A program made the position numbers and the translations under genes. From an uncultured Eubacteriales bacterium (GTDB lineage Bacteria > Acidobacteriota > Aminicenantia > Aminicenantales > UBA4085): a stretch of 64,000 nt of DNA. This document shows positions 1 to 64,000 of the stretch, one piece after another (positions within the stretch are counted from its first letter, which is position 1; the number at the start of each line of letters is the position of its first letter). The notes beneath the pieces are model-generated. The model did not search any database. It was not told the origin of the DNA and worked only from the letters and a program-made list of their open reading frames with translations. Where the stretch lies: contig CAZKXI010000002.1 in the NCBI GenBank assembly GCA_964556755.1, positions 88,263 to 152,262 of the forward strand. Direction: 5' to 3'.

Positions 1-425
1 TCATCTTCTACCACAGCTTCGGCCAGACGATCCTCTACCCCTGGGCCTGGACGATCGAGCCGCCTCCCGACCGCGATCTCCTGCGGACCCTGAGCCTCGA
101 TCTGTCCGCCCTCATGGCCCCGGTCGAGGGGCGGACCTATGCGGTCGGCCAATCGGGTCCGGATCTCTACGTCTCCAACGGCGACGCCGCCGACTGGACC
201 TACGGCGGCCTCGGCTCGACGTCCCTGACCATCGAGCTCCCCCCGCTGGATCTGCTCAACGGCGGCTTCTTCAACGCCGAGGCCGACATCGCCTCGGTCT
301 CGGCCGAGAGCTGGCCGGCGGCCCTGGAGATCCTCCGCAGGGCCCTCCAGGACTTCGCCCCGGGCGGGCGGGAGGACGCCAGCCGGATCCGGCGCCCGCC
401 CCCGGAGGGGCTGCAAATCCGCTGA
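1..425 (+). CDS. M14 zinc carboxypeptidase family protein, C-terminal fragment (gene starts upstream of window)
   Basis: Frame 3 is open from the window edge (..HSFGQTILYPWAW..) into the listed ORF (DWTYGGLGSTSLTIEL); these motifs are typical of M14 carboxypeptidases; TGA at 423-425. Confidence 0.55.
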   Translation, partial: IFYHSFGQTILYPWAWTIEPPPDRDLLRTLSLDLSALMAPVEGRTYAVGQSGPDLYVSNGDAADWTYGGLGSTSLTIELPPLDLLNGGFFNAEADIASVSAESWPAALEILRRALQDFAPGGREDASRIRRPPPEGLQIR

Positions 426-474
426 CGCGGTTTGACAAAGTCGCCGAAGTGTATTAAGGACTGTCTGAGGGCCA

Positions 475-1196
475 TGACACCGAGCCTTGCCGCCGCGCTG
501 CAGCCGATCGTGGAGGATCTCCCGTCGCAGGGCCTCCCCTATTGGATCCTCTGGCTCCTGCTCTGCGTCATCCTCATGCTCCTGGCCTTTATCTTCCTGC
601 GGGACAAGGACCTCCGCCAGCGGCTGGATTTCTTTCTCTCCGGAGCCAAGCGGAGGATGAAGCGGACCCGGCTGCGCCTGCGGCTGAAGAAAGCCAAGGG
701 CAGGCGCTCGGACCTCCTCCGCCAGCTGGGCGAAGCCTGTTGGGGCATGCGGCTGCCTATCCCCCGGACGGCAGCCCTTCTGCTGGAGATCGACGGCTGG
801 GAGGCCAAGCGCCTCGCCCGCCAGAGCGGCCTGAAGGACGCCATGACCAGGATCCTGGAGCTGCAGCGTCACCTCGAGGAGACCCGAGTCCGCGTCCGCG
901 GCCTGCTCAAGCTCAAGGAGACGGACCACCCGGCCGAGCCCCGCGAGATCCACCGCTGCAAGGACGAGGAGAGGCGGATCCGCAAGGAGATGCGTGTCCA
1001 GGAGCGCAGGATCCGGACGGACCAAGCGGCCGTCAAGCATCTCGACTTCGAGAAGGGCGTCCGTCTGGAGGCCCTGGGCGACTTGGCCGACGAAGCCCGC
1101 CCGGACCAGCCCGAGCTGCGGGACCTGTTCGCCCAGATCGACGGCGTCAACCGCTCCATCCTCCACTACCTCGACGAGATCGAGAAGCTCTTCTGA
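475..1196 (+). CDS. hypothetical membrane-anchored coiled-coil protein
   Basis: ORF 432(TTG)..1196; first ATG at 475 (MTPSLAA..) preceded by GAGGG; one hydrophobic helix (YWILWLLLCVILMLLAFIFL) then Arg/Glu-rich coiled-coil-like region; no recognisable family. Confidence 0.4.
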
Positions 1197-1198
1197 AC

Positions 1199-1747
1199 GT
1201 GGCCAAGCCCCCGCTGCTCGTTCATATCTGCTGCGCTCCCGACGCGGCCTACGGCGTGGAGGTCTTCCAGCGCGACCATGCCGTGACCGGCTTCTTCCAT
1301 AATCCCAACATCTGGCCGGCCGACGAGTACAGCCTTCGCCTGGCGGAGACCCGGAAAGTCGAAGCCCACCTCGGCTTCCTCCTGCTTGAGGGCCTCTACG
1401 ACCCCGGCGACTGGGAGCGGCGGGTGGCGCCCTGGGCCGCCGAGCCCGAGAAAGGCCGGCGCTGCGACGTCTGCTACGCCCTGCGCCTGGACGCCGCGGC
1501 CCGGAAGGCCCGCGAGCTGGGCTTGCCGGCCTTCGCCACCGTCCTGACCGTCAGCCCCTGGAAGAAGTCCGACGTCATCAACCGCATCGGGAGCCGGCTG
1601 GGGCGCCGCTACGGGCTGAGCTTCCTTCCCGCCGACCTCAAGAAGGGCGACGGCTTCGCCCGCAGCGTCGAGATCAGCCGCCGCCTCGGCCTCTACCGAC
1701 AGAATTATTGCGGCTGCCGCTACAGCCGGCGGTCGCCGCGGCCATGA
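1199..1747 (+). CDS. queH: epoxyqueuosine reductase QueH (DUF208)
   Basis: Only the C-terminal ~183 aa of ORF 542..1747 look real: LLVHICCAPD ... YRQNYCGCRYS, the conserved Cys motifs of the QueH/DUF208 family; GTG start at 1199 inferred, so the start is uncertain; the upstream part of the ORF is an alternate-frame artefact over the 475-1196 gene. Confidence 0.7.
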   Translation: MAKPPLLVHICCAPDAAYGVEVFQRDHAVTGFFHNPNIWPADEYSLRLAETRKVEAHLGFLLLEGLYDPGDWERRVAPWAAEPEKGRRCDVCYALRLDAAARKARELGLPAFATVLTVSPWKKSDVINRIGSRLGRRYGLSFLPADLKKGDGFARSVEISRRLGLYRQNYCGCRYSRRSPRP

Positions 1748-4038
1748 ATGCCCCGGCCCGCCGCATCCTGGTCTCCGGTGTGGTCCAGGGCGTCGGCTTC
1801 CGGCCCTTCATCCATCGCCTGGCCGGGCGGCTCGGCCTGGCCGGCTGGGTCCAGAACACGGCCGCCGGCGTCGAGATCCATATCGAGGGGCCTTCGGCCG
1901 CGGCGCTGGACGGCTTTCTCCGGGCTCTCCGGACCGAGGCCCCGCCGCTGGCCGTCATCGAGGAGGCCGCGGTCCGCCCGGTCCGCGGCGAAGGCCTGAC
2001 CGGATTCGAGGTCCGGGCGTCCCGCGGCGGCGAGGCTTTCGTCTTCATCTCGCCCGACATCTCGGTCTGCGACGCCTGCCGGCGCGACATGGCGGATCCC
2101 CGCGACCGCCGCTACCGCTACCCCTTCACCAACTGCACGGACTGCGGCCCCCGCTACACCATCGTCCGCTCCCTGCCCTATGACCGTCCGGCCACGACCA
2201 TGGCCGCATTTCCCATGTGCCCCGACTGCGCCAGGGAGTACGCCGATCCCGGCGACCGCCGCCACCATGCCCAGCCGACCGCCTGCCCGGTCTGCGGGCC
2301 TTCGATCCGGCTGCGCCGATCGGGCTCGGCCCGGGCCCTCCCCGGCGGCGTCGAAGCGGCGGCCCGGCTGATCCGAAGCGGGCGCATCGTGGCGGTCAAG
2401 GGACTGGGCGGCTTCCACCTGGTCTGCGATCCGCGCAATCCCCGGGCGATCTCCCGCCTGCGCACAATCAAGCAGCGCTCGCGCAAGCCCTTGGCCCTGA
2501 TGGCCCGCGACATGGCCGCCGTGCGGAGGATCGCCCGTGTCTCCCCCCTCGAAGCGGCGCTTCTCCAATCGCCCCGCCGGCCCATCGTCCTGCTGCGCAA
2601 GAGGGTGGATCTGCCGGGCATCGCCCCCGGCTTGGGGGAAGTCGGGATCATGCTGCCCTACACGCCGCTTCACGTCCTGCTGCTCGAGAGCCTCGACCTG
2701 GTGGCGGCCACGAGCTCCAACCCCAAGGACGCCCCGATCATGAAGGACGAGACGGAGGGCATCGACGCCCTCTGCGACTATGTCCTCGGGCACGACCGCC
2801 CGATCCACATGCGAGCGGACGACTCGGTCCTCAAGGTCGTCCTGGGGGCGCCGCTCTTCATCCGCCGGGCCCGCGGCTATGTCCCGGAGCCCCTGCGTCT
2901 CCCGCCCGGCCTCGACCGCGGCCGTCAGGTCCTGGCCGTGGGAGCCGAGCTCAAGGACACCATCTCGGTGGTCAAGAACGGCCGCCTGGTCACCAGTCCA
3001 TTCCTGGGCGACTTGGACGAGTACCGCAATAGGCGCTACTTCGAGGAGACGGTCGCTCACCTTCTCGGGCTCTTCTCCGTTCGGCCGGAGGCGGTCGCTT
3101 CCGATCTGCATCCCGACTTTCACGCCGTCCGCTGGGCCGAGCGCTTCGCCCGGCGCGCGGGCATCCCCCACTTCCGCGTCCAACACCATCACGCCCATGT
3201 CCTGGCCGCCCTTCTTGAGAACGGCGTCCCGGCCGGGACGAGGGTTCTTGGAGCCGCCTTCGACGGCTACGGCTACGGGGCGGATGGATCGGCCTGGGGA
3301 GCGGAGCTTCTGGCCGCCGACTATGGGAGCTTCCGGCGCCTGGCCCATTTCGAGCCCGTGCCCCTTCCCGGCGGCGACCTGGCGGCCAAGCAGCCCTGGC
3401 GGATGGCCCTGGCCTACCTGATGCAAGCGGGATTCTCCGAGGCGGCCGCCGCGGAGGTCCTGAAAGAGGCGCCGGCCGCGGAGCGCAAGGCCGTGGCCGC
3501 CTTGATCGCGCGAGGCGGCTCGCCCCTGTCGTCGAGCTGCGGCCGGCTCTTCGACGCCGTCTCGGCCATCCTCGGCCTGGCTCCCGATCGCAACGACTTC
3601 GAGGCCGAAGCGGCCATGCGCTTGGAAGCCGCGGCGGCCGCGGGACGGGCCGTCCGGCGTTACCCCTACATCGTCTCCTCCGCCGGGCGGGACGGCCGGG
3701 AACCGCGCCGCATCGGCTTCGCGCCGCTCATCCGGGCCGTTGCCGCCGACAAAGCCGCCGGCCTGCCGCCGGCCGATATCGCCGCCTCCTTCCACGCCGC
3801 GCTGGCCCGGATGATCGTCGATATGGCCGAGATGGCCCGGGGCGATCAGGGCCTCGAAACCGTGGCTCTGGTCGGCGGAGTCTTCCTCAACAGAGTCCTC
3901 CTCGAGCGGTCGACGAGAAGGCTCGAAAAGGCCGGCTTCCGCGTCCTTCGCCCGGTCCGGCTCTCGCCCAACGACGAGTCGATCTCCGCCGGCCAGGCCG
4001 CTTACGCCCTGGCCGCGCTCAATCGCCGAGCAGGTTGA
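1744..4038 (+). CDS. hypF: [NiFe]-hydrogenase maturation carbamoyltransferase HypF
   Basis: Acylphosphatase-like N-terminus (VSGVVQGVGFRPF), two CxxC...CxxC zinc-finger pairs (FTNCTDCGPRYT, CPDCAREY..CPVCGP), YrdC-like and Kae1-like C-terminal domains; ATG 1744 overlaps the queH stop (ATGA). Confidence 0.9.
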   Translation: MNAPARRILVSGVVQGVGFRPFIHRLAGRLGLAGWVQNTAAGVEIHIEGPSAAALDGFLRALRTEAPPLAVIEEAAVRPVRGEGLTGFEVRASRGGEAFVFISPDISVCDACRRDMADPRDRRYRYPFTNCTDCGPRYTIVRSLPYDRPATTMAAFPMCPDCAREYADPGDRRHHAQPTACPVCGPSIRLRRSGSARALPGGVEAAARLIRSGRIVAVKGLGGFHLVCDPRNPRAISRLRTIKQRSRKPLALMARDMAAVRRIARVSPLEAALLQSPRRPIVLLRKRVDLPGIAPGLGEVGIMLPYTPLHVLLLESLDLVAATSSNPKDAPIMKDETEGIDALCDYVLGHDRPIHMRADDSVLKVVLGAPLFIRRARGYVPEPLRLPPGLDRGRQVLAVGAELKDTISVVKNGRLVTSPFLGDLDEYRNRRYFEETVAHLLGLFSVRPEAVASDLHPDFHAVRWAERFARRAGIPHFRVQHHHAHVLAALLENGVPAGTRVLGAAFDGYGYGADGSAWGAELLAADYGSFRRLAHFEPVPLPGGDLAAKQPWRMALAYLMQAGFSEAAAAEVLKEAPAAERKAVAALIARGGSPLSSSCGRLFDAVSAILGLAPDRNDFEAEAAMRLEAAAAAGRAVRRYPYIVSSAGRDGREPRRIGFAPLIRAVAADKAAGLPPADIAASFHAALARMIVDMAEMARGDQGLETVALVGGVFLNRVLLERSTRRLEKAGFRVLRPVRLSPNDESISAGQAAYALAALNRRAG

Positions 4039-4873
4039 ATCCCAGGCCGTCCCGATCGGGCGCCGGGCCGCCCTTCCCCTCCCCCGTCGACGTTGCCTTG
4101 GGAGAGGCCGCGCCCGGAGCGGAGAGCTTGAGCTTGATCCCCCCGCTGGCGGCCAAGAGGAGATTGACCAGGCAGGCCAGAACGATCCCGGCCAGGCCGA
4201 GGCCCAGGATGCCCGTCGCGGCCCCGGCCAGGCCGTCGATGAGCGCGCCCAGGAGCTTGCCCTGCTGGCCGGCTATCGCTTCCGGAAGACGGGACGCCGC
4301 GGCCGCCGGCAGGGAGCCCGTCGCTCCGGCGAAGACACCATAGGCGGCGCCCGCGAGGCCGCCCAGCGCGCCCATGAACCGGAAGAGAGAGGCGGGATTC
4401 AAAGAGCGCATGATATAGACGCCGTCGCGGACGGGGAGCGATTCGTCCAGAGGGATGATCTCCACGGTCTTGGCCTCCGATCCCCTGGGCTCGCAGCGGG
4501 GGCAGATCAGGAGGGGCTTCTCCAGGGGACCGCCGCAGTCGGGGCAGCGGTCCGGCGCGCCTTCCGCGGGACCCTCCAGGCTTCCGCCGCAGCGGCCGCA
4601 AGTCCCGGCTCCCTCCTTGTTCTCATGGCCGCAGAAGAGGCAGACCGGACCCTTGTCCTTCGAGATCGGGGGATCGGAGATGACCCAGTCCCGGCCGTCG
4701 AAGAAGTACCACTTGCCCGTCTGGGCGCCGATCATCCAGTACCGCCCCTGGGCGTCCTTCAGGCGAAGCTTCTTCATCTCGTCGATGAACTGCTGGCGCG
4801 ACAGATCGCCGGCCTGGAACCTCTTCTTCAGCTCATCGAACGTCTCAGCCGCGCTCTTGAACGGATCCCGCAT
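4019..4873 (-). CDS. hypothetical protein: SHOCT-like N-terminus, Cys-rich zinc-ribbon region, Gly-zipper membrane C-terminus
   Basis: ORF 284 aa; N-terminal LKKRFQAGDLSRQQFIDEMKKL resembles SHOCT; CxxC pairs (CLFCGHEN..CGRCGG, CPDCGG..CPRC); GxxxG-rich hydrophobic tail; 3' end overlaps hypF end by 20 nt (convergent). Confidence 0.5.
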   Translation of the reverse strand: MRDPFKSAAETFDELKKRFQAGDLSRQQFIDEMKKLRLKDAQGRYWMIGAQTGKWYFFDGRDWVISDPPISKDKGPVCLFCGHENKEGAGTCGRCGGSLEGPAEGAPDRCPDCGGPLEKPLLICPRCEPRGSEAKTVEIIPLDESLPVRDGVYIMRSLNPASLFRFMGALGGLAGAAYGVFAGATGSLPAAAASRLPEAIAGQQGKLLGALIDGLAGAATGILGLGLAGIVLACLVNLLLAASGGIKLKLSAPGAASPKATSTGEGKGGPAPDRDGLGFNLLGD

Positions 4874-5073
4874 GGCCTTCTCTCCCCGAGCCGGCTTCCC
4901 GGCGCAAACCGTGGATTTTCAGACAGTTCATATCTCGCTGATAATAGTGATTTTAAGGTGGCGCCGAAAACCTGTGCAAACCGTCGTAAGTTGAGCAATT
5001 CGGCCTGAATCGGTCTTCCCGCGGCTGGACATATCCACAATTTTTCCACACTTTCTGTGCAAAAGTCCAGCCG

Positions 5074-6054
5074 TCACCGCAGCCCCAGCTCGCCGAGCAA
5101 ATCCATCAGATCGAGGCCCTCGACCGGAGCCGGGATGAAGCAGAGGACGAAGATCGCGACCAAGGCCGCGGCCACGATCGTCCGGCCCCGCCCCAGAGGG
5201 GAGGGCTCGTCCCAGACGCGCGGGTGCTTGAGTCCCAAGACCAGAATGAGGAGTCCCCAGACCCACCAGCCCAGCCAGAACAGCGCCCCCATGACCAGGA
5301 AGAAGACAAGGAAGATTTTCGCCACGTAGCGCGCCCGCGGGCCCAAGACGGCGTAGGCGACATGGCCGCCGTCCAGCTGTCCCAAGGGAAGGAGATTCAA
5401 AGCCGTCACCAGCATGCCCACCCAACCGGCGAAGGCGACCGGATGGAGGATGACATCGAATCCCGGGCCCGTCCCGCGCAGCGTCAGGGCGGTGAGGATG
5501 CGGACGATGAGCGGCTCGCCGAAGACGATGGCCTCGCTGCGCGGCAGGGCCGGGACGACCTTGGACCAAGCCAAGCCGATGGCCAAGGCCGCCAGGGCGG
5601 GCAGGAACCCGGCCAGCGGCCCGGCGGCCCCGATATCGAACAGCTGCCGCTTGCGGGTGATGGGATCGCGGATCTTGATGAAGGCGCCCATGGTCCCGAT
5701 CAGGGTCGGGGCCGGGACGAAGAAGGGCAGCGTGGCGCTGATCCCGTAGCGTCGGCAGGCCCCATAGTGGCCCATCTCGTGGGCCGTCAGGATGAGCATC
5801 AGCACGGCCGCATAGAGGAGGGCCAGGCCGATCGCCCGCGGGTCCCGAAGGGCGGCCCGCAGGCCGCCTTCGAGGAGAGCCGGGCTGGGGCGCCCGGCCG
5901 CCAGATAGCCGACGCCCCAGTCCAGTCCGACCAGGAAAGCCGTTCCGGCCGTCAGGAGGAAGAGCAGGGCGTTGAGCCAGGGACGATCCTTGGCGAAGAG
6001 GCTCCACCTCCGGCGGATCCGGACGGGAGCGGCGACCGGCGGTTGGGGATCCAT
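5074..6054 (-). CDS. site-2 protease family (M50) membrane metalloprotease
   Basis: HEMGH zinc motif in a TM helix, multiple TM segments, LNLLPLGQLDGGH motif typical of M50. Confidence 0.75.
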   Translation of the reverse strand: MDPQPPVAAPVRIRRRWSLFAKDRPWLNALLFLLTAGTAFLVGLDWGVGYLAAGRPSPALLEGGLRAALRDPRAIGLALLYAAVLMLILTAHEMGHYGACRRYGISATLPFFVPAPTLIGTMGAFIKIRDPITRKRQLFDIGAAGPLAGFLPALAALAIGLAWSKVVPALPRSEAIVFGEPLIVRILTALTLRGTGPGFDVILHPVAFAGWVGMLVTALNLLPLGQLDGGHVAYAVLGPRARYVAKIFLVFFLVMGALFWLGWWVWGLLILVLGLKHPRVWDEPSPLGRGRTIVAAALVAIFVLCFIPAPVEGLDLMDLLGELGLR

Positions 6055-6117
6055 GGGCGCAAAAAAGCCCAGGAGGAAGCGGACTTCCTCCTGGGCCTTG
6101 GGGAGGGCGGGTGCGGA

Positions 6118-6369
6118 TCAGCCCTTCAGCTTCTTGTGCTTGGCTTCCAGGGCCTCGCGGGTCTCGACGTGATCGGGGTCGGGAACGCAGGAGTCGACCG
6201 GGCAGACGGCCGCGCACTGGGACGAGTCGTGGCTGCCCACGCACTCCGTGCACTTCTCGGGATCGATGACGTAGCGCTCGTCGCCGGCCGTGATGGCCTG
6301 GTTCGGGCACTCGGGCTCGCAGGCGCCGCAGTTGATGCATTCCTCGGTGATCTTGTAAGCCATGTTCAT
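6118..6369 (-). CDS. fdx: 2x[4Fe-4S] ferredoxin
   Basis: [20 protein letters not shown] ... [18 protein letters not shown]: two CxxCxxCxxxCP clusters. Confidence 0.8.
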
Positions 6370-6432
6370 TCCTCCACGGGAGATTGAAGCCCCATTATAG
6401 CCGAAATCGGACGGGCCGCAAGCGGCCGCGGC

Positions 6433-7089
6433 TCACTGGGAGGCGTCCAGCTTGCTCGCCCTTAGGCCGGCATCGTAGCCGAAGTAGGACTGCGCGTATT
6501 CGGTCTGGACGCGCCGGAAGAGGGCCAAGGCGCCGGCCTTGTCTCCCTTCTTCTCCAAGGCCTCGGCCTTATGGAAAAGGACCGCATCCAGGACGTAGTC
6601 CTTGGGCTTGGCGTCCTCGATGGCTTGCAGGATCTTCAGACCCCCGTCGATGTCGCCTTTGAGGACGGCCACTTGGGCGGCCAGCTCCTTGGCCTGATAG
6701 TAGAAGAAATCCTTGGGCGCGTCCTTCAGCCCGGCTAAGACCGCGGCAGCTTTATCCAGATCGCCGCTCTCGACCCAGTGCGAGGCCAGCTGGGTGGCGG
6801 CCACGCGGGCGTATTTGCCCTTCTTGGCCAGGGCCTCCAGCGCGGCCGCGTTGCCGGGCGTCTTATCCAGCCCGTTGCGCAGCTCCAGGATCCGGCCCAG
6901 CTCGGCGCTGGACGATCGCGTCTGGGCTCCGCGAAGGAAGAACAGCCCGCCGAGAAGGACGGCCAGGCCGGCCAGGACGGCCAGGCCGATCAGGGCCTCC
7001 TGGCGCCAGGACTCGAAGGAGGCCATGATCCGGCCGAATATCGATACGAACTCGTCTTCTTTGAGCTTCTTCTTGATCTCGCGTTTCAT
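6433..7089 (-). CDS. TPR-repeat membrane-anchored protein (YfgM/UPF0070-like)
   Basis: Lys-rich N-terminus, single TM (IGLAVLAGLAVLLGGLFFL), Ala/Leu/Lys-rich TPR-like repeats. Confidence 0.5.
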   Translation of the reverse strand: MKREIKKKLKEDEFVSIFGRIMASFESWRQEALIGLAVLAGLAVLLGGLFFLRGAQTRSSSAELGRILELRNGLDKTPGNAAALEALAKKGKYARVAATQLASHWVESGDLDKAAAVLAGLKDAPKDFFYYQAKELAAQVAVLKGDIDGGLKILQAIEDAKPKDYVLDAVLFHKAEALEKKGDKAGALALFRRVQTEYAQSYFGYDAGLRASKLDASQ

Positions 7090-7165
7090 GGAATGCTTCC
7101 TCTCGGCCGCTTCGGACCAGCGCCCTTTTTACCATAACCGGCCCGGAAAGGGAAGCCGGCCCGCC

Positions 7166-7193
7166 TTGACATCACGGCCCGATTCCCTAAGAT
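7166..7193 (+). promoter_or_regulatory. sigma70-like promoter candidate (TTGACA-N16-TAAGAT) upstream of the HprK-like kinase
   Basis: TTGACA 7166-7171, TAAGAT 7188-7193, in the divergent intergenic region 7090-7210; the predicted TSS would fall at or after the GGAGG RBS (7194-7198), so either a leaderless-like transcript or a coincidental match. Confidence 0.25.
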
Positions 7194-7210
7194 GGAGGCG
7201 GATCCGCGCC

Positions 7211-8134
7211 ATGTCCGCTCCCTCCGCCGTCCGCTTCTTCCGCGTCGCGGGCATCACCCTGCAAGTGGCTTGCCAGGGGCCCGGACCGGCCCTGCCCTGG
7301 CATCCCAAGCTGGCCGCGTTCGAGGTCGACGGCCCCGGCCCGGACACGGTCGTCATCCGGCACCATCGATCGGCCTTTCCCGGGTCCCCGGACGGGCCGG
7401 GTCCGGCGGTCTACGACAGCCCTCCCTACCGGGTCCATGCCGCGGGCGACGGCTGGATCTACCGCATCGGCGGCGGGGGGGATGGGCGCGTCCAGACCGC
7501 CCTCTTCGCCGGAGACTACAGCCGGGCCGATATCTATACGCCGGAGCCCCTGGCGGTCCCCGAGCAGGGCTTCGAAGCCCTGACCCTGCTGCCGACGGAC
7601 CAGGTCCTCCTGGCTCCCCTGCTGGCCCTTCGGGGCGGCTGCCTCCTGCACGCCGCGGGTGTGGTCCGGGCCGGGGCCGGATGGCTCTTCGCCGGCCATT
7701 CGACGGCCGGAAAGTCCACGATCACGCGGATGATGAAGGGAAGGGCCGAGATCCTCTGCGACGACCGCATCGCCCTGCGCCCCGACGGGAGCGGGGGCTT
7801 CCGCATCCACGGGACGTGGAGCCACGGCGACGTGCCCGACATCTCGCCCTCCTCGGCCCCGTTGACGGAGCTGTTCCTGCTGCGCCAATCCGAAGGGGAT
7901 TCGGCGGCGCCCCTGCCCGACCGCCGGGACGTGGCCCGCAGCCTTCTCGATCTGGTCATCAAGCCGTTGGCCACGACCGCTTGGTGGAGCCTGACCCTGG
8001 AGGCGATCGACCGGATCTCCTCTTCGCTGCGGGCTTGGGATCTGAGCTTCAGCCTGAGCGGGGGAGTCCTTCAAGTCCTTGACCGGATCGAAGCCGGGGA
8101 GCGGGGATTTGACTTTTCCGGCCCGAGCCGCTAA
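7211..8134 (+). CDS. HPr kinase C-terminal domain-like P-loop serine kinase (HprK-related kinase)
   Basis: Walker A FAGHSTAGKST (nt ~7693-7722) followed by AEILCDDRIAL, matching the HprK GxSGxGKS...H-RLVADD arrangement; first ATG after the divergent TPR gene, GGAGG RBS at 7194-7198; TAA 8132-8134. Confidence 0.7.
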   Translation: MSAPSAVRFFRVAGITLQVACQGPGPALPWHPKLAAFEVDGPGPDTVVIRHHRSAFPGSPDGPGPAVYDSPPYRVHAAGDGWIYRIGGGGDGRVQTALFAGDYSRADIYTPEPLAVPEQGFEALTLLPTDQVLLAPLLALRGGCLLHAAGVVRAGAGWLFAGHSTAGKSTITRMMKGRAEILCDDRIALRPDGSGGFRIHGTWSHGDVPDISPSSAPLTELFLLRQSEGDSAAPLPDRRDVARSLLDLVIKPLATTAWWSLTLEAIDRISSSLRAWDLSFSLSGGVLQVLDRIEAGERGFDFSGPSR

Positions 8135-8163
8135 GTTAGGGTCAGATCGCCGAGGAGAAGCCT

Positions 8164-8334
8164 ATGAAGAAGCCGTGGACCACCCCCGAGCTTATCGTCC
8201 TGGTGCGCGTCCAGGCCAACGAGATGGTCCTCGGGACCTGCAAATCCCAGTTCGGCCTGGGGCCGGCCCGGACCAAGACCGGCTGCATGAACGTGACCGG
8301 CGACAGGGCCTGCCAGGGCCACGATAAGAGTTGA
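8164..8334 (+). CDS. 56-aa precursor-like peptide (MKKPWTTPELIVLVRVQANEMVLGTCKSQFGLGPARTKTGCMNVTGDRACQGHDKS); putative RiPP/lasso-like precursor with C-terminal Ser
   Basis: Not in ORF track (<60 aa). GAGGAG RBS 8152-8157, 6 nt before ATG 8164; starts 30 nt after the kinase stop; leader-like W-x-x-P-x-L motif, Thr at -2 before Cys41; putative core CMNVTGDRACQGHDKS has Cys1, Asp7 and a C-terminal Ser; followed by a GC hairpin 8357-8372. Confidence 0.55.
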   Translation: MKKPWTTPELIVLVRVQANEMVLGTCKSQFGLGPARTKTGCMNVTGDRACQGHDKS

Positions 8335-8431
8335 CCGGCCTCGCAGCCGCCTCTCTCCCGCCCCCGGGCGGGGAAATTGACTTCCCCATTTCCCTCCCCT
8401 AGAATAGGCCTATCTTTCGCTTCGGGAAACC

Positions 8432-11251
8432 ATGGATACCATCGGCAAATACCAGATCATCGAAGAGCTCGGCCGCGGCGGGATGGGCGTCATCTACAAA
8501 GCCCTCGATCCGGACATCCACCGCACGGTCGCCATCAAGGTCATCCGCAAGGAGCTTCTGTCCGGAAGCGGGCCGCAGAGCGGCAAGGCCTTGAAGCGAT
8601 TCATGGTCGAAGCCCAGGCCGCCGGGCGGCTGACCCACCCCCACATCGCCACCATCTACGAGGTCGGGCGCCACGAGGACCAGACCTTCATCGTCATGCA
8701 GTACATCGCCGGCCAGAGCCTGCGCAAGCGCCTGGACGCCGGCCGGGCCTTCTCGGCCGAGGAAGCCGCGGACTTGGCCGTCCCGATCTGCCAGGCGCTG
8801 GACTACGCCCACCGTAGCGGCGTCGTTCACCGCGATATCAAACCCGACAACATCCTCCTGGACGGGGACGGCAAGCCCTACCTGGTCGACTTCGGCATCG
8901 CCACCGTGGAATCCGTCGACGTGACCAAGACCAGCACGGTCATGGCCACGCCGGCCTACCAGTCGCCCGAACAAGTCTTGGGCGAGCCGATCGACGCCCG
9001 CTCCGACATCTTCTCCTTCGGCATCGTCCTTTACGAAATGCTGGCCGGCCAGCGGCCCTTCGCCGGCCAGAACTCGACGACCGTGGCCCTGAAGATCGTC
9101 AAGGAAGAGCCGCCCGAGCTTGTGCCCAAGGCCGGCGCCCTGCCGGAGGGATTCGCCGCGGTCGTCCTGAGAGCCCTGGCCAAGCGGCCCGAGGACCGCT
9201 GGGCTTCGGCCGGCGAGATGGCCGAGGCGATCCAGGAGAGCGCCCGCTCGGAGCAGGAGACGACCGTCATCAAGACCCAGCCGAGGGCCACGCTGCCGCG
9301 GACGGCGGCCCGCCGCAAGCCCCGCGCCGGGAGATGGCCGGCTTGGCTCCGCTCGCCGGCCGGAACGGCGGCCGGAATCGCCATCGCCGCCGCGGCCCTT
9401 TTCGGCTTGCTGGTCCTGGGCCGCAAGCTGCTCGTGCGCCCGGCTTCCTTCGAGAACTTGATCACGGTCGCCCCCTTCGCCTATAAGACCCGGGACCTGC
9501 CGGACCGCCTCATCGAGTTCGCTCTGGACCGGGCTCTGACCGCATCAACCCGCATCCCCGTTCTCAGCGGCGACGGCCGCGAGCTGGCGGCGGGGGGCGA
9601 TGGCATCCGGGCCCGCAAGCCGCTGGCCAGGATCTCGGGGACGGTGGTCCCCACCCTGACCGGATTCGACGTCGATGTGACGATCGTCCATAAGGGAGTC
9701 AAGAGCCGCAAGGCCTTCCCCTGTAAGGGCAGCCTCGACTTGATCTCGAGCCGAATCGAAGAGATCCTGGCCTTCCTCAAGTCCCGCTCGGATGGGGACA
9801 TCGGCTCGATCGAGGGCGGGCGGAGCTTTGCCGCCATCTGCACCGCCAACTGGGATGCCTTGACCCACTACCTGAAGGCCCGGGCGGCCTGGGACAAGCT
9901 TGAGTCCAAGACGGCCGCGGCCGAGCTCAAGACGGCCCTGGAGTACGACCCGGATTTCGCCCTGGCCCGGCTGAAAGCGGCCGAAGTGGATTTCTTCCAG
10001 GACGATCGCGTGGTCGCCCAGGCCAACGCCGAGGAGGCTCTGGCCGATGCCGGGCGATTGATCGGCTACGACACGCTCCGCCTGAAAGCCCTCCTGGCCC
10101 GCATCGAGTCCCGGCCGGCCGAGGAGAGGGGCTTCCTGATGCAGCTGAAGGAGGCTTTTCCCGGCAGCCGCGAGTACCTCTACGAGTTCGCCGAATCCTA
10201 TTTCCACACCGGCGACGGAGCCGAGGCCATCCCCTACTACGCCAAGGCCCTGGATTTGGACGGGTCCTATGCCCTGGCCCACAACCACATCGCCTTCTGC
10301 TACGCTTGGACGGGCGACCACGCCAAGGCGGACGAGCATTTCCGCCGCTACGTCGAGCTGGACAAGACGGCCAACTCCTACGATTCCATGGCCTCCGGCC
10401 TGATGTTTGCCGGCCGCTACGCGGAAGCGGTCGCGGCCCTCGACAAGGGCAAGGCCCTGGACGACGGCCTCTACTATCTCTACTCCAACTACGCCACGAA
10501 CTTCGCCCTGACCGGAGCCCTGGCCAAGGCCGAGGAGAGCCTGCGCCGGGAAGCCGACGCCGCGACCGGCGACTCCTCCCGCTTCGACATCCAGTTCGAG
10601 AGGGCCCACATCGCCGCCCTGCGGGGCGACGCGGCCAAGGCCGAGGAGCTGCTGCGGCCCGCCCTGGAATACTACGGGGGCAAGGCCTTCGCCGACCGCC
10701 TGGACGAGTCGCCCATCCGCCCGATCTGGCTCTCCGGCTGCCTGGCCGCCAAGCGCGGCGACAAAGGACGGCTGCGGGCGTCCATCGCCGATCTGGCCCG
10801 GCGGGCCGCGGCCAAGGGGCTGAACGCGGCCAACTACTTCCCGGTCCTCAAGTTCCTGGCCCACCTGAGGGCGTGGCAGGCCCGCCTGGAGAGGGACAGG
10901 GACGGCGTCCTGCGCGAGGTCGAGGAGGCCCAGCGCTTCGAGCCCAAGATGGGATACTGGACCTCGCCTTTCGACCGGGCCTACTTCCTGGACGAGTACG
11001 CCCGGCTCATCCAGGAGGTCGACCCGGCTTCGGCCAAGCCCAAGGAGCTTCTGGGAGGCGTCCTGGCCTACAACGCCAGCTATCCTCCGGCCCTGCTGCG
11101 GATGGCCCGTCTCCTGAAAGCGGAGGGAGACGCGGACGGCGCCAAGCGCCTGCACGACCGAGCCCGCGCCGTCCTGGCCGGCGCGGACGCCGATTCTCTC
11201 CTGGCCAAGGAGCTCGGCGCCGTGGGAACGATCCTAGGAGTCCGGCCATGA
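8432..11251 (+). CDS. Hanks-type Ser/Thr protein kinase with TM segment and large C-terminal TPR-repeat domain
   Basis: GRGGMGVIYKA, AIK, HRDIKPDNILL, DFGIA, SPE kinase subdomains; hydrophobic helix AAGIAIAAAALFGLLVLG; ~600 aa TPR-like repeats. Confidence 0.85.
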   Translation: MDTIGKYQIIEELGRGGMGVIYKALDPDIHRTVAIKVIRKELLSGSGPQSGKALKRFMVEAQAAGRLTHPHIATIYEVGRHEDQTFIVMQYIAGQSLRKRLDAGRAFSAEEAADLAVPICQALDYAHRSGVVHRDIKPDNILLDGDGKPYLVDFGIATVESVDVTKTSTVMATPAYQSPEQVLGEPIDARSDIFSFGIVLYEMLAGQRPFAGQNSTTVALKIVKEEPPELVPKAGALPEGFAAVVLRALAKRPEDRWASAGEMAEAIQESARSEQETTVIKTQPRATLPRTAARRKPRAGRWPAWLRSPAGTAAGIAIAAAALFGLLVLGRKLLVRPASFENLITVAPFAYKTRDLPDRLIEFALDRALTASTRIPVLSGDGRELAAGGDGIRARKPLARISGTVVPTLTGFDVDVTIVHKGVKSRKAFPCKGSLDLISSRIEEILAFLKSRSDGDIGSIEGGRSFAAICTANWDALTHYLKARAAWDKLESKTAAAELKTALEYDPDFALARLKAAEVDFFQDDRVVAQANAEEALADAGRLIGYDTLRLKALLARIESRPAEERGFLMQLKEAFPGSREYLYEFAESYFHTGDGAEAIPYYAKALDLDGSYALAHNHIAFCYAWTGDHAKADEHFRRYVELDKTANSYDSMASGLMFAGRYAEAVAALDKGKALDDGLYYLYSNYATNFALTGALAKAEESLRREADAATGDSSRFDIQFERAHIAALRGDAAKAEELLRPALEYYGGKAFADRLDESPIRPIWLSGCLAAKRGDKGRLRASIADLARRAAAKGLNAANYFPVLKFLAHLRAWQARLERDRDGVLREVEEAQRFEPKMGYWTSPFDRAYFLDEYARLIQEVDPASAKPKELLGGVLAYNASYPPALLRMARLLKAEGDADGAKRLHDRARAVLAGADADSLLAKELGAVGTILGVRP

Positions 11252-12171
11252 ACCCTTCCCTGCATCTCGAGATTCCCGGCCGCGAGCCCGTCATCTACGA
11301 AGTCGCCAACACGACGGGGATCGGGCGGGCCTCGTCCAACCAGATCTGCCTCAAGGAGGACGCCGCCGCCTCGCGCCAGCACGCCCTGATCCGCCGCCAG
11401 GGCGAGCAGGAGTACTACCTCATCGACATGGGCTCGGCCAACGGCACGCTGCTGAACTCCAAGCTGATCATCGGCCCGACCCTGCTGCGCAACGGCGATC
11501 TCATCCAGGTCGGCGAGACGACCTTCCGGTTCGAGCTCCCGGGCCCCTCGCCCGAGGAGGTCGCCAAGCTCAGCCAGACGATATGCGAGAAGACCCAGAT
11601 GGCCGTCCATCTGCGGACCATGGTCATTTTGGTCTGCGACATCCGCAATTTTACCCGCATCGGGGAGCTCCTGACGCCGGACCAGCTGGCCCGCTTCCTG
11701 GGCTCCTGGTTCCGCCAGTCCCAGGAGATCATCGCCTCCCAGGGCGGCGTCGTGGACAAGTACATCGGCGACGCCGTGATGGCCTACTGGCCGGTCTCCT
11801 CCCAATCTCCCACGGAAGCGGCCGAGAACGCGGTCAACGCCGCGTTCCGCATCCAAGCCCTGGCCCGGACGACGACCCTTCCGGAGGGGACCGACTTCCC
11901 CTTCGCGGTCGGGGTCGGCATCAACCAGGGCCTCGTCTCCAGCGGCAACGTCGGGACCCAGTCCCAGCGCGACATGACCATCATGGGCGACGCGGTGACT
12001 CTGGCCTTCCGCCTGGAGTCGGCCTGCAAGGTCAAAGGCATGCCGATCGTGGTGGGAGCGGACATCCACCGGGTCCTGGGCGACAAGTTCAAGTTCATCG
12101 CCCTCGGCCAGGTCAAGCTCAAGGGCAAGACGACCAGCCCGGAGGCCTACGGCCTGAAAGTCGAAGGCTGA
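11248..12171 (+). CDS. FHA-domain class III adenylate/guanylate cyclase
   Basis: Only C-terminal 307 aa of ORF 10306..12171 are real: N-terminal FHA (SRQHALIRRQGEQEYYLIDMGSANGTLLN), then CHD cyclase (ILVCDIRNFT, DKYIGDAVMAYW, GNVGTQ..DMTIMGDAVTLAFRLE); ATG 11248 overlaps kinase stop (ATGA). Confidence 0.8.
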   Translation: MNPSLHLEIPGREPVIYEVANTTGIGRASSNQICLKEDAAASRQHALIRRQGEQEYYLIDMGSANGTLLNSKLIIGPTLLRNGDLIQVGETTFRFELPGPSPEEVAKLSQTICEKTQMAVHLRTMVILVCDIRNFTRIGELLTPDQLARFLGSWFRQSQEIIASQGGVVDKYIGDAVMAYWPVSSQSPTEAAENAVNAAFRIQALARTTTLPEGTDFPFAVGVGINQGLVSSGNVGTQSQRDMTIMGDAVTLAFRLESACKVKGMPIVVGADIHRVLGDKFKFIALGQVKLKGKTTSPEAYGLKVEG

Positions 12172-12174
12172 GTC

Positions 12175-12756
12175 ATGCGCCGAGCATCCAGAACGGGGCG
12201 GGGGGGCGTCGTGGCGCTGGGGCTGTTCGCTCTCTCTTCCTTCAGCCCGGCGGCCCAGGCTCCGGACGCGCGCTTGGCCGCCATCCGGGAGCATTCGGCC
12301 AGGGTCCAGTCGCTCATCGCCGAGGCGGACAAGGAGGCGGAGGGCGGCGGATTCTCCGGCCTCTATTGCACCGAAGTCGCCCTCAACAGCCGCAACGGAT
12401 CCTGGCGGGCGGTCGGGAACTACTACCAGAAGACGGCCTTCTGGCACAGCGACCAGCCGGAATTCGCCGAGGAAGGGCGGTCTGGCGCCTCCGTCCTGAT
12501 CAAGGCCGAGGTCCAGGAAGGCGCGGCTATTCGTACGTCTTACCGGGACTACCTCTTCAAGGACGGCCGCCTGGTCTTCGCTTACGTCAAGGAGAAAGCC
12601 GGCGACGGCCCCTTCGAAGAACGCCGATACTATTACGACGGCGGCAAGCTGTTCCGGGTCCAGATCGGCCAGGACGTAAGAGCCCAGGCGCCCGACGCCG
12701 ACATCGTCCGCGAGGCCGCCGCGCTGCAGGCCCGGTTCCTGGCCCTCTACCGCTGA
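12175..12756 (+). CDS. hypothetical secreted protein (signal peptide)
   Basis: Starts 3 nt after cyclase stop; N-terminal signal peptide VVALGLFALSSFSPAAQA; no recognisable domain. Confidence 0.45.
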   Translation: MRRASRTGRGGVVALGLFALSSFSPAAQAPDARLAAIREHSARVQSLIAEADKEAEGGGFSGLYCTEVALNSRNGSWRAVGNYYQKTAFWHSDQPEFAEEGRSGASVLIKAEVQEGAAIRTSYRDYLFKDGRLVFAYVKEKAGDGPFEERRYYYDGGKLFRVQIGQDVRAQAPDADIVREAAALQARFLALYR

Positions 12757-12808
12757 TCCGCTCGGGGCGCCGCGGACGCCGCATCGCCCTCGGGCCGCAC
12801 CGGTCCGG

Positions 12809-14839
12809 TCAGCGCCGGCGGTACTTGATCAAAAGCGAGCCGCGGGGCTCGGCGATCTTGATATCCAAGCCGGCCGCAAGCTCTCTCCCCTTCTTGATCA
12901 GCGCCAGCCCGTAGTCCTCGAAGGAGACCTCGTAGTCCCCTTCCGCCTCGAGTCCGCGCAGGGCCGGCCGGATCGAGGATGCCTCGGCCTTATCCCGGCG
13001 GAAGGCCAGGATGAGGCCGTCGCCTCTCTCCGGCCGATTCCATTGGAAGGCCGTCCAGGTGTCGTCCGAGGTCGCGTACTCGGTCAGGGGGTAGAAGTCC
13101 GCCGAGAGGAACGGACGCACGGCCCGGAAGTCGGCGATATCGGCCTGGGCCAGATCCGTTCGGAAGGCCGGCTTGTCGAAATCCCAGGCCAGGACGACGG
13201 CCCCGCCGGACAGGGCGGCCCGGAAGGCGTATCGGCTCGGATCGTTGTTGCCGGTCCCGCTATACGGGAGATAGAGCTGCAAGCCGTAGCTGTGGCCCAG
13301 CTCGCCGTTCGGCTCGCAGGGCTCGGAGTCCGTCCGCCACAGGGGGATGCTCCGGCCGACGGTCTCGAGGTCGAGCCGGCGGCCGCCTCCGGCACAGTTG
13401 TCGATCATCAGCCCCGGCACCCTGGCGAGGAGAGAGTCCCAGTAGTCGTAGAGCCCTTCGATATGCCGGATCTCGGAGATGCCGAGCCGGTCGGCGGCGT
13501 CCCGGGACTGCCAATAGGGCGCGGCGTTGATGTTGATGTCCTGGCGGTAGATGGTCACCCCCGATTCGAGGAGGAGGCGCGCCACCTCGTCGATGAGCCA
13601 GGCCCGGGCCCGTGAATTGCCGAGATCGAAGAGCCGGTCGGGCCTGTCAGGAAGGCGGATCAGCCATTCCGGATGCTCCCGGTCGAGACGCGTCCCCTGA
13701 AAGACGCGCTCGGGCTCGAACCACAGGACGAAGCCCTTGCCGCGGCGGCGGGCCTCGTCGCCGACCGGCTTCAGGCCGCGCGGGAAGCGGTCCGGGTCCG
13801 GCCGCAGGGAGCCGACGGTATCCCACCAGTATTGGCCGGGATTGCCCTCGAACCATCCGGCGTCGATCCAGTAGGCGTCGGGATCGAGGCCGAATTGGGC
13901 CAGCCGATCGATCATGGCCAGGACCCGGATCTCGGTGGCGCAGGTGTACTCGCTGCAGGGGGCCGGGCCGCCATAGCCGACGCCGTGGGAGATCGGCGGC
14001 ACGACGGGCGCGCCGCCGGGACGCGGCGCATGGTGGTCGCGGAGAAAGCGGCGAAAGAGATTATGTCCGTCGATTCGGTCGGCGCTCTTCCAAAAGACGA
14101 GGGCCATCGACGGCGAGCGGACCTCCTCGCCGGGATGAAGGCGGAAATGGGTCTTCTCCATCCCTGCGGCCAGGCTGATGGAGCCGCCCGCTTCGCCGCG
14201 GACGACCGCCTTCCAGCGGCCGGTCCAGCCGATGGCGGCCATGATCCCGCGATCGGATCCGGCGATGTTGAAGAACGGCAGGGCGTTGTCGGAGGACCGG
14301 CCGCCGCGGGGGCCGAAGGAGACTTCGGATCCGGCCCGAAGGGTATCGGCGATGGGCGCGAAATCCGATCGGGCGGCGTCGCTGCCGCGGGCCCGATGGA
14401 GCGTGGCGGGCCCCTCGATCAGGCCTTCGAGGCGCAGCGAGGCGATGAGAATATCGCTGAGAACGGGCGAATCGGCCGGACCTTCGTTCTTGAAGCGGAC
14501 AATCCATTCCACGGCCGGGTAGTCCGCATAGAGGGTATAGGCCACGGTCACTCTGAGCTTCGTCGCCGGATCGGAGTAGACGACCGTCTTCAGCGTCTTG
14601 TTCCCGTTCGTCTCGGCCTTGGAGTCAACGCGCCAGCGGCTCAGGAAAGAGGCCGAGGAGCGATCCCCATAGACGAAGGAAAAGGGCGGCGCGGCGGTTC
14701 GCTCGACCCGGGCAGCGACGAATCGGGCCAGGCCGGCCCGGTCATGGAACGCGGCCGGCTCATAGCTCAGGGCCGAAGACACCGCCGCCAGAAAAATCCC
14801 GGTCACTCCCAACGCCGCCGCCGTCGCTCTTCGGATCAT
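12809..14839 (-). CDS. glycoside hydrolase family 36-like alpha-galactosidase (secreted)
   Basis: YWIDAGWF, FVLWFEPERV and DNCAGGGRRLD resemble GH36/GH27 (clan GH-D) catalytic motifs; signal peptide after internal Met (MIRRATAAALGVTGIFLAAVSS) so start set at 14839. Confidence 0.65.
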   Translation of the reverse strand: MIRRATAAALGVTGIFLAAVSSALSYEPAAFHDRAGLARFVAARVERTAAPPFSFVYGDRSSASFLSRWRVDSKAETNGNKTLKTVVYSDPATKLRVTVAYTLYADYPAVEWIVRFKNEGPADSPVLSDILIASLRLEGLIEGPATLHRARGSDAARSDFAPIADTLRAGSEVSFGPRGGRSSDNALPFFNIAGSDRGIMAAIGWTGRWKAVVRGEAGGSISLAAGMEKTHFRLHPGEEVRSPSMALVFWKSADRIDGHNLFRRFLRDHHAPRPGGAPVVPPISHGVGYGGPAPCSEYTCATEIRVLAMIDRLAQFGLDPDAYWIDAGWFEGNPGQYWWDTVGSLRPDPDRFPRGLKPVGDEARRRGKGFVLWFEPERVFQGTRLDREHPEWLIRLPDRPDRLFDLGNSRARAWLIDEVARLLLESGVTIYRQDININAAPYWQSRDAADRLGISEIRHIEGLYDYWDSLLARVPGLMIDNCAGGGRRLDLETVGRSIPLWRTDSEPCEPNGELGHSYGLQLYLPYSGTGNNDPSRYAFRAALSGGAVVLAWDFDKPAFRTDLAQADIADFRAVRPFLSADFYPLTEYATSDDTWTAFQWNRPERGDGLILAFRRDKAEASSIRPALRGLEAEGDYEVSFEDYGLALIKKGRELAAGLDIKIAEPRGSLLIKYRRR

Positions 14840-14896
14840 GGGGCCACTATAATGATTCTCCGCCGCCTCTTCAATCCTGCCGGGGCGCGGAATCTG

Positions 14897-14939
14897 GCGC
14901 GCCTGGGGTGACTCGAACACCCGACCAACGGTTTAGGAA
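14897..14939. repeat. attL: 43-bp direct repeat (3' portion of tRNA-Arg)
   Basis: gcgcgcctggggtgactcgaacacccgaccaacggtttaggaa identical to 28384-28426. Confidence 0.85.
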
Positions 14940-14956
14940 GGCGGGATATGCTGGAT

Positions 14957-16105
14957 TTAATTATAGCGTATTGAATCACTTGGGAGCCGCTTGATTTTTA
15001 CGGTGTCGACTTTTTGACGGGATGGATCCATGATTTCGCCCAGCCGCTCAACGGCCCGGCGCATGTTCTCCGGCGTCGGATGGCAATAGCGCATGGTCGT
15101 TTGAATCGACGCATGCCCGAGCACCTTGGAGACCGTGACCAGGTCGACGCCGGCCTCGACCATCTTCGAGGCCGCGGTATGCCTCAGGTCATGGAAGCGG
15201 ACTCCTGTGATCCCCGGATCATCCTCATCGTTGAGATCCGTCTTCGCCTTCCTGCAGGCCGCATGGAAGGCCGTCTTCACGTCCTGGACTGGCTTCGTCG
15301 GATCGGCGCCGGGGAAGACGTATTCCCCCTTCCTGGGAAGGACGGCCAGGGCCTCCATGACAGCGCTGTTGACGGGCACCTTGCGGCCCCTGCCGCTCTT
15401 GGAGTCCTCGATATTGATATAGCCGCGGACCAGGTCGACGTTTGTCCATCGGAGGCCCAGGATCTCGCTCCGCCGCATGCCCGTGTTCAAGGCCACTATG
15501 AGGACAGGGCGGAACGTGTTCGACGCCGACCGGAGGAGCCGATGAGCCTCTCCCGCCGACAGGATCCGCTCTCGAGCGTTGGCCTCTTTCAGCCTTCGGA
15601 CGCGTCGGATGGGGTTCTTCTCGATTCTCCCCCACTCCTCAGCCTTGTTGAAGAGGGTCTTCAGGCATGTCAGCTCTCGGTTGACCGTCGCCGGCGAGAT
15701 CGGAGCGGACTTCTTCGCGTTGTAGTGCTTGACCCGCTCGGCCCGCCGGCCGGCCTTGAACCGCTCCACGTCCTCGGAGCCGATCCCCTGGAGGGAGCGC
15801 CCGGAGAAGTAGCGCTTGAGGTTGTCCAGAAGGATCTCGTCCCGCTTCCAGGAGCGCTTGTTCTGCTTACAGTAGACCTCGAGGAATTCGTCTGCGAAGG
15901 CATCGAAGGGAACGGGATCCCCGCCAGCCTTCTTGAAGCCGAGCCGCTCATTCAGGAGCTCGATGCGGAGCTTCGCCAGGGCGTTCCGGGCCTGTTCCTT
16001 AGTGTATCCCCCGAGCTGACGGATTCGCTTCCCTCGGAAGGTGAAGTCGATATGCCACCTCCCATCCTTTTGGATTAGGTTCCGGTCATTCTTCGGTTTG
16101 ACCAT
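14957..16105 (-). CDS. int: tyrosine-type site-specific integrase (phage integrase family)
   Basis: C-terminal catalytic region RFHDLRHTAAS..LGHASIQTTMRYCH (R..HxxR..Y) and N-terminal SAM-like/arm-binding region; lies immediately inside attL. Confidence 0.85.
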   Translation of the reverse strand: MVKPKNDRNLIQKDGRWHIDFTFRGKRIRQLGGYTKEQARNALAKLRIELLNERLGFKKAGGDPVPFDAFADEFLEVYCKQNKRSWKRDEILLDNLKRYFSGRSLQGIGSEDVERFKAGRRAERVKHYNAKKSAPISPATVNRELTCLKTLFNKAEEWGRIEKNPIRRVRRLKEANARERILSAGEAHRLLRSASNTFRPVLIVALNTGMRRSEILGLRWTNVDLVRGYINIEDSKSGRGRKVPVNSAVMEALAVLPRKGEYVFPGADPTKPVQDVKTAFHAACRKAKTDLNDEDDPGITGVRFHDLRHTAASKMVEAGVDLVTVSKVLGHASIQTTMRYCHPTPENMRRAVERLGEIMDPSRQKVDTVKIKRLPSDSIRYN

Positions 16106-16315
16106 CGCGTCCTCCCCCTCCCGCTCACGCGTTAGGATTGGGAGAGGGAGCCGAAGCCCCCTCTCCTGGTCGACCTTGTCGCCCTCGCCTTACCTCTTCC
16201 AGCACCTTGACGGGCAAGGATTCATCAACGCGGATCCGGCCGAACAGCAGATAATTCTCGATCATCATCTGAATCATCTCCGACTTCCGTTCGTCCATGA
16301 TCCGGATTGAACCTC

Positions 16316-16498
16316 TCAGGCCGTCTTCCCGGCCTTGACGCGAGTGATGGCCTTGCCCAGCCCGTCCGCGATAGTCTGGAGGCGGGTCCGCTCCGAAGGG
16401 CGCATGATCCAAGACAGCTCTTCGATCATGCCCAAAATTGCCCGTCTCATTTCCTCGGCCACATCGACCAGCCCTGCCATCGCCTCAGGATCTGTCAT
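16316..16498 (-). CDS. small hypothetical phage-like protein
   Basis: 60-aa ORF overlapping the next gene's end by 14 nt; no domain recognised. Confidence 0.25.
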   Translation of the reverse strand: MTDPEAMAGLVDVAEEMRRAILGMIEELSWIMRPSERTRLQTIADGLGKAITRVKAGKTA

Positions 16499-16928
16499 TG
16501 TTCCCCGTCCCGGCTACGTAGACCTTGCCGAGCCGGCTGATGGCGCCGTGTGCTTCGACATAGGCGGTCAGCAGCTCAGCTGCAGCCTTGGCCTGATCGA
16601 TGGAGAGGACAAGCTCGAGCCCGCCCCCGGCCTTGTCCTTGAAGAAGACGGCTGTGGTTCCGTCGACGGTTCGCTCCCCGTCTGTCGATACCTCGGACGA
16701 GATGGTGGCCTCAGCGTCGCAGAGCCAGGCCATGATATCGGCCTTCTCCAGCGCCGGCTTGCAGTCCTCGAACTTGATCTCGAGATCGAGCTCGATTCCA
16801 GGGCCATCCTCAACCTCGAGGGCAAGCCCCTTTCCCCCATCGACCAGGGCCCGAGGGCCCTTCGCCTTGATTGCCCCGCCGAAGCGGAATGCTCCCGCGG
16901 CTCCAGTTGGTTCTGCTTTCTGTTTCAT
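16485..16928 (-). CDS. hypothetical phage-like protein
   Basis: Start at internal Met (MKQKAEPTG..) with AAGAGG RBS; 147 aa; no family recognised. Confidence 0.4.
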   Translation of the reverse strand: MKQKAEPTGAAGAFRFGGAIKAKGPRALVDGGKGLALEVEDGPGIELDLEIKFEDCKPALEKADIMAWLCDAEATISSEVSTDGERTVDGTTAVFFKDKAGGGLELVLSIDQAKAAAELLTAYVEAHGAISRLGKVYVAGTGNNDRS

Positions 16929-16947
16929 GAATGACCTCTTGGGAGCT

Positions 16948-17253
16948 TCAGCTGGCAGCCGTAGCGGCCCGGCCATCCAGGAACAGGTCCGACAATCCAT
17001 CCAGGATTTCAGCAGCCAAAAGCCGACGCGACGCGGTCGCCATATCCGCGCTCATTTCGCGCCATACCTTGCCGAAGAGCAGCATCCCCCTCCTTGCTTC
17101 AGCGCTGTCCCTGAGCATCCGAGCGAACTCCTCCGCCGCCAGCTGCAGCTTCTCGTTGCCCGGCATGGGCCCCCGGGCAGACGCTACCCCCACTTTGCGC
17201 CGGCGCTTGATTGCCGGAGCGGCCTTGACCACCGCGGACTTCTTGGACTTCAT
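16948..17253 (-). CDS. hypothetical Lys/Arg-rich small protein
   Basis: Start at MKSKKSAVV with AGGAGG RBS; basic N-terminus. Confidence 0.4.
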   Translation of the reverse strand: MKSKKSAVVKAAPAIKRRRKVGVASARGPMPGNEKLQLAAEEFARMLRDSAEARRGMLLFGKVWREMSADMATASRRLLAAEILDGLSDLFLDGRAATAAS

Positions 17254-17275
17254 CGATCCTCCTTGAAGGGAAAAT

Positions 17276-17482
17276 TTATTTACGACGCCTCGAGGCGCTC
17301 GTAGCGGTTTCTTCGACGCGGCCTTGGAGGTACTGACCAAGGTCGGCCGGATCGATTCGGACCAGACGGCCGACGCGGTACACCTTCAACCGGCCGGAAT
17401 TGATGATCTTGTACGCAGTCGCTCGACTTACCTTGAGGATCCGCCGCAAATCCTGCGGACTTAACAGCTCCATCGTGTTCAT
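17276..17482 (-). CDS. excisionase/AlpA-like helix-turn-helix DNA-binding protein
   Basis: MNTMELLSPQDLRRILKVSRATAYKIINSGRLKVYRVGRLVRI: HTH typical of the excisionase-family DNA-binding domain; AGGAGAA RBS. Confidence 0.55.
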   Translation of the reverse strand: MNTMELLSPQDLRRILKVSRATAYKIINSGRLKVYRVGRLVRIDPADLGQYLQGRVEETATSASRRRK

Positions 17483-17542
17483 CGTTTTCTCCTGTGGAGT
17501 GATGGGGGCGGTCCCGCCCGCCCCCTTCCTCCCTTCCATTGC

Positions 17543-17788
17543 CTAGCGTCCCCGGACCGGGATCAGATAGCCGCAGAGGGCCCTCCGGTTCCCGCGTCGG
17601 ATCAGCACCGAATGACGGAGGGAACGAAACATCCCGCCGTCTTCGTGGAGCGCCTCGAAGTGAGCGCGGAAGCGATGAGCAGCGGGCTCCGATCCGCGCA
17701 TCACCTCGGCCTGGAGGCAAGCCATGCACTCCTCGGCCTGGAAGTCCGCCGGGATTGGCTCCGGCCGGCGCTTCCTTCGTCCGAACAT
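17543..17788 (-). CDS. hypothetical protein
   Basis: 81-aa ORF in island, Cys/His-containing, no family recognised. Confidence 0.25.
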   Translation of the reverse strand: MFGRRKRRPEPIPADFQAEECMACLQAEVMRGSEPAAHRFRAHFEALHEDGGMFRSLRHSVLIRRGNRRALCGYLIPVRGR

Positions 17789-17933
17789 GTCAGACCTCCT
17801 CAGGGCAAGTCTTATGACCAGCCCTCTGTATTCCTTACTATAACATTATATCACTTAATAGCACTTTGTCAAGTGGCATTGTGGCGTCGGATTCGCCTTC
17901 GTTGTAGAATCAATCCTGCGCTGGGATTAGAAA

Positions 17934-18140
17934 ATGCCCGACAAGAAAACCTCAAATGATCTCATGACGAAACAAGAGGTCATGGCATATCTCAGGATCA
18001 GCCATCAGACCCTCTTCCGGATGATGAAATCGGGAGCTTTCCCCTACTTCAAGCTCGAGCGGAAGGTACTGTTCCGGAAGTCTGACGTCGACGCTTACCT
18101 GGAAGCCCACCTAGTGACCCCGACGCGGTCCCGGAGATAG
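17934..18140 (+). CDS. excisionase-family helix-turn-helix DNA-binding protein
   Basis: LMTKQEVMAYLRISHQTLFRMMKSGAFPYFKLERKVLFRKSDVDAYL: canonical excisionase-family HTH; low-GC context. Confidence 0.6.
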   Translation: MPDKKTSNDLMTKQEVMAYLRISHQTLFRMMKSGAFPYFKLERKVLFRKSDVDAYLEAHLVTPTRSRR

Positions 18141-18550
18141 CTCCTATCTTCCTTTGCCCCCTGCCTCCTTTGGCCGAGCTCCTGGAGATCGCCAGTCCTG
18201 GGCCGCAGGATGCACGCTGCGGGCCTCTGTGGCCGATAACTTGAGCCGGGGATGGGTAGGGTACAGGGGAGGCGGAGGGCAAAGCCAGCAGTGCTGGATT
18301 TGCCGGCTCAGGAATTGAGCGCGGGAGCTTTCCTTCTTCGTCAGGCCAAGTTCGGATAAGGTCGGGGCGTCATCACGCGGTTCCACGTAGGCACCGCGTG
18401 GCCCCGTTTTCGTTCCGCCGGCCTTTGCGCCCTGCGCCCGATCTGTAGCGGCCAGCAACTCCCCGAGCTTGCGCTCGGCCCGTAGGGCGTTCGGCCAGGG
18501 CGTCCTCGCCGGCAGGACAAGAGCGGGCGCTTGACCGGTCATCGCTCCGG

Positions 18551-20659
18551 CTATCCATTCCATTTCTTCACGCTGAACTTGCCCACCTCGCCGGCGTCCT
18601 GGACCGTGTCGACGATGAACTCCGACACCTTGCGCCCTCCAATATCGAAGTGAAGGTGATACGTCGCCTTCATTCCACGCCGACGATCTCCCAGCATGGA
18701 CTTTCCACGCGGCGAATCGAGCGGGATGATGGCCTCGGGGCCCGCTTCGCCGGCCAGGAATCCGCCGCCCCGCGAGACAGCCGGTCCGTCGAGAATACCG
18801 CCCTCGGCCAGCGGCGCCGGCTGGGCCTTGATCGCCGCGATCTGGATCGCCCCCTGCGCCAGCGCCAGCGCCAGCATGATCGGCCCCAGGGGCAGGAAGG
18901 GCTTTGTCGCCAGCGCGGAGGTAGCCGCCATCGCGGTATTGATCATCGCCTCGGCGATGGCCCATGACTTCTCTTTGTTCCACGCCTCGCGCTTTGCCGC
19001 CGCCTTCTTGCCCTCGAACTCCTCATCGAGCGCTTCGAGCGCCGCCGCTTTCTCCTCCTCGCTCATCAGGCTGTCTTCGATGGCCTTCTTTCGGGCCTCG
19101 TACTCGGCATTGAGACGCTCTAGATCCCGGTCCAGGTTGGCCTGGTGCAAGGCGTCGATGGCGCCGAAGACGCCGGAGGCGGCCTGGCCGAGGTTCTGCA
19201 TGTCGGAGAGGATCTTGTTGATCTTGGTCTCCCAGGCCTGCTTCGCCGTCTCCGCCGCCTCAACCGCCGCTTGCCCGGCGGCCAGGAAGCCCATGCGCAT
19301 GGGGCCGAGGATCTCATTCTGACCTTCCTCCATCGCCTGGAACACGCCCTTCCAGCCATCATCCGTTTCCTCGATGATGCCGGGGATCTCATCGTCGAGA
19401 GTCTTTGTCAGCTTGAGATACTTCTTAATCTCATCGTTCACATCATCGACGGCCTTGGCTTGGGCCTTCCAGCCTTTATTGATCTCGCCCAGGGTCTTGC
19501 TCTGCTGCTTGATCGGCCCGTCGCTGGCGCGCCCGACTTCGTTGACACCGCCGGCCGCCTCACGCGCCGCGCTTCGGAACGCGTCAAGGATAGCCGGGCC
19601 CTTCTCGGTCTCCATAAGCAGGGCCTTCAGCTTGATCCCGTTGACCTCGTAGGAGGCCCCGGTCGAGTCAAGGAGCGCGACAAGCTCGGCCTGGCTCTTG
19701 CCCTCGCGTACATGGAGCGGGATCGACTTGACGACCTCGTCCGAGTATTCGCGGGCGCTGAACGCTAGCCGGCCGAACTGCGCCGAGGTCATGCCAGCCG
19801 AAAGCGCCGCGTCGCGCAACCGGTTGGAGAAATCGACATTCCTTTCCGTCGCCTCGGCCGTTGCCCTCCGGACCTCATCTTGGGTTGCAATGAGATCGAG
19901 CAACGTATCGGCCGCGTCTTTCACCTTGGAGACAAAGGGGCCCAGGGCATCCTTCAAGACGTTGCCAAGCGCCTCCTTGAGCTCGCCGATGGATTTTGTC
20001 GCCTGGCTTAGCTGCCCGCCGAAGGTATCGGTCTCCGCCGTCGAGCGCTGATACATCGTCTCCAACTGGCGAAGCAACTCGGCCTGCTTCTCCATCGGAG
20101 ACAGGCTCTCGTCGACCTTGATACCGACGCGGCCGAGGGCCTGGTAGCTCCCTTCGAGCCCCTTTGTCACCATCATGGTCGCCGAGTGAAGGTCGGTCCC
20201 CATCGTGGACGCCAGCCCCATCGCGCCCTTCATAGCCCGGTCAATGCCCTGCTGGTCAAGGTCCGTCAACTGGAGCATCAGCGCCTGAGCGGCCTCGATC
20301 TCGTCATCCGTGTAGCGCGTCGCCCGCTGTTGCGCCGAAGCCCAGGCCGTGTAATGCGCCAGGTTGCCTTCGACCGTCCGGCCCGTGGATTCCAGCGCCG
20401 CCCTCAGATTCCGGTCGGCCTGCTCCTGCTCCATCGCGCCCTTGATCGAGTCGCGGAACAGGTCCACCACCTCGCGCCCGGCCCGCTGGAACAGCTGCGC
20501 CGCGATCTGCCCGGCGGCGAACTGCTTCCACAGCCCCCCGAGCGCGGAGTCGGTCTTCGGGGCCTGGCCGCTCATCTCCTCCAGCGAGGCGTTCACGTCG
20601 CGGATCTTCTTGGCGCTATCTCCCGTATTGGCACGAATGTCGAGGTTTACATCGGGCAT
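18551..20659 (-). CDS. phage tail tape measure protein
   Basis: 702 aa, long Ala/Glu/Lys/Leu-rich coiled-coil, internal hydrophobic segment (LPLGPIMLALALAQGAIQIAAI), typical of a tape measure protein. Confidence 0.6.
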   Translation of the reverse strand: MPDVNLDIRANTGDSAKKIRDVNASLEEMSGQAPKTDSALGGLWKQFAAGQIAAQLFQRAGREVVDLFRDSIKGAMEQEQADRNLRAALESTGRTVEGNLAHYTAWASAQQRATRYTDDEIEAAQALMLQLTDLDQQGIDRAMKGAMGLASTMGTDLHSATMMVTKGLEGSYQALGRVGIKVDESLSPMEKQAELLRQLETMYQRSTAETDTFGGQLSQATKSIGELKEALGNVLKDALGPFVSKVKDAADTLLDLIATQDEVRRATAEATERNVDFSNRLRDAALSAGMTSAQFGRLAFSAREYSDEVVKSIPLHVREGKSQAELVALLDSTGASYEVNGIKLKALLMETEKGPAILDAFRSAAREAAGGVNEVGRASDGPIKQQSKTLGEINKGWKAQAKAVDDVNDEIKKYLKLTKTLDDEIPGIIEETDDGWKGVFQAMEEGQNEILGPMRMGFLAAGQAAVEAAETAKQAWETKINKILSDMQNLGQAASGVFGAIDALHQANLDRDLERLNAEYEARKKAIEDSLMSEEEKAAALEALDEEFEGKKAAAKREAWNKEKSWAIAEAMINTAMAATSALATKPFLPLGPIMLALALAQGAIQIAAIKAQPAPLAEGGILDGPAVSRGGGFLAGEAGPEAIIPLDSPRGKSMLGDRRRGMKATYHLHFDIGGRKVSEFIVDTVQDAGEVGKFSVKKWNG

Positions 20660-20711
20660 GATCTTGCTCCTGTGCTTGGTGTCTGACTGTCATCCGATTC
20701 CGGGCAACGGC

Positions 20712-21170
20712 TCACCCGCGGCCCAGGATTTTCATGATCTCATCGTCGAAATACTTCTTCAGGAGATCGCGCTTCGCCGTGTCTGAGAGGTTCATGAACA
20801 TCCGCTGCGGGATCTTCCCGCCGGCTGTGCCCATGTTGTGGAAGTAGGCGATCAGCTCCATGCGCCCCTTGACGGATACCCGGCCATGATGCGGACTCAG
20901 TACCTCCGTCAGGATGGAATCCAGCATCTCGCCGGTCCTCCGGAGGTCGACGCTTCCGGCGCTGACCCCCTTGCGCTTCGCGTAGGCCTCTGAGTAGGGC
21001 TTGAACTTCTTCCCCATGTAATCGACCCCTCGAGCGGTCTTGCGGAGGATGATCCTCTTCACCTCTTCGACGAGCTTCTGCATGGGTTCGGCGGACTCCA
21101 GGAATTCCTCGATCCGCCGCAGCTGGCCGATGGACGCGGCCAGCCCGCGGATGTTGACAGAATCGCCCAC
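20712..21170 (-). CDS. phage virion morphogenesis (tail completion, Mu gpG-like) protein
   Basis: 152 aa; size and composition resemble the phage virion morphogenesis family; adjacent to tape measure. Confidence 0.4.
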   Translation of the reverse strand: MGDSVNIRGLAASIGQLRRIEEFLESAEPMQKLVEEVKRIILRKTARGVDYMGKKFKPYSEAYAKRKGVSAGSVDLRRTGEMLDSILTEVLSPHHGRVSVKGRMELIAYFHNMGTAGGKIPQRMFMNLSDTAKRDLLKKYFDDEIMKILGRG

Positions 21171-21195
21171 CTGATCGCTCCGCTGCCGTTGCGCT

Positions 21196-21522
21196 TCAGT
21201 CGGAACGATCCGCCCGCGAGAAATGGAACTGAATCAGGCCCTGAAAGTCCCGGTCCCCGATCTGGTGCAGATCGTGGAGCACGGCCGCCCTCCGGTCCGC
21301 GAAGTCCCGATTCAGGGCCGTCAGCTCGTTCTTCGCCTCGGAGATCGCGCCGAAGTCCGTCACGTCCGGATCCGCGATCGTCGCCCGGCATCGTCTCATC
21401 TTGGCCAGGATGACGTCGCATTCCTTGACGGCCGCCTCGATCTTCTGCTTCTTCTCCTCTTCCCCCGCCGTTATCCCCGCCGCGATTCTTTCAAGTGGGT
21501 CCATGTTGTTCTCTCCTATCAT
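21196..21522 (-). CDS. hypothetical phage protein
   Basis: Acidic coiled-coil-like 100-aa ORF. Confidence 0.3.
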   Translation of the reverse strand: MIGENNMDPLERIAAGITAGEEEKKQKIEAAVKECDVILAKMRRCRATIADPDVTDFGAISEAKNELTALNRDFADRRAAVLHDLHQIGDRDFQGLIQFHFSRADRSD

Positions 21523-21755
21523 TCCTTGTTCGTCTGCCCCTGCCCGCCGGTGCTCGTATCGACCCGAAGGCAGACACCGCTCCGGATCAGGGCATCCCAG
21601 GCCGCCCGGTCGACCGCCGTCTCGATGGTCTCGAAGATCGCCAGCGGCCGCGGTGCATGCCTTGTCATGTCCACCAGGAAGCGCCGGCCGTCCATGAGGC
21701 CGACGTGGATCTGGCCGTCATCGTCGAGACGCAGCTCGACAGCCTTGGTGCGCAT
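21519..21755 (-). CDS. hypothetical phage protein
   Basis: 78-aa ORF, 4-nt overlap with the downstream gene. Confidence 0.3.
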   Translation of the reverse strand: MRTKAVELRLDDDGQIHVGLMDGRRFLVDMTRHAPRPLAIFETIETAVDRAAWDALIRSGVCLRVDTSTGGQGQTNKE

Positions 21756-21765
21756 GGCCGACCAG

Positions 21766-22164
21766 TTACCCGATCAGCGCTTTCGCCGCCGCGTCATAGT
21801 CGGGCGTCACGTCCAGCCAGCCCAGCTGCCGAATCCCGTTCAGCGCAGTCAGCCGGTCGGTCGTGCTCCCGACGCCGTTGGAGAAGTCGACTCCGGCAAC
21901 GGCCCCGTTGAGGCCGGCGCCGCCCTGCAAGTGCTGAACGTAGTAGACGACGGGCCGGCCGTCGATCAGCCGCACGTGGCCGGGGACGTACATCTCGGCC
22001 AGGGAAGAGGTCGGCCCGGCGCAGGTGTCCTCGCAGCCGTGACTGTGAACCGCCGTCCATGCCGTGTAGCGGGAGGACGTGGTCCCCATTCCGCCGACGA
22101 AGTCGATCCCCCAGGCCGTCCCGGTGTACCCGGCAACCGGATGCTTCAGAGTGTAGGTCTCCAT
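21766..22164 (-). CDS. hypothetical phage protein (G[IV]DF..G.G.TSS motif, paralog of 22181-22537)
   Basis: Start METYTLKHP at 22164 with GGAGG RBS; motif GIDFVGGMGTTSS. Confidence 0.4.
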   Translation of the reverse strand: METYTLKHPVAGYTGTAWGIDFVGGMGTTSSRYTAWTAVHSHGCEDTCAGPTSSLAEMYVPGHVRLIDGRPVVYYVQHLQGGAGLNGAVAGVDFSNGVGSTTDRLTALNGIRQLGWLDVTPDYDAAAKALIG

Positions 22165-22180
22165 GATAAACCTCCAATGT

Positions 22181-22537
22181 TTAAGATTCACGGCCCGCCA
22201 AGGCCGAGTTTTGCGATGCCGATTCCGCGGGCTTCGGGGTCCGCTCTGCCTCATCCGAAATATCAACGCAACCGAGCTCATACACCATCCAATCCCGATC
22301 GAGGATGCTGGAGGTCGAGCCCCTTCCATCGCTGAAATCGATCCCCCCGAAAACGCCGGTAAACCCCGGCCGGGGATGCCTCAGACAATAGACCAGCCGC
22401 TTGATCCTGGGAGCCCCGCCTACGCCCGGAAATGCCTTGCGCTCCTCCAGCCGCTTCTGCAACCGTCGCAGCTCATCGAGCAGCTGCAGATAGTGGGTCT
22501 TTAACAGGCCCATCCGCTGGTCTTCTTCATAGAGCAT
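22181..22537 (-). CDS. hypothetical phage protein (paralogous motif GIDFSDGRGSTSS)
   Basis: Shares the G[IV]DF-x-GxGxTSS motif with the neighbouring gene; start uncertain (22537 or 22564). Confidence 0.35.
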   Translation of the reverse strand: MLYEEDQRMGLLKTHYLQLLDELRRLQKRLEERKAFPGVGGAPRIKRLVYCLRHPRPGFTGVFGGIDFSDGRGSTSSILDRDWMVYELGCVDISDEAERTPKPAESASQNSALAGRES

Positions 22538-24086
22538 GGCTTTCCTCGCTCCGGAGCTGGGCAAGCTCCCCCTCGAGCCGCCTCGTCCAGGCCCGGATCT
22601 CCTCGGCCGCCATGCCCTCGAGCTGGGTCGGGTAGGGCATCGACAGATCGAAGGGATCCGTCAGCCATTGGGACGGCGACCCATTCCATAGGGCCGTTAT
22701 GACTACCCCTCGATTCGCGCCACAGCCGACGCAGACCCCTGCCGCGGCGTTGGCAACGTCATCCTGGGCATTCGGGAAATGGTCGACGGAATCCTTGCCG
22801 CCCGCCCTGGCCCGACGCTCCAGGCTCCGCAGCTGCTCCCGCAGCCGGGCATTGTCCAGGAGCTCGACCCGGTTCTGCATGACCAGCGGGAGAAACTCCA
22901 GATAGATAGCGCTCTTGTCCTTGTCCGATGGGATGTAGCGGATCCCATACTTCCGGAAGGCATCCGCCGGCCACTCTCCCCCGTAGCGGTCTCCCGTCAC
23001 CCTCTCGATCCCGTAGGATCGAAGGAGCTGGGCGTAGTCGGACACAACCGACTCCGGGGCGAAGGGCGGACGCCTCTCCTCGAGGGCGTCCAGGATCACC
23101 TTGCCGCGGGGATCTCGATGGGCTATGGCCAGCGTGAAGCTGTCCCGGCGCCCGCCGCTGGGATCTACGAAGGCCTCGTAGATGCCGCGGTATGCCCGCG
23201 GGAGCCGCGTCCGGTCGGGCACTATGACGGACTCGATCGCCTCGGACGTCAGGTAGCTCTCGAGGTCCGACCTGAAATTGGCATTCCATTCCGATTCAGC
23301 GGCAGCAGCGTCGGCGCGGAAGGCCCGCTCGATCAGCCGCTCCTTGATGGTCGGATTCATGGCCCTGGTCGGGGCCTGCCATACCAGGGCGTCCTCATCC
23401 TCGCGCCCCCACTTGTCGCGGAAGGCCTCGTACAGGACGCCCGATTTCGAGTAGGGGCTCGAGATGCCGAAGATCATCCCGCCGGGGATCGTCGCCAGGG
23501 ACGGCCGCAGAGCGTTCAGCACCTCCGCCGCCGGATTCGTACCCTCGGCCCGCCAGAAGGCCAGCTCGTCGCAGATCGCGGCGACGACGGTATAGCCCCG
23601 GAGGGCGCGGTAGCTGCATGTTCCGATCTTGATGCCGACCTGATTCCGAAGGCTGATCTCCCAGGCCAGGTCACTCTCGACCTCCTGGCCCAGGATCTTC
23701 GAGGAGCTCAGGATTCCCTTGATGTAGCCCAGGATATTCCGGGCCTGATCACGGTCGGTGGCGATGACCATAACCCAGGCCGTCTCGCCGGCCGCCAGGT
23801 AGGGGCGCCAGTCATGGAAGAGCGCCAGATAACAGGCCAGGATCGCGGCCATGAAGCTCTTCCCCCCGCGGCGCCCGACGATCGCATAAACCTCGGCAGG
23901 CATGCGCTCGGGGAGATTCTCCCGCCCGGTGTACCTCCGGAAGGCCTCGAGCTCATCGGGGTCCATCGGCAGACAAAAGACGGCCTTCAGGAAGACGATC
24001 CAGTTGCGCCAGGTATCCATGTCCTTGAACATCCGGCCGAACAGCTGCCGATCGCCTAGGGCGTCCAGGATCGTGAATTCGCTCAT
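22527..24086 (-). CDS. terL: phage terminase large subunit
   Basis: 519 aa; N-terminal ATPase with Walker A-like VGRRGGKSF and downstream nuclease-like region; typical terminase_6-type architecture. Confidence 0.75.
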   Translation of the reverse strand: MSEFTILDALGDRQLFGRMFKDMDTWRNWIVFLKAVFCLPMDPDELEAFRRYTGRENLPERMPAEVYAIVGRRGGKSFMAAILACYLALFHDWRPYLAAGETAWVMVIATDRDQARNILGYIKGILSSSKILGQEVESDLAWEISLRNQVGIKIGTCSYRALRGYTVVAAICDELAFWRAEGTNPAAEVLNALRPSLATIPGGMIFGISSPYSKSGVLYEAFRDKWGREDEDALVWQAPTRAMNPTIKERLIERAFRADAAAAESEWNANFRSDLESYLTSEAIESVIVPDRTRLPRAYRGIYEAFVDPSGGRRDSFTLAIAHRDPRGKVILDALEERRPPFAPESVVSDYAQLLRSYGIERVTGDRYGGEWPADAFRKYGIRYIPSDKDKSAIYLEFLPLVMQNRVELLDNARLREQLRSLERRARAGGKDSVDHFPNAQDDVANAAAGVCVGCGANRGVVITALWNGSPSQWLTDPFDLSMPYPTQLEGMAAEEIRAWTRRLEGELAQLRSEESHAL

Positions 24087-24451
24087 CGGGGCTGTCCCTC
24101 GCCACGGCCCCCATCGTCGACGTCCCAGGAGGGCCGGGAAGGGCCTAGGCGCCGCTTCCAGAAGGATTCCCGGCGGGAGGTCAAGGATTCGGCATCCAGG
24201 GCCTCTCTGCGCTCGTCAAAGTAAGGCTTTGCAGCCTCCAGCGCCGCCAGGAGCTCGGGGAGCATGCGAAGCTTCACGGTCACGCCGCGGCCCGTAGGCG
24301 CAACCTCGTCTCTCCCTTCCTCCGGGCAGGGCAGCTTGTAGACGCGGACGTCCAGGTAATCGACCCCGTTGTGCACGACGCCGGCGATCTGCACCTCCTC
24401 GTAGCGGTTCTTTCGGAGTACGGCCAGGATTTCGCGGCTGTCGGGCCTCAT
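24083..24451 (-). CDS. hypothetical phage protein
   Basis: Start MRPDSREIL at 24451 overlapping the upstream gene's stop (ATGA); no family recognised. Confidence 0.35.
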   Translation of the reverse strand: MRPDSREILAVLRKNRYEEVQIAGVVHNGVDYLDVRVYKLPCPEEGRDEVAPTGRGVTVKLRMLPELLAALEAAKPYFDERREALDAESLTSRRESFWKRRLGPSRPSWDVDDGGRGEGQPR

Positions 24452-24966
24452 GACTGGACTCCTTCGGGGGCCGGCTGCGGGGCCCGCTTCTCTTCCTTCT
24501 TGGCGTCGATGTAGCGGCCCAGGTCCAGGCACTCGGCGGACTTGCGCTTGTCGATCCCCAGAGCCTGCAGCTCCAGGCGGAGGGAATTCGTATAGGCCAG
24601 ATAGAAGTCTCGGAGCGCCGGATCCAGCTCGCCGCCCTTGAAGATGCCTGTCTCCCTGGCATGCTCCTCGATCACGCGTAGAACCCCGAGCTTGGTCACG
24701 GCCCGGTCGATCAGGATCCGCTGGGCAGTCGTCAGATCCTGCTCGAGCGGGCCCAGGTCTCGGACCAGGCCGCAGCGGGCCTCGGCCAGGTAGGCCCGGA
24801 GCCATCGCCGACGCTCGGGGAGCTCGCCCCTGGTGAGGTAGGAATACCCGCCATGTACCGGAGGGCGCCCAATCCTTCCCTTGACCTTCAATTTTTGATC
24901 CGTTTTCGCGGTCAGCTGGTCGTTTTTCATCATGTTGATTTCATTAAAGATATGATTTTGGGCCAT
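24448..24966 (-). CDS. putative terminase small subunit / DNA-binding packaging protein
   Basis: ~160 aa basic protein upstream of terL with a putative HTH near the N-terminus; AT-rich start region, start uncertain (24930-24966). Confidence 0.35.
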   Translation of the reverse strand: MAQNHIFNEINMMKNDQLTAKTDQKLKVKGRIGRPPVHGGYSYLTRGELPERRRWLRAYLAEARCGLVRDLGPLEQDLTTAQRILIDRAVTKLGVLRVIEEHARETGIFKGGELDPALRDFYLAYTNSLRLELQALGIDKRKSAECLDLGRYIDAKKEEKRAPQPAPEGVQS

Positions 24967-25104
24967 TGGAAAACCGCCCCAAAAGTCGACAAATGCCCAG
25001 TTTTACAGGGGAAAACGGTGGTTTTATAGACCGTTGGTTTAGGGCAATTCCGGGGCATTCCAGGGGGTCCAGGAGGGGTACTCGGCCGAGAATTTCGTCT
25101 CAGA

Positions 25105-25319
25105 ACCTGTTCCCGCCCACTCCGTTTTTTTCGACCCTCGGGAACAGGTTTTTGCCCTATACCAGTCTCCGACCTGTTCCCATGTCGGGAACAGATCCAA
25201 CAGGGGGAAAGCGTCGATCTGTCCGACCTGTCCGGACCTGTTCCCATACCTCCGGAACAGATGGTCAACCTGACTTGTTCCATTGTTCCCCCCCCTAGGG
25301 GGGAACATGGGAACAGGTC
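25105..25319. repeat. iteron array: >=9 copies of GGAACAG(G/A)T or ACCTGTTCCC, several as inverted pairs, plus the near-palindrome GTTCCCCCCCCTAGGGGGGAAC
   Basis: Seen directly at 25105, 25140, 25172, 25188, 25236, 25254, 25274-25290, 25301, 25310; sits immediately downstream of the replication ATPase gene and upstream of terS. Confidence 0.7.
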
Positions 25320-25332
25320 GACTTGGGCCAGA

Positions 25333-26706
25333 TCAATCATGGATTGCCTCATAGAGCCTGCGGCGGCCTTCCAGGCGTGACCGCCAGCTGGCGCCCTCCC
25401 CGCGAAGGAGTAGCGCCAGCGCCTTCCCTCGCCGGCCGATCTCGAGCTCCTCCTTGATCCACTCGATGAGGGCGGATTGCGTGAGCGGTCCTGGGGCTTG
25501 TCTGAGATGGTCTGCAATCGCGTCGATCCGGTCCTGGTCGGGGCTTGCGGCCAGCGTGAACAGCCCTTCCGGCGTCCGCTGCAGGAACGTCTGGGCCGGG
25601 GCGAAGCGGGACTTCTCCCCCGTCCCCAGCCGATAGAGCGCGTCGGGATCCGGTTCGCCGTCGTCCTCGATCTTCTGAAACGTCGAACGCTTGACGGGGT
25701 ACAGGCTCAGGGCGCAGTCGGCCAGGTCGACGATGGTGCTTGATCCCTTGCTTACGCGCTCGTTCGATTTCGGCGTGTGATGCGCCGCCTGAACGGTGAA
25801 GCCGCAGCTGGTCAGCTCGCGGAGGCGCCCCATGACCAGGCTCATGATCTCGTCGTCATTCTGCGTCCCGCTGTGGGAGCTTCTGAGGGTATCGAAAACG
25901 AGAAGGCTCCCAGCGGGGAGGCGCTTGTAGACGTCCCATCGGTCGGAGTCGAGCTTGGGAGGCGGCGTCGAGAAAGAGTAATGCCACAGGCTGATATCGT
26001 TGGCTCCGATCAGGCGGATCCTGTCGGCAACCCATGCGATCGGATTCTCATAGTCGATGATGACGACGGGGCGGCGCTTCGTCGGCAGGGAGAATATTGG
26101 ATTGCCGGAGGCGACGGCCTGGCCCGATTGCATGAAGAAGGTCGACTTGCCGGTGCCGCCTCGGGAGATCACAACCGTGACGGCCTTGTCGACCACGAGC
26201 TGATCGACGACGTACTCGATCGAGACGTCCAGGGCGGCAACCTCGCTTCCCGACATCAGGAAACGCGCCGGGTCGACCTCAGCCGGGCCCTTCGCAAGCT
26301 CCTCAATCTCTCGGTCGAGGATGCCGAGCAGCGCCTGGGCTTCGGTGTCCCAGGTTCCCGTTGCCTTGTAGTTGCGGATCTCGCGCTCGAGCAGCTTGGC
26401 TCGTTCCGAGTACTTCCGCTCGAGGCGCAGGGCTTGCACCTTAGCCTCGAATCCCGCCGGCGGCAGGAGATAGCAGCCGGAGAGCTCTTTGAATAGGGCC
26501 TCGAGGGAGCTGCCGCATTTGGCCGAGAGAAGGCCGTCCTCTACGGGCTTGGTCGGATCGTCCTCGCTGAGCTCAAGGATGGCCTCGGCAATCTTCCGCC
26601 GCGGCCCGGTGAAGAGGCCGACCGCGTAGCCTTCTGCGCGCTGCCGCTCGGGCTGCTCCTTGGCCGTGAAGAGAAGCTCACGTTCTAGAGTAATAGGGGA
26701 ATTCAT
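25333..26706 (-). CDS. RecA-fold AAA ATPase, replicative helicase/primase-associated (RepA/DnaB-like) protein
   Basis: Walker A VVISRGGTGKSTF, Walker B-like LLVFDTL; start MNSPITLE at 26706. Confidence 0.55.
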   Translation of the reverse strand: MNSPITLERELLFTAKEQPERQRAEGYAVGLFTGPRRKIAEAILELSEDDPTKPVEDGLLSAKCGSSLEALFKELSGCYLLPPAGFEAKVQALRLERKYSERAKLLEREIRNYKATGTWDTEAQALLGILDREIEELAKGPAEVDPARFLMSGSEVAALDVSIEYVVDQLVVDKAVTVVISRGGTGKSTFFMQSGQAVASGNPIFSLPTKRRPVVIIDYENPIAWVADRIRLIGANDISLWHYSFSTPPPKLDSDRWDVYKRLPAGSLLVFDTLRSSHSGTQNDDEIMSLVMGRLRELTSCGFTVQAAHHTPKSNERVSKGSSTIVDLADCALSLYPVKRSTFQKIEDDGEPDPDALYRLGTGEKSRFAPAQTFLQRTPEGLFTLAASPDQDRIDAIADHLRQAPGPLTQSALIEWIKEELEIGRRGKALALLLRGEGASWRSRLEGRRRLYEAIHD

Positions 26707-26786
26707 GCGCCGCTCCCGCCGTCCGGGAGCAGCCAATCACTCGTCTTTGTTGCCATGCTGACCTACCGGGAAAAAGATGTATGCGA

Positions 26787-26990
26787 CTACCTCGGTTTCC
26801 TCTTCGTGGGGATGGAGCTTTTCTCGAGCTCGCGCTCTACGGCGGCCCAATCGACTCTGAGGCCGAAATGGGGCGGCCGCGAATGCGGGAGCTGGCCGGC
26901 CGAGATCAAGTTGTAAATGCGCTTGACCGAAAGCCCCAAGCGCTCGGCCGCCTCGGCGGGACGCAGCCAGCGGCGGACTATTTCAGACAT
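26787..26990 (-). CDS. excisionase/MerR-like helix-turn-helix DNA-binding protein
   Basis: MSEIVRRWLRPAEAAERLGLSVKRIYNLISAGQLP: HTH; ATG overlaps the upstream gene's stop. Confidence 0.5.
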   Translation of the reverse strand: MSEIVRRWLRPAEAAERLGLSVKRIYNLISAGQLPHSRPPHFGLRVDWAAVERELEKSSIPTKRKPR

Positions 26991-27240
26991 GGGCCGTCTC
27001 CTCGTGTTTGGAGTCGCCGGGCTCGATGGCCGGAAGAGGGCCTGGAAAGAGAAACCCCTCGGAGACGCCGAGGACGGCCGCGAGCCTAGAGGCCTGAGCA
27101 GCAGTCGGCAGCTCCCAGCCCCGCGAGATTCTGCTGAGGCGTGACGGGTGAAGCCCCGCGAGCGCCGCAAGCTGAATCTGGGGTAGGCCGCGGAAACGCA
27201 AAAGCTCTGCGATTCGGTTGGTTGGGGCTTCGTTCCTCAT
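26983..27240 (-). CDS. XRE/Cro-CI family HTH transcriptional regulator
   Basis: IAELLRFRGLPQIQLAALAGLHPSRLSRISRG: canonical XRE HTH; palindromic operator-like sequence just upstream (27305-27333). Confidence 0.6.
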   Translation of the reverse strand: MRNEAPTNRIAELLRFRGLPQIQLAALAGLHPSRLSRISRGWELPTAAQASRLAAVLGVSEGFLFPGPLPAIEPGDSKHEETAHV

Positions 27241-27304
27241 ACCCCAAATATAGACCGACAGAAGGAACTAATCAATGCTCATCTTATTTATTTACAACTA
27301 TTTA

Positions 27305-27333
27305 GACACTTTTTCTCGACGAGATAAAGTGTC
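27305..27333. promoter_or_regulatory. operator-like inverted repeat GACACTTT-N13-AAAGTGTC upstream of the Cro/XRE-like gene
   Basis: 8-bp perfect arms at 27305-27312 and 27326-27333 in an AT-rich intergenic region; a TTGACA (minus strand, 27330-27335) overlaps the right arm. Confidence 0.4.
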
Positions 27334-27355
27334 AATAAGACCGGAGGGCGAGGTT

Positions 27356-28096
27356 TTATATGCAGCCAGCAAGCGAGATTAAGTCGGCGATTGTCTCTAC
27401 ACCCTTCCTGATATGCGTCATAGAACACGGGCCCAAGCCACCCCATCGGCGCCAGTTTTGAGCTATGTATTGATAGCTTGGGCGAGTCGGCGTTTCCCTG
27501 AGATCGTACCAGCAGAGGTTTCTAAAGAAAGCGGGCTTGGTCCGTTCCTCTTTCTCGACCGCGTAGACTCGACCGATTTCGGATTTGATCCCCCCCCACA
27601 TGCCCTCCCATTCTCGCTGATTGGTCCAAGGGCTGATCCGAACATAAATGAACGCCTCTTCACGCCCGACGAACTCCTGCCAACAGTCGCCGCGACGATC
27701 CACCATCGACGCGGCATCCGGGCTCTGCATGACCTCGGCCAGGCTTCTCGGTCGCCCCGGACGTTTCGGCGCTGGATGGATAATATACTGACGAAGCTCG
27801 GGCCCTTCGGGGCCTTGGGGCCGGAGAGGACGACGGCAGATGATCTCGCTCCGGTAGACGAATCGCTCGATCGTCGCCAGGTCTCCGCTCCATTGCAGAT
27901 TGATCCTCCACCTCGAGCAGAAGTCGCCCCACTCATCAGAATATGAAAGTCCCCGGCTCTCCCCGCAGTGATCGAGCTGGCGGATGAATTCTTTGTTTCG
28001 TCGAAGCAGCTCGGCTCGCGCCAGGATCGGATCGAATGGGCGTTTGCTCTCCTCGATCTTGCGATTACGGAGATCAGGATCGATCTGAATAGCCAT
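27356..28096 (-). CDS. hypothetical cargo protein (no recognisable domain), in low-GC segment next to attR
   Basis: 246-aa ORF, Trp/Arg-rich, in distinctly AT-richer DNA between the repressor genes and the att site. Confidence 0.4.
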   Translation of the reverse strand: MAIQIDPDLRNRKIEESKRPFDPILARAELLRRNKEFIRQLDHCGESRGLSYSDEWGDFCSRWRINLQWSGDLATIERFVYRSEIICRRPLRPQGPEGPELRQYIIHPAPKRPGRPRSLAEVMQSPDAASMVDRRGDCWQEFVGREEAFIYVRISPWTNQREWEGMWGGIKSEIGRVYAVEKEERTKPAFFRNLCWYDLRETPTRPSYQYIAQNWRRWGGLGPCSMTHIRKGVETIADLISLAGCI

Positions 28097-28383
28097 GTCC
28101 GCCTCCCTGTGGCAGATCCCCGATTAAATAGAACCGGGCCAAGCGGTCAGGGATGATCCGCCGTTCGGGAGCGACCCTAGGCCCGGCTGATGTCATGGAT
28201 AGGTTCCTTCCTCAAACATAGGGTCCGCAACGGAGCAACGCAAGCGTCAATTTTGAGTGTCGACTTTTATGACGTGTTTTTTCGGTTTGGGCGGGATTTG
28301 GCGGGAATTGGCGGGAATGAGCCCCAAGGGCAAGGCTACGCGTAATGCGTTGATTTCTCAAGGTTTTAAGGGGTAAAAGGCAA

Positions 28384-28426
28384 GCGCGCCTGGGGTGACT
28401 CGAACACCCGACCAACGGTTTAGGAA
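28384..28426. repeat. attR: 43-bp direct repeat within tRNA-Arg 3' half
   Basis: Identical to 14897-14939. Confidence 0.85.
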
Positions 28427-28458
28427 ACCGCTGCTCTATCCGACTGAGCTACAGGCGC
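28385..28458 (-). tRNA. tRNA-Arg (anticodon CCT)
   Basis: Minus-strand cloverleaf: acceptor GCGCCTG/CAGGCGC, D-arm GCTCAGTCGGATAGAGC, anticodon loop TTCCTAA, T-arm GGGTGTTCGAGTCACCC; 74 nt without CCA. Confidence 0.85.
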
Positions 28459-28503
28459 GCCCCGTCGATGGGGCCATCACTATAAGGCTTCGCCGACCCT
28501 TTT

Positions 28504-30165
28504 TCAATCCTCCGGCGGCGGCGCCGTCTCCTCGTCGGCCCCCGTCTCGCGGCCGCCGCGGATGCCGATGAAGCGCTTGAGGTAATCCAGGATGCGGCGC
28601 TTGCTGGTCCCGGCCTGCACGTCCTTCTCCGAGAGGTCCTTGATCTTCAGAAGGCTCTCGCGGTTCTGCTCGTTGCGGGCGCTGACCAGCTCGGCGATGA
28701 CTTCGGCCAGATCGGGATTCTTGGCCAGGACCGGGCCGAAGTCCTCGGCCCGGATCTTCAGCAGGACGGCCTCCTCCTCGATGACGCCGGTCGCGGTCCT
28801 CGGCATCCCGGTAAAGAGCGACATCTCGCCGAACAAGCCGCCCGGGCCGACGCTGAACGAGGACGTATAGGACCGGCCCTCGTCCTGGGTCACGATCTCG
28901 CCGCGGATCCGGCCGCGGACGATGACATAGGCGCTGCGCCCCTTGTCGCCCTGGCGGAAGAGGACCTCGCCCCTGGCGTAGACGGCCGGGGTGACGACCG
29001 CGGCCAGATCCCGGACGTCGTCCTCGGGCACCAGGAGCTCCCCCGGGCCCCCGGCCTTGGGGCGGCGCAGGAAGGCCGACTTCATGAGCGCCGCATAGCT
29101 CTCCTCGGCCGCCTCCCCCGCCGGCCCGGCCGCCCCGGTCGGGACGGCTCGACCCGTCCCGGCCGCGATCCCGACCATGGCCTTCAAGCCCTCGGCCGCC
29201 GGCACGGCGATCTCGAAGCCCTTGCGGCGAAGCTTGTACCAGGCCAGCCGGCCGACGTCGGTGATGATGCTGTGCTTGCGGGCGTAGTCCGTGACCCAGA
29301 ACTTCAGAAGGTAGGAGACACCCATCTCATCGAAGCTCTGCAGGTAGGCCAGCGGAGCCGGATCGCACACGACCGCCGGGCAGTCCCGGGCGGCTTCGAC
29401 CAAGACGGCCAGCACCTCTCCCGCCGGAGCCTGGGGGCTCAGCTTAAAGGGCAGGAAGAGGGCCGTCCGGCCGTCCGGCTGGGCGTAGTTGATGATTCTC
29501 TCCGAGGCCACGATCGTGTTGGGCAGAACGATGATGTTCGAGGCTCGGTCCAAGATGCGCGTCTCCCGCCAGTTCGTGTCGACGACGATACCCTCGTGCG
29601 CTCCGATCTGGACCCAATCGCCGCGGCTGATGGAGCGGACGAAGTGCAGCGAGGCCCCCGAGAGGATGTTGCCCAGCACGCCCTGCAGGGCCAGGCCCAG
29701 GACCATGGTCAGGATGGCCGAGGCGCCCAGGATCGGCGAAAGATCGATCTTCAGGATGGCCTTGAGGACGATGAAGAGGACGGCCAGCTCCATGATCCCC
29801 AGCACCAGGTTGCGCAGGACGCCCGGCATGGGAAAGGACTTGTGCGACCGGCCATACCAGATCGAGAGCAGGGCGTCGAACAGGCGGATGAGAAGGAAGA
29901 AGACGAAGAAGACCACGCCCGCGTCGACATAGGGCTGGAACGCCGCCGGCACCGGGAGGAAGGCGGACATTCCGGCGAAAGCCAGGCCGAAGACGGCCGG
30001 AAAGCTCAGGCGGGCCATCAGGATCCGCCCGGTCCGGCCCATTCCGGCGGCGAAGCGGCCGGCCAGGAAGCGCGTGATCAGATACAGCAGGAGAGCCCCG
30101 GCGACGATCAGGAGATAGACCGACAGGGTCCCGTAGATCGAGCGCGGCGCCGAGGCGTCCATCAC
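28504..30165 (-). CDS. mechanosensitive channel MscS family protein with C-terminal cyclic-nucleotide-binding domain
   Basis: MscS TM3/beta-domain region (LGLALQGVLGNILSGASLHFVRSISRGDWV), then cNMP-binding motif FGEMSLF..PRTATGV. Confidence 0.8.
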   Translation of the reverse strand: MMDASAPRSIYGTLSVYLLIVAGALLLYLITRFLAGRFAAGMGRTGRILMARLSFPAVFGLAFAGMSAFLPVPAAFQPYVDAGVVFFVFFLLIRLFDALLSIWYGRSHKSFPMPGVLRNLVLGIMELAVLFIVLKAILKIDLSPILGASAILTMVLGLALQGVLGNILSGASLHFVRSISRGDWVQIGAHEGIVVDTNWRETRILDRASNIIVLPNTIVASERIINYAQPDGRTALFLPFKLSPQAPAGEVLAVLVEAARDCPAVVCDPAPLAYLQSFDEMGVSYLLKFWVTDYARKHSIITDVGRLAWYKLRRKGFEIAVPAAEGLKAMVGIAAGTGRAVPTGAAGPAGEAAEESYAALMKSAFLRRPKAGGPGELLVPEDDVRDLAAVVTPAVYARGEVLFRQGDKGRSAYVIVRGRIRGEIVTQDEGRSYTSSFSVGPGGLFGEMSLFTGMPRTATGVIEEEAVLLKIRAEDFGPVLAKNPDLAEVIAELVSARNEQNRESLLKIKDLSEKDVQAGTSKRRILDYLKRFIGIRGGRETGADEETAPPPED

Positions 30166-30980
30166 AGCTTGACCGTCATCCCGGCCGCGGCGACCTCAAC
30201 GTGGCGGAAGTTCGCCTTGGCCGCCCGCTTCATGCCGCCGATCGTCCGGTCGTCGTAGTTGGGATTCAGATGAGACAGCAGGAGCCGGCCGACCTTGGCC
30301 GCCTTGGCGATCCGCACGCCCTGCTCCCAGGTGCTGTGGCCCCAGCCCTTGCGGCCGGACTCGTACTCCTCCGGCGTGTACATGGCGTCATAGACCAGCA
30401 GCGAGGCCTTCTGGGCCAGCTCGGCCAGCCGGCTGTCGATCCCCTCCTCGGGATGCTCGGTGTCGGTGGCGAAGACCGCGCTGCGCTTCCCGTCGTCGAA
30501 GCGGTAGGCCATGCAGCCCTGGGGATGGCGGAGCTGGGTCCTCTGGACGCGCAAGCCGGCGATCGTGGCGCCCTCGGGGCCGATGCGTTGGAAGACCTTC
30601 TTGGAGGGCGTCTCGTCGAAGCCGACCGGGAAGAGGGGGGCCTTCATCAGCCGGGCCAGGACCTCGTGAGCCTCCTCCGGATCGATCCAGGATATGAAGG
30701 TGATCTCCGTGTCCGGCCGGTAGAGGACGTCGAAGAAGGGCAGGCCCAGGACATGGTCCAGGTGGAAGTGGGTGAAGAGAAGGGTCGCCTTCAGCGGCCC
30801 GCGGCCGGCCGCCGCCATCATCCGGGCCCCCAGCGTGCGCAGGCCGGTCCCCGCGTCCAGGATGACATCCTCCCCCGTCGTCGACTTGATCAGGGCGCAG
30901 GGCGTCGCGGCCCCGTATTGGGATTCGCACCGGCCGGCGGCCGGGAACGACCCTCGCACGCCGTAGAATTCGATCCGCAT
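30162..30980 (-). CDS. MBL-fold metallo-hydrolase (possible class II cyclic-nucleotide phosphodiesterase)
   Basis: Only the C-terminal 272 aa of ORF 30162..32990 look real (THFHLDHVLGLP beta-lactamase-fold His motif); AAAGGA RBS before ATG 30980; the rest of the ORF is an alternate frame of the cyclase gene. Confidence 0.65.
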   Translation of the reverse strand: MRIEFYGVRGSFPAAGRCESQYGAATPCALIKSTTGEDVILDAGTGLRTLGARMMAAAGRGPLKATLLFTHFHLDHVLGLPFFDVLYRPDTEITFISWIDPEEAHEVLARLMKAPLFPVGFDETPSKKVFQRIGPEGATIAGLRVQRTQLRHPQGCMAYRFDDGKRSAVFATDTEHPEEGIDSRLAELAQKASLLVYDAMYTPEEYESGRKGWGHSTWEQGVRIAKAAKVGRLLLSHLNPNYDDRTIGGMKRAAKANFRHVEVAAAGMTVKL

Positions 30981-30994
30981 GATGGCTATCCTTT

Positions 30995-33070
30995 CTATTT
31001 GGTCTTGAGGTCGAAGACGAGGTCCCAGTCCGCCGGGGGCGGGGCGGCCAGGAACTGGGCGCAGCGCGCCGCGTAGACGGCCGCGACGGGATCGCCGGCC
31101 AGGGCCGCCGCCCCGGCCGCCGCCTCGGCCCAGGACCGGCGGCGATAGGCGTCCAGGACGCCCCGGAAGGCGTCCAGGCGGGCCGGGACGTCCGCCCCGA
31201 TCCCCTCCCGCAGGCCGACGACTTCGAAGATCCGGGTCGGACGGCTCTTGCCGACGACCCGCAAAAGATCGATCTCCCGGGACAGGACGGCCGGGCCGGC
31301 CGCGGCGATCGTCCCTTCGCCGGCCAGAATGGAGATGCCGAAGGGCTTGCAGGCGCCCTCCAGCCGGGCCGCCAAGTTCACCGTGTCGCCCATGGCGGTG
31401 TAGTCGAAGCGGCGGCTGCTGCCCATGTTGCCCACCACGGCCGGCCCGGTGTTGAGGCCGATGCGCATCCGGAGCTTGTGGCCGAAGCGGGCCTCCAGCC
31501 CGGGGCCCATGGCGGCCAGCTTGGCCTGGCAGGCCAAGGCCGCCCGGCAGGCCCGCAAGGCATGGTCGGGCGTGTCGAGCGGGGCGTTCCAGAAGGCCAC
31601 GATGGCGTCGCCCTCGTACTTGTCCAGCGTCCCGGCCTCGTCCAGGATGATGTCCGACATCGCGGACAGCAGCTCGTTGAGCAGGGCCACCAGCCCCTCG
31701 GCCCCCAGCGATTCGGAGATCGTCGTGAATCCGGCCACGTCCGAGAAGAACGAGGTGATCTCGCGCCGCTCTCCGCCCAGCCGCAGCAGGGCCGGGTTCT
31801 CGGTCACCCGCTCGACGACGTGGGGGCTGAGGTACTGCCGGAAAGCCGACTTCAGGAAGCGTCGCTGGCGCCCCTCCGAGGCATAGCTCCAGACGGCCGC
31901 CGCGATCACCGCAAAGAGGACGCCGGCGGTGGGAAGGACCAGTCCGACCCATCGGCCGGCCCAGAATCCCAGACCGGCCGCGGCCGCGGGCAGGACCAGG
32001 AAGCCGGCCGAGGCCGCTCCCAGGGCGGCGGGCTTGCCGATCCGCGAGACCGCCGTGGCCGCGCCGATCGCCAGCAGCAGCGCGAGGAGGAGGTCGAGCC
32101 AGAGCGAGGGGGGGCGCAGGAAGCGCCCGCGGAGGAGCGTGTCGAGCGCCGCGGCCTGGATCTCGACGCCGGGAACGGCCCGGCTGATCGGCGACGTCTT
32201 CATGTCCAACAGGCCGACGCCGCTGAGCCCGATCAGGACGTTCTTGCCGGCGAAGGTCCGCAAGGGAAGGGTCGGCTCTTCCCCCTCGGACATCTTCAGC
32301 CAGCCGTCGATGACCGTGGCCGCCGGGTAGGCCGGAAAAGCCCGGCCCGCGCGGTAGCGGATCAGCATGGCCCCGTCGTCGTCCAGCGGCGGAGCCTTCG
32401 CCTCGGTCCCGGGCGTCGGCGCCAGGCGGGACAGGGACAGGGCGACTGAGGGGATCGTCCGGCCGCCGATCGAAGAAGCCAGGGGCATCCGGCGGTAGAT
32501 CCCGTCGGCGTCGGGATCCACGTGGACCTCGGCTCCGCCGCGGGCCGCCTCGGCCAGGATTGGGAGGGGTGTGGTGGCCGAGCGGAAGGTCCGGCTCGCC
32601 GGCGGCGCGGCATCGCCCTTGAGGTCCGATCTTGCGAGAAAGGCCTCCGCCCCCTCGGAAGAGGGACCGTCCTCGCGGCTGAGGAAGATCGGCAGGATGA
32701 CATGGCCCGACTCGCTCAGGGCCGCGGCCAGCGCCTCGTCGTCCTCCACGGCATAGGGGGAGGCCTCGCTCATCATGATGTCGATGAAGACCGAGCGGGC
32801 GCCGGCGTCCTTCAGGAAGCCCAGGATCGGCGCATACATCTCGCGCGGCCACGGCCAGGAGACCTGCTGGGCCTTGAAATGATCCAGGCTGTACTGGTCG
32901 ACGAGGATGAGGGCGATGTCGGGAGCGGGATCGCGGTCGGCGAAGAGGCGGAGGCGGGCGTCCCAGCTCTTCAGCTCCAGGCCCCGCCATAGGCCCAAGG
33001 CCCCCAGGGCGGCGGCCATCAGGAAGGCCCCGGCGCCGGCCAGGACGCCGCGGCGAAGCTTCTTGTCCAC
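30995..33070 (-). CDS. CHASE2 sensor domain-containing class III adenylate/guanylate cyclase
   Basis: Periplasmic CHASE2-like region between two TM segments, then CHD cyclase (ITSFFSDVAGFT, DKYEGDAIVAFW, RIGLNTGPAVVGNMG, GDTVNLAARLE); start uncertain (GTG 33070 chosen; ORF extends to 33208). Confidence 0.75.
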   Translation of the reverse strand: MDKKLRRGVLAGAGAFLMAAALGALGLWRGLELKSWDARLRLFADRDPAPDIALILVDQYSLDHFKAQQVSWPWPREMYAPILGFLKDAGARSVFIDIMMSEASPYAVEDDEALAAALSESGHVILPIFLSREDGPSSEGAEAFLARSDLKGDAAPPASRTFRSATTPLPILAEAARGGAEVHVDPDADGIYRRMPLASSIGGRTIPSVALSLSRLAPTPGTEAKAPPLDDDGAMLIRYRAGRAFPAYPAATVIDGWLKMSEGEEPTLPLRTFAGKNVLIGLSGVGLLDMKTSPISRAVPGVEIQAAALDTLLRGRFLRPPSLWLDLLLALLLAIGAATAVSRIGKPAALGAASAGFLVLPAAAAGLGFWAGRWVGLVLPTAGVLFAVIAAAVWSYASEGRQRRFLKSAFRQYLSPHVVERVTENPALLRLGGERREITSFFSDVAGFTTISESLGAEGLVALLNELLSAMSDIILDEAGTLDKYEGDAIVAFWNAPLDTPDHALRACRAALACQAKLAAMGPGLEARFGHKLRMRIGLNTGPAVVGNMGSSRRFDYTAMGDTVNLAARLEGACKPFGISILAGEGTIAAAGPAVLSREIDLLRVVGKSRPTRIFEVVGLREGIGADVPARLDAFRGVLDAYRRRSWAEAAAGAAALAGDPVAAVYAARCAQFLAAPPPADWDLVFDLKTK

Positions 33071-33072
33071 TC

Positions 33073-33981
33073 CTATTTCAGCCCCGCCGTGGCCGCCTTG
33101 AAGCGGATCGTCCGGACGGCTTGCAGGACGGGCAGCGGGCCCAGGCCGGCCACGGTCTTCTCGGACCGTCCGATCCTCTGCTCCGGCGTCGGGTGGGTCT
33201 TGAACCATCCCGAGCCGGAGGAGGCCGCCGCGCCGCCGGTCATGGCCTTCAGGAAGCGGAGGAGTCCGTTCGGATCGAAGCCGGCCCGCCGGCTGGTCCC
33301 GAGGGCCAGCTCGTCGGCCTCGTACTCGTACTTGCGGTCGTAGCCTTTCTCGACCAGGCTCTCGGCGATGTCGCCGAGGGCTTCCTCGAACAGCCCGGTC
33401 AGCTTGTCCAGCTCGGCCGGGGCGTATCTCTGCAGGGTGCCCTGCTCCATGATCTTGAAGGCGTCCACCAGGCGGGACTTCTTGATCGACTGCAGGCCGT
33501 GCCGGGCGGAGACGTGGCCGATCTCGTGGGCCAATATGGCGGCCAGCGCGTCCTCGTCGGAGCAGAGCCTGATCAGCCCCTTGGTCAGGAAGATCATCCC
33601 GCCGGGGGCGGCCAAGGCGTTGACCTCGTCGGAGTCCAGGACCTGGAAGTGGTAGCCGGCATAGGTCTCCGGCCTTTCCGAAGACAGAGCCACCGCCTGG
33701 CCCAGCGTGTTGATGTACTGGCTCAGGGCGGGATTGTTCAGCGGCGCATAGCGCGACAGGATCAGGGCGGCCACGCTTCGACCTATGTAATACTCTTCCT
33801 CCTCGCTGATGTCGCCGAAGGTGCTGCGGACCGTCTTGACCGTCTTCTCGACCTTCTCGACCGCGTCCTTGGCGCCCTTGACCTTGTTGAGGATGCCGCC
33901 GATCCCTTGAGCGGAGGCCGATCCGACCGCCAGGACGAGCAGGAGGGCCAGGACCAGCGGCAACCGGCGCCGGGCGCTCAT
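33073..33981 (-). CDS. M48 family zinc metallopeptidase (secreted)
   Basis: Signal peptide, HEIGH zinc motif (LAHEIGHVSARH) with downstream Glu. Confidence 0.75.
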   Translation of the reverse strand: MSARRRLPLVLALLLVLAVGSASAQGIGGILNKVKGAKDAVEKVEKTVKTVRSTFGDISEEEEYYIGRSVAALILSRYAPLNNPALSQYINTLGQAVALSSERPETYAGYHFQVLDSDEVNALAAPGGMIFLTKGLIRLCSDEDALAAILAHEIGHVSARHGLQSIKKSRLVDAFKIMEQGTLQRYAPAELDKLTGLFEEALGDIAESLVEKGYDRKYEYEADELALGTSRRAGFDPNGLLRFLKAMTGGAAASSGSGWFKTHPTPEQRIGRSEKTVAGLGPLPVLQAVRTIRFKAATAGLK

Positions 33982-34463
33982 CGGGCGCCTCCGAAGGGCG
34001 GCAGCAGGCCGCGTTTGAGGAAGTCTTGCAGCTGGGCCGGGGACACTTTGACCTGGAGCAGCCGATCGACGGCGGCGAAGGCGAGCGACGGGTTCTTGGC
34101 CTTGTAGCTGTCCTCGACCTGCTTGTTGAAGCCCTTGCCGGCCAAAGCCACTTCGGAGGCCGAGGCCTGGGTCTTCATGGCCGAGCCGGAGGAGGCCAGG
34201 GCCAGGCGGGGCGCCGCCACGGCGCCGGCGTGGATCCAGCCCGAGGCGCCGGCGGCCGACTTGACCTGGAGCCAGCCGTTGGCCTCGGCCAGCTGGACCA
34301 GCTTGTCGCCGGCCTTGACCGCGGCCACTACCGGGGCGAAGAACTGCGGCGCCTGGCGGATGGCCGAGCTCTGGACCTTGACCACGACGGTGTCGGCCGC
34401 CGAGGCCAGCAGGACCAGGACGAGCAGCCCGACGAGGGCGGCCCGGGTGCGGATGTTCCTCAT
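33978..34463 (-). CDS. secreted SH3b-domain protein
   Basis: Signal peptide; GWLQVK..GWIHAGAV bacterial SH3-like motif; stop overlaps M48 start (ATGA). Confidence 0.45.
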   Translation of the reverse strand: MRNIRTRAALVGLLVLVLLASAADTVVVKVQSSAIRQAPQFFAPVVAAVKAGDKLVQLAEANGWLQVKSAAGASGWIHAGAVAAPRLALASSGSAMKTQASASEVALAGKGFNKQVEDSYKAKNPSLAFAAVDRLLQVKVSPAQLQDFLKRGLLPPFGGAR

Positions 34464-34505
34464 GGGCTCCTCCTTGTCCGTCCTGGACCCATGATAGGGG
34501 TTCGA

Positions 34506-36707
34506 TCAGGCCAAGTCAAACCCGGACGGCCGGGCGGCCGCCTCGAGGAGCTTCTCCTTCAGACGGCTGTTGCGGTGGACCGGCTTGTCGTTCTTGATGG
34601 CGATGTAGAGGGCCTTGTAGGAGCCGATGATCACGCTCAGCTTCTTGGCCCGGGTCAGGGCGGTGTAGAAGAGATTCCGCTGGAGCATGATGAAGTGCTG
34701 GGTCAGCAGGGGCATGACCACGGCCTGGTACTCGGAGCCCTGGGACTTGTGGACGGAGACGGCGTAGGCCAGGGCGATGTCGTCCAGCTCGTCCCGCTCG
34801 TAGACGACCGGCCGCCCCTCGAAGCCGACGACGACCCGGAAGGAGGCCTTGTCGACGTGGAGGATGTGGCCGATATCGCCGTTGAAGACGTCCTTGTCGT
34901 AGTCGTTGCGGACCTGCATGACCTTGTCCCGGACGCGCAGCTCGCGGGCGCCCAGGCGCAGCCCCTCGCTGCGCCCGTTCAGCCGGCGCTGCATCTCGAT
35001 GTTCAGCCTCTCGATGCCGACGAAGCCCTTGTACATGGGGCTGATGACCTGGATCTGGTGCGACAGGGGCGGCAGGCCGAAACGCTGGGGGATGCTCCAT
35101 CCGACCAGCTTCATGATGGTCGAGAAGACCTTGGCCTCCTCCTCCTGGCGGATGAAGTAGAAGTCGGCGTTCTTCTCGCCGCGGGGGGGGTAGATCAGCT
35201 TCTCGCCCTGGTTGATCCGGTGGGCGTTCTGGACGATCAGGCTGTCGGCCTCCTGGCGGAAGATGCGGTCGAGGCGGACGACCGTCTCCGGACGGGCCTC
35301 GATCAGATCGCGCAGGAGCTGGCCGGGGCCGAGAGCCGGGAGCTGGTCCTTGTCCCCCACCAGGATCAAGCGCATGGACGGCGGCACGGCCTTGATCAGG
35401 GAGTGCATCAGGGCCAGGTCGACCATGGAGAACTCGTCGATGATGACCGCCTCGCCGGCCAACGGGTGGCGGGCGTCGCGGCGGAAGGAGCCGAGCTTGG
35501 GATTGAACTCCAGCAGCCGGTGGAGGGTCTTGGCCTCCAGGCCGGTGCTCTCGGACAGGCGCTTGGCGGCCCGGCCCGTCGGCGCCCCCAGGAGGACCGT
35601 CTTGCCCCACTTGGCGAAGACGGCCGTGACCGCCTTGATCAGGGTGGTCTTGCCGGTGCCCGGGCCGCCGGTGACGACCACGATCTTCTTGCCGACGCTG
35701 TCGGCGATGGCCTTCCTCTGCAGGGGCGAGAACTCCACCCGGAGCTCCCGCTCGACTTCGGCTACGACCTTGTCGATCTCGAGGGAAGGAGCCTGGAAGG
35801 GGGCCCGCGAGAGCCGCTCCAAGGCTTGGACGACCTCCTCCTGGGCGTCATAGTAGAAGGGCCGATAGACCGCCGTGTCGCCCTCCACGGCCTCGCAGAC
35901 CACGGCCCGCCTCCCGGCCAGGGCCTCCAAGGCCGCCTCGACCGCCGGCCGGCCGACCCCAAGCTCCTGGCAGGCCGCGGCCAGAAGGGCCCCGCGCAGG
36001 GAGAAGACGTGGCCCTGCTCGTTGTCCTTCTCCAGGAGATACAGAAGGTAGGCCTTGATGCGCTCGGGCGAGGCCGGGTCGGTGCCCAGCTTGAGGGCGA
36101 TCGCGTCGGCCGTCTTGAAGCCGATGCCCCAGATGTCCAGGCAGAGCTGATAGGGGTTGGACTTGAGGATCTCGTAAGAGCGCGGCCCATATTGGCGGTA
36201 GATCTTGTTGGCCAGGCTGGTCGAGACGTCGTGCTCCTGGAGGAAGATGATCAGGTCGCGGACGTCGCGGTGCGAGGCCCAGGAGGCCTTGATGTCGACC
36301 AGCTTGGAGGCCCCGATGCCGCTGATCTCGGTCATCCGCTCGGGCTGCCGCTCCAGGATATCCAGGGTCCGGTCGCCGAAAGCGGCCACGATCCTGCCGG
36401 CCAGGGCCGGGCCGATGCCCTTGATCAGCCCGCAGGAGAGATACTTCTCGATGCCTTTCAGGCCCACGGGCAGGACCGGCTGAAAGCGGGCTACCTTGAG
36501 CTGGGGTCCGTACTTGGCGTTGGCCTCCCACTCCCCTTCGACCTTGAGCCGCTCGCCGGGTGCCAGGGGGGGGAAGGCGCCGACGATGACCATCTTGTCC
36601 CGGCCGTCGGCGGCGAAGCGGAGGACCGAGTAGCCGTTGTCGGGATTGAAGAAGAGGACGGATTCGATCGTCCCTTCGAAGGCTTCCATGTCGGCCCATT
36701 TTAGCAT
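34506..36707 (-). CDS. recD2: ATP-dependent RecD-like DNA helicase (RecD2)
   Basis: N-terminal HhH/OB region, SF1 helicase motifs VVTGGPGTGKTT, DEFSMVD, C-terminal UvrD-like domain (AVSVHKSQGSE). Confidence 0.85.
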   Translation of the reverse strand: MLKWADMEAFEGTIESVLFFNPDNGYSVLRFAADGRDKMVIVGAFPPLAPGERLKVEGEWEANAKYGPQLKVARFQPVLPVGLKGIEKYLSCGLIKGIGPALAGRIVAAFGDRTLDILERQPERMTEISGIGASKLVDIKASWASHRDVRDLIIFLQEHDVSTSLANKIYRQYGPRSYEILKSNPYQLCLDIWGIGFKTADAIALKLGTDPASPERIKAYLLYLLEKDNEQGHVFSLRGALLAAACQELGVGRPAVEAALEALAGRRAVVCEAVEGDTAVYRPFYYDAQEEVVQALERLSRAPFQAPSLEIDKVVAEVERELRVEFSPLQRKAIADSVGKKIVVVTGGPGTGKTTLIKAVTAVFAKWGKTVLLGAPTGRAAKRLSESTGLEAKTLHRLLEFNPKLGSFRRDARHPLAGEAVIIDEFSMVDLALMHSLIKAVPPSMRLILVGDKDQLPALGPGQLLRDLIEARPETVVRLDRIFRQEADSLIVQNAHRINQGEKLIYPPRGEKNADFYFIRQEEEAKVFSTIMKLVGWSIPQRFGLPPLSHQIQVISPMYKGFVGIERLNIEMQRRLNGRSEGLRLGARELRVRDKVMQVRNDYDKDVFNGDIGHILHVDKASFRVVVGFEGRPVVYERDELDDIALAYAVSVHKSQGSEYQAVVMPLLTQHFIMLQRNLFYTALTRAKKLSVIIGSYKALYIAIKNDKPVHRNSRLKEKLLEAAARPSGFDLA

Positions 36708-36749
36708 GATCTTGCCGGTCTTTCCCGTTCATGCTAACGTGACGGCGCC

Positions 36750-38420
36750 ATGTCCCTCCTGCGGACCCTGACCAACGCCCTTCTGGCGGCCCTGCTCTTC
36801 GCCATGCTCCTGGCCCTCCTGGTCGTCGACCTCAACGTCAACCTGACCGTGACCCCGCGCGTCCTCCTGGTCCTGAGCGGCTGGATGGCCGTCACCTACG
36901 GCGTCCTGGCCGCCCTGCTCGTCGTCCTGCTCGCCTCGGCCTTCCGCTTCCTGACCGGCGGCCGGCCGGTCGAGGGCTTCCTCAGCCCGTCCTTCCTGAT
37001 GCTGGCCACGGCCTTGGAGACGCTGGCCGCCCTGGTCATCATCCGCGAGAACACCGCCTACTTCGCGTCCTTCTTCTCGGCCGACGCCCGGGCCCATCTG
37101 AACGTCCAGATGATCGCCCTCTTCGCGGTGGCCGTGATCGGCCTGCTGGCCCATTACGGGTACCGCCAACGCCGGCCGCGCCGGGCGGTCTGGATCGCCT
37201 ACTTCGCCCTGCTGGCCGGAGTGGTCGGCCTGGCCGTCTACGAGAGGCTGAGCCTCGAGCCCCCGCCCCGGGAGCGCCGGACGGGACTCTACCGTCCGAC
37301 CGAGACGGACCGCCGGGTGACGCTGATCGGCATTGACGGATTGAGCCTGGACTTCATCCAGCCCCTGGCCGCGGAGGGCCTGCTGCCGAACTTCTCCGCC
37401 CTGATGGAAGGCGGCGCTTGGGGCCGCGTCGCCGGATTCACCCCCAGCGATCCCTTCGTCCTGCGGCGCAGCCTTCTGACGGGCCGGATGCCCGCCCACC
37501 ATCGCCAGATCTCGGACGTCCGCTACTCCCTTCCCGGCCTCCCCCACCGGCTCGAAGTGGTGCCCCGGTTCATCCTCTTCCGCCAGATGACCCGTCTCCG
37601 CATCCTGTCGATGGAGTCCCATCCCCTCCCGGCCCGGATCAAGGACCTGGTGCGGATCGCCGTCGACTCCGGCCTTCCCGTCCTGGACGCTTCCGCGGCG
37701 ATCCCGGCTCCCCCCGCCGAGGCGCCCGCCGGGGCCGAGGCCGCCCCGGAGTCCTTCTTCCAGGTCATCTTCCAGGACTTCGAGTCCGAGACGTCGCGTC
37801 TCTTCGAGCCGGTCCGCCGGGCCCTGCGGGCCGACGACGAGTCGTTTGGCCGGACCTTCCGGATCAAGGCGGCCGGCCAGCCCCGCTTGACCGTCCTCTT
37901 CCTGGACGGGCTGAGCCCCGTCCAGAGCCTCTTCTACAAGTACAGCCAGCCGGAGGCCTTCGGCGAGATCCGCCAGGAGGACATCCTCCGCTACGGCCCG
38001 GTCATCCGCAAGGCCTACCAGCTCTATGACCGCATCCTGGGCCGGGCCATGGCCGCGCTCAAGGAGGGCGAGCTCCTGGCCGTCGTCTCGACCCACGGCG
38101 TGGAGCCGCTGCCCTTCTGGAAGCGCATGGTCGAGTGGGCCCTGGGCAATCCCGACGTCTCCGCCTACCACGAGCGGGCGCCGGACGGGGCGGCTTTCTT
38201 CTTCGGGGGCGGAGTGGCCAAAGGCGTCCCGCTCGACGCGGTCGAGCTCGTCGACGTCCTGCCGACGATGCTGTACTACCTGCGGCTGCCGGTGGGGCGG
38301 GACATGGACGGCATCGTACGGGTGAAGGTCTTCGACCGCGCCTTCACCGAGGCCAATCCGGTCTTCACCATTCCCTCGTACGACGATCTGGAGATCCGGC
38401 CGGCCCGGATCAATGAATGA
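36750..38420 (+). CDS. membrane protein with alkaline-phosphatase-superfamily (type I phosphodiesterase/nucleotide pyrophosphatase-like) domain
   Basis: ~6 N-terminal TM helices, then VTLIGIDGLSLDF motif resembling the metal-binding start of AlkP-fold enzymes. Confidence 0.45.
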   Translation: MSLLRTLTNALLAALLFAMLLALLVVDLNVNLTVTPRVLLVLSGWMAVTYGVLAALLVVLLASAFRFLTGGRPVEGFLSPSFLMLATALETLAALVIIRENTAYFASFFSADARAHLNVQMIALFAVAVIGLLAHYGYRQRRPRRAVWIAYFALLAGVVGLAVYERLSLEPPPRERRTGLYRPTETDRRVTLIGIDGLSLDFIQPLAAEGLLPNFSALMEGGAWGRVAGFTPSDPFVLRRSLLTGRMPAHHRQISDVRYSLPGLPHRLEVVPRFILFRQMTRLRILSMESHPLPARIKDLVRIAVDSGLPVLDASAAIPAPPAEAPAGAEAAPESFFQVIFQDFESETSRLFEPVRRALRADDESFGRTFRIKAAGQPRLTVLFLDGLSPVQSLFYKYSQPEAFGEIRQEDILRYGPVIRKAYQLYDRILGRAMAALKEGELLAVVSTHGVEPLPFWKRMVEWALGNPDVSAYHERAPDGAAFFFGGGVAKGVPLDAVELVDVLPTMLYYLRLPVGRDMDGIVRVKVFDRAFTEANPVFTIPSYDDLEIRPARINE

Positions 38421-39141
38421 TCTTGAACATCCGGCGCCAGCGGGCCTTGGGCAGGAAGGAGACGAACTTCTTCAGCCGGTCGCGCAGGCCCGTCTTCAGG
38501 TAGGCGTCGCGCTCGGCCTGGTAGGAGAAGTAGATCATCCAGGGCCGGCCCTTGAGGTAGCTCAGGGGCAGGAAGCCCCAGTAGCGCGAGTCGGCGCTGT
38601 TGTCCCGGTTGTCGCCCATGACGAAGATGTGGCCTTCGGGGACCGTCACCGGGCCGTAGTTGTCGCGGATGGAGTCGGCGTACTGGTAGTAGTCGTTCTT
38701 GCCGATGACCTGGCTGTCGTTATGGACCTTGTAGGGCTCCGGAAGGGGCTGGCCGTTGATCGAGACCGCCTTGGCGGTGATCTCGACCGTCTCGCCGGGC
38801 AAGCCGATGACGCGCTTGACGAAGTCCTTGTTCAGCTCGTTCGGGTACTTGAAGACGACGATGTCCTGGCGCCGCACCTGGCGCCGGGGCAGGACGATCT
38901 TGTCGATGGGATTCTGGGTGTTGGTATAGACCAGCTTGTTGACCAGCAGAAAATCGCCGACCAGGAGCGTCGGCTCCATGGATCCGGTCGGGATTTGGAA
39001 GGCCTGGACGACGAAGGTCATGACGAAGAAGACGAAGACCGCCGTCTCCGCGATGAGCTCGAAGTACTCGCGAAAGACGCTCCGGTCCCGCTTCTTGCCC
39101 TTCTTCCCGCCGTCTTCTTCAGTCTCTGATGAGTCTTTCAT
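38410..39141 (-). CDS. lepB: signal peptidase I
   Basis: IPTGSMEPTL (Ser nucleophile), VKRVIGLPGE, GDNRDNSADSRYWG boxes. Confidence 0.85.
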   Translation of the reverse strand: MKDSSETEEDGGKKGKKRDRSVFREYFELIAETAVFVFFVMTFVVQAFQIPTGSMEPTLLVGDFLLVNKLVYTNTQNPIDKIVLPRRQVRRQDIVVFKYPNELNKDFVKRVIGLPGETVEITAKAVSINGQPLPEPYKVHNDSQVIGKNDYYQYADSIRDNYGPVTVPEGHIFVMGDNRDNSADSRYWGFLPLSYLKGRPWMIYFSYQAERDAYLKTGLRDRLKKFVSFLPKARWRRMFKIIH

Positions 39142-39323
39142 GTCCTATCCTGTGCCAAAAGAAGCCACAGCATAGCCTAAAACCCCGGTCGCTTCAAGAA
39201 GGTTGCCGGCCCTGTCCATGCCACGCGAAAATGTCCTATCCTCATCCCGGGCGACGAGCGGAGGGGTCCGCTCTCGGGGAGGCCGAGGCAAAAGCGTTGA
39301 AATGCCGCGGCCGGTATGCTTAA

Positions 39324-40921
<1,598 letters not shown>

Positions 40922-40966
40922 CCCCCCTATTCCCGCCAAGGCCATCCGCCTGAAAAGAGAGATCCG

Positions 40967-42502
40967 ATGAAGAAAGGACTCAACTGGAAAGTGCCGCTCA
41001 TCGCGGCCGTCGTCGGGCTGTGCCTCTTCCTGGCCACCCCCCTCAGCAAGAAGATCAAGCTCGGCCTGGACCTGAAGGGCGGCATCCACCTGCTCATGCA
41101 GGTCATGACCGAGGACGCCCTGACGGCCGAGACCGACCAGGAGCTGACCCGCTTCAGCGAGCTGTTCAAGAAGAACGGCGTGACCTTCGCCACCGCGGTC
41201 AAGGAGAAGGCCGGCCTGTTCGCCTTCACCGGCACCGACGCCAACCAGGAGGGCAAGGTCAAGGAGCTGGCCGACCAGTACACCCGCGATTGGACCGTCT
41301 CCTTCATGGCCGACCGGGCCGTCTTCAGCCTGACCCCGGCCGCGGCCCAGATCCTGCGCGAGATGGCCGTGACCCAGACCCTGGAGACGATCCGCAACCG
41401 CGTCGACCAGTTCGGCGTAGCCGAGCCGCTCATCCAGAAGCAGGGCTCGGACCGGATCGTGGTCGAGCTGCCCGGCGTCGATGATCCCGATCACATCAAG
41501 AATCTGATCAAGGTCACCGCCGTTCTGAAGTGGCGCCTGGTCAAGGGCGGCCCGGCCGCCGACGAGGCCACCCTGCTGCAGCCCTTCAACGGGGTCGTGC
41601 CCGAGGACGCCGAGATCGTCCGCGGCGACGCCAGCCGCGGCCACCCGGGCCTCTACCTCCTGGAGAAGGTGGCCGCCGTGTCCGGCCAGGACCTCCGCTC
41701 CGTGCGCGTCTCGCAGGACGAATGGGGCAATCCGGCCGTCGCCTTCCAGCTCAACACCGAGGGCGGCCGCCGCTTCGAGCAGGTCACCGCGGCCAACATC
41801 AACCGGGCCCTGGCCATCGTCCTGGACAACAAGGTCCAGTCGGCGCCGAACATCAACGCCCGCATCGGCGACAGCGGGATCATCGAGGGCCGCTTCAGCC
41901 CCGAGGAGGCCAACGACCTGGTCATCGTCCTCAAGGCCGGGGCGCTGCCGGCCGGGATCAAGTACCTCGAGGAGCGGACCATCGGCCCGTCGCTGGGCTC
42001 GGACTCGGTCAAGCAGGGCCTTTTTGCCGGGCTGGCCGCCATCCTGGCGGTGATGATCTTCATGATCATCTACTACAAGCTGTCCGGGATCAACGCCGTC
42101 CTGGCCCTCATCCTCAACGTGGTCGTGCTGTTCGGGGCCCTGGCCTACTTCAAGGCCAACCTGACCCTGCCCGGCATCGCCGGCATCATCCTCTCGATCG
42201 GCATGGCGGTCGACGCCAACGTCCTGATCTTCGAGCGGATCAAGGAGGAGCGGGCCGTGGCCAAGAGCGTCGGATCCTGCATCTCGGCCGGCTTCAGCAA
42301 GGCCTTCTCGGCCATCTTCGACTCCAACCTGACGACCATCATCTCGGCCGTCTTCCTGTTCCAGTTCGGCACCGGGCCGATCCGCGGCTACGCCGTGACC
42401 CTGACCATCAGCCTGATGGCCAACCTGTTCACGGCCGTGTTCGTCTCCCGGGTCATGTTCGACCTGATCGTCCCCAAGACCGCCAAGACTTTGAGCATCT
42501 GA
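40967..42502 (+). CDS. secD: protein translocase subunit SecD
   Basis: LGLDLKGGIHL start, periplasmic domain, C-terminal 6-TM with LTLPGIAGIILSIGMAVDANVLIFERI. Confidence 0.9.
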   Translation: MKKGLNWKVPLIAAVVGLCLFLATPLSKKIKLGLDLKGGIHLLMQVMTEDALTAETDQELTRFSELFKKNGVTFATAVKEKAGLFAFTGTDANQEGKVKELADQYTRDWTVSFMADRAVFSLTPAAAQILREMAVTQTLETIRNRVDQFGVAEPLIQKQGSDRIVVELPGVDDPDHIKNLIKVTAVLKWRLVKGGPAADEATLLQPFNGVVPEDAEIVRGDASRGHPGLYLLEKVAAVSGQDLRSVRVSQDEWGNPAVAFQLNTEGGRRFEQVTAANINRALAIVLDNKVQSAPNINARIGDSGIIEGRFSPEEANDLVIVLKAGALPAGIKYLEERTIGPSLGSDSVKQGLFAGLAAILAVMIFMIIYYKLSGINAVLALILNVVVLFGALAYFKANLTLPGIAGIILSIGMAVDANVLIFERIKEERAVAKSVGSCISAGFSKAFSAIFDSNLTTIISAVFLFQFGTGPIRGYAVTLTISLMANLFTAVFVSRVMFDLIVPKTAKTLSI

Positions 42503-42503
42503 C

Positions 42504-43664
42504 ATGGACATCTTCAAGAAAACCCCGCACATCAACTTTATGAAGTACAAGTACGTCGCCCTGGCCGTCACCTTGACCATCATCCTGGCCGGGGTCCTGA
42601 ACGTCTTCGTCTTCAAGGGACTCAAGCTGGGCGTCGACTTCGGCGAGGGCACCCTGATCCGGGTGGCCTTCAAGACGCCCCAGAAGATCGGCGACATCCG
42701 CGGCCTCCTGGCCGGCGTCGGCCAGGGCGGCAGCTCCATCCAGGAATCCGGCAAGACCGGCCGCGAGTTCCAGATCCGCGGCGTCGAGGTCCGCAGCACC
42801 AAGGACGCCGTGGCCGACCTGGAGAGCCACCAGGCCCTCAGCGACCAGATCATCGCCGCCCTGCGCGGCGGGGACGGCCAGGCCGAGGCCGCCCAAGGCC
42901 TGCGCGACCTCAACGATCTCGACCTCAAGAGCCTGACGGCGCTGCTGGAGCCGGCCTTCCTGGACAAGGCGGCCGGATACGCCGAGAGCGTCTTCGAGCT
43001 GCGCAAGAAGAACGCCATCTTCTCCGACTTCACCGAGCTGGAAGCGGCCGGCCTGCCGGCCGAGGCCGTCTCCTATCTCAAGGGCAAGACCTACTTGGGC
43101 AAGCTGACCGTCCTGAGCCGCGAGAGCGTCGGCGCCCAGGCCGGAGCCGAGCTGCGCAAGAAGGCCGTCCAGGCCACCATCTGGTCGCTGCTGGGCATGC
43201 TCGTCTACATCGCCCTCCGCTTCAAGCTGGCCAACGGCGTCTCGGCCATCTTCACCCTGGCCCAGGACGTCCTGATCACCATGAGCCTCTACTCCTTCTC
43301 CGGCCGCGAGATCAACCTGCCCATCATCGCCGGCATCCTGACCATCGTCGGCTTCTCCATCAACGACACCATCGTCATCTTCGACCGCATCCGGGAGAAC
43401 CAGAAGCTCAACCGACGGATGCCGCTCGAGGACATCATGAACCTCAGCCTCAACCAGATGCTGGGCCGGACCTTCATCACCTCGGGCACCGTCCTGATGA
43501 CCGTCCTGGCCCTCTTCCTCTTCGGCGGCAAGGTCATCAACGACTTCGCCTTCCTGATGCTGCTCGGCACGATCGAGGGCGTCTACTCGACCATCTACCT
43601 CAGCTGCCCCATCGTCCTGTGGTGGACCAAGCTGTTTGGCGCCAAAACGACGGCCCGGAGATAA
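42504..43664 (+). CDS. secF: protein translocase subunit SecF
   Basis: LGVDFGEGT, 6-TM C-terminal region with SINDTIVIFDRIREN. Confidence 0.9.
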   Translation: MDIFKKTPHINFMKYKYVALAVTLTIILAGVLNVFVFKGLKLGVDFGEGTLIRVAFKTPQKIGDIRGLLAGVGQGGSSIQESGKTGREFQIRGVEVRSTKDAVADLESHQALSDQIIAALRGGDGQAEAAQGLRDLNDLDLKSLTALLEPAFLDKAAGYAESVFELRKKNAIFSDFTELEAAGLPAEAVSYLKGKTYLGKLTVLSRESVGAQAGAELRKKAVQATIWSLLGMLVYIALRFKLANGVSAIFTLAQDVLITMSLYSFSGREINLPIIAGILTIVGFSINDTIVIFDRIRENQKLNRRMPLEDIMNLSLNQMLGRTFITSGTVLMTVLALFLFGGKVINDFAFLMLLGTIEGVYSTIYLSCPIVLWWTKLFGAKTTARR

Positions 43665-43745
43665 AAATGTTGCGGCCGAGACTTGCCTTGCGGCGGCTTT
43701 TCTTCTATACTTACCTCCTGTCTCGGTACATCATCACCCTAACAT

Positions 43746-44540
43746 ATGAGGTCTGACATGGCTGAAGTGAAGAAGCCGGGCTCCTCAGGGAAGGAAGCGA
43801 TTCCCGAGATCTTCCGCGATTCGATCATCGCCCGCGAGAAGGGCTCGGGCCGGAAGGCCGTGGCCTTCCCCATCGCCTTCGTCCTGCACGCGGCTCTGAT
43901 CGCCGCCCTGGTCGTCATCCCGCTGATGTCGGCCGGCAATCTCCCCAAGATCGAGATCACCAGCGCCTTCCTGGCGCCCCCGCCGCCGCCTCCCCCGCCG
44001 CCGCCGCCGCCGGCCAAGAAGGCCAGCAGCTCCACGGCCAAGCGGATCAAGCCCGTCCAGGCCCAGACCTCGTTCGAGGCCGGCAAGCTGGTCGCCCCCG
44101 TCGAGATCCCCGACCAGATCGCCGAAGAGCAGATCTCCGACATCGGGATCGAGGGCGGCGTTGAGGGCGGCGTCGAAGGCGGCGTCATCGGCGGCGTCCT
44201 GGGCGGCGTCGTCGGCGGCGTCCTGGGCGGCGTCGTCGGCGAGGTCGAGGCTCCCGTCCGGGCCATCGGCGAGATCAGGGCCCCCCGCCTGGTCAAGGAA
44301 GTCGCCCCGCTCTACCCGGAGATCGCCCGCCAGGCGCGGGTCGAGGGGATCGTGATCCTGGAGGCCCAGACCGACATCTACGGCCGGGTCCAGAACATCA
44401 AGATCCTGCGCTCCATCCCCCTGCTGGACCAGGCGGCCATCGACGCGGTGCGCCAGTGGGTCTACGAGCCGATGATCATCAACGGCCGGCCCCGCGGCGT
44501 CATCTTCACCGTCACCGTCCGGTTCACCTTGAAGAGCTAG
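43746..44540 (+). CDS. tonB: energy transducer TonB family protein
   Basis: N-terminal TM anchor, poly-Pro tract (P13), (xGGV)n linker, C-terminal TonB domain (QARVEGIVILEAQTDIYGRV..); start 43746 or 43758. Confidence 0.75.
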   Translation: MRSDMAEVKKPGSSGKEAIPEIFRDSIIAREKGSGRKAVAFPIAFVLHAALIAALVVIPLMSAGNLPKIEITSAFLAPPPPPPPPPPPPAKKASSSTAKRIKPVQAQTSFEAGKLVAPVEIPDQIAEEQISDIGIEGGVEGGVEGGVIGGVLGGVVGGVLGGVVGEVEAPVRAIGEIRAPRLVKEVAPLYPEIARQARVEGIVILEAQTDIYGRVQNIKILRSIPLLDQAAIDAVRQWVYEPMIINGRPRGVIFTVTVRFTLKS

Positions 44541-44595
44541 GCCGAAAAGCGAACAGCTTTCGATAAACATCTAAGGAATCTAAGGAGGTACGTCG

Positions 44596-45270
44596 ATGCA
44601 ATTTGGTCTCGTAGAAATGTGGCAGGCGATGAGCGCGGTCGCCAAGATCGTGTCCATCCTTCTGATCGCCCTCTCCATCATCTCCATCTACTTCTTCATC
44701 GAGCGGAACCTGTTCTTCCGCAAGGCCCACAGCAAGTCCCGCGCCGTGGCCCCCAAGCTGGCCGACCTGCTCAAGACCGGCCAAGTCAAGGAAGCCCTGG
44801 CCCTGGCCACCAAGAAGGACTATAAGGGCAGCCACCTGGCCCGCGTCACCGCGGCCGGCATCACCGAGTTCCTCGGCGGCAAGGAGTCCGGGCTGGGCTT
44901 CGAGCAGCAGATCGAGACCGCGTCCCGCGGCTGCGACCGGGCCGCTTCGATCTACAACCAGGAGCTGAAGCGCGGCCTGCCCCTGCTGGCCACGATCGCC
45001 ACCTCGGCCCCCTTCATCGGCCTGTTCGGCACCATCACCGGCATCATCAACGCCTTCCGCGGCATGGCCCTGACCGGCTCCGGCGGCATCGGCGCCGTCG
45101 CCTCGGGCATCGCCGAAGCGCTCGTCACGACCGCCTTCGGAATCCTGGTCGCCGTCATCGCCCTGTGGTGCTACAACTCCCTGAACACGAAGACCGAAGT
45201 CTATGACGCCGAGATGAGCAACACCGCCTCCCAGGTCATCGACTTCTTCGTCCGCAAGCAGGCCAAGTAA
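44596..45270 (+). CDS. exbB: MotA/TolQ/ExbB proton channel family protein
   Basis: 3 TM helices, LLATIATSAPFIGLFGTITGII motif. Confidence 0.8.
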   Translation: MQFGLVEMWQAMSAVAKIVSILLIALSIISIYFFIERNLFFRKAHSKSRAVAPKLADLLKTGQVKEALALATKKDYKGSHLARVTAAGITEFLGGKESGLGFEQQIETASRGCDRAASIYNQELKRGLPLLATIATSAPFIGLFGTITGIINAFRGMALTGSGGIGAVASGIAEALVTTAFGILVAVIALWCYNSLNTKTEVYDAEMSNTASQVIDFFVRKQAK

Positions 45271-45301
45271 GCTCCCGGATTCGGGAGCCTGAGGCAAAAC
45301 C

Positions 45302-45724
45302 ATGAGTATCTCCATCAGCAGCGGCAAGGGAGGGACGGAGGCCACGCCGAACGTCGTTCCCCTGTGCGATGTCCTGCTCGTCCTGCTGATCATCTTCATG
45401 GTCGTCACGCCCCTGGTCCAGAAGGGTGTCGACGTCCGGCTGCCCGCGGCAATGAACACCACGAACATGCCGGACAATCCCGAAGTCGTCGTCTACCTCA
45501 AGAAAGACGGGACCATCTACCTGAACCAAGACAAGATCACCAACCAGGACGCTCTCCAGGGCATGCTCGAGGAAGCGTTCCTGACCGTCACCGAGAAGAA
45601 GCTCTATCTCAAGGCGGACGGCGATCTTGAATACGGGACGCTGATCGACCTGTACGAGAAGATCCGCGCGGCCGGGATCGAGAACATCGCCATCATCACC
45701 GAGAAGAAGACGGAGAAGGGATAA
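45302..45724 (+). CDS. exbD: biopolymer transport protein ExbD/TolR
   Basis: NVVPLCDVLLVLLIIFMV TM and periplasmic domain. Confidence 0.8.
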   Translation: MSISISSGKGGTEATPNVVPLCDVLLVLLIIFMVVTPLVQKGVDVRLPAAMNTTNMPDNPEVVVYLKKDGTIYLNQDKITNQDALQGMLEEAFLTVTEKKLYLKADGDLEYGTLIDLYEKIRAAGIENIAIITEKKTEKG

Positions 45725-45869
45725 CCCCTCCTGTCCCTGGCTTGGCTCGGGCCAAGGCCGGTGCTCCGGCGCCGGTCTTGGTCCGGCCTTCTTTTCCGGG
45801 CCGCTTCCTTCCCCCTCCCTCTTCCCTTTTCCTTAGCCTTCTCCCGCCGGACAGGTCTCTGGCTCCGTC

Positions 45870-46766
45870 TCACCTCGAGGAGGCCGGCCGTCTTTTGGGG
45901 ACGCCGCCGGGCCGCTTCCCCAGCGCCTCGTTGAGGCTGCCCGTCCGATACCCCCCCAGGTCCAAAGCCACATAGAGATACCCTAAGCCCCGCAGGCCCT
46001 TCTCGGCTCTTTTCCTGATCCGTGGCTCGATCATCCTTCCAAGATCCGCCGGCGCCACCTCGATCCGGGCCACGTCGCCGTGGTGCCGGACCCTGACCAG
46101 CCCGAATCCCAGGCGCCCCAGCATCTCCTCGGCTTGACCGATCCTCTCGAGGGCCTCTCGCGTGATCGGCGTCCCATAGGGGATGCGCGACGCCAGACAG
46201 GCCATCGAAGGCAGGCTCCAAGTCGGCAAGCCCCACCGGCGGGACAGGACCCGGATGTCGGCCTTGGTCAGGCCGGCCTCACGCAGGGGCGAACGGACGC
46301 CCAGCTCAGCCGCCGCCTGGGCTCCGGGACGGAAGTCCCGGCCGTCGTCGGCGTTCTGACCGTCCGCCACACAAGACAATCCCTTTTCCTCCGCCAACTT
46401 CCGCAAGCGGGCCATGAGGTCCTTCTTGCAGTGATAGCAGCGCAGAGGCGGATTGGAGACGTAGTCGGGATTGTCCATCTCGGCCGTCGCGATCACCTCG
46501 TGCCGGACCTTCATCCCGCGAGCCAAGCGGCGGGCCAGCCTCAGCTCCCGCGCCGGATAGGACGGCGAGGCGGCGGTCACCGCCTCCACCCGTCCGCCCA
46601 GGACCTCGACGGCCGCCTTCAAAAGGAAGGTGCTGTCCACTCCGCCGGAGAAGGCGATCAGGACCGAATCCATGTCGCGGAGGATCCCCTTCAGACGGGC
46701 CAGCTTGGCCGCCGGGCCCGGGCGGGCGGGCCGCCGGGATCGCGTCGTCGCTTGGCCTTGCCTCAT
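45870..46766 (-). CDS. PP-loop ATP pyrophosphatase, LarE-like sacrificial sulfur transferase family
   Basis: SGGVDS PP-loop (LIAFSGGVDSTFLL), conserved Cys (CYHCK); N-terminal start uncertain. Confidence 0.6.
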   Translation of the reverse strand: MRQGQATTRSRRPARPGPAAKLARLKGILRDMDSVLIAFSGGVDSTFLLKAAVEVLGGRVEAVTAASPSYPARELRLARRLARGMKVRHEVIATAEMDNPDYVSNPPLRCYHCKKDLMARLRKLAEEKGLSCVADGQNADDGRDFRPGAQAAAELGVRSPLREAGLTKADIRVLSRRWGLPTWSLPSMACLASRIPYGTPITREALERIGQAEEMLGRLGFGLVRVRHHGDVARIEVAPADLGRMIEPRIRKRAEKGLRGLGYLYVALDLGGYRTGSLNEALGKRPGGVPKRRPASSR

Positions 46767-46806
46767 GGTCTGGACTCTCTTTCCGCGGCCCGGCCGCCGC
46801 GAGGCC

Positions 46807-47883
46807 TCAGATCCGGCCGCCGCCGATGACCCGCAGCAGAGCCGGGACGATCTCCCTCTCCGGCACCTTGCCGAGGACCTTCCCGGCCCGGAAGATCGTC
46901 CCGGTCCCGCGGCCGCAGGCGACCCCGTAGTCGGCCTCCCTGGCCTCGCCGGGGCCGTTGACCATGCAGCCCATGACGGCCACGCGGATCGGGCGGTCGA
47001 GGCCGGCCAGGGCCTTCTCCACCGCCGCGGCCGTGCGGGCCAGGGCCGTCTCCGAGCGCCCGCAGGTCGGACAGGAGACGATCTCGACGCCCCGCCGCCG
47101 CAGGCTCAGCGCGGCCACGATCTTCCAGGCGACCTTGACTTCGAGCTCGGGCGGGGCGGTCAGGCTGACCCGGATGGTATCGGCCAAGCCTTCGCTCAAC
47201 AGGAGGCCCAGCCCCACCGCGGACTTGACGGATCCGTCCAGGGGTCCTCCGGCCTCGGTGATGCCGGCGTGAAAGGGGTAATCGCAGGCCGAGGCCAGCC
47301 GGCGGTAGGCTTCCAGCGTTCGGGTCACATCGGAGGCCTTCAGGGAGACCTTGATGAGTCGGTAGTCGAGGTCCTCCAGGATGCGGATATGGCGCAGGGC
47401 GCTGGCGGCCATGGCCTCGGCAGTCGCTCCGCCGTGGCGCTCCAGAAGGTCTCTCTCCAGCGAGCCGGAGTTGACGCCGATCCGGATCGGGACCGAGCGC
47501 TCCCGGGCCGCCCGGACGACCTCCTCCACCCTGGCCCGGCCGCCGATGTTTCCGGGATTGATGCGCAGGCCGTCCACGCCCGCCTTCAGGCAGGCCAGGG
47601 CCAGCCGGTGGTCGAAGTGGATGTCGGCGACCAGGGGGAGGCGCGTTCGGGCCTTGATCCGCGCCAGCGCCGCGGCCGCCTCCGCGTCCGGGACGGCCAG
47701 GCGGACGATCTCGCAGCCGGCTCTCTCCAGCCGGCGGATCTGGGCCAGCGTGGCCCGGACGTCGCGGGTGTCCGTCTTGGTCATGGACTGGACGGAGACG
47801 GGGGCGCCGGCGCCGATCCGGACCGAGCCCAGCCGCAGGCCGACCGTGGAGCGGCGGGGCGGAGCCGGCGTCGGGCTTGTCAT
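46807..47883 (-). CDS. ispG: 4-hydroxy-3-methylbut-2-en-1-yl diphosphate synthase
   Basis: PVSVQSMT, TIM-barrel region, C-terminal Fe-S Cys (CPTCGR..GCMVNGPGE). Confidence 0.9.
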   Translation of the reverse strand: MTSPTPAPPRRSTVGLRLGSVRIGAGAPVSVQSMTKTDTRDVRATLAQIRRLERAGCEIVRLAVPDAEAAAALARIKARTRLPLVADIHFDHRLALACLKAGVDGLRINPGNIGGRARVEEVVRAARERSVPIRIGVNSGSLERDLLERHGGATAEAMAASALRHIRILEDLDYRLIKVSLKASDVTRTLEAYRRLASACDYPFHAGITEAGGPLDGSVKSAVGLGLLLSEGLADTIRVSLTAPPELEVKVAWKIVAALSLRRRGVEIVSCPTCGRSETALARTAAAVEKALAGLDRPIRVAVMGCMVNGPGEAREADYGVACGRGTGTIFRAGKVLGKVPEREIVPALLRVIGGGRI

Positions 47884-47952
47884 ATTCCGACCGATTATAT
47901 CAGAAAAGATCCGCCCGCCAAGCGGCCCCGGCCGGCGCCCGCCTCGCCTCCC

Positions 47953-49284
47953 CTAGAAGGGCCACAGGCTGGCCCAGCCGTGGGGCATCTTCTTGACGAT
48001 GTCGTTCAGCAGGACGAAGCCGATGAGGAAGACGAAGATGACGAACCCGATCTGCATCCAGATCTGGCGGGCCTTGGGCCCCAGGTCGCGGCGGACGAGG
48101 CCTTCGATGGCCAGGACGAAGAGCTGGCCGCCGTCCAGGACGGGGATCGGGAAGAGGTTCAGGATTCCCAGCTGGAGGCTGATCAGGGCGATCCAGCTCA
48201 TCAGGGCCAGGAAGCCCATCTTCAGCGCGGCGTAGGAGAAGTTGGCGATCTCCAGGGGGCCGCCGATCTGGCGGGCCGAGGTCTGGCCGGTGACGACGCC
48301 CTTGAGGAAGTCCACGACCAGGAAGACCAGCCGCTTGTTCTCCTTGTAGCTCTCCCCCACCGCGGCCAGGAAGCCGAACTTCTTGGTCGCCGACTCGGCC
48401 GCCTGCAGCACGCCGACCTTGCCCACTTGGCCCTCCCGCCGCGGGGTGATCGTCAGGGCCACTTCGGCCCCGCCGCGCCGCACCAGGAAGGCCAGGGGCG
48501 TCTCCGGATGGCTCTCGATGGTCTTGATGAACTTGTAGAAGTAGGCCGGCTGGCCGTCGATGGCCAGGATGACGTCTCCGGCCCGGAGGCCGCCTTTCTC
48601 CGCCGGCGAGCCCGGAGTGACCATGCGGATCTGGGTCAGGACCTTGCCGTAGAAGCCGGCATAGCCCATGTCGTACTTGGTCCGGCTCTCGGTCGTCAGG
48701 GATACGGGCATCGCCACGCCGTCGCGGCGGATCTGGAGCCTTAGCTCCCGCTCGGGCTTGGTCCCCACCGCCACCTCGACGTCGCTCCAGGTCTTCACCG
48801 GCCGGCCGTCGATGGCCAGGATGAGGTCGTTCTCCCGCAGGCCGGCCTTCTCGGCCGGCGAGCCGGCGTCGATCCAGCCGATGTCGGGAGCCTGGTCCTG
48901 GTAGACCGGCGACTCGACGCCGGCCATGTTGATGCCGGCCACGATGACCACGGCCAGCAGGATGTTCATGATCGGGCCCATGGCGATGATCAGGAAGCGG
49001 GCCCAGCGAGGCTTGGCCCCGAAGTCATCGGGCTCCAGCTGGCGGCCGGGATCGAAGACGCCCTCGCCGAGGAAGCGGCAGTAGCCGCCCAGGGGCAGCA
49101 GGCTGACCCGGTAGTCGGTATGGCCCCTCTTGAAGCCGAACAGGCGCTTGCCGTAGCCGAAAGAGAAGACCTCGACCCGGACGCCCATCAGCTTGCCCAT
49201 GAAGAAATGGCCGAACTCGTGGACGAAGACGAGCACGCCGAAGACGATGACGAAAGCCAGGATGGTCCCGAGCAGATTGATCAT
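47953..49284 (-). CDS. rseP: RIP metalloprotease RseP (M50, PDZ domains)
   Basis: HEFGHF zinc motif in TM1, two PDZ-like regions, C-terminal LDGG motif. Confidence 0.85.
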   Translation of the reverse strand: MINLLGTILAFVIVFGVLVFVHEFGHFFMGKLMGVRVEVFSFGYGKRLFGFKRGHTDYRVSLLPLGGYCRFLGEGVFDPGRQLEPDDFGAKPRWARFLIIAMGPIMNILLAVVIVAGINMAGVESPVYQDQAPDIGWIDAGSPAEKAGLRENDLILAIDGRPVKTWSDVEVAVGTKPERELRLQIRRDGVAMPVSLTTESRTKYDMGYAGFYGKVLTQIRMVTPGSPAEKGGLRAGDVILAIDGQPAYFYKFIKTIESHPETPLAFLVRRGGAEVALTITPRREGQVGKVGVLQAAESATKKFGFLAAVGESYKENKRLVFLVVDFLKGVVTGQTSARQIGGPLEIANFSYAALKMGFLALMSWIALISLQLGILNLFPIPVLDGGQLFVLAIEGLVRRDLGPKARQIWMQIGFVIFVFLIGFVLLNDIVKKMPHGWASLWPF

Positions 49285-50444
49285 GAAGGATTCCTCGATT
49301 CGATGATTCGGGCCGCCTCAGCCCGGGCTTCGCGGTCGGCGGCGAAGACCGCCCGCAGCCCGCCCAGCTCCGCCCTCCGGTGGCGGCGCATGGCCTCGGC
49401 CACGACCTCGGCGATCCCCAGGTAGCCGATCCTCCCGGAGAGGAACGCCTCCACCGCCGCCTCGTTGGCGGCGCTCAAGGCGGCGGGCGCCGTCCCGCCG
49501 GACTCCAGGGCAGCCCGGGCCAGCCCCAGCAGGGGGAAGCGGTCCGCGTCCACGGCCAGGAATTCGAGACGACCGGCCGCGGCCAGGTCCAGCCGGGCCG
49601 GAGGGGTCGGGCGCCGGTCGGGATAGGTCAGGGCGTATTGGATGGGGATACGCATGTCGGTCGGCCCCAGCTGGGCCAGCATCGAGCCGTCGCGCATCTC
49701 GACCAGGGCATGGACGAGGCTCTGGGGATGGATGATCACGTCCAGCCGGGCCGGCTCGATGTCGAAGAGCCAGCGGGCTTCGATCAGCTCCAAGCCCTTG
49801 TTCATCAGCGTCGCCGAATCGATGGTCACCTTGCGCCCCATCCGCCAGCGGGGGTGGCGCAGGGCCTGAGGCACGGACCGGGTGCCCAGCCTCTCCAGAG
49901 GCGTTCTCAGGAAAGGGCCGCCGGAGGCGGTCAGGATGACCCGCCGGACGAGCCGCGCGTCCTGGCCGGCCAGGCACTGGAAGACGCCGCTGTGCTCGGA
50001 GTCGACCGGCAGGAGAGCGGCCCCGGAGCGGGCGGCCGCCCGGCGCAGGAGCGGCCCGGCGGCGACCAGGGATTCCTTGTTGGCCAGGGCCACGGTCTTG
50101 CCGGCCCGGACGGCGGCCATGGTCGGCGCGAGCCCGGCGATGCCGGTGATGGCCGAGACGGCCAGATCGGCCTCGGGCCAGGCGGCGGCCCGCTCCGCTC
50201 CTTCCGGGCCGGAGCCCAGCTCCACGCGCAGGCCGCCCAGAAGGGCCTTCAGCCGGGCCTCATCCTCGGGCTTGGCGACGGAGATGAAGCGGGGCCGGAA
50301 CTCGGCCGCCTGCTCGGCCAGACGGCGCAGGTTTCCCCCCGCCGCCAGGGCCGCCACGCGGAAGCGGCCGCGGTCGCGGCGGATGATGTCCAGGGTGGAC
50401 AGCCCGATGGAGCCGGTCGAGCCCAGGAGGGAGATGGACCGCAT
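49281..50444 (-). CDS. dxr: 1-deoxy-D-xylulose 5-phosphate reductoisomerase
   Basis: LGSTGSIG NADPH-binding motif, LANKESLV, full-length Dxr signature regions. Confidence 0.9.
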   Translation of the reverse strand: MRSISLLGSTGSIGLSTLDIIRRDRGRFRVAALAAGGNLRRLAEQAAEFRPRFISVAKPEDEARLKALLGGLRVELGSGPEGAERAAAWPEADLAVSAITGIAGLAPTMAAVRAGKTVALANKESLVAAGPLLRRAAARSGAALLPVDSEHSGVFQCLAGQDARLVRRVILTASGGPFLRTPLERLGTRSVPQALRHPRWRMGRKVTIDSATLMNKGLELIEARWLFDIEPARLDVIIHPQSLVHALVEMRDGSMLAQLGPTDMRIPIQYALTYPDRRPTPPARLDLAAAGRLEFLAVDADRFPLLGLARAALESGGTAPAALSAANEAAVEAFLSGRIGYLGIAEVVAEAMRRHRRAELGGLRAVFAADREARAEAARIIESRNPS

Positions 50445-50450
50445 CGGGGC

Positions 50451-51257
50451 TCACTTCCAGAAGTGGAGGGCGAAGTAGTAGAAGAAGGGCGCGGCCAGGA
50501 GGTAGCTGTCGATCCGGTCGAGAAAGCCGCCGTGGCCGGGAAGGAGATTGGAGGAGTCCTTGACCCCCGCGGCCCGCTTGAAGAGGGATTCGAAGGGGTC
50601 GCTGATCTCGGCCGCGGCCTGGGTCAGGACGCCGCACACGGCCGCCGCCAGCGGGCCGACCGAGGGGAAGAGGAGAGCTCGTCCGGCCAGGGCGCCCAGC
50701 AGCGAAGCCGCCAGGCCGGCCAGGGCGCCTTCCCAGGTCTTGCGCGGGCTGGCGATCGGCGTCATCGGATGGCGGCCGAAGCGCTTCCCGATCAAGAAAG
50801 CGCCCGTGTCGCCCATGAAGACGACGATGAGCAGGAAGAGGATGCCCTCCCTCCCCTGCTCGACGCGGATTCGGTAGAGGAAGTCCATCGGCAAGGCCAC
50901 GTAGAGCGCCCCGAACAGGGTCAGGGAGATCGCCGAAGGGAAGACGGCCAGCTTGTCCAGGGTGTTGAAGGACCAGACGAAGCTGACGGCCGCGGCCAGG
51001 AGGCCCAAGAACAAAGCCATGGCCAAGGGAACGGCCGGCGTCAGGAAGGAGGCCCCGATCAGGGCCGCGGTGGCCAGGCCGACCCAGCGCTGAGGCCTCA
51101 GGCGGCGGCGCCGGGCCAGATTGTAGAATTCCCAGAGAGCCGCCGCGATGAAGACCTGGAGGAAGACAAAGAGGGTCCAGGCCGGGGCCCAGACCACGAT
51201 CGACAGGAGGACGGCCAAGAGGACGACGGCCGTAGGGACGCGCTGGCGGTCGCTCAT
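50451..51257 (-). CDS. cdsA: phosphatidate cytidylyltransferase
   Basis: Multi-TM, C-terminal SxLKRxxGVKDSSNLLPGHGGxLDRxDS signature. Confidence 0.85.
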   Translation of the reverse strand: MSDRQRVPTAVVLLAVLLSIVVWAPAWTLFVFLQVFIAAALWEFYNLARRRRLRPQRWVGLATAALIGASFLTPAVPLAMALFLGLLAAAVSFVWSFNTLDKLAVFPSAISLTLFGALYVALPMDFLYRIRVEQGREGILFLLIVVFMGDTGAFLIGKRFGRHPMTPIASPRKTWEGALAGLAASLLGALAGRALLFPSVGPLAAAVCGVLTQAAAEISDPFESLFKRAAGVKDSSNLLPGHGGFLDRIDSYLLAAPFFYYFALHFWK

Positions 51258-52027
51258 GGGACCGACCGGATTCCGCCGAAGCGGCGGCGGCGAGCCTGAA
51301 AGTCGATGAGGGCCTGGAAGAAATGCTCCTTGCGGAAGTCCGGCCAGAGGACGTCGGTGATCCAGATCTCCGCGTAGGCGGCCTGCCAGAGCAGGAAGTT
51401 GGAGATCCGCTTCTCGCCGCTCGTCCGGATCATGAGGTCGGGATCCGGCAGCCCCGCCGTATAGAGGCGGCTCGCGATCTCCTTCTCGTCGACTTGCTCG
51501 GGCCGGAGGCGGCCCTGCGCCAGGATAGACCGCACGGCGTCGACGATCTCGGCCCGGCCGCCGTAGTTGAGGGCCAGCCCGACGGTCATGCGGCGGTTGG
51601 CGGCCGTCACGGCCTCGACCCGGTCCAGCTGGCGGAGGAGGCTGGCCGGCAGGCCCTGACGCTGGCCAAGGACTTTCAGCCGCAGATCATTTCGGATCAG
51701 CAGCTTGTCTTCCCTGACCAGATACTGCTCCAGGGCTCGAAACAGAGCCGAGACCTCGCGCCGGGGACGCTGCCAGTTCTCCTTGGAGAAGGCGTAGAGG
51801 GTCAGGACCTGGATGCCGGTGCGGGCGGCGGTCTCGACGATCTCCTTGACCGACTTCAGCCCGGCCCGATGGCCCTCGACCCTCGAGCGTCCTCTGGCCT
51901 GGGCCCAGCGGCCGTTGCCGTCCATGATGACGGCCACGTGGGCCGGGATGCGGGCCGGGTCGATGTTCTGCATCAGGCGGTCCGCCTCGCCGCCGGGGGG
52001 GAGGACGCCCTTCCATGATTCGAGCAT
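51254..52027 (-). CDS. uppS: isoprenyl transferase (undecaprenyl diphosphate synthase)
   Basis: HVAVIMDGNGRWA, FSKENWQRP, ISNFLLWQ motifs; start uncertain (ORF extends to 52066). Confidence 0.8.
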   Translation of the reverse strand: MLESWKGVLPPGGEADRLMQNIDPARIPAHVAVIMDGNGRWAQARGRSRVEGHRAGLKSVKEIVETAARTGIQVLTLYAFSKENWQRPRREVSALFRALEQYLVREDKLLIRNDLRLKVLGQRQGLPASLLRQLDRVEAVTAANRRMTVGLALNYGGRAEIVDAVRSILAQGRLRPEQVDEKEIASRLYTAGLPDPDLMIRTSGEKRISNFLLWQAAYAEIWITDVLWPDFRKEHFFQALIDFQARRRRFGGIRSVP

Positions 52028-52134
52028 AAGGCGGTCATTATAGGCCGTCCCGCAGCCCCCGGTCAACCCGATTTCCTACGGATTTGGTAGACTATAGGGG
52101 CCGATTCTGATATCCTGGCCGGGAGAGCCTCATC

Positions 52135-52374
52135 ATGTGCCTGGGCATTCCATCCAAGATCGTGGAGATCGACTCCGCCTCCAAGACGGGGCGGGTGGAT
52201 CATCTAGGGACCAAAGTCGCCGCCGATTTTGCGCTCCTGGAGGAGCCGAAGGTCGGCGACTGGGTCATCCTGCACGCCGGCTTCGCCATCTCCCGCCTGG
52301 ACGAGGATGAGGCCCGCAAGACTCTGGATCTGCTCCGCGAAGTGACCGAGAAGGACCCCTCGTTCCTGTCCTGA
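52135..52374 (+). CDS. hypC: hydrogenase maturation factor HypC
   Basis: N-terminal MCLGIP (Cys2) signature, ~79 aa. Confidence 0.85.
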   Translation: MCLGIPSKIVEIDSASKTGRVDHLGTKVAADFALLEEPKVGDWVILHAGFAISRLDEDEARKTLDLLREVTEKDPSFLS

Positions 52375-52375
52375 C

Positions 52376-53485
52376 ATGGCCAAGGCCGATCCCTTTCAAG
52401 ACCGGGCCGCGATCGAGGCCCTGCTCCGCCAGGCAGCCCGCCTGCGCCGCGAGGCCGGGCCGGATTGCCGCCTGATGGAGGTCTGCGGGACCCACACCAT
52501 GGCCGTCCACCGCAGCGGGCTCAAAGCCCGCCTGCGCCAGGCCGGCATCGAGCTGGTCGCGGGGCCCGGCTGCCCCGTCTGCATCACTCCCGGCGACATC
52601 CACGAGGCGGCCGTCGGGCTGGTCGCGGAGCGGGAGAACCTGATCCTGGCCGCCTTCGGCGACATGACCCGGGTCCCCACGCGGCGCGGCTCCCTGCAAG
52701 CGGCGGCCCCGGCGCGGGGATCGTCGGTCCGGGTCGTCTATTCGCCCCGCGAGTCGCTCGACTTGGCCAAGCGCCACCCGGACAAGGAGATCGTCTTCTT
52801 CGGGGCCGGCTTCGAGACGACCATCCCGGGCATCGCCCTGACCGCCCGGCAGGCGGCTCGGGAGGGCTTGGGCAACTACTCCGTCCTGACGGCCTTCTGG
52901 CTCATCCCGCCCCCCCTGCGGACCATCCTGAGCGCGAAGGACGCCCGCGTCTCGGGCTTCCTCTACCCGGGCCATGTCTCGGCCGTGATCGGCCCGCGCG
53001 CCTACGATTTCGTGGCCGGGGAGTTCGGCAAGCCGGGGGCCATCGCCGGCTTCGAGCCGGCGGATATACTCCTGGGGATCGTCTCCATCCTAAAGCAGCT
53101 GGTCGAGGGCCGGCCCCGGGTGGACAACGCCTACGCCAGGGTCGTCGCCCCGGAGGGCAATCCCCTGGCCCGGGCGGCCATGGCCGAGATTCTAGAGGAG
53201 AAGGACGCCGTCTGGAGGGGGCTGGGGCGGATTCCGCGAAGCGGGCTGCGGCTGCGGGACGAATACGCCGGCTGGGACGCGGAGAGGCGGTTCGGCTTGA
53301 AGCTGGGCGGCGAATCGTCCGACCTGCCCGGATGCCGCTGCGGCGACGTGCTCAAGGGCCGCATCGAGCCGCCGGGGTGCAAGCTGTTCGGGCGGAGCTG
53401 CCGGCCCGACCTGCCGCAAGGCCCCTGCATGGTCTCCTACGAGGGCGCCTGTCTGGCATTCTACAAATACGGGCGGAATCTATGA
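52376..53485 (+). CDS. hypD: hydrogenase maturation factor HypD
   Basis: MEVCGTHT, GPGCPVC, C-terminal Cys cluster. Confidence 0.9.
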   Translation: MAKADPFQDRAAIEALLRQAARLRREAGPDCRLMEVCGTHTMAVHRSGLKARLRQAGIELVAGPGCPVCITPGDIHEAAVGLVAERENLILAAFGDMTRVPTRRGSLQAAAPARGSSVRVVYSPRESLDLAKRHPDKEIVFFGAGFETTIPGIALTARQAAREGLGNYSVLTAFWLIPPPLRTILSAKDARVSGFLYPGHVSAVIGPRAYDFVAGEFGKPGAIAGFEPADILLGIVSILKQLVEGRPRVDNAYARVVAPEGNPLARAAMAEILEEKDAVWRGLGRIPRSGLRLRDEYAGWDAERRFGLKLGGESSDLPGCRCGDVLKGRIEPPGCKLFGRSCRPDLPQGPCMVSYEGACLAFYKYGRNL

Positions 53486-54474
53486 GCATCGATCGGATCG
53501 GTTTGGACCTCGGGAGCGGCGGCAAGGCCATGCGCGACTTCATCGCCGGGCGGATTCTGCCGGCTTTCCGCAATGCCCTGCTCGAGCCTCTCCTGGACGC
53601 CGGGCGCCTGCCCGAGGGCCTGGCCCTGACGACGGACAGCTACGTCGTCGATCCGCCGGTCTTTCCCGGGGGCGACATCGGGACGCTGGCCGTCAACGGG
53701 ACGGTCAACGACCTTGTCGTGTCCGGGGCCAAGCCGCTCTACCTGTCGCTGGGGCTGATCCTGGAGGAAGGGCTGGAGTGGACCCTGCTCGACCGCGTGC
53801 TGCGCTCGCTGCGCCGGGCGGCGGACGCGGCGGGCGTGCGCGTCGTCACGGGCGACACCAAGGTGGTGCGGCGCGGCCAGGGCGACGGGATCTACATCAA
53901 CACGGCCGGCCTGGGCAAGATCGTGGCCGAGCCGCGGCCCCGAAGCATCAAGACGGGCGACGCGATCATCGTCACCGGTACCCTCGGCGAGCATAGCCTG
54001 GCCATTCTGGCCGCTCGAGGCGAGTATGGATTCGACAGCCCGGCCCGCAGCGACTGCGCTCCCCTGGTCTTCCTGCTCCCCATCTGGAAGGCCGGAGCCC
54101 TGTGGATGCGCGACATTACCCGGGGCGGCCTGGCGACCGTCCTGTCGGAGCTGGCCGAAAGCCTGCCCTTCCCCGTGCTGATCGAAGAGGCCGACGTTCC
54201 CCTGTCCAAGCCGGTCCGCGCGGCCGCCGCGATCCTGGGCATTGACCCGCTCTACTTGGCGTGCGAGGGGCGGGCGGTCATCGTCGCTCCCAAGGCGAGG
54301 GCGGAGGCGATCCTGAAGAAGATCGCCGCCCATCCCCTGGGGCGGCGGGCCCGGATCATCGGACGGGTCGGGGGAAGCGAAGGGCGGCCGGGGGAACTGC
54401 TCCTGCGCACTTCGTCGGGCGGCCTGCGCCTCCTGGAGCCCCTAACCTCCGAGCTCCTCCCCCGAATTTGTTGA
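53482..54474 (+). CDS. hypE: hydrogenase expression/formation protein HypE
   Basis: PurM-like fold, C-terminal PRIC motif; ATG 53482 overlaps hypD stop; rest of ORF 52465..54474 is an alternate-frame artefact. Confidence 0.9.
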   Translation: MSIDRIGLDLGSGGKAMRDFIAGRILPAFRNALLEPLLDAGRLPEGLALTTDSYVVDPPVFPGGDIGTLAVNGTVNDLVVSGAKPLYLSLGLILEEGLEWTLLDRVLRSLRRAADAAGVRVVTGDTKVVRRGQGDGIYINTAGLGKIVAEPRPRSIKTGDAIIVTGTLGEHSLAILAARGEYGFDSPARSDCAPLVFLLPIWKAGALWMRDITRGGLATVLSELAESLPFPVLIEEADVPLSKPVRAAAAILGIDPLYLACEGRAVIVAPKARAEAILKKIAAHPLGRRARIIGRVGGSEGRPGELLLRTSSGGLRLLEPLTSELLPRIC

Positions 54475-54612
54475 TAGGGGTCAGGTTGATAGGGGTCAGG
54501 TCTCAAGATTCAAGTTAAGCCAACGTTTGTCTACGAGACGACTCCGTTCGTTGGCGATAATGCAGATAACTTGAATCTTGAGACCTGACCCCTATTTGAT
54601 AAAATAGGGGCG
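54471..54612. repeat. low-GC nested-palindrome element: tandem TTGATAGGGGTCAGG x2, 27-bp perfect inverted repeat with inner 7-bp hairpin, terminal CCCCTATTT/AAATAGGGG palindrome
   Basis: Arms AGGGGTCAGGTCTCAAGATTCAAGTTA (54491-54517) and its exact reverse complement (54567-54593), 49-nt loop with GCCAACG..CGTTGGC; starts at the hypE stop codon and ends 1 nt before the next gene. Confidence 0.6.
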
Positions 54613-56274
54613 ATGCTAAGCCGTCTGATCGCCGGGATCGCATGGGCGATCTTGTCGCTTGGCGGCGGCCCGACCCCCGTTCCAATCCAGACGCCGTCGC
54701 CGGATTCCCTTCTCGCGCCCGGCTCCTTCACCAGGATCGAGAGCGGCCTTCCGGAGATCGAGCGCCTCTTTCTCTACGCCCGCGCCACCCTGGACCGCAA
54801 CAAGACCGCCTTCCGGGGCCAGATCGGACTCGTCCGCGGATTCGCCGCCGGGACGGCCTACCCTCAGATCTGGCTCCGCGACGCCGCCACCATCATTCCC
54901 GCTTCGCGACTTCTCTATCCCCTGCCCTATCTGCGCAGCGGTCTGCTCGAACATTTGGCCATTCAGAAGGCCAACGGCGAGCTGCAGGACTGGCTGGCGC
55001 CCGACGGCCGGGCCGACAAGAACACCACTGAGACGGACCAGGAGACGAGCGCCGTTCACATCGCCGCTCAGATCACCGATCTCGTCGGACCGGCGTGGCT
55101 GGGCCAGCCGGTTCGCGGCGCCTCGGTCCTGTCGCGCCTGGAGCGGGCCCTCCAATTCGTGTGGGACGAGCGCCGCGATCCCCGCACCGGCCTCATCATG
55201 GGGGCTCACACCGTCGATTGGGGCGACGTGGAGATGGAGGAGCCCGATCAGCGGGCGATCTATGCCGGGCCCGGGACGCACTGGACGGCCGACACCTATG
55301 ACCAGGCCCAATTCCACCGCGCGGCCCAAGCCCTTGGCCGGATGCTCCGTCTCCAAGGCAAGGGATCTTCGGCCTCGCTCTGGGAGGCCCGGGCCCACGA
55401 CATCCGCCGCCGGACCGACCAGCACCTGTGGCAGGAAGCGCGGGGCTACTATCGCGTCCATATCCACTTGACGCCCCTCGAGCACGGCTTCGACGAGAGC
55501 TCCATGTTCGCCATGGGCGGCAACGTCGAGGCGATCGACGCCGGCCTGGCCTCGCCCCGCCAGATCCGGCGCATCCTGGCCGCCGCCCTGGCCAAGCAGA
55601 AGGAATTCGGGATGTCCACCATCAGCGGCGTCCTGCTGCCGCCCTACGCCAAAGGCGTCTTCAAGCATCCCATGGTCGACGATCCCTACGAGTATCAGAA
55701 CGGCGGCCAGTGGGACTGGTTCGGCGGCAAGCTGGTCCTGGCCCTCTTTCGCGACGGCGGGCGGGGGCAAGGCGAGACGGCGCTCCTGGAGATCGCCCGC
55801 AAGGCGATCGCCAACGACGGCCTCTTCGAATGGGACGACCCCAAGGGCCGCGGCCGGGGCAGCCCGACCTATTCCGGCAGCGCGGGCAGCCTCACCCGGG
55901 CTATCGTCGAGGGCTATTACGGGCTTGAGGCCTCGGCCGACGGCCTGCGCATCGAGCCCCGCCTGGGCGCCCGCGCCGGGGCCATCCACCTCTATTTCCC
56001 GTCCAACGGGCGCTACGCCGCCTATCGCTACCGCTTCGATTCGGCGGCGGCCCGAATCGACTTGGCCTGGGCCTCGGACGGACCGGAGCCGACCCTCATC
56101 CGCCTTCCCTGGCCCGTCAGCGGCTCGGCGGCCCTCCAGAGCCGCTTTCAGGTCCGCCTCGACGGGCGGCCGACCGAGTACCAGGTCGATCCCGGCCTGG
56201 ACGGTCCCGTCGTCGCCGTCCAAACCGGGCCCGGCCCGCACGCCGTCAGCGTCCAGGCGATCAAGACCCCCTGA
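54613..56274 (+). CDS. secreted (alpha/alpha)6-barrel glycoside hydrolase-like protein
   Basis: Signal peptide; QIWLRDAA and acidic residues reminiscent of glucoamylase/GH63-like six-hairpin glycosidases; family assignment uncertain. Confidence 0.45.
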   Translation: MLSRLIAGIAWAILSLGGGPTPVPIQTPSPDSLLAPGSFTRIESGLPEIERLFLYARATLDRNKTAFRGQIGLVRGFAAGTAYPQIWLRDAATIIPASRLLYPLPYLRSGLLEHLAIQKANGELQDWLAPDGRADKNTTETDQETSAVHIAAQITDLVGPAWLGQPVRGASVLSRLERALQFVWDERRDPRTGLIMGAHTVDWGDVEMEEPDQRAIYAGPGTHWTADTYDQAQFHRAAQALGRMLRLQGKGSSASLWEARAHDIRRRTDQHLWQEARGYYRVHIHLTPLEHGFDESSMFAMGGNVEAIDAGLASPRQIRRILAAALAKQKEFGMSTISGVLLPPYAKGVFKHPMVDDPYEYQNGGQWDWFGGKLVLALFRDGGRGQGETALLEIARKAIANDGLFEWDDPKGRGRGSPTYSGSAGSLTRAIVEGYYGLEASADGLRIEPRLGARAGAIHLYFPSNGRYAAYRYRFDSAAARIDLAWASDGPEPTLIRLPWPVSGSAALQSRFQVRLDGRPTEYQVDPGLDGPVVAVQTGPGPHAVSVQAIKTP

Positions 56275-56288
56275 GCCAGGAGACCGAG

Positions 56289-56792
56289 ATGGACTTCTCC
56301 GATCTTATCCGAGCCCGCTACAGCGTCCGTTCCTATCGCCCCGATCCCGTCGAGCCGGACAAGCTGGAGCGCGTCCTGGAGGCCGCCCGGCTGGCTCCGA
56401 CCGCCTGCAACCGCCAGCCATTCCGGATGCTGGTCGTCCCCACGGCCGGCCGCGAGGCCGATCTGGCCCCCGTCTATTCCCGCTCTTGGTTCCTCCAGGC
56501 GCCTCTAATCATCGCCGCCTGCGGCGTCGCCTCCGAAGCCTGGGTCCGCCGCGACGGGAGGACCTACGTGGACGTGGACGTGACGATCGCCATGGACCAC
56601 CTGATCCTGGCGGCGGCCAATGAGGGATTGGGGACGTGCTGGATCGCGGCCTTCGACCCCGACGCCGCGCGCCGGGCGCTGAGGCCCGATCCGGGCTGGG
56701 AGCCGCTGCTCCTCACGCCGCTCGGCTATCCGGCCGACTCCCCGCGCCCCAGACAGAGGAGGCCCTTAGCCGATCTGATCAAGAGGACCTGA
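56289..56792 (+). CDS. nitroreductase family protein
   Basis: RYSVRSY (FMN-binding start motif), APTACNRQP. Confidence 0.75.
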   Translation: MDFSDLIRARYSVRSYRPDPVEPDKLERVLEAARLAPTACNRQPFRMLVVPTAGREADLAPVYSRSWFLQAPLIIAACGVASEAWVRRDGRTYVDVDVTIAMDHLILAAANEGLGTCWIAAFDPDAARRALRPDPGWEPLLLTPLGYPADSPRPRQRRPLADLIKRT

Positions 56793-56988
56793 GCGACCCC
56801 TCGGGAACAAATTTTCGCGGCTTTCGTCGTCGGTCGTTATCCCGGACCGAGATCGGGTTCCCGAAGATGGGGAGAAAATTCCCCTCATAATGAGCGCCTT
56901 GCCCGCACGGCCCCCCCTTCGGGACCCCTTTCCTAAAGCCGGAGAAGGGCCTGAAGAAATAGGGAACTACGTATACTGTACCCCTATT

Positions 56989-58308
56989 TCAGGCCTTGAC
57001 GACGTTCTTGCGGGGGCGCTTGACGGCGTTGCGGCTGTCCACGACCAGCTTGGCGTTCTTGACGATCCAGGCGTAGTCGTAGCAGCTGTGGTCCGTGGCG
57101 ATGATGACCGCGTCGGCCCCCTTCAGCCTCTTCTCCGTCAGCGGAACGGACTTCATATCCATGGCCGGATACTCGCGGTGCCCGCGGCTCTCCGGCACGT
57201 AGGGATCGTTGTACTCGACCTTGATCCCCTTCTTCATCAGCAGGTCGATGATCTTCAGCGACGGCGACTCGCGCTGGTCGTCGATGTCCCTCTTGTAGGC
57301 GATGCCCAGCACCAGCACCTTGGCCCCCTTGATCGACCGGCCCCGCTCCGACAGCGCCTCCACCATCTTATTGATCACGTAATAGGGCATCTCGGTGTTG
57401 ATCTCCCCGGCCAGCTCGATGAACTTGGTCGAGTAGTCCACCTCCCGCGCCTTCCAGGTCAGGTAGAACGGGTCGATCGGGATGCAGTGCCCGCCCAGCC
57501 CCGGCCCGGGGTAGAAGGGCATGAAGCCGAACGGCTTGCTGGAGGCCGCCTTGATGACCTCCCAGACGTCGATGCCCATCCGGTCGAAGATCATCTTCAG
57601 CTCGTTGACCAGGGCGATGTTGACGCAGCGGAAGATGTTCTCCAGCAGCTTGGTCGCCTCCGCCGCCCGGGTCGAGGAGACCGGCACCGTCTTGACCACT
57701 ACCTGGCCGTAGAGCAGGTTGGCCACCCTCATGCAGTCCGGGCTGTACCCGCCGACCACCTTGGGCGTGTTGGCCGCCGAGTAGACCGGGTCGCCGGGAT
57801 TCTCCCGCTCCGGCGAGAAGGCCAGGAAGAAGTCCCGGCCCGCTTTCAGCCCCCCCGCCTCCAGGATCGGCAGCATGTCCTCGTCGGTCGTCCCCGGGTA
57901 GGTCGTGCTCTCCAGCACCACCAGCTGCCCCCGGCGCAGATACTTGGCGATCGTCCGGGTCGTGTCCAGGACAAAGGACAGGTCCGGATTGCGATGCGCG
58001 TCCAGCGGCGTGGGGACGCAGATGATGACCGCGTCGGCTTCCGGCAGCCGGGCGAAGTCGGTCGTCGCCCGGAGCTTCTTGGCCCGCAGGTAGCTCCTCA
58101 GCTCGTCGGTCGAGACGTGCTTGATGTAGCTGCGGCCCTTGTTCAGCATCGCTACCTTGCGCCCGTCGACGTCGAAGCCGAGCACCCGGAAGCCCTTGTT
58201 GACGAAGGCCTTGACCAGGGGCAGCCCGACGTAGCCCAGTCCGACGACGCCGATGACCGCCTTGCGCTCGAGAATGCTGGCCTCGAAGGCCCGGCTCTGC
58301 TGGCTCAT
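56989..58308 (-). CDS. nucleotide-sugar (UDP-N-acetyl-D-hexosamine) dehydrogenase
   Basis: N-terminal Rossmann VIGVVGLGYVGLP, catalytic GGHCIPIDP, UDPG_MGDP_dh C-terminal domain; start MSQQSRAF with AAGGAGAG RBS. Confidence 0.8.
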   Translation of the reverse strand: MSQQSRAFEASILERKAVIGVVGLGYVGLPLVKAFVNKGFRVLGFDVDGRKVAMLNKGRSYIKHVSTDELRSYLRAKKLRATTDFARLPEADAVIICVPTPLDAHRNPDLSFVLDTTRTIAKYLRRGQLVVLESTTYPGTTDEDMLPILEAGGLKAGRDFFLAFSPERENPGDPVYSAANTPKVVGGYSPDCMRVANLLYGQVVVKTVPVSSTRAAEATKLLENIFRCVNIALVNELKMIFDRMGIDVWEVIKAASSKPFGFMPFYPGPGLGGHCIPIDPFYLTWKAREVDYSTKFIELAGEINTEMPYYVINKMVEALSERGRSIKGAKVLVLGIAYKRDIDDQRESPSLKIIDLLMKKGIKVEYNDPYVPESRGHREYPAMDMKSVPLTEKRLKGADAVIIATDHSCYDYAWIVKNAKLVVDSRNAVKRPRKNVVKA

Positions 58309-59246
58309 GATGGGACTCTCTCCTTGTACCACTGGATGGTCCGCTTCAGTCCCTCGTCGAAGAGGATCTGCGGATGGAAGCTCATCCGGGCCACGGCCCG
58401 CCCGATGTCGGCGAACGAGTGCTTGATGTCGCCGGGCCGGGGCGGCTCGTAGACCGGCTCGACCGGCCGGCCCAGAAGCTGGCCGATGCGCGCCGTCAGG
58501 GCGTTGACCGTGATCCGCTCGGCGCAAGCCACGTTGAAGGCCTCGCCGCTCAGGCCCGGCGCCTCGGCCGCCCGCAGGTTGGCCTCGACGATGTTGTCGA
58601 CGAAGGTGAAGTCGCGCGACTGCTCGCCGTCGCCGTAGATGACGGGGGCCCGGCCCTCCAGGATGCGGGTGATGAAGAGCGGGATGGCCGCGGCGTACTG
58701 GGAGAAGGGGTCCTGGCGGGGGCCGAAGACGTTGAAGTAGCGCAGGCTGACGGTCGACAGCCCGAAGGTCTTGGCGAAGGTCTGGAGGTACTTCTCGCCC
58801 ACGATCTTGCTGACCGCGTAGGGCGACAGCGGCATGCCCTCCACGCCTTCCACCTTGGGCAGGCTCGGATCGTCGCCGTAGACCGAGGAGGACGAGGCGA
58901 AGACCAGCCGCCGCACGCCGCCCTTGGCCGCCGCCCAGAGCATGTTGAGGGTGCCGCGGATATTGATCTCGTTGGTCGTGAAGGGGTCCTCGACCGAGCG
59001 CGGCACGGACGGCAGGGCGGCTTCGTGGAAGACCACCTCCATCCCGTCCACGGCCCGGCGGCAGGTCTCCAGGTCGCGGATGTCGCCCTCGACGATCTCC
59101 ACCGCGTCGCCCAGGTGGGCCAGGTTGGCCCGCTTGCCGGTCAGGAAGTTGTCCAGGACCCTGACCCTTTGGCCGCGCCGGACCAGCCCTTCGGCCAGAT
59201 GGGAGCCGATAAATCCGGCTCCGCCGGTGACGAGATAGGCGCTCAT
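58305..59246 (-). CDS. NAD-dependent epimerase/dehydratase (UDP-sugar 4-epimerase-like SDR)
   Basis: VTGGAGFIGSHL Rossmann motif, YAVSK catalytic motif. Confidence 0.8.
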   Translation of the reverse strand: MSAYLVTGGAGFIGSHLAEGLVRRGQRVRVLDNFLTGKRANLAHLGDAVEIVEGDIRDLETCRRAVDGMEVVFHEAALPSVPRSVEDPFTTNEINIRGTLNMLWAAAKGGVRRLVFASSSSVYGDDPSLPKVEGVEGMPLSPYAVSKIVGEKYLQTFAKTFGLSTVSLRYFNVFGPRQDPFSQYAAAIPLFITRILEGRAPVIYGDGEQSRDFTFVDNIVEANLRAAEAPGLSGEAFNVACAERITVNALTARIGQLLGRPVEPVYEPPRPGDIKHSFADIGRAVARMSFHPQILFDEGLKRTIQWYKERVPS

Positions 59247-59273
59247 GACGTCCCCCCTCTCAAAGGGTGCATC

Positions 59274-59816
59274 TTATTCCAAGTAGCCGGCCGCCTGCAA
59301 GGCCCGCAGCAGCCGCTCGGTGCTCTGCTCCAGGGTCTCCTTGTCCGTCTCGATGACCAGCTCGGGCGCCCGGGGCTCCTCGTAGGGATCGGAGACGCCG
59401 GTGAACTCCTTGATCTGGCCGGCCATGGCCTTCTTGTACATGCCCTTGACGTCGCGCTGGGCGCAGACGTCCACGGGGCACTTGACGTAGACCTCGAAGA
59501 AGCTCCCCATCTGGCGGCGGGCCGCGTCGCGCATCTCGGCGTAGGGCGAGATGAACGAGGTCAGGACCAGGACGCCGTTGCGGGCCAGCAGCTTGGTGAC
59601 GAAGGTCACCCGGCGGATGTTCTCGTCGCGGTCGGCCTTGGAGAAGCCCAGGTCCCGGGTCAGGTCCTGGCGGACGATGTCGCCGTCCAGCCGCTCGACC
59701 CGGTAGCCGCGGTCCTTGAGGATGGCCGCCGCCCGATCGGCGATGGCCGACTTGCCCGAGCAGGGCAGGCCGGTGAACCACACCGCCGCGCCCTTGTGAT
59801 CATGTCCTTCGCACAC
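59274..59816 (-). CDS. cysC: adenylyl-sulfate kinase
   Basis: P-loop WFTGLPCSGKS, LDGDIVRQ, typical APS kinase length. Confidence 0.85.
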   Translation of the reverse strand: MCEGHDHKGAAVWFTGLPCSGKSAIADRAAAILKDRGYRVERLDGDIVRQDLTRDLGFSKADRDENIRRVTFVTKLLARNGVLVLTSFISPYAEMRDAARRQMGSFFEVYVKCPVDVCAQRDVKGMYKKAMAGQIKEFTGVSDPYEEPRAPELVIETDKETLEQSTERLLRALQAAGYLE

Positions 59817-59844
59817 GTGAAGCTCCTTTGCCGGCTCGGCCCTC

Positions 59845-61215
59845 CTAAAGGACGGGCCGGCCTCTCATGTCGGATGGGACGGCGAGCCCCATCCGGGTCA
59901 GGATGGTGGGCGCCAGGTCCAGGATGTCGATATCCCGCCGGATCGAGGTCCGGTCGGCGGGGTCATACAGGATATACATGCCGTCCTGGGCATGGACGGC
60001 GTCGTCGGGGCCGGTGTCGTTCTCGTCCAGGTACATGGTCCCCCAGCCCAGCGTTCCGGCCGACCGCCAGGACAGGTCGTCGAAGTAGACCATCAAGTCG
60101 GGGTAGTCGCCGCGCAGCTCGGGGTAGAACTCGTTGGGCTTGATGACCCGAGTGGCCCAGGCTTCGCCGTTCGGCCCGCGCACGCCGCGCAGCCGCTCGG
60201 CCAGGGCTCCCCGCTCGGTCTCGTAATCCTCCGGCTTGATCAGGCCCTGCGGCTCGCGGCCCTCGACGTTGAGGAAGATGCGGGCGTAGTAGCCGCCCCA
60301 GCCCCAGGCCTTGGTCCGGCTCCAGTCGATGGGGGTCTTCTCGATGTTGGCCCCCCGCCGGGGCTCTTCCTTGAGAATCAGGTCGCCCTGGCGGATCAGC
60401 CACTCGTTGACGCAGAAGGCGCCTTTCATCCGCTTGGCCCCGTGGTCGGAGACCGTCAGGACCACGGTGTCGTCCGGCACCGCCTCCAGCAGGCTGCCGA
60501 TCCGGCCGTCCAGGAACTTGTAGTAGTCCAGGATGGCCCGCTCGTACTTGTTCCCCGGCTCGTGCTTGTGATGGGCCGGGTCATGGAACTTCCAAAAAGC
60601 GTGCTGGATGCGGTCGACGCCGATCTCGACGAACCAAAACAGGTCCCAGGGCTTCTCCCGGGCCAGCCAGGTCAGGATGTCGAAGCGCTTGGCGGTCATC
60701 TCGTAGAGGGCCCGCAGGATCTCGTCCCGGTCGTCGGTCCGAAAGACGACGTCGAAGGGATAGGGCCCGAAGCGCTCCTCGATCTCCGCTTTCAGCCCGG
60801 CCGGGTAGGTGTACTCCTTGTCCGCGCCCGGAGTGATGAAGCAGCCGACCAGCTGGCCCGGCACCGGGTGCGGCGGGTAGCTGGGCGGCACGCTGACCAG
60901 GACGCTCTGCCCTCCCCGGGCTCCCAGGATGTCCCACACGGCCGGCTCCTTGATCGACTGCGAGGTGGCGATCCACATCTTGTCGTAGGTGTAGCCGTTG
61001 CGGTGCCGGAATCCGTACAGGCCCAGCCGCCCGGGGTCCTTGCCCGTGGCCATGACCATCCAGGCGGGAATGGTGATCGGCGGGTCCGAGCTGCGCATCT
61101 TGCCGTAGCGCCCGCCGGCGATCAGCCGGTTGAGGACGGGGAAGTCGAGCCTGCGCTCGAGGACGATCTCGGGCGGAGCGCAGTCGAGTCCGATCACCAT
61201 CAGTTTGCGTGTCAT
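59845..61215 (-). CDS. alkaline phosphatase superfamily (type I phosphodiesterase/nucleotide pyrophosphatase-like) protein
   Basis: N-terminal VIGLDCAPPE metal-site motif, TVSDHG; cytoplasmic (no signal peptide). Confidence 0.55.
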   Translation of the reverse strand: MTRKLMVIGLDCAPPEIVLERRLDFPVLNRLIAGGRYGKMRSSDPPITIPAWMVMATGKDPGRLGLYGFRHRNGYTYDKMWIATSQSIKEPAVWDILGARGGQSVLVSVPPSYPPHPVPGQLVGCFITPGADKEYTYPAGLKAEIEERFGPYPFDVVFRTDDRDEILRALYEMTAKRFDILTWLAREKPWDLFWFVEIGVDRIQHAFWKFHDPAHHKHEPGNKYERAILDYYKFLDGRIGSLLEAVPDDTVVLTVSDHGAKRMKGAFCVNEWLIRQGDLILKEEPRRGANIEKTPIDWSRTKAWGWGGYYARIFLNVEGREPQGLIKPEDYETERGALAERLRGVRGPNGEAWATRVIKPNEFYPELRGDYPDLMVYFDDLSWRSAGTLGWGTMYLDENDTGPDDAVHAQDGMYILYDPADRTSIRRDIDILDLAPTILTRMGLAVPSDMRGRPVL

Positions 61216-61259
61216 GATCTCTTCCTGCCCGAGGCCCCCGGCGGGGGCCGCGCCGGGCG

Positions 61260-61475
61260 TCAGTCGATGTATCCGAGAGCCTTCAGGCGCTCTTTGACTT
61301 TCTCTTCATCCTCCTGGGAGAGGGGGTCGCTCTTTCCGGGACCCTTGGACAAGGCCTCGCGGACGGCCCCGACGATATAACTGGATACGGTCTTGATCTC
61401 GGTCCCCTTGATGGCGCACTCGATCTCCTCGATCAAGGCGGTGGGGATCGATACCGTGGTGAATTCCTTGCCCAT
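61260..61475 (-). CDS. ribbon-helix-helix (CopG-like) small protein
   Basis: Start MGKEFTTVSIP with AGGAGAG RBS; beta-strand then two helices pattern. Confidence 0.35.
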   Translation of the reverse strand: MGKEFTTVSIPTALIEEIECAIKGTEIKTVSSYIVGAVREALSKGPGKSDPLSQEDEEKVKERLKALGYID

Positions 61476-61680
61476 GGGCTCTCCTAGGATCGCGGCTAAA
61501 ACCCGCAAAAGTACAGCCTTATATACACGATTCGGGCTCTCTTTTCAATGCCCGACCGGTCCCCGCCCCCGCCCAGGCCGCCCCTCCCCGATCGCCTCTC
61601 CCGGACAACCGTTTGACAAGCCCGGCCGAAAGATGTTTATAATCAGTCCCCCATGAGCCAAGGCTGCTGACCCGCCCGAA

Positions 61681-62631
61681 ATGGAAATCATCACCTACCC
61701 GTTTGTCAAGAAGCCCGCCTTCCTGGGCGTCCTCGACCGCAATCTGAAGAAGATCGAGTCCCGCCTGGGCCTCAGCCTCAGCCTGCGCGGCGACAGCCTG
61801 TACATGGAAGGCGACCCGGTCAAGCTAGCCGGGGCCAAGGACTATTTCCAGAAGATCCAGGAGCTCGAGGAGCGCGGCTACGACCTCAAGGAGAGCGATT
61901 TCCACATCGTTCTCGACCTGATCGAGGACGGCCGGCCGAAGCCCCTGGAGCGGTACTTCCCCTCCGAGCCGCTGACCCTGTCGCGCAAGTCCGTGGCCCC
62001 CAAGAGCCTGAACCAGAAGGAATACATCCAGGCCATCCGCGACCACGACGTGGTCTTCGGCATCGGCCCGGCCGGCACGGGCAAGACCTACCTGGCCATG
62101 GCCATGGCCCTCTCGTTCTACCAGGCCAAGCAGGTCGCCCGCATCGTCCTGACCCGGCCGGCCGTGGAGGCCGGAGAGCGCCTGGGCTTCCTGCCCGGCG
62201 ACATGCTCCAGAAGGTCAATCCCTACCTGCGGCCCCTCTACGACGCCCTCTTCGACCTGGTCCAGGCCGACCAGGCCCAGCGCCTGATCGAGAAGAACAT
62301 CCTCGAGATCGCCCCCCTGGCCTACATGCGGGGCCGGACGCTGACCTCGTCCTTCATCATCCTGGACGAGGCCCAGAACACGACCCGCGAGCAGATGAAG
62401 ATGCTCCTGACCCGGACCGGCTTCGACTCCAAGCTGGTCATCACGGCCGACATCACCCAGATCGACCTGCCCCAGCCCGCCAAGTCCGGCGTCATCCATG
62501 CCATGAAGGTCCTGGCCCCGGTCAAGGAGATCGCCTTCTGCCGCTTCACGGACAAGGACGTCGTCCGCCATCCCCTGGTCCAGAAGATCATCAAGGCCTA
62601 CGAGAAGGCCGAGACCCGGACGCGCGAGTAG
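61681..62631 (+). CDS. phoH: PhoH family ATPase
   Basis: Walker [14 protein letters not shown], Walker B IILDEAQN, conserved C-terminal region. Confidence 0.85.
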
Positions 62632-62640
62632 GTCCCGGCC

Positions 62641-64000
62641 ATGCCTCTCATCTCGTTCCGCAACGTCCGCCTTTTCAAGGCCGGGCCCGCCCGTCCCGCC
62701 GTCCGCGAGGACAAGGCGCGCCGGCCCTTCTACGAGGCGCCCGTCGTCCTGATCCTGGCTTTCGGGGCCGGCCTGGCCGCCCTGACTTCGACGCGGCCCC
62801 TGCGGCCCCTGCCGGTCCTGCGCGAGGGGCAGGCCGCGCCGGCCGACATCGTGGCCCCCGAAGACGTCCAGATCGAGGACGCCGAGACCACCGACCGCCG
62901 CCGGCGCGCGGCCGAGGACCAGATCCTGCCCGTCTACGGCTTCGATCCCAACGTCTTCCTGGACGCGGAGGACAAGGTCCGCCGCTTCTTCGCCATGGGC
63001 CGCCAAGCCGCCCAGGCCGGGACCCGCGACTTCGCCGAGATGCAGAGGCTGGTCTACGACCGCTTCGGCATCGAGCTGGGGGCGGCCGATCTGGAGGCCT
63101 TGGACAAGACCGGCTTCGGCAGCGACCTGGAATCCGCCCTGGTCGACATTCTGGACCGCTACGCCCGCCGAGGCGTGCTGCTCTCCAAGAGCCTGTTCAG
63201 CGAGCGGGGCCACGCGGCCGGGATGGCCAGCCTGCGCGGGCCCGAAGGCGAACGAACCGTCCGGGTCGAGGACGTCCTGGACGTCAAGGAGGCCAAGTCC
63301 CGCATCGTCCTGGACGTCAACGCCCTCGAGCTGACCCCGCGCAAGAAGGGCCTGCTGATCAGCCTGGCCTACGGCTTCCTGGCCCCCAACATCACCTTCA
63401 ACAAGGTCGAGACCGAGTCGCGCAAGGCCAACGCCCGGGCCCAGGTCGAGTCGGTCTACTACACGGTGGCCAAGGGGCGGACCATCCTGCGCAAAGGCGA
63501 GAAGGCCACGGCGGAAGCCGTCCTGAAGATCGCGGCCGTCAACCACATGCTGCGCCCGGCCCGCACCTGGCCGGCCGGGATCGGCGCCTTTCTCCTCTTC
63601 AGCCTGCTGCTGACGGCCCTGTGGTTCTACCTCCTGTCGCTGCATTCCTTGCGCGGCGCCTTGAAGCACTTCCTCATGGCCGGGCTGACCTTGGGCCTGT
63701 CCCTGCTGCTCTACCGCCTCGGATCGATCCTGGCCGAGGCGGCCAGCCTGAACACCGGCTTCTTCCTCTTCCAAGACTCCACGAGCTCCTCCTTGGCCAT
63801 CCCCTTCCAGTTCGGCGTTCTGCTGTTCGCCTTCCTGACGACCAACCCGGTGGCGCTGATGTTCGCCGTCCTCAACTCCCTGCTGGCCGGCTACCTCCTG
63901 GGCGCGGACCTGCTGCTGGCCATCTTCGGCCTGGTCGGGGGCATCGCCGCCATCTACGGGGTCAAGTTCTACGGCAAGGCCAAGCGGACCTCCGTCCTGA
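62641..64000 (+). CDS. 7TM receptor with intracellular HD hydrolase (PgpH/YqfF-like), N-terminal part (continues beyond window)
   Basis: Open frame from ATG 62641 to window end (not in ORF track as no stop); signal-anchor, large extracytoplasmic domain, then multiple TM helices beginning ~63580; canonical neighbour of phoH. Confidence 0.65.
   Translation, partial: MPLISFRNVRLFKAGPARPAVREDKARRPFYEAPVVLILAFGAGLAALTSTRPLRPLPVLREGQAAPADIVAPEDVQIEDAETTDRRRRAAEDQILPVYGFDPNVFLDAEDKVRRFFAMGRQAAQAGTRDFAEMQRLVYDRFGIELGAADLEALDKTGFGSDLESALVDILDRYARRGVLLSKSLFSERGHAAGMASLRGPEGERTVRVEDVLDVKEAKSRIVLDVNALELTPRKKGLLISLAYGFLAPNITFNKVETESRKANARAQVESVYYTVAKGRTILRKGEKATAEAVLKIAAVNHMLRPARTWPAGIGAFLLFSLLLTALWFYLLSLHSLRGALKHFLMAGLTLGLSLLLYRLGSILAEAASLNTGFFLFQDSTSSSLAIPFQFGVLLFAFLTTNPVALMFAVLNSLLAGYLLGADLLLAIFGLVGGIAAIYGVKFYGKAKRTSVL

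Follow-up and report, generated by a model that had tools for sequence, protein, structure and literature searches.

The lasso-peptide kinases PadeK, ThcoK and PsmK contain a P-loop and a DD-motif, and their substrate is a ribosomal precursor with a C-terminal Ser (PMC6993621). PadeK and PsmK, which are homologues of HprK, phosphorylate this C-terminal Ser, and the D158A/D159A mutant of PsmK is inactive, which shows that the DD motif is needed (PMC6993621). The ScmC protein described here, which is encoded in a 64-kb stretch of DNA (i.e., the window, the whole of the sequence that was analysed), likewise contains a P-loop and a DD-motif, and the peptide encoded beside it ends in Ser, as the lasso precursors do, and carries a W-x-x-P-x-L leader. 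When compared by motifs and context, however, the window differs from the lasso systems in having no lasso cyclase, B1/B2 or transporter, and ScmC, unlike the lasso kinases, has a PEPCK-like N-terminal beta domain.

The HPr kinase/phosphorylase (HprK/P) shares its fold and catalytic layout with ScmC at an identity of only 12–16%, but its N-terminal domain is different and the window locus offers no HPr or PTS context. ATP/GTP-dependent PEPCK also resembles ScmC in fold, with 10–13% identity; ScmC is half its size, and an oxaloacetate or PEP chemistry is without support for ScmC. Among the HprK-related kinases A and B (TIGR04352 and TIGR04355), only B gives a match, which is weak, partial and confined to the P-loop region, and PqqD, their partner according to the original prediction made for this DNA, is absent from the window.

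The best sequence-family match of the window protein is ScmC of the SynChlorMet (SCM) cassette (TIGR04249; PF27840), with which it shares the invariant motifs PTDQ, H, GHSxAGKST, LCDDR, HGTWSHGD and WW. An ScmA-like precursor with the same leader adjoins the window ScmC. The window locus differs from the SCM cassette, however, in being without radical-SAM, PqqD and S24 genes, and its ScmC falls below the TIGR04249 cut-off. Our literature search on the SynChlorMet cassette and ScmC found no relevant or experimental work, and the paper in which HPr kinase, RiPP and radical SAM occur together mentions the kinase in lasso clusters only.

The window ScmC and its family

The original prediction recognized an HprK-type catalytic arrangement in the window protein, and this was borne out: the P-loop and the ILCDDRIAL segment occur at the positions given in Table 1, and the fold comparison agrees, as an HprK-type catalytic domain with its His, Walker A motif and DD metal site is present in ScmC. 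The codon-position GC of the ORF is similar to that of the real neighbouring genes in this window of ~68% GC. The homologue search returned 654 homologues, and PF27840 (named "ScmC" in Pfam) was precomputed on all 120 of those listed, including P0001, which is 96% identical to the window protein across 100% of its length. The PF27840 membership of the window protein is assigned via the annotation of these homologues and the conserved columns, as the Pfam release that was run predates PF27840 and gave zero matches at E ≤ 0.01, Hpr_kinase included.

The top NCBIfam match was TIGR04249 ("SynChlorMet cassette protein ScmC"; E = 5.4e-12), a partial match over residues 141–251 whose 45.7 bits lie below the equivalog cut-off of 125. 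The ScmC of L006, a locus with a full cassette, is likewise under this cut-off, at 30.7 bits. The second match, also partial, was HprK-related kinase B in the P-loop region (E = 2.5e-7), with 30.1 bits against a cut-off of 200; HprK-related kinase A was unmatched, and TIGR00679 was absent from the NCBIfam matches. For the HprK profiles, the fold and motifs that had been expected were recovered, but membership of Hpr_kinase, TIGR04352 or TIGR04355 was not.

In an alignment of 27 members of the ScmC family, the residues T129-D130-Q131, H147, G162, S164, G167-K168-S169, D184-D185-R186, G201-T202-W203-S204-H205-G206 and W258-W259 (numbered as in the window protein) are invariant, and every invariant column is kept in the window protein. 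When the profile of the family alignment was compared with the PDB, HPr kinase structures appeared only marginally (E ~0.02), among generic ABC/GTPase P-loops, so that the fold comparison was needed; in the profile matches, the His, P-loop and DDR superimpose on the catalytic motifs of HprK. We conclude that the window protein belongs to ScmC (PF27840), a third HprK-like family whose nearest NCBIfam model is TIGR04249, and its assignment to ScmC together with an HprK/PEPCK fold is virtually certain.

Table 1. Positions of the features discussed in the text, with the evidence for each or its location
Feature	Position	Strand	Evidence or location
ScmC-family protein, HprK/PEPCK-fold P-loop, 307 aa	7211..8134	+	Motifs, profile matches, homologues, fold
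P-loop FAGHSTAGKST	Residues 160-170; nt 7688-7720		ScmC gene
ILCDDRIAL, holding the DDR motif	Residues 181-189; nt 7751-7777		ScmC gene
Predicted ScmA-type precursor peptide, 56 aa	8164..8334	+	Homology, synteny, dN/dS, end motif
Sigma-70-like promoter (predicted), TTGACA-16-TAAGAT, 5' of ScmC	7166..7193	+	Consensus match, clade conservation
Second sigma-70-like promoter (predicted), TTGACT-17-TAGAAT, 5' of kinase/cyclase	8377..8405	+	Consensus match, clade conservation
Hanks Ser/Thr kinase, C-terminal TPR region, 939 aa	8432..11251	+	Pfam Pkinase, E 2.6e-51
FHA + adenylate/guanylate cyclase, 307 aa	11248..12171	+	Start overlaps kinase stop (ATGA)
TPR protein, 218 aa, divergently transcribed	6433..7089	-	In every clade locus
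Tyrosine integrase	14957-16105	-	Integrative element
AAA_25 protein	25336-26736	-	Integrative element
HTH_17 excisionase-like protein	26790-27236	-	Integrative element
MscS-type channel with cNMP-binding domain	28507-30195	-	Cyclic-nucleotide cluster

The precursor peptide and its C-terminal motif

As the original prediction implied, the kinase is accompanied by a short peptide that ends in Ser: the adjoining ORF codes for a 56-mer with Ser56 as its last residue (MKKPWTTPELIVLVRVQANEMVLGTCKSQFGLGPARTKTGCMNVTGDRACQGHDKS). Its start codon lies 29 nt from the stop codon of ScmC, with a Shine-Dalgarno-like sequence in the gap. The ORF contains a K-K-x-W-x-x-P-x-L leader, a Cys-containing core and a C-terminal Ser/Thr: the leader MKKPWTTPELIVLVRVQANEMVLGTCK is followed by a core with C26, C41 and C50, which ends as C50-QGHDK-S56. 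It is homologous to the 58-residue peptide of the full cassette L006 (phmmer E = 9e-5), and a peptide is found directly 3' of ScmC in every locus of the clade to which the window belongs, at a spacing of 29–70 nt, next to orthologues that are 53–96% identical to the window enzyme. Taken together, the sequence comparisons identify ORF 8164–8334 as the cognate ScmA-type precursor of the adjoining ScmC. Because this precursor is encoded so close downstream, the kinase is not truly the standalone one that had been predicted.

The leader of the precursor family reads K-K-x-W-x-K-P-x-L-x-V-L-x-R-G-x-P-E-E-x-V-L-x-x-C-K and precedes a hypervariable core with 3–4 Cys. Of 92 unique precursors obtained at the fetched loci, 91 have Ser or Thr as their final residue, and in 73 of the 92 the last Cys stands exactly six residues ahead of the final one. 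A second sample consisted of 120 database precursors (P0241–P0360); all of them end in Ser or Thr, and 104 have the last Cys at this position. It should be noted that the second sample was gathered with a profile made from the first set, and the two samples are therefore not fully independent, although a profile match to a precursor does not force the ORF to stop directly after the Ser/Thr. The five residues between the last Cys and the terminal Ser/Thr vary across precursors. None of the ScmA-like precursors of L006–L084 and P0241–P0360 had a Pfam or NCBIfam match, and wherever they are named in the sources they are called "hypothetical". The comparative work thus defines a precursor family, and its strongly conserved C-x5-Ser/Thr C-terminus provides a concrete candidate target site. 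At one locus from Dehalococcoidia (L020:10968–18603), eleven different ScmA-like precursor ORFs stand in a row 3' of one ScmC cassette.

A scan for sigma-70-like sites between 6900 and 8600 detected two (Table 1), compared with 0.1 expected from shuffled sequences; both are consensus matches and as such predicted rather than mapped starts. Both hexamers of the site 5' of ScmC are kept in all six aligned clade loci, with L004 reading TGAGAT. Together with the 29-nt gap and the Shine-Dalgarno-like sequence, this conserved upstream site is the basis for a single ScmC-peptide operon, and the two genes are apparently transcribed together from it. The second site is kept in the window, L001, L107, L109 and L008 and probably marks the start of a separate transcription unit for the kinase and cyclase downstream. 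RNA folding detected no significant structure or terminator in the spacer between the peptide and kinase genes (z = 0.81). A block between the divergent ScmC and TPR genes, 5' of the ScmC promoter-like site (window 7085–7165; ACCATA ... AAAGGAAAG), is invariant in six clade loci.

Cassette genes around ScmC and their absence from one clade

In a census of 185,579 species genomes, with one genome scanned per species, at least 356 contained ScmC relatives, and these belonged to many anaerobic bacterial and archaeal phyla. From the 356 stretches that encode such relatives, 78 loci were fetched, and their six-frame ORFs were searched with the partner proteins of L006. At L006, whose ScmC homologue is 47% identical, the order of genes is radical SAM, ScmC, radical SAM, PqqD, S24-like peptidase, radical SAM and the 58-residue peptide; its partner proteins are only distant relatives of ScmD, ScmE and ScmF. 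Outside the window's clade, 75 of 76 loci have radical-SAM ORFs that adjoin or overlap ScmC, sometimes in the same frame. Thus, the system is normally tightly clustered. Most of these loci also have PqqD, S24 and from one to eleven precursors, and the one exception (L068), which has no radical-SAM ORF next to ScmC, still has PqqD, S24 and a precursor. The normal partners of the ScmC family are therefore radical-SAM enzymes, PqqD and an S24-like peptidase, and not the lasso-type enzymes that the original prediction cited.

Among the loci surveyed, only the window's clade is without all of these partners. The clade consists of the window, L110, L001, L008, L107, L109, L004 and L115, where L001 is the same region as the GenBank locus L007 (UBA4085 Aminicenantes) and L008 is from Acidobacteriota STD1_136; its assemblies include GCA_002383325.1 (UBA4085) and GCA_040961635.1, and the STD1_136 contig is JAQULS010000088.1. 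When the six-frame ORFs of the 64-kb window were searched by phmmer with the radical-SAM, PqqD and S24 proteins of L006, no match was found at E < 10, and Pfam detected no radical SAM, PqqD, Asn-synthetase-like, transglutaminase-like or PTS gene among the window's genes. Nor were partners found within 10 kb on either side, or up to the contig end, of the seven related loci, which also have no lasso cyclase or protease genes. The window therefore has none of the neighbouring radical-SAM maturases that define an SCM-type cassette, nor the PqqD and S24-like peptidase that usually accompany them, and it is practically certain that the partner genes are absent in cis. In this respect the original prediction was correct: no PqqD gene neighbours the kinase, no lasso cyclase, leader protease or PTS genes occur in the window, and no lasso B/C genes lie just outside the locus, be it in the 64 kb or at the related loci.

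In a neighbour-joining tree, the clade is monophyletic, with a sister (L055) and nearest relatives whose cassettes are full, which argues that the reduced state is derived and arose when the partner genes were lost. Scanning metagenomes with the window protein yielded no further members of the clade, only relatives with full cassettes at 34–44% identity. Pairwise dN/dS values within the clade are 0.22–0.40 for ScmC and 0.05–0.17 for the peptide, and the peptide is 79–100% identical to that of the window at clade loci where ScmC is only 53–96% identical. These values indicate that both are under purifying selection, although for an enzyme a dN/dS of 0.3–0.4 is somewhat on the relaxed side. All six aligned clade members retain the family-invariant catalytic residues. 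The locus is a real, conserved and reduced form of a peptide-modification (RiPP) system that is defined computationally and uncharacterised, and ScmC and the peptide very probably form a functional enzyme-peptide pair.

The L115 locus (L115:6900–13112) lies on a 311-kb contig (ERZ25039513 contig_20164) and, compared with the window, has single frameshifts in the genes for ScmC, M50 and the Hanks kinase. The truncation of its ScmC was considered as a sign of a pseudogene and rejected, as frameshifts in three genes of one contig are more likely assembly indel errors than pseudogenes.

Proposed activity of ScmC and alternative explanations

The best explanation of these observations, to which we give a probability of roughly 0.55, is that the window encodes a reduced SCM-type module that consists of an ATP-dependent phosphotransferase (ScmC) and its cognate ScmA-type precursor, the partners having been lost from the locus. 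Elsewhere, ScmC would act in a cassette with two or three radical-SAM enzymes, to which a leader-binding chaperone (PqqD) and a leader peptidase (S24-like) are mostly added. In the reduced module, ScmC would bind the conserved W-x-x-P-x-L leader of the peptide and transfer phosphate from ATP to the peptide by means of the P-loop Lys168, the Asp184-Asp185 metal site and His147. The acceptor would most probably be Ser56, the invariant C-terminal residue that closes the C-x5-Ser motif, and its hydroxyl would be phosphorylated in the cleft between the two PEPCK-like domains of ScmC. The 56-mer is probably the substrate of ScmC; that its C-terminal Ser hydroxyl is the site of modification is a more tentative proposal. 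Substrate, site and chemistry are inferred, and for the phosphoacceptor we rely on conservation and analogy: the near-universal C-terminal Ser/Thr of the precursors makes the C-terminus the likely target of ScmC, and the conserved C-x5-[ST] end combined with the precedent of the lasso kinases led to the proposal that ScmC phosphorylates the terminal Ser. The C-terminal peptide phosphorylation suggested in the original prediction is hence plausible. It should be noted that the C-x5-[ST] end could instead be a site of radical-SAM crosslinking. The motif is, however, kept in the clade without radical-SAM genes: after their loss, the two features that persist jointly are C-x5-[ST]-COOH and ScmC.

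The main, remaining serious rival, although an unlikely one, is that radical-SAM, PqqD and S24 genes located elsewhere in the same genome mature the peptide in trans, in which case the product would be a crosslinked peptide of the usual SCM type, and the locus would be unusual in its gene order only. Strong purifying selection acts on the W-x-x-P-x-L leader, on the conserved "CK" junction and on all three Cys, as leader-dependent radical-SAM maturation would require, and full cassettes are present in other Aminicenantes genomes (L011, L037, L048 and L050). The tight clustering with ScmC in nearly all other loci and the lack of partner genes around all eight clade loci speak against it, as does the leader segment, which reads "RGxPEE" in full cassettes and has turned into "RVQ(A/T)NE" in the clade. 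Very unlikely is the explanation that ScmC and the peptide are a functionless remnant that has been decaying since the radical-SAM genes were lost. It would account for the missing partners, for the higher dN/dS of ScmC than of the peptide and for the ScmC frameshift of L115; the low dN/dS values, the intact catalytic residues and the conserved promoter-like site argue against decay, the peptide is better conserved than the enzyme, and the L115 frameshifts extend to neighbouring genes in a way that suggests assembly errors. That the protein is a lasso-peptide or PTS-type HPr kinase without its cluster is scarcely credible. The HprK-like motifs and fold fit such a kinase, and the W-x-x-P-x-L leader and C-terminal Ser of the peptide resemble those of kinase-associated lasso precursors, as the precursors of paeninodin type have a comparable leader and end. 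The protein matches neither Pfam Hpr_kinase nor TIGR00679, however, the window has none of the Asn-synthetase-like, transglutaminase-like or PTS genes that would be expected, and the family as a whole belongs, by sequence and context, to radical-SAM cassettes. The lasso-cluster reading was ruled out by the assignment to the ScmC family and by gene context.

The genes 3' of the peptide raise the question of whether ScmC, the peptide, the Hanks kinase and the FHA-cyclase cooperate in signalling, with the FHA domain reading the phosphorylated peptide and thereby controlling cyclic-nucleotide synthesis. Phosphopeptides are ligands of FHA domains, the four genes are adjacent and co-oriented in 7 of the 8 clade loci, the peptide has conserved Thr residues, and a cNMP-gated MscS channel and a CHASE2 cyclase are encoded further along the window. 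The Hanks kinase also has two NCBIfam matches far under the cut-offs, a weak one of residues 442–823 (its TPR region) to TIGR04510 ("putative peptide modification system cyclase"; E = 3.6e-18) and one of its kinase domain to TIGR03903 ("TOMM system kinase/cyclase fusion protein"; E = 1.9e-42). We nevertheless regard this cooperation as quite unlikely. The kinase-cyclase pair has its own conserved promoter-like site, and orthologous pairs (53–55% identity) occur in another neighbourhood, with neither ScmC nor peptide, in all three loci examined, so that the cyclase is paired with the kinase in loci without ScmC as well and functional coupling to ScmC is downgraded. At L008 (10474–10705), the Hanks kinase gene is deleted, leaving the promoter-like site and the first codons (ATGAACA...) with the FHA-cyclase directly after them, yet ScmC, peptide and cyclase are kept. 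No Hanks kinase or FHA-cyclase was found near ScmC in any of the 76 full-cassette loci. As the whole neighbourhood is syntenic in the clade, including HypF, a double-zinc-ribbon protein (DZR), the M50 peptidase, a ferredoxin and the TPR protein, adjacency is of little weight, and FHA domains prefer pThr to a C-terminal pSer. Although the original prediction took the Hanks kinase and FHA-cyclase as partners of ScmC, they are most likely a module independent of it, whose adjacency reflects clade synteny, and they would constitute a separate signalling module that is next door by chance. In L112, L113 and L114 (8001–12600 in each), the two-gene module of kinase-TPR and FHA-cyclase is conserved on other metagenomic contigs, preceded by a PolyA_pol (poly(A) polymerase-family) gene and followed by a gene for an LEA_2 protein; the closest named homologues of these kinases are from Aminicenantes.

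A bolder version of the reduced module, which we consider improbable, is that ScmC installs a C-terminal modification on C-x5-[Ser/Thr]-COOH without radical-SAM chemistry, which would make the clade a minimal two-gene pathway. By one route, phosphorylation of the terminal Ser/Thr would be followed by elimination and by attack of the Cys six residues upstream, and the product would be a seven-residue C-terminal (methyl)lanthionine-like ring, formed in a way unrelated to that of the LanB, LanM, LanKC and LanL enzymes. In a variant, a stable C-terminal phosphopeptide would serve as an intracellular signal for the neighbouring FHA-cyclase.

The main value of the locus is that of a minimal system for ScmC chemistry, together with the newly defined end motif of the precursors. 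As the two-gene version dispenses with radical-SAM enzymes, chaperone and protease, a single enzyme and its 56-residue peptide could suffice for approaching the chemistry of ScmC. Were ScmC to phosphorylate the terminal Ser, the range of HprK-type peptide kinases would reach beyond lasso peptides and take in another class of ribosomal peptides that is unrelated to them.

Further along the window, a 13.5-kb integrative element (14897–28426) lies between perfect 43-bp direct repeats (14897–14939 and 28384–28426), the second of which is the 3' part of a tRNA-Arg(CCT) gene (28384–28458, minus strand). The GC content of the element is 60–64%, compared with ~68% for the window. It is followed by a cyclic-nucleotide gene cluster on the minus strand (28507–34174) that encodes the MscS channel, a metallo-beta-lactamase-fold protein and the CHASE2-guanylate cyclase; between 30.2 and 34 kb, long frames overlap and codon-position GC is mixed, and the gene limits there are approximate. 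An MscS-cNMP channel and a lactamase are likewise encoded near the ScmC locus of L004.

Follow-up and report, generated by a model that had tools for sequence, protein, structure and literature searches.

A ScmC-family kinase with a RiPP-type precursor and a Ser/Thr kinase with an FHA-cyclase: two probably autonomous units side by side in one Aminicenantes lineage

The five consecutive genes g1 to g5 of the analyzed window (the whole stretch of DNA under study, 64,000 nucleotides long) most probably form two autonomous units that are conserved and promoted separately and that have become neighbors in one Aminicenantes lineage only. Unit A is a trimmed SCM-like RiPP cassette of which a ScmC-family kinase (g1) and one precursor (g2) are all that is left behind the promoter-like site P1. 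Unit B, made up of the promoter-like site P2, a Ser/Thr kinase (g3), an FHA-cyclase (g4) and, here, also g5, is a conventional transmembrane signaling pair. A functional link of unit A to unit B is neither required nor indicated. The sequence-only reading had placed all five genes in one operon and circuit tying peptide machinery to cyclic-nucleotide signaling. The genes it listed are indeed all there, on the forward strand, but the two halves are independent elsewhere and g3 has a promoter of its own; the claim of a new signaling architecture for the five genes does not hold.

The genes are tightly spaced, with intergenic gaps of 29 nt (g1/g2), 97 nt (g2/g3), -4 nt (g3/g4) and 3 nt (g4/g5). 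One of the two ATGA overlaps that had been proposed is found, the 4-nt overlap of g3 with g4, whereas the g4/g5 junction reads TGAGTCATG and holds a 3-nt spacer. A scan of 6.1 kb for sigma-70-like sites, in which 0.4 were expected by chance, returned only P1 (TTGACA-16-TAAGAT; positions 7166-7193, forward strand), located 5' of g1, and P2 (TTGACT-17-TAGAAT; 8377-8405, forward strand), located 5' of g3. The P1 element, CCTTGACA ... T(A/G)AGAT, is kept in an alignment of five out of five clade loci, and the ribosome-binding site is conserved as well. Upstream of unit B, the TTGACTT and TAGAAT of P2 (TTGACTT-N17-TAGAAT) are invariant across six diverged loci in an alignment whose mean column identity is otherwise 36%; these loci include L096 and L097, both devoid of an upstream ScmC gene or peptide, and in L004 P2 lies directly 5' of the FHA-cyclase gene. 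A hairpin at the end of g2 proved no stabler than shuffled sequence (z = -0.12) and was dropped as evidence of termination; because the g2/g3 interval thus holds no convincing terminator, read-through from g2 into g3 is possible. The operon status of g1-g5 is not established: the members of a single operon would be expected to be co-conserved and to lack a conserved internal promoter, and the reverse was found on both counts.

The first gene of unit A, g1 (307 aa; 7211-8134, forward strand), encodes a P-loop kinase with an HprK/PEPCK-like fold. Its membership in PF27840 (ScmC) rests on homology to annotated members: all 120 g1 homologues among the matches listed carry PF27840, among them a full-length protein 96% identical to g1 (P0001), and the g1-counterpart genes called in L001-L007 bear the same label. 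The best NCBIfam match, to the ScmC equivalog model TIGR04249 over residues 141-251, scored 45.7 bits (E 5.4e-12), below the cutoff of 125. The P-loop and the His-Lys-Asp-Asp residues are in place, every family-invariant residue is retained, and the predicted fold is confident and of the HprK/PEPCK type by fold comparison, which was needed since a sequence search of the PDB with g1 reached HprK only at E 0.017. PadeK-type kinases, which carry the His-Lys-Asp-Asp motif, phosphorylate a conserved C-terminal Ser of their linear precursor (PMC9266682). By analogy with these HprK-like kinases of the paeninodin type, g1 probably phosphorylates the g2 precursor with ATP, most likely at its near-invariant C-terminal Ser; for any further maturation the precursor would depend on enzymes from other parts of the genome.

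The small open reading frame g2 (56 aa; 8164-8334, forward strand, with GAGGAG upstream) is, as had been supposed, a genuine and conserved peptide gene, with five close homologues (79-93% identity) and a dN/dS of 0.08-0.16 at synonymous sites that are near saturation. Its leader, MKKxWxxPELIVLVR..E.VLG, is followed by a core that begins at C26-K27, has three Cys and closes with Ser. It thereby shares the traits of a family of Cys-rich RiPP precursors belonging to SCM-like cassettes (some 55-65 aa, a W-x-x-P-x-L...L...E.VL leader, a core opening with C-K, 3-4 Cys and a C-terminal Ser or Thr). A profile search at E<=1e-3 gave no fewer than 524 clusters (50% identity) for this family, which has no model in NCBIfam; the PadeA-family precursor model did not match the precursor significantly (E 0.13). 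The leader motif occurs in 149 of the 152 family members analyzed, and 145 of them (95%) end in Ser (127) or Thr (18). The six Thr that were counted in g2 alongside its C-terminal Ser are present, but the Thr residues, which had been brought into connection with the FHA domain, are not conserved across the peptide family; the conserved residue is the C-terminal Ser or Thr, mostly Ser.

Outside the window clade, ScmC genes almost always belong to fuller cassettes that also encode radical-SAM/SPASM enzymes, PqqD and a peptidase. Radical-SAM genes adjoin ScmC in 77 of 79 such loci, the usual order being radical SAM, ScmC, radical SAM, PqqD, S24-like peptidase, radical SAM and precursor, and in L007 small open reading frames homologous to g2 are located after the radical-SAM genes. 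A tblastn search of the 64-kb window with the radical-SAM proteins, the PqqD and the peptidase of L007 matched g1 only, and no second precursor was found; the combination of ScmC with radical-SAM/SPASM and PqqD proteins that marks an SCM or SCM-like cassette does not occur in it. It is conceivable, and deserves serious if tentative consideration, that g1-g2 are an auxiliary copy whose product is completed in trans by a full radical-SAM/PqqD/peptidase cassette in the same genome, in which case unit A would not be a minimal system sufficient in itself. Canonical cassettes are found in other Aminicenantes, the leader, presumably recognized by PqqD-type proteins, is fully conserved in g2, and the CMNVxGxxAC subfamily of the peptide (metagenome hits from a scan with a peptide alignment) occurs both inside canonical radical-SAM cassettes (L088, L092-L094) and as isolated genes that have no enzyme gene in their surroundings (L089-L091). 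Yet the 64-kb window has neither a radical-SAM nor a PqqD homologue, and a private ScmC would be redundant were a full cassette present.

Unit B opens with g3 (939 aa; 8432-11251, forward strand), a Hanks-type Ser/Thr kinase with a Pkinase domain at residues 7-258 (2.6e-51), a single hydrophobic or transmembrane segment at about 309-336 and a TPR-rich extracytoplasmic domain of some 600 aa, in which TPR matches run from about 476 to 645. It carries the active-site motifs (HRDIKPDN, DFG and the VAIK lysine) and has an activation loop rich in Thr. The product of g4 (307 aa; 11248-12171, forward strand) joins an FHA domain at residues 25-89 (6.4e-18) to a class III nucleotide cyclase domain (Guanylate_cyc, 125-296, 2.2e-16). 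FHA domains read phosphothreonine, and the residues that bind it are invariant in this one (R27, S42, R43, H45 and N65). Class III adenylate cyclases fused to an FHA domain exist, for instance the cyanobacterial Cya1-type enzymes, and cyanobacterial FHA-cyclases are among the homologues of g4. Of the six catalytic residues of class III cyclases (two metal-binding Asp, a Lys and an Asp/Thr for specificity, an Asn and an Arg), the cyclase domain retains D131, D175, K171, T244 and R255; its activity is uncertain because the position of the catalytic, transition-state Asn is occupied by a Thr (Thr251), as it is in 41 of 117 relatives. We note that a cyclic-nucleotide-binding MscS-type channel is encoded nearby, at 28504-30165. 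The fifth gene, g5 (193 aa; 12175-12756, forward strand), encodes a protein with a signal-peptide-like N-terminus that belongs to no known family, having no Pfam or NCBIfam match and a single-sequence AF2 model (pLDDT 54) too weak for a fold search. It is a variable accessory gene, found in L001 and L004 and replaced by other genes in L005, L096, L097 and L098.

A competent kinase, a full set of phosphothreonine-binding residues and recurrent pairing are what is expected of a Hanks-type kinase and its FHA effector, and the FHA domain of g4 probably recognizes the autophosphorylated g3. In the proposed sequence of events, the extracytoplasmic TPR domain of the kinase would sense a cue, the kinase would phosphorylate itself on Thr, g4 would dock on this phosphothreonine through its FHA domain, and the docking would control the dimerization or activity of the cyclase domain, which is of the Lys/Thr, adenylate-cyclase-like type. 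The part of the sequence-only reading that has the Ser/Thr kinase acting on the FHA-cyclase to gate cyclic-nucleotide synthesis is therefore plausible, given coupled translation and the presence of a Ser/Thr kinase gene beside the FHA-cyclase orthologue in four of six unrelated contexts (L096, L097, L098 and P0291); the coupling of the peptide to this pair finds no such backing, as neither ScmC nor the peptide occurs in any of the six FHA-cyclase contexts outside the clade. In L096 and L097 the partner of the FHA-cyclase is an orthologue of g3 itself. In L097 and L098 (Verrucomicrobiota) the pair lies in other neighborhoods, and the P0291 context is a divergent operon of FHA, PP2C and Ser/Thr kinase genes. 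L096 has the same upstream genes as the window (HypF, DZR, M50, ferredoxin and a 218-aa TPR protein), directly followed by the Ser/Thr kinase and FHA-cyclase genes without g1 or g2.

These contexts weigh heavily on the proposal that the five genes are one operon in which the HprK-like kinase phosphorylates the peptide and the FHA domain reads the phosphopeptide or the Ser/Thr kinase, thereby gating cyclic-nucleotide synthesis, or, in a variant, in which the peptide is exported and binds the TPR sensor as its ligand. We consider this improbable. In its favor, the genes follow one another closely on one strand with no significant terminator after g2, the order g1-g2-(g3)-g4 is retained in four clade lineages (L004 lacking g3 and L005 lacking g5), and g1-g2 lie directly 5' of P2 in every one of the four or five lineages of the clade, which also counts against a division into two units. 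The whole upstream region is syntenic throughout the clade, however, so that this adjacency reflects descent rather than selection for linkage. The comparative genomics that the sequence-only reading had itself named as capable of refuting it was carried out, and it shows no co-conservation of the five genes: the two halves are apart almost everywhere else, the 79 ScmC loci outside the clade yielding no cyclase, one FHA and two kinase matches, and L096 shows the same synteny minus g1 and g2, and P2 is invariant. In one distant locus, L061, a Ser/Thr kinase and an FHA-GAF-histidine kinase gene lie immediately upstream of a canonical cassette. This arrangement, like the possible read-through, speaks for the single circuit and against two units, but was regarded as one chance occurrence in 79 loci. 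The g3 sensor also weakly resembles TIGR04510, annotated as a putative peptide modification system cyclase (65 bits against a cutoff of 400), as g3 does TIGR03903 (145 against 705.75). Both models were rejected as a link to RiPPs, for the sensor domains of the peptide-less L096 and L097 kinases, which have no RiPP neighbor, score alike on TIGR04510 (69 and 60 bits) and generic TPR models give similar matches. Finally, the candidate phospho-acceptor is a C-terminal Ser, whereas FHA domains read phosphothreonine, and the five-gene set has neither an exporter nor a leader peptidase.

Slightly more doubtful still is a narrower proposal, in which g1-g2 are a pair captured in this lineage from a radical-SAM RiPP cassette and wired into unit B, and the g1-phosphorylated peptide serves as a substrate, ligand or decoy for the sensor of the Ser/Thr kinase or for the FHA domain; if this were true, a ribosomal peptide would control cAMP synthesis, with the MscS-type channel as a possible output. 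That g1-g2 are instead the decaying and functionless remnant of a lost cassette, as the local absence of all partner enzymes might suggest, is very unlikely in view of the low dN/dS of g2, the full set of invariant catalytic residues and confident fold of g1, the conservation of P1 and of the ribosome-binding site, and the persistence of the pair in the clade at g1 identities of 53-96%.

The by-products of the analysis, of modest value, concern unit A. Given a very large precursor family in which nearly all members examined end in Ser or Thr, and a kinase that carries the His-Lys-Asp-Asp residues, the precursors of a widespread class of RiPPs as yet untouched by experiment may be phosphorylated at the C-terminus, a hypothesis open to direct test. 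The window clade, with one kinase, one peptide and no radical-SAM enzymes nearby, offers the simplest test bed for it. The Ser/Thr kinase and FHA-cyclase, for their part, are a clean case of a common signaling design.

Among known systems, unit A comes closest to SynChlorMet (SCM; ScmC TIGR04249/PF27840, ScmD TIGR04248, ScmE TIGR04250 and ScmF TIGR04251), since g1 is homologous to ScmC and g2 comes from a precursor family that adjoins ScmC cassettes in dozens of phyla. It differs in that the window lacks the radical-SAM/SPASM, PqqD and peptidase proteins, and in its scores: not only does g1 fall short of the ScmC model, but the enzymes of the canonical L007 cassette reach just 31-87 bits against cutoffs of 100-400. 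Scores this far below cutoff point to an SCM-like sister group rather than to the curated SCM system; a search of one literature library found no paper that names SynChlorMet and nothing on this cassette. The paeninodin-type kinases PadeK, ThcoK and PsmK are likewise HprK-type P-loop proteins with His-Lys-Asp-Asp, encoded beside a precursor with a conserved C-terminal Ser, but the precursor of the window is rich in Cys and linked to radical-SAM chemistry, and Pfam and NCBIfam searches of the five genes and their flanks revealed no lasso cyclase (C) or leader protease/RRE (B1/B2) domains. Like the locus, the TOMM system kinase/cyclase fusion (TIGR03903) and the mod_pep_cyc system (TIGR04510) place kinase, cyclase and TPR components in the vicinity of a RiPP precursor; g3 nevertheless scores far under both cutoffs, and its generic kinase and TPR regions account for the matches. 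The closest counterparts of unit B are the pairs of Hanks-type kinases and FHA effectors, with which g3-g4 share the standard domains, the catalytic and phosphothreonine-binding residues, translational coupling and recurrence, and from which they are set apart by the large extracytoplasmic TPR domain of g3 and the Thr at the catalytic Asn position of g4.

Five plus-strand genes occupy window positions 7211-12756, and gene calls with Pfam and NCBIfam searches bear out the inventory of the sequence-only reading as well as its HprK-like, Ser/Thr kinase (STK) and FHA-cyclase identifications: g1 (7211-8134, +, 307 aa), encoding the HprK-like kinase; g2 (8164-8334, +), encoding a 56-aa peptide and preceded by GAGGAG; g3 (8432-11251, +, 939 aa), an STK with a Pkinase domain (residues 7-258) and TPR families; g4 (11248-12171, +, 307 aa), with FHA (25-89) and Guanylate_cyc (125-296) domains; and g5 (12175-12756, +, 193 aa), without any family match in Pfam or NCBIfam. 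The spacers are, in order, 29, 97, -4 and 3 nt. Two ATGA overlaps had been claimed; the g3/g4 overlap is present, but the g4/g5 junction reads TGAGTCATG with a 3-nt spacer. Window G+C is 64-71%, and the nearest relatives are Aminicenantes/Acidobacteriota MAGs. The interval had been taken for one operon; comparative genomics within the window clade and at outside loci indicates that the five genes are not co-conserved, an outcome that the sequence-only reading had itself named as refuting. Its two halves, g1-g2 (unit A) and g3-g4, here with g5 (unit B), each belong to a known kind of module.

The block upstream of the interval (QueH, HypF, DZR, M50 peptidase, ferredoxin and a 218-aa TPR protein) is syntenic throughout the clade, so that adjacency within it reflects common descent. 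Among the clade relatives, L004 (g1 64% identical) has g1, g2, g4 and g5 and lacks the STK, and L005 (g1 53% identical) has g1-g4 with PadR at the g5 position. Six contexts of FHA-cyclase orthologues were examined outside the clade: the STK adjoins the cyclase in four, and ScmC (the family of g1) or the peptide is found in none. Locus L096 (g4 72%) keeps the clade's upstream block, the 218-aa gene being followed directly by the STK and FHA-cyclase genes, with g1 and g2 absent. L097 (g4 67%) has the same pair with the same 4-nt overlap in another neighbourhood, L098 (g4 54%, Verrucomicrobiota) has STK, FHA-cyclase and metallophosphoesterase, and the orthologue P0291 (g4 69%) lies with a divergent FHA, PP2C, STK operon. 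The two remaining contexts contain neither STK nor ScmC.

A consensus scan of 6.1 kb returned only two sigma-70-like sites, versus 0.4 expected, one exactly 5' of g1 and the other exactly 5' of g3. When the regions upstream of the STK (window, L001, L005, L096 and L097) and of the FHA-cyclase (L004) were aligned, TTGACTT-N17-TAGAAT was invariant in all six, the mean column identity overall being 36%; the g1 element is also conserved inside the clade. Judged from this alignment, g3-g4 clearly has a conserved putative promoter of its own. A hairpin 3' of g2 was not significant, and there may be read-through from g2 into g3. At L004 (10489-10696) the element is kept despite the absence of the STK, directly before the FHA-cyclase and with a longer 5' leader, suggesting that the STK gene was cleanly deleted.

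The catalytic motifs of the g3 kinase are intact, its activation loop is rich in Thr, and its single hydrophobic segment (residues 309-336) leads to the prediction that the C-terminal ~600-aa domain is extracytoplasmic. In g4, the pThr-binding residues of the FHA domain are invariant, and the cyclase retains both metal-binding Asp, the adenylate-cyclase-like Lys/Thr specificity pair and the Arg. At residue 251 (window 11998-12000) Thr replaces the catalytic transition-state Asn, likewise in 41 of 117 relatives; the substitution seems to have become fixed in one subgroup of close relatives. We infer for unit B the standard mechanism of such a pair, in which a signal sensed through the TPR ectodomain would be followed by autophosphorylation of the STK, the FHA domain would dock on pThr and cyclase output would change. 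This STK to FHA-cyclase half of the circuit proposed earlier is reasonable, but its coupling to the peptide machinery is unsupported. A weak TIGR04510 resemblance of the g3 sensor was considered as a RiPP link and rejected, STKs without peptide neighbours scoring the same.

The gene at 28504-30165 (-) encodes an MscS-type channel that has a cNMP-binding domain; in L005 the orthologue (62% identical; 18564-20180) follows the FHA-cyclase 3.4 kb further downstream. The channel is possibly an effector of the cyclase, or the arrangement may simply be conserved synteny. In the window the two genes are set apart mainly by an apparent island or prophage integrated at tRNA-Arg (14897-28458), outside the five-gene interval. 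There, the 3' part of tRNA-Arg(CCT) (28384-28458, -) recurs as a direct repeat of 43 bp (14897-14939 = 28384-28426), a tyrosine integrase gene (14957-16105, -) adjoins the partial tRNA copy, and the enclosed 13.5 kb (G+C 60-64% versus about 68%) holds mostly genes without family, plus an AAA_25 protein. The listed start of a GH36-like (melibiase) ORF (12809-14920, -) falls inside the att-like repeat, and the true start is probably further downstream.

The peptide gene g2 is real, as had been proposed: five homologues are 79-93% identical, and pairwise dN/dS is 0.08-0.16, synonymous sites being close to saturation. A profile search retrieved at least 524 clusters (50% identity, E<=1e-3) of 54-65-aa peptides, recognised by no NCBIfam model searched. 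Among the 152 clusters analysed, 149 carry the leader motif W-x-x-P-x-L...E.VL..CK, most cores have 3-4 Cys, and 127 end in Ser and 18 in Thr (145/152, 95%, versus roughly 20% expected from composition). The canonical core of this SCM-like family (proteins P0121-P0275) has four Cys and that of the window subfamily three; a few members (P0215, P0172) contain two precursor-like repeats. The g2 subfamily (CMNVxGxxAC) occurs in canonical cassettes (L088, L092-L094), in the window-type arrangement, and as stand-alone genes (L089 6560-6730, L090 9989-10159, L091 687-899) in a lineage of 42-48% G+C, where the surrounding 6-10 kb are free of ScmC, radical-SAM, STK and cyclase genes. The stand-alone genes imply that maturation in trans is possible.

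Radical-SAM genes stand beside ScmC in 77 of 79 loci from other species outside the clade, among them Omnitrophota, Desulfobacterota, Chloroflexota, other Aminicenantes and Methanotrichaceae. The common order is rSAM, ScmC, rSAM, PqqD, S24-like peptidase, rSAM, then one or two g2-homologous precursor genes; in the 64-kb window, neither a further precursor gene nor any homologue of the radical-SAM, PqqD or peptidase proteins is present. In tblastn searches of the 79 loci with the g3 and g4 domains, the cyclase had no match, FHA one and the kinase two. The FHA case, L061 (5353-10876, a deltaproteobacterial MAG), is the only locus with both FHA and STK genes nearby: its 646-aa ORF, a fusion of ScmC with the first radical-SAM gene, has an STK (- strand) immediately upstream, together with an FHA-GAF-histidine kinase. 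These canonical cassettes are SCM-like but differ from the curated SCM system, their proteins scoring far under the TIGR cutoffs.

By sequence, g1 is assigned to the ScmC-family P-loop kinases. Its best NCBIfam match is ScmC of the SynChlorMet cassette, below cutoff (45.7 bits versus 125), and Pfam PF27840 (ScmC) is found on 120/120 g1 homologues among the matches listed. In a 27-sequence alignment the P-loop F-x-G-H-S-x-A-G-K-S and a C-D-D-R motif are invariant, and G-T-W-S-H-G is also present; the AF2 model is confident (pLDDT 88.9). Of what the analysis leaves, the most interesting point is a testable idea: ScmC proteins may phosphorylate the C-terminal Ser/Thr of RiPP precursors from a very large, uncharacterised family, and the minimal kinase-peptide pair of the window clade offers a place to test this. 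PadeK, ThcoK and PsmK, HprK-like kinases with a His-Lys-Asp-Asp motif, act on linear lasso precursors, whose highly conserved C-terminal Ser they phosphorylate (PMC9266682). By analogy, g1 would phosphorylate g2, most likely at S56.

Follow-up and report, generated by a model that had tools for sequence, protein, structure and literature searches.

Genes and signals at the locus

The small open reading frame studied here comprises 56 codons and lies on the + strand at positions 8164..8334 of the window, that is, of the whole 64-kb stretch of DNA analysed. Its translation, MKKPWTTPELIVLVRVQANEMVLGTCKSQFGLGPARTKTGCMNVTGDRACQGHDKS, is exactly the one quoted in the preliminary description of this DNA, whose coordinates and ribosome-binding site were verified as well. 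The site, GAGGAG, is located at 8152..8157 (+), the ATG following 6 nt further on; an equivalent purine-rich site is present in the related loci L001, L007 and L011. Two regions may be distinguished in the product: a leader-type N-terminal region (aa 1–27, MKKPWTTPELIVLVRVQANEMVLGTCK, encoded at 8164..8244, +), which features W5, P8, L10, E20, L23, C26 and K27, and a core-type variable region (aa 28–56, 8245..8331, +), which contains C41 (codon 8284-8286, +), C50 (8311-8313, +) and the C-terminal Ser56 (8329-8331, +). The peptide ends in a C50-x5-S56 tail, here C50-QGHDK-S56, followed by the stop codon at 8332-8334 (+).

The gene immediately upstream, at 7241..8134 (+), encodes a P-loop protein of 297 aa, with a PEPCK/HprK fold and the Walker A motif GHSTAGKST, indicated in the following as ScmC-like. 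It is contained in a longer ORF, 6713-8134, whose true start is placed near 7241, in agreement with the N-termini of the homologues. Its stop codon (8132-8134) is separated by 29 nt from the ATG of the peptide gene.

Two sigma-70-like promoter candidates flank this pair of genes: TTGACA-16-TAAGAT, at 7166..7193 (+), before the ScmC-like gene, and TTGACT-17-TAGAAT, at 8377..8405 (+), before the next gene. Each agrees with the consensus at 10 of 12 positions; finding two such sites in 1.7 kb compares with 0.1 expected from shuffled sequences, both being consensus matches only. The downstream site is kept in L001, L007 and L011. No significant hairpin or terminator was found between the peptide stop codon and the promoter-like site at 8377 (z -0.64). 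With a promoter-like site ahead of the ScmC-like gene and another, conserved one behind the peptide gene, the two genes appear to form their own promoter-bounded unit, with 7166-7193 as its probable start and 8377-8405 as its downstream limit.

Downstream of the peptide, all members of the clade to which the window belongs carry a gene for an FHA-domain adenylate/guanylate cyclase, immediately adjacent in L011. Since the Ser/Thr kinase gene is absent from L011, the conserved promoter-like site there precedes the cyclase gene. The downstream Ser/Thr kinase had been considered as a required partner of the pair, and was rejected on the basis of L011, which does without it: it is a neighbour only.

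Coding potential and selection

GC content at codon positions 1, 2 and 3 of the peptide ORF is 0.54, 0.49 and 0.91, a pattern like that of the flanking genes (0.67–0.74, 0.40–0.55 and 0.86–0.90, respectively); a comparably high third-position GC is not found in the alternative frames overlapping the ORF. When the peptide is used as a single-sequence query, five close relatives, 79–93% identical, are found in the databases. The gene is called on syntenic contigs from NCBI, JGI, ENA and Logan, and the named relatives among them include Candidatus Aminicenantes bacterium UBA4085 and the Acidobacteriota MAG STD1_136. Terephthalate-degrading reactors and hydrocarbon reactors are among the habitats of close relatives (JGI 3300002821; ERZ922797, a hydrocarbon metagenome, PRJNA183510). 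Compared with L001, L007 and L011, the gene shows a dN/dS of 0.08–0.16, with dS around 1 or saturated, and its purine-rich ribosome-binding site is kept across the relatives, while the flanking intergenic DNA is not. The codon-position pattern, the syntenic homologues, the dN/dS values and the conserved ribosome-binding site all indicate that the ORF, which looks coding, is a real, translated gene, under purifying selection in syntenic Aminicenantes/Acidobacteriota relatives. The preliminary description had suggested looking for homologous small ORFs after HprK-like genes in related genomes: such ORFs are present in L001-L007, L010 and L011, and precursors of the same family occur in 83 of 105 loci.

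The ScmC-like protein

The upstream protein had originally been presented as an HprK-like kinase. This holds at the level of the fold, which is of the PEPCK/HprK type, while the family is a different one, ScmC. Its best NCBIfam match is ScmC of the 'SynChlorMet cassette' (1.2e-11, 44.5 bits, for a cut-off of 125); HprK-related kinase B (HprK_rel_B) is also matched, at 4.4e-7. The Pfam domain PF27840 (ScmC) is found, by precomputed annotation, on all of its 686 detected homologues. In an alignment of 23 sequences from many phyla, the protein retains all of the 39 invariant columns; these include H137, G152-H-S-x-A-G-K-S159, D174-D175-R176 and G191-x-W193-S194-H195-G196.

When the modelled protein is compared with known folds, matches are obtained only to PEPCK and HprK/P. 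At the sequence level, a search of PDB sequences with the ScmC profile yields marginal HprK matches (E 0.04) amid ABC-transporter P-loop noise, and one with a 91-aa fragment of the protein yields no match. The succession of His, P-loop and Asp-Asp has a spacing which, we assume, fits the catalytic residues of HprK/P. From its fold, its P-loop and analogy, the ScmC-like protein may be considered a putative kinase.

A large family of precursors

Alignment of the peptide with its distant relatives outlines a family with a well-defined leader, M-(K)n-W-x-x-P-x-L-[IV]-[IV]-L-x-R-G-x-P-E-E-x-V-L-x-x-C-K, followed by a hypervariable stretch, where a G-P is often present, and by a core with conserved cysteines, usually including a C-x-x-C pair, for a total of 2–3 Cys beyond the leader. 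The end of the peptide is again fixed: C-x5-[Ser/Thr]-COOH. Over the whole family W5, P8 and C26 are invariant, and L10 is conserved in at least 90% of the members. Ser or Thr is the last residue in 125 of the 130 complete precursors identified in the loci by a profile HMM and in 232 of 239 database members, an independent set in which most exceptions are truncated fragments; the complete C-x5-[ST] ends 210 of these 239. Two elements singled out in the preliminary description thus gain a wider basis. No part of the family's peptides is better conserved than the aromatic-x-x-P-x-L leader element, and the related peptides adjoin a PqqD-like (RRE-type) protein; the C-terminal Ser, lying beside an HprK-fold P-loop enzyme, corresponds to the family-wide Ser/Thr end.

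When 1.84 billion cluster representatives (clusters at 50% identity) were searched with the family profile, 3,454 of them matched at E<=1e-3, of which 1,132 reached E<=1e-10. Those which carry a name from their source are labelled 'hypothetical protein' throughout, save for one stray JGI label (UPF0371). No Pfam domain is reported on any family member, and the peptides do not match Pfam or NCBIfam models; for the window peptide, this is true even at E<=1. The family came to light only when the surroundings of distant ScmC homologues were inspected, the single-sequence search having stopped at the five close relatives.

The window peptide features all the residues that are invariant or at least 90% conserved in the family: W5, P8, L10, E20, L23, C26-K27, C41 and C50-x5-S56. 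A further HMM was built only from precursors of full cassettes (54 sequences), leaving out the window clade: the window peptide matches it end to end, with 52.8 bits and E=1.5e-15, and is the sole match among the 982 six-frame segments of the window. By these sequence comparisons it is a RiPP-type precursor, belonging to a large unnamed family. The attribution to the RiPP class, already put forward for this ORF, is borne out by the leader and by the radical-SAM (rSAM) cassettes in which its relatives are found.

Full cassettes in other lineages

Search for ScmC-like relatives, with one genome per species, detected 302 stretches, of which the best 78 loci were taken. Bacterial loci among these best 78 of 302 come from Omnitrophota, Aminicenantes, Desulfobacterota, Planctomycetota, Chloroflexota, WOR-3 and Bacillota, archaeal ones from Methanothrix and Methanoregula. 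Two metagenomic contigs, L008 and L009, reached via more distant ScmC homologues (37–58% identity), illustrate the typical organization: rSAM, ScmC, rSAM, PqqD, a peptidase-like protein of 170–180 aa, rSAM, and one or two small ORFs, whose leaders align with that of the window peptide. By tblastn with the L008 proteins, the same cassette is detected in essentially all loci of sufficient length. In about 70 loci other than those of the window clade, precursors are found beside two or three radical-SAM/SPASM enzymes, a PqqD-like protein, an S26/S24-like peptidase and the ScmC-like protein. The precursors of a cassette lie on the same strand and are often present in multiple copies: the profile HMM reveals at least one in 83 of 105 loci, with 1–11 copies each, and 124 of 130 share the strand of the ScmC-like gene.

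Cassette proteins were compared with NCBIfam models. The three rSAM proteins match ScmE, ScmF, mycofactocin, AlbA and StsB-type SPASM maturases, in all cases below cut-off; the matches to the StsB, AlbA and PapB models are weak. The small protein matches PqqD and ScmD, and the 179-aa protein matches signal peptidase I, both far below the equivalog cut-offs.

The number of cysteines in the precursors, counted after the C-K motif, varies with the content of the cassette. Loci devoid of an rSAM1 orthologue have two-Cys cores only (9 out of 9), and those with rSAM1 have at least three Cys in 52 cases out of 57. This correspondence between Cys number and rSAM number in full cassettes suggests that the cysteines are rSAM substrates.

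A reduced locus in the window clade

A different arrangement characterizes the window and its closest relatives, namely L001-L007, L010 (UBA4085, GCA_002383325.1), L011 (STD1_136) and the fragment L088: a single precursor gene comes directly after the ScmC-like gene. All members of the clade share this bare pair, including those whose ScmC identity is as low as 53%. A metagenome scan for further loci of the reduced type returned one short contig, L088, the remainder being ordinary cassettes.

The other cassette genes were looked for in several ways. In the 64-kb window, no homologue of the cassette rSAM, PqqD or peptidase proteins is found, tblastn with the cassette PqqD as a query gives nothing, and no ORF bears a CxxxCxxC motif; the rest of the window consists of housekeeping genes and of one mobile-element-like block. 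Within ±10 kb in L001-L007, L010 and L011, which belong to incomplete MAGs, homologues of the rSAM, PqqD or cassette-peptidase proteins are likewise absent, and ScmD, ScmE and ScmF are missing both from the window and from the loci of all clade members. Among the best 80 of 302 genome matches, neither UBA4085 nor STD1_136 is represented by a second ScmC-like locus.

In a neighbour-joining tree, the ScmC sequences of the clade are monophyletic, with branches only slightly longer, and their nearest neighbours come from full cassettes of Aminicenantes, namely L008, L013 and L009. In such sister cassettes, ScmC and the precursor are kept apart by a block composed of rSAM, PqqD, peptidase and rSAM genes. 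The window peptide belongs to the two-Cys type, and the spacing from its C-K to the first core Cys is that of the two-Cys paralogue of L009 and L013. The simplest history would be one in which both the rSAM1 gene and the rSAM-PqqD-peptidase-rSAM block lying between ScmC and the precursor were deleted.

Compared with the hypervariable cores found elsewhere, the core of the clade is nearly frozen, and may be written as GTCKSQ.G.GP.....GCM.V.G..ACQG..[KR]S. Its conservation (79–93% identity) exceeds that of the ScmC-like protein (53–96%). A frozen core suggests that the product has taken on a set function in the cell, in place of an antagonistic one that evolves fast.

Comparison with known systems

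The closest described entity is SynChlorMet, a computationally defined set which includes ScmC (TIGR04249, PF27840), ScmD (TIGR04248), ScmE (TIGR04250) and ScmF (TIGR04251). The similarity involves both the upstream protein, whose best NCBIfam match is ScmC and whose homologues carry PF27840, and the full cassettes of the relatives, where significant, although sub-cut-off, matches to the ScmE/ScmF rSAM/SPASM proteins and to the PqqD-like ScmD are found. Scores, however, remain far from those of the curated families: 31–45 bits for ScmC (44.5 in the window, 30.7 for the L008 homologue), where the cut-off is 125, about 80 for the rSAMs, where it is 400, and 29 for ScmD, where it is 100. In addition, the cassette of the relatives has two or three rSAMs and an S26-like peptidase, and the window contains neither ScmD, ScmE nor ScmF. 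The relatives' cassette is akin to the curated SynChlorMet set, but makes up a distinct family. The TIGRFAM description of SynChlorMet, to our knowledge, identifies no precursor. No publication on SynChlorMet was found in the literature library searched, 'ScmC' returning unrelated acronyms only; nor was anything found on the leader strings of the family, on SPASM with HPr kinase or on radical-SAM RiPPs in Aminicenantes.

Paeninodin-type lasso clusters (PadeK) share with the window a small precursor with a terminal Ser, adjoining an HprK-fold P-loop enzyme. Their kinase is the closest functional analogue and may serve as a working model for the role of the ScmC-like protein, to which it is only distantly related (HprK_rel_B 4e-7; HprK profile E 0.04). 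Unlike paeninodin, the family described here features no lasso cyclase or protease and no conserved ring acid or Thr at -2, and its partners in the relatives are rSAM/SPASM enzymes.

Sactipeptides and ranthipeptides resemble the cassettes of the relatives in their Cys-bearing precursors, PqqD/RRE-type leader, rSAM/SPASM maturases and correspondence between cysteines and rSAMs. They differ with regard to the HprK-fold protein, the S26-like peptidase and the fixed C-x5-[S/T] C-terminus, and the window locus itself has no rSAM. HprK/P and ATP-dependent PEPCK, finally, are only 8–17% identical to the ScmC-like protein and differ from it in the N-terminal beta-rich domain; its context is a peptide-modification cassette, rather than PTS or gluconeogenesis.

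Origin and function of the two-gene unit

The locus is best explained by the maintenance of the precursor together with the ScmC-like enzyme, after the loss of the rest of the cassette block, with the enzyme still acting on the peptide; we regard this explanation as probable. The reaction would use ATP, and its likeliest chemistry would be the phosphorylation of the Ser56 side chain. This model is based on the near-universal Ser/Thr at the C-terminus, on the survival of enzyme and peptide together, and on the analogy with the HPr-kinase homologues of lasso pathways; the latter, which phosphorylate linear lasso precursors, are the only HprK-type enzymes we know of to have been characterised by experiment in RiPP pathways. 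Other chemistries may be envisaged for the tail. The C-x5-[S/T] spacing could equally reflect an rSAM-made crosslink, joining the Cys to the C-terminal residue; alternatively, phosphorylation might be followed by elimination and ring closure.

Some points weigh against this explanation. The leader motif, E20, L23 and all three cysteines are strictly conserved in the clade, as would be expected if PqqD and rSAM proteins were processing the peptide in trans; moreover, the absence of their genes concerns the 64-kb window and the ±10 kb regions of the relatives, which come from incomplete MAGs. The main rival explanation stems from this: the peptide would be the precursor of an ordinary rSAM pathway, with the ScmC-like protein in its normal role, while the rSAM/SPASM, PqqD-like and peptidase proteins would be encoded elsewhere and act in trans. 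It accounts for the fixation, in the clade, of W5, P8, L10, E20, L23, C26-K27, C41 and C50 despite saturated synonymous change, and it agrees with the indication that cysteines are rSAM substrates, given by the way their number tracks that of the rSAMs in full cassettes. Yet the same bare pair recurs in every clade member, to 53% ScmC identity, no cassette homologue lies within 64 kb, and the core is frozen, unlike the hypervariable ones of full cassettes. The lack of a second ScmC-like locus from UBA4085 or STD1_136 in the best 80 of 302 matches points in the same direction, although weakly. A pathway split in this way is possible but, on the whole, rather unlikely.

The peptide may also be viewed as a domesticated rSAM-RiPP precursor. 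Following the deletion of the maturase genes, the two-gene module would have become self-sufficient, the enzyme reading the leader and modifying the Ser, and the product would have been frozen as a housekeeping or signalling peptide. The Ser would be phosphorylated or, as an extension of the same reaction, phosphorylation would be followed by elimination and ring closure onto the Cys at -7, in keeping with the fixed C-x5-S. In this complete form, domestication is judged to be unlikely.

For a signalling role, a more specific proposal is that the peptide, phosphorylated by the ScmC-like enzyme, feeds into the downstream FHA-cyclase (and Ser/Thr kinase). FHA domains bind phosphopeptides; the FHA-cyclase gene lies downstream in all clade members, directly so in L011, and a frozen core would suit an unchanging protein partner. 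The preference of FHA domains is, however, for phospho-Thr, and the terminal residue here is Ser. The downstream genes, moreover, have a conserved promoter-like site of their own, the Ser/Thr kinase is dispensable in L011, and the synteny, limited to a narrow clade, may simply be inherited. Such a connection is considered very unlikely.

The reading initially given to this ORF was that of a lasso precursor, cut after T39-G40, closed by a Cys41-Asp47 macrolactam and phosphorylated at the C-terminal Ser as in paeninodin. Its appeal came from the aromatic-x-x-P-x-L element, the T-G-C stretch followed at seven residues by an Asp, the C-terminal Ser and the HprK-fold neighbour gene. In the canonical lasso leader the motif is Y-17/P-14/L-12, and here it would sit 36 residues ahead of the proposed cut; class I rings are formed between Cys1 and Asp9, not at position 7. 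The other residues called upon are present in the window, but do not withstand comparison within the family, and vary even between the nearest homologues: T39, the Thr at -2, is replaced by Arg in the homologue P0005, and in place of the ring Asp, D47, P0149 has Ser and P0005 has Tyr. Both columns are unconserved and, like the supposed G40|C41 boundary between leader and core, lie in a hypervariable stretch of the family alignment. A B peptidase and an ATP-dependent C cyclase are indispensable to every lasso pathway (PMC8498205), and both are missing from the window and from all related loci. No Asn-synthetase-like lasso cyclase is revealed by Pfam scans of the window ORFs tested, by the precomputed Pfam annotation of L001-L007 or in the related cassettes; Pfam scans of the window ORFs tested also failed to detect a transglutaminase-like or PqqD domain (B, or split B1/B2). 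Instead, about 70 homologous peptides occur in rSAM/SPASM cassettes. Lasso rings comprise 7–9 residues and are closed on Asp or Glu (PMC8498205). One feature of lasso biosynthesis does agree with the proposal, in that HPr-kinase homologues phosphorylate the C-terminal Ser of linear lasso precursors (PMC8498205). With no C or B genes and with T39 and D47 unconserved, the lasso reading is refuted for practical purposes, and its probability is close to nil.

That the ORF is a relic or a chance ORF without function, as the loss of the maturase genes from the locus might suggest, is hardly credible, given a dN/dS of 0.08–0.16 at dS around 1, a conserved ribosome-binding site, an intact ScmC-like protein with all family-invariant residues and a peptide core better conserved (79–93%) than that protein (53–96%).

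Significance

Two entities are delineated here beyond current annotation: a definable precursor family for the cassette, and a conserved minimal derivative, made up of an enzyme and a peptide. The precursor family, which numbers thousands of members and is not covered by any Pfam or NCBIfam model, is tied to a so far uncharacterised cassette of radical-SAM/SPASM enzymes, widespread both among uncultivated anaerobic bacteria and among methanogenic archaea. Linked to a recognisable precursor family, the cassette can now be mined and approached experimentally. The window clade represents a natural deletion experiment, in which the surviving enzyme and Ser-ended peptide point to the substrate of the ScmC-like protein and to its probable site of action.

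Were the pair self-sufficient, it would exemplify a RiPP pathway of which only an enzyme of the kinase type and a conserved peptide are left. Should domestication prove true, this would provide a first function for the ScmC protein family, and the precursors long missing from the cassette, which occurs in 302 species-level genomes of uncultivated anaerobes, archaea included, would be defined as a class.

Genomic neighbourhood of the ScmC-peptide pair

The gene divergent from the ScmC-like gene, on the minus strand (window 6433-7089), encodes a TPR_21-like protein of 218 aa, whose identity across the clade members, the loci that carry the pair with no maturase genes nearby, is 59-86%. Further upstream genes, also on the minus strand, occupy window 4019-6369; beyond the TPR_21-like gene come genes for a small ferredoxin, which was observed in the syntenic loci, for an M50 protease and for a protein with a double zinc ribbon. 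These four genes are conserved neighbours of the pair in every clade member.

Downstream of the peptide gene, a Hanks-type Ser/Thr kinase of 939 aa is encoded on the plus strand (window 8432-11251); its TPR region has a weak hit (3.6e-18; 65 bits vs a cut-off of 400) to the NCBIfam model TIGR04510, named "putative peptide modification system cyclase". The next gene, on the same strand (window 11251-12171), encodes a protein with FHA and adenylate/guanylate-cyclase domains. The Ser/Thr kinase is missing from the clade member L011, where the peptide gene is followed directly by the FHA-cyclase gene, behind the same conserved promoter.

Farther along, a block of lower GC content (0.60-0.645 vs 0.67-0.71 in the flanks) spans window 14957-28458, with a tyrosine-integrase gene at one edge (14957-16105, minus strand) and tRNA-Arg(CCT) at the other (28384-28458, minus strand). 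Inside it, three large ORFs (18551-20689, 20712-21233 and 22527-24215) have no match in Pfam, and an AAA_25 protein is encoded at 25333-26736. The block is probably an integrated mobile element.

Variation among the cassettes of relatives

A single cassette of L022, from an uncultured Dehalococcoidia, contains 11 precursor copies detected by HMM (10962-18597), featuring diverse cores and almost identical leaders. At L066, a Desulfobacteraceae locus, no radical-SAM homologue is present within 10 kb upstream of the ScmC-like gene (9986-10858); since the contig stops 143 bp past this gene, L066 may be either a further reduced locus or a cassette severed by the contig end.

In their annotation, three ScmC-like proteins (P0048, P0062, the latter from L039 on the WOR-3 chromosome CP070680.1, and P0105) form fusions with the Cys-rich, SPASM-like C-terminal portion of a radical-SAM protein; P0048 carries the name "radical SAM protein with 4Fe4S-binding SPASM domain". 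They may be either genuine fusions or gene-call run-ons with an overlapping rSAM1 gene.

Precursor cysteines and rSAM1

Cysteines C-terminal to the C-K motif of the precursor leader were counted in the full-cassette loci, L008-L087. All nine cassettes without an rSAM1 orthologue contain exclusively two-Cys precursors; at least three Cys are found in the precursors of 52 of the 57 cassettes with rSAM1. Cys number thus tracks the enzymes of the cassette, which suggests that one radical-SAM enzyme acts per precursor Cys, with rSAM1 responsible for the additional Cys in the C-x-x-C pair.

Follow-up and report, generated by a model that had tools for sequence, protein, structure and literature searches.

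An island inserted at tRNA-Arg(CCT) with its own terminase and tape measure genes, probably a helper-dependent phage satellite

Results

Boundaries and gene content of the island

The window analyzed here, namely the whole stretch of 64 kb of DNA, contained a single intact tRNA-Arg(CCT) (ARAGORN and Rfam), and its 3' 43 nt were duplicated exactly at the distal end of an island of 13.4 kb (Table 1), in agreement with the tRNA-derived repeats described in the first-pass annotation. This pair was the only exact long repeat across the window (expected by chance, ~1e-17), other repeat families being at most 84% identical. The GC content of the island was 62.3% versus 68% in both flanks. The ORF flanking attR was assigned to melibiase/GH36 (1.6e-20); the distance of 58 nt previously proposed between the tRNA and the GH36 gene was obtained with ATG 14839 as the start, but not with GTG 14920 (the longest ORF), which would extend into the att copy. 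When attP and empty attB junctions were sought in JGI metagenomes, none were found, and one Logan contig was equal to the island because the de Bruijn graph breaks at the 43-bp repeat. A search of the window for a helper prophage found none.

Table 1. Features of the island and its boundaries.
Feature	Position	Strand	Evidence or remark
attR, distal att core	14897..14939	.	Exact 43-bp copy of tRNA-Arg 3' part; repeat search
Tyrosine integrase, 382 aa, reading towards att copy	14957..16105	-	PF00589 1e-33; Int_N 9e-7; phrog_1 2e-78
Four small genes (57, 60, 147 and 101 aa)	16125..17253	-	No family match where tested; called in Logan contig
57-aa gene	16125-16298	-	Scanned against PADLOC only, no match
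60-aa gene	16316-16498	-	No Pfam, PHROG or PADLOC match where tested
147-aa gene	16485-16928	-	Conserved in L146, dN/dS 0.29
101-aa gene	16948-17253	-	Conserved in L146, dN/dS 0.48
HTH_17 (AlpA/excisionase-type) protein	17276..17539	-	PF12728 1.4e-11; dN/dS 0.11
81-aa gene, first of operon ending in integrase	17543..17788	-	91% identical in L146, dN/dS 0.14; no family match
Sigma-70 consensus promoter facing 81-aa gene/integrase operon	17845..17872	-	TTGACA-16-TATAAT, TG upstream; 12/12, consensus match only
Divergent HTH_17 protein, 68 aa	17934..18140	+	PF12728 9e-14; dN/dS 0.10
Swappable cassette with tape measure and neck genes	18116..21144	.	80-81% nucleotide homology to L146 breaks exactly here
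Tape measure protein, 702 aa	18551..20659	-	phrog_1272 4e-8 (N-terminus); RcGTA tape-measure model 7e-5 (residues 609-691)
gpS/gpG-like tail-completion or Neck1 protein, 152 aa	20712..21170	-	phrog_26 4e-13; PF05069 1.2e-3, below Pfam cut-off
102-aa gene	21196-21504	-	No family match; conserved in L146, dN/dS 0.22
78-aa gene	21519-21755	-	No family match; conserved in L146, dN/dS 0.34
132-aa repeat-domain gene	21766-22164	-	Alignments; dN/dS 0.48
118-aa repeat-domain gene	22181-22537	-	Alignments; dN/dS 0.28
Large terminase, 519 aa, ATPase and nuclease domains	22527..24086	-	phrog_2 3e-23; dN/dS 0.12
PC4-like (single-strand DNA binding type) protein, 122 aa, between terminase genes	24083..24451	-	30-34% identity to L002/L004 counterparts
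Probable small terminase, 172 aa	24448..24966	-	Position and weak fold match
Iteron array, putative replication origin	25104..25319	.	GGGAACAGGTC x7, both orientations; repeat count
AAA_25 (RepA/DnaB-like, RecA-fold) replication ATPase	25333..26706	-	PF13481 1.2e-17; phrog_906 1e-10; phrog_19 9e-5
HTH_17/MerR-like regulator	26787-26990	-	PF12728 3e-8; weak MerR match 1.6e-3
XRE/Cro-type regulator	26983-27240	-	PF01381 8e-8
246-aa gene, first after tRNA	27356..28096	-	No Pfam, PHROG, NCBIfam or PADLOC match
int-alpA RNA motif (RF02996), leader of 246-aa gene	28118..28187	-	43.5 bits vs gathering score 35.8
Intact tRNA-Arg(CCT)	28384..28458	-	ARAGORN, Rfam; 3' 43 nt (28384-28426) = attL, proximal att core

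An integrase, three HTH_17 genes and an XRE regulator, as listed at first pass, were recovered with Pfam and PHROGs. On the other hand, the separate MerR-like regulator of that list was the same gene as the third excisionase-type HTH_17, and therefore one gene had been counted twice. The int-alpA motif occupied the same position in a relative, L004 (56.9 bits).

Replication and packaging genes

The RecA-fold ATPase with an adjacent iteron array was found as described. Seven copies of the repeat were present in the array at ≤2 mismatches, and all three exact copies in the window fell there. This AAA_25-iteron architecture was conserved in relatives, in which iterons occupied the same position and their sequence differed between elements. 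The array is a putative replication origin or, possibly, a packaging site.

As for the proposed terminase pair, the large subunit was substantiated by both profile and fold, whereas the small subunit was only probable, since its product gave no HMM match. The top 43 PDB matches of the AlphaFold2 model of the large subunit (pLDDT 85) were large terminases, the best being that of HK97 (8e-19), and the Walker A, Walker B and nuclease acidic residues were invariant in the terminase alignment. The N-terminus carried the Pfam label MJ0330_N. No close homologue of the terminase was found among 50,697 phage records, with the best match showing 29.5% identity over 51%. The protein encoded between the two terminase genes had no direct Pfam match, and the genes at this position in L002 and L004 carry PF02229 PC4.

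Tail-related genes and missing virion genes

The gpG-like gene and the tape measure were both confirmed, and form an exchangeable accessory cassette outside the family core: in the closest relative, L146 (81% identical), an unrelated cassette of 1.95 kb, containing a lipoprotein, cleanly occupied the same place, and the slot contained SocA_Panacea in L004 and Abi_C in L006. Along its full length, the tape measure was 37% identical to that of phage contig L150 (699 aa), and it shared 28% identity with annotated tape measures of Rhodobacter phages. Its N-terminus was 47-54% identical to L144, L145 and L149, the highest value being for residues 1-237 against the 1081-aa tape measure of L144. The gpS-like protein was 45-47% identical over its full length to 159-162-aa proteins of L144, L145 and L150. 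The two repeat-domain genes contained, in total, three copies of a ~45-aa domain (Y.L.HP..GFTG..GG[IV]DF..G.G[ST]TSS...GC) with 41-46% identity to a 90-105-aa protein, which sits one gene past the major capsid gene in the same three phage contigs. Full-size temperate phage contigs contained homologues (37-54% identity) of the neck gene, repeat domain and tape measure. The island proteins matched just these three genes, gene order was different, and the terminase of these phages belonged to the Terminase_6 family, unlike that of the island.

The previous failure to recognize a portal, capsid, protease, tail tube or sheath gene was reproduced: profile scans of the coding ORFs and the ten longest alternative-frame ORFs gave no match to any of them. 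The interval from the terminase to the tape measure contained just five ORFs, which at 78-152 aa are too small for a portal or HK97-fold capsid protein. Tube, baseplate and lysis genes were absent from the island, and tblastn with the capsid, portal and tube genes of the putative helper lineage turned up no fragments. A 370-aa antisense ORF had no family match and was broken in L146. PADLOC gave no match for the six unassigned ORFs scanned, the AAA_25 gene or the PC4-like gene, and no relaxase or coupling-protein matches were found. The ORFs taken as genes were uninterrupted, and the dN/dS values of all ten genes compared with their L146 orthologues were 0.10-0.48; these genes are under purifying selection.

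Distribution of the terminase family

More than 4,400 homologues of the terminase were found, and relatives were encoded at 407 genome loci, whose hosts were Aminicenantes, Acidobacteriota, 'Deltaproteobacteria', Binatia, Rokubacteria and many Alphaproteobacteria. The large terminase was adjoined by a putative small terminase in 75 of 94 loci, and an integrase was present in 56. The integrase lay ≤ ~1.5 kb from the terminase in five loci, and minimal members had essentially just the two terminase genes ahead of the integrase. L002, L004 and L006 were syntenic relatives with the layout of the island. Twenty-six elements were bounded by att repeats of 37-56 bp (tRNA-derived where inspected); their sizes had a median of 13.3 kb (interquartile range, 12.5-15.1 kb; range, 8.9-18.5 kb), and none had a recognizable portal. 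No common portal or capsid cluster was found in the family, and a portal scan of six abundant gene clusters downstream of the terminase gave no match. Virion parts made up the accessory cassettes of the family, namely a baseplate hub, a prohead protease and tape measures from three unrelated families. In one clade member, L091, a true portal adjoins the terminase, and therefore the clade is not exclusive to portal-less elements (at least one exception).

Discussion

The island is probably an intact, helper-dependent phage satellite, which would replicate itself and use its own terminase, stolen capsids and chimeric tails. Of the two possibilities raised in the first-pass annotation, these results favor a satellite with its own terminase and tape measure, as a reading of the genes, over a decayed prophage.

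Among the other explanations, a defence or interference island, in which the terminase, tape measure and neck protein act mainly as decoys that poison phage assembly or packaging with little or no self-transduction, is unlikely. There are known cases in which satellites or prophages stop phages from packaging DNA or assembling tails (e.g. Rta of PLE11), and the cargo of the cassette slot in relatives (SocA_Panacea, Abi_C and the lipoprotein) is in line with such a role. However, strictly conserved catalytic residues and the pairing of the terminase subunits point to enzymatic packaging rather than a decoy, tight sizes of about one-third of a typical temperate phage genome together with a replication module fit encapsidation, and the PADLOC scan of six unassigned ORFs and the AAA_25 and PC4-like genes was negative; furthermore, interference and transduction can coexist.

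We regard it as very improbable that the island is a miniature, autonomous temperate phage with a capsid and portal too divergent or small to recognize. Six small genes and the 246-aa gene carry no assigned function, a GenBank contig of 16.7 kb with a similar organization was deposited as 'Virus Rctr16k', and HMM libraries miss many environmental phage proteins, such as a portal-sized 493-aa protein of L144 without a match. Nevertheless, the five ORFs between the terminase and the tape measure are too small for either protein, the sole unassigned ORF of >200 aa (246 aa) sits at the regulatory end, and the antisense ORF is broken in L146; tube, baseplate and lysis genes are absent, and minimal relatives have essentially two terminase genes before the integrase.

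Equally little credence is given to a decayed or defective prophage, no longer mobile after deletions had removed the head genes and most tail genes of a full-size temperate phage. Although phage-type genes (terminase, tape measure, neck protein and integrase) without capsid, portal and tube, and the resemblance of the tape measure and neck gene to those of full-size phages, would suit such an origin, the ORFs taken as genes are uninterrupted, with dN/dS values of 0.10-0.48 in the ten compared with L146, att repeats are perfect, tblastn gave no fragments of the missing genes, and the terminase family and gene order differ from those of the tail-gene-sharing phages. In addition, 25 other att-bounded elements, from several phyla, show the same compact layout within a narrow range of sizes. 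Finally, a non-viral integrative mobilizable element or plasmid-like island, with a terminase-like nuclease-ATPase co-opted for e.g. resolution or transfer, is hardly credible in spite of a core (integrase, Rep with iterons and HTH regulators) of that kind and an MJ0330_N label that is not phage-specific by name, because the whole modeled protein is predicted to fold as a bona fide large terminase in both domains and is paired with a small-terminase-like partner, family accessory cassettes are virion parts, and relaxase or coupling-protein matches are lacking.

As a satellite, the island may operate as follows. Insertion at tRNA-Arg(CCT) is evident from the structure; the tyrosine integrase would have placed the element within the 3' half of the gene, regenerating the tRNA and leaving the 43-bp partial copy. 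XRE and HTH_17 regulators may hold the element quiescent until a helper phage or stress signal leads to excision, after which the AAA_25 ATPase would fire the adjacent element-specific iterons and amplify the 13.4-kb genome. The terminase, with its HK97-like fold, would then cut and pump DNA into procapsids through portals, both presumably supplied by the helper, the element having none of its own. The tape measure and gpS-like neck protein, apparently copied from a temperate siphovirus-like phage lineage, may replace those of the helper and therefore, by analogy with the PLEs of Vibrio, yield chimeric tails.

In PLEs (phage-inducible chromosomal island-like elements) of Vibrio cholerae, a tape measure, chaperone and baseplate hub encoded by the element itself become part of chimeric tails, and these tail genes were shown by experiment to be needed for transduction (Nature 2026, PMC12987554). 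The island resembles them as a small integrative element with its own replication module and with a tape measure and partner tail gene homologous to those of phages likely to be parasitized; chimeric tails are demonstrated for PLEs and predicted for the island. Compared by description, PLEs are Vibrio-specific, hijack the terminase of the helper ICP1 without a large terminase of their own, and have a baseplate hub and tail assembly chaperone where the island has a gpS-like neck gene. The PLE tape measure is only ~20% identical to that of ICP1, versus 37-54% between the island and phages. cf-PICIs are integrative satellites encoding both terminase subunits, as in the island, but their defining feature is a set of genes for a major capsid protein, portal, protease, head-tail connectors and HNH endonuclease, so that they steal tails only (PMC10690885); some carry predicted tape-measure genes (PMC12987554). 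None of these capsid-forming genes were detected in the island, which would have to take its capsids and most tail parts from a helper. The island is like classical PICIs/SaPIs in size (~13 kb, about one-third of the genome of a temperate phage), in lacking capsid and lysis genes, and in its integrase, regulators of AlpA/Xis and XRE type, packaging module and replication gene with iterons directly behind it. Classical PICIs/SaPIs differ in having at most a small terminase or redirecting protein, with the large terminase coming from the helper, and no tape measure; a primase domain was not detected in the island. EPIPs of Mycolicibacterium, compared here by description alone, are ~11-kb satellites whose genes include a tape measure, a small terminase and head-tail joining genes, and their particles have altered tail lengths (bioRxiv 2025, PMC12822802); they differ in the serine integrase, annotated scaffold and capsid genes, actinobacterial host and the absence of a reported large terminase. 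'Virus Rctr16k' (GenBank KX853514), from a methane-oxidizing enrichment culture, shows the same order of a replication gene, 172-aa and 93-aa genes, terminase, small genes, a 580-aa 'tail protein' and integrase. The N-terminal ~200-270 residues of its terminase show 28-30% identity to the island terminase, and this partial virus genome deposit is a distant relative that was not treated as a satellite.

Against a satellite, the terminase is 45-55% identical across phyla, yet would have to dock with unrelated portals of different helpers. Two findings go beyond the first-pass annotation: the island belongs to a large family, and full-size phages have homologues of its repeat domain, neck gene and tape measure. 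The terminase pair defines this family, which is apparently undescribed so far.

Boundaries and excision of the element

One intact tRNA-Arg(CCT) was found by both ARAGORN and Rfam, and its 3' 43 nt are duplicated exactly 13,487 bp away, confirming the perfect att repeats that the first-pass annotation had derived from this tRNA gene. This repeat is the sole exact long repeat of the 64-kb window. The enclosed 13,444 bp have a GC content of 62.3%, against 68% on either side, and carry 21 genes, 20 of them on the minus strand, as judged from the GC3 coding signal and from the genes called independently on a Logan contig. Farther along the window, GC dips again but less strongly (63.6-64.8% vs ~68%). 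The flanks consist of ordinary chromosomal genes (melibiase/GH36, MscS-cNMP channel and CHASE2 cyclase), and the tyrosine integrase and tRNA-derived repeats place the block among small integrative elements that have their own recombinase and well-defined att sites. Read as its longest ORF, the GH36 gene begins at a GTG within the att copy; an internal ATG with a signal-peptide-like start and a promoter-like site is the more plausible start. The 58 nt originally given between the tRNA and the GH36 start corresponds to the distance from this likely ATG to the att copy, and the GH36 gene and its promoter were probably left intact by the insertion.

The junction expected in an excised circle (attP) is …AAGGGGTAAAAGGCAA + 43-bp core + GGCGGGATATGCTGGA…, and that of the empty site (attB) is …GGAATCTG + 43-bp core + ACCGCTGCTC…; each gave 0 matches in JGI metagenome contigs, the sources of which lack the organism of the island. 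A 13,500-bp Logan contig (L001, SRR12133403) was considered as a circular form and rejected: its ends lie inside the 43-bp repeat and represent a graph break at k=31. With an exact att repeat that exceeds k=31, such contigs comprise the interior plus ~2x(k-1) bases; in the syntenic relative L003 (SRR9617863), subtracting the 50-bp repeat from 13,502 leaves the interior, and 60 bp of k-mer overlap brings it to the 13,512 bp of the contig. Island-sized Logan contigs are explained by this graph break and were therefore rejected as evidence of excision or of circles, but unitigs of this kind might offer an inexpensive way to find att-bounded elements in Logan.

Coordinates of features in the window and in compared loci
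Sequence	Position	Strand	Feature
Window	12809-14920	-	Longest ORF of GH36/melibiase gene
Window	14839		Favoured ATG of GH36 gene
Window	14846-14874		Promoter-like site of GH36 gene
Window	14897-14939		att copy (duplicate of tRNA 3' 43 nt)
Window	17845-17872	-	Sigma-70 consensus match
Window	18115		Homology with L146 restarts
Window	18116-21144		gpS-like and tape-measure cassette
Window	21145		Homology with L146 ends
Window	21223-22335	+	370-aa antisense ORF over tiny genes
Window	21766-22537	-	Two adjacent genes with ~45-aa domain
Window	28118-28187	-	int-alpA RNA motif, 43.5 bits
Window	28384-28426		att copy within tRNA gene
Window	28384-28458	-	tRNA-Arg(CCT)
Window	42000-46000		Second GC dip
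L004	5282-5350		int-alpA RNA motif, 56.9 bits
L004	15375-15950		SocA_Panacea gene
L006	15626-16279		Faint Abi_C gene
L091 (IMG/VR 3300025289_000256)	2036-3742		Terminase followed by portal
L144/L145	6121-6438		~45-aa-domain gene
L146 (JGI 3300040744)	3009-4957	-	Replacing cassette, four genes
L150	6648-6920		~45-aa-domain gene

Gene content, replication and regulation

Island proteins were searched against Pfam, PHROGs and NCBIfam, and the ten longest alternative-frame ORFs against PHROGs. Profile matches bore out the previous assignments of the integrase (a tyrosine recombinase), the XRE regulator and the AAA_25 RepA/DnaB-like ATPase. Three HTH_17 (AlpA/excisionase-type) genes were also recovered as annotated, but the "MerR-like" gene listed separately is the same as one of them. 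The iteron array was present as described, with seven copies of GGGAACAGGTC packed into 216 bp immediately downstream of AAA_25, and every exact copy of this sequence in the window falls inside the array. The syntenic relatives L002/L003, L004 and L006 carry arrays at the same position, with a different sequence in each. The ATPase followed by seven iterons would constitute an autonomous replication module; no primase domain was detected in the island.

An int-alpA RNA motif (RF02996; gathering score 35.8) was present in the island and in L004. Both copies occupy the interval separating the tRNA/attL from the first gene of the element, so the motif probably serves this subfamily of satellites as a conserved leader or regulatory RNA. 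A perfect sigma-70 consensus (TTGACA-16-TATAAT, with TG upstream), within DNA of 62-68% GC, faces the operon that begins with the 81-aa gene and ends with the integrase, while the 68-aa HTH_17 gene is oriented divergently; the arrangement looks like a tightly repressed excision switch. No defence genes were recognised by PADLOC in the AAA_25 and PC4-like genes, in six unassigned ORFs of the island or in two genes of the L146 cassette (see below).

The absence of capsid, portal, protease, tube and sheath genes, noted in the first-pass annotation, held against all three profile collections for the coding ORFs and against PHROGs for the ten alternative-frame ORFs. In tblastn searches, the capsid, portal and tube genes of the full-size temperate phage contig L144 had no match in the island, and neither helper genes nor a helper phage were found elsewhere in the 64-kb window. 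The antisense ORF over the tiny genes, considered as a hidden capsid gene, had no match and is broken in L146, the closest relative of the island. The only virion-type genes are those for the terminase, tape measure and neck protein. A complete tailed prophage would comprise terminase, portal, capsid, tube and lysis genes in at least 30 kb, and the block is 13.4 kb; lacking the set of capsid, portal and tail tube, it has the composition of a phage satellite.

Terminase

The large terminase proved genuine: with an AlphaFold2 model (pLDDT 85), the top 43 PDB matches in Foldseek were all large terminases, the best being HK97 (8e-19), and the two domains matched singly the G20c nuclease (TM 0.77) and the P74-26 ATPase (TM 0.66). 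Homologues show no variation in Walker A (GRRGGKS), Walker B (DE) or the acidic residues of the nuclease, and fold and motifs together are those of a phage large terminase, in which an ASCE ATPase is combined with an RNase H-like nuclease. Judged from these conserved residues and the predicted fold, the enzyme appears to be intact. The small terminase (172 aa) was only partly upheld: its position favors the assignment, as does a fold match to the small terminase of HK97 that is suggestive but falls short of significance, but no HMM matched, and it is best regarded as probable. A 122-aa PC4-like gene sits between the two.

No close relative of the large terminase was present among 50,697 phage records (best, 29.5% identity over half of the length), and identity across phyla was 45-55%. 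In an IMG/VR contig (L091), a terminase 47% identical to that of the island is followed directly by a true portal gene, the product of which is 26-27% identical to annotated portals; phages that encode a portal, or satellites that form capsids, thus belong to the clade as well.

Phage origin of the tail genes

The tape measure (702 aa) was substantiated by matches of its N-terminus to phrog_1272 and of its C-terminus to the RcGTA tape-measure model, and is homologous to annotated Rhodobacter phage tape measures. Likewise, the "gpG-like morphogenesis gene" (152 aa) corresponds to a gpS/gpG-like "tail completion or Neck1" protein (phrog_26, 4e-13). Among 46 homologues of the tape measure, a full-length orthologue (699 aa, 37% identity) occupies the tape-measure slot of L150, a full-size temperate siphovirus-like contig with a portal-sized gene, scaffold, capsid, Phage_tube_2 tube, chaperones, tape measure, tip genes and integrase. 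In L150 and a second phage contig, L149, the orthologues are placed after the tube and chaperone genes, and homology together with this position in real phages identifies the island protein as a tape measure. The N-terminus of a tape measure is its head-proximal end. The first ~240 residues are 47-54% identical to the tape measures of the phage contigs L144/L145 (1057-1081 aa) and L149 (811 aa), and these residues are all that the ~805-aa and ~1050-aa length classes share. Full-length orthologues (among proteins P0127-P0160), from satellites and from phage L150 alike, are no more than 32-37% identical, yet measure 682-747 aa, with 10 of the 12 in the range 694-704 aa; this steady length of ~700 aa at low identity fits selection on ruler length. 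The idea of a shorter tail, raised by the L144/L145 proteins, was dropped because of the 699-aa orthologue in L150.

The gpS-like protein is 45-47% identical, over its full length, to a 159-162-aa protein of L144, L145 and L150. These phages also share a ~45-aa domain (Y.L.HP..GFTG..GG[IV]DF..G.G[ST]TSS...GC), found once in a 118-aa and twice in an adjacent 132-aa gene product of the island, and in a 90-105-aa phage protein encoded one gene beyond the major capsid gene (41-46% identity). Elsewhere, 1.8 billion representatives yielded two weak matches, both to giant adhesin tandem repeats. A 179-aa family of L002, L004 and L006 was rejected as a homologue of the 132-aa protein, being coiled-coil and unrelated.

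Beyond the tape measure, gpS-like protein and repeat domain, no island gene matched these phages. The terminase of L144 and L145 belongs to the Terminase_6 family, and no homologue of the island terminase was detectable in L144, L145, L149 or L150. Given the different terminase, the limitation to three matches and the altered gene order, the island is not a deletion derivative of such a phage. Instead, the island borrowed three genes, the products of which are expected in or near the head-tail junction and in the tail lumen.

Selection and cassette replacement

The closest relative, L146, has a terminase protein 86% identical to that of the island and backbone DNA 80-81% identical. All 10 genes common to both, the four tiny genes included, gave dN/dS values of 0.10-0.48; these genes are under purifying selection, and the element is not decaying. 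Nucleotide homology is interrupted over a 3.0-kb stretch comprising the gpS-like and tape-measure genes; in L146, an unrelated cassette of 1.95 kb takes exactly the place of this stretch, so that the tape-measure/neck pair represents a swappable accessory module of a conserved backbone. One of the genes in the L146 cassette is NlpB/DapX-type lipoprotein-like (Pfam 4e-7), and the cassette may carry superinfection-exclusion or other cargo. The equivalent slot holds non-homologous tape measures in Rhizobium (TMP_3 family) and Methylobacterium (phrog_2276), and a DUF2213 prohead protease or a "baseplate hub" in other lineages. In L002, it contains a prohead-protease-like gene and also a gene whose product is 30% identical to a tail tube or chaperone of L144, encoded two genes before the tape measure.

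Distribution of the terminase-defined family

Public protein data contain more than 4,400 homologues of the terminase, and 407 loci were confirmed in species-representative genomes from Aminicenantes, Acidobacteriota/Terriglobia, "Deltaproteobacteria", Binatia, Rokubacteria and many Alphaproteobacteria, with Rhizobium, Methylobacterium, Bradyrhizobium, Mesorhizobium and Shinella as cultured carriers. Among the culturable strains are Rhizobium cremeum S302 (L035), Methylobacterium spp. (L031, L043), Bradyrhizobium sp. URHD0069 (L032), Shinella fusca DSM 21319 (L053) and Mesorhizobium tianshanense NBRC 102499 (L068). When ORFs were called and clustered in 97 loci, the widespread clusters were the terminase (94), its ~150-aa upstream partner (75) and the integrase (56); no portal- or capsid-like cluster was common to the family. 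An integrase lies within ~1.5 kb after the terminase in five loci, and the terminase pair is bracketed in 25 further loci by direct repeats of 37-56 bp, which derive from the flanking tRNA where inspected. The 26 bounded elements, including the island, have a median size of 13.3 kb (IQR 12.5-15.1 kb, range 8.9-18.5 kb), demonstrating that size is constrained across the family. No terminal repeats were found on 20 small family contigs.

Gene order is common to the island, L002/L003, L004 and L006: regulators, AAA_25, partner, PC4-like gene and terminase, followed by small genes, an optional ~700-aa tape measure, HTH_17 genes and integrase. L002 and L004, like the phage contig L150, stem from a soil or sediment series of ENA samples (ERZ2724xxxx-ERZ2725xxxx). 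In the variable regions, a SocA_Panacea gene follows the tape measure of L004 and a faint Abi_C gene adjoins the integrase of L006, which suggests toxin-antitoxin or abortive-infection cargo. A distantly related sequence of 16.7 kb (L143, KX853514), deposited as the partial genome of "Virus Rctr16k", has the same layout, with a replication gene, a 172-aa gene, a 93-aa gene, terminase, "tail protein" and integrase. Neither a capsid nor a portal is annotated in it, and the deposit may be a satellite under the wrong label.

Comparison with known satellites and proposed mechanism

The island may work like a PICI in integration, regulation, replication and size: an integrase, HTH_17 and XRE regulators, a Rep protein with iterons and an int-alpA RNA motif are present, and a primase domain was not detected. 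A classical PICI, in contrast, uses the large terminase of its helper and encodes at most its own small terminase, Ppi or Rpp. cf-PICIs carry both terminase subunits, as does the island (the small one only probably), but also their own major capsid, portal and prohead protease, none of which was matched here. The psu, delta, sid and alpha primase-helicase genes of P4-like elements had no Pfam or PHROG match among the island proteins. To our knowledge, known satellites either borrow the large terminase of the helper (P4, PICI, PLE and PICMI) or bring a whole capsid kit (cf-PICI), and full-text literature searches of incomplete coverage found no description of satellites with both terminase subunits but without a capsid. 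We class the element as a new satellite family with a new strategy.

By description, PLEs and EPIPs are like the island in carrying a tape measure. The core genes of Vibrio PLEs include a serine recombinase, RepA and TcaP, and EPIPs also use a serine integrase; the recombinase of the island is a tyrosine enzyme. With its tape-measure and gpS-like genes, homologous to those of L144, L145 and L150, the island has the PLE-type combination of a tape measure with partner tail genes. All Vibrio PLEs encode a tape measure and a chaperone, and PLE11 also a baseplate hub; the three PLE11 proteins were shown in chimeric tails, tape-measure deletion in PLE1, PLE4 and PLE11 lowered transduction by 96-99.9%, and predicted tape-measure genes in other satellites were also mentioned (PMC12987554). 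EPIPs of Mycolicibacterium, 11 kb in size, carry a tape measure (PMC12822802). Because PLE tails are chimeric (PMC12987554), the tail-substitution step of our model has direct precedent.

We consider it likely, on an in silico basis throughout, that the island is a helper-dependent satellite. Three features are established at the level of sequence: the architecture of integration, the pairing of a replication gene with iterons that look cognate to it, and a mobile cassette whose tape-measure and neck genes resemble those of helpers. In the proposed mechanism, a helper cue would lead to excision of the element and then to replication from its iterons; its own terminase would package the element DNA into procapsids made by the helper; and, by analogy with PLEs, its tape measure and neck protein would replace those of the helper in tails. 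Since ~13 kb is approximately one third of a temperate phage genome of 38-45 kb, as is also the case for SaPIs, small heads could conceivably take up the element as a monomer, or full heads as a trimer.

More tentatively, and with slightly less than even confidence, we propose a very large, unnamed, cross-phylum class of "packaging-autonomous, capsid-less" satellites. Their core would consist of the integrase, Rep with iterons, and a complete terminase acting on the portals and capsids of unrelated helpers, and their cassette slot (tape measure, neck, chaperone, prohead protease or baseplate hub) would be tuned to the local helper. If this is true, motor-only satellites stealing both capsid and portal represent a third, widespread strategy, and terminase-portal pairing is far less specific than assumed. 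Annotation pipelines likely mis-score such islands as "incomplete prophages". The occurrence of the family in culturable genera, such as Rhizobium and Shinella, makes the model testable, and the docking of a terminase on a foreign portal would become an experimentally approachable question. Chimeric-tail piracy, for which Vibrio PLEs are to date the sole demonstrated case, would then be widespread among bacteria of soil and sediment; the cassette swapped between 81%-identical relatives extends this discovery of 2025-26 beyond Vibrio, and the extension would take in uncultured Acidobacteriota- and Aminicenantes-type hosts.
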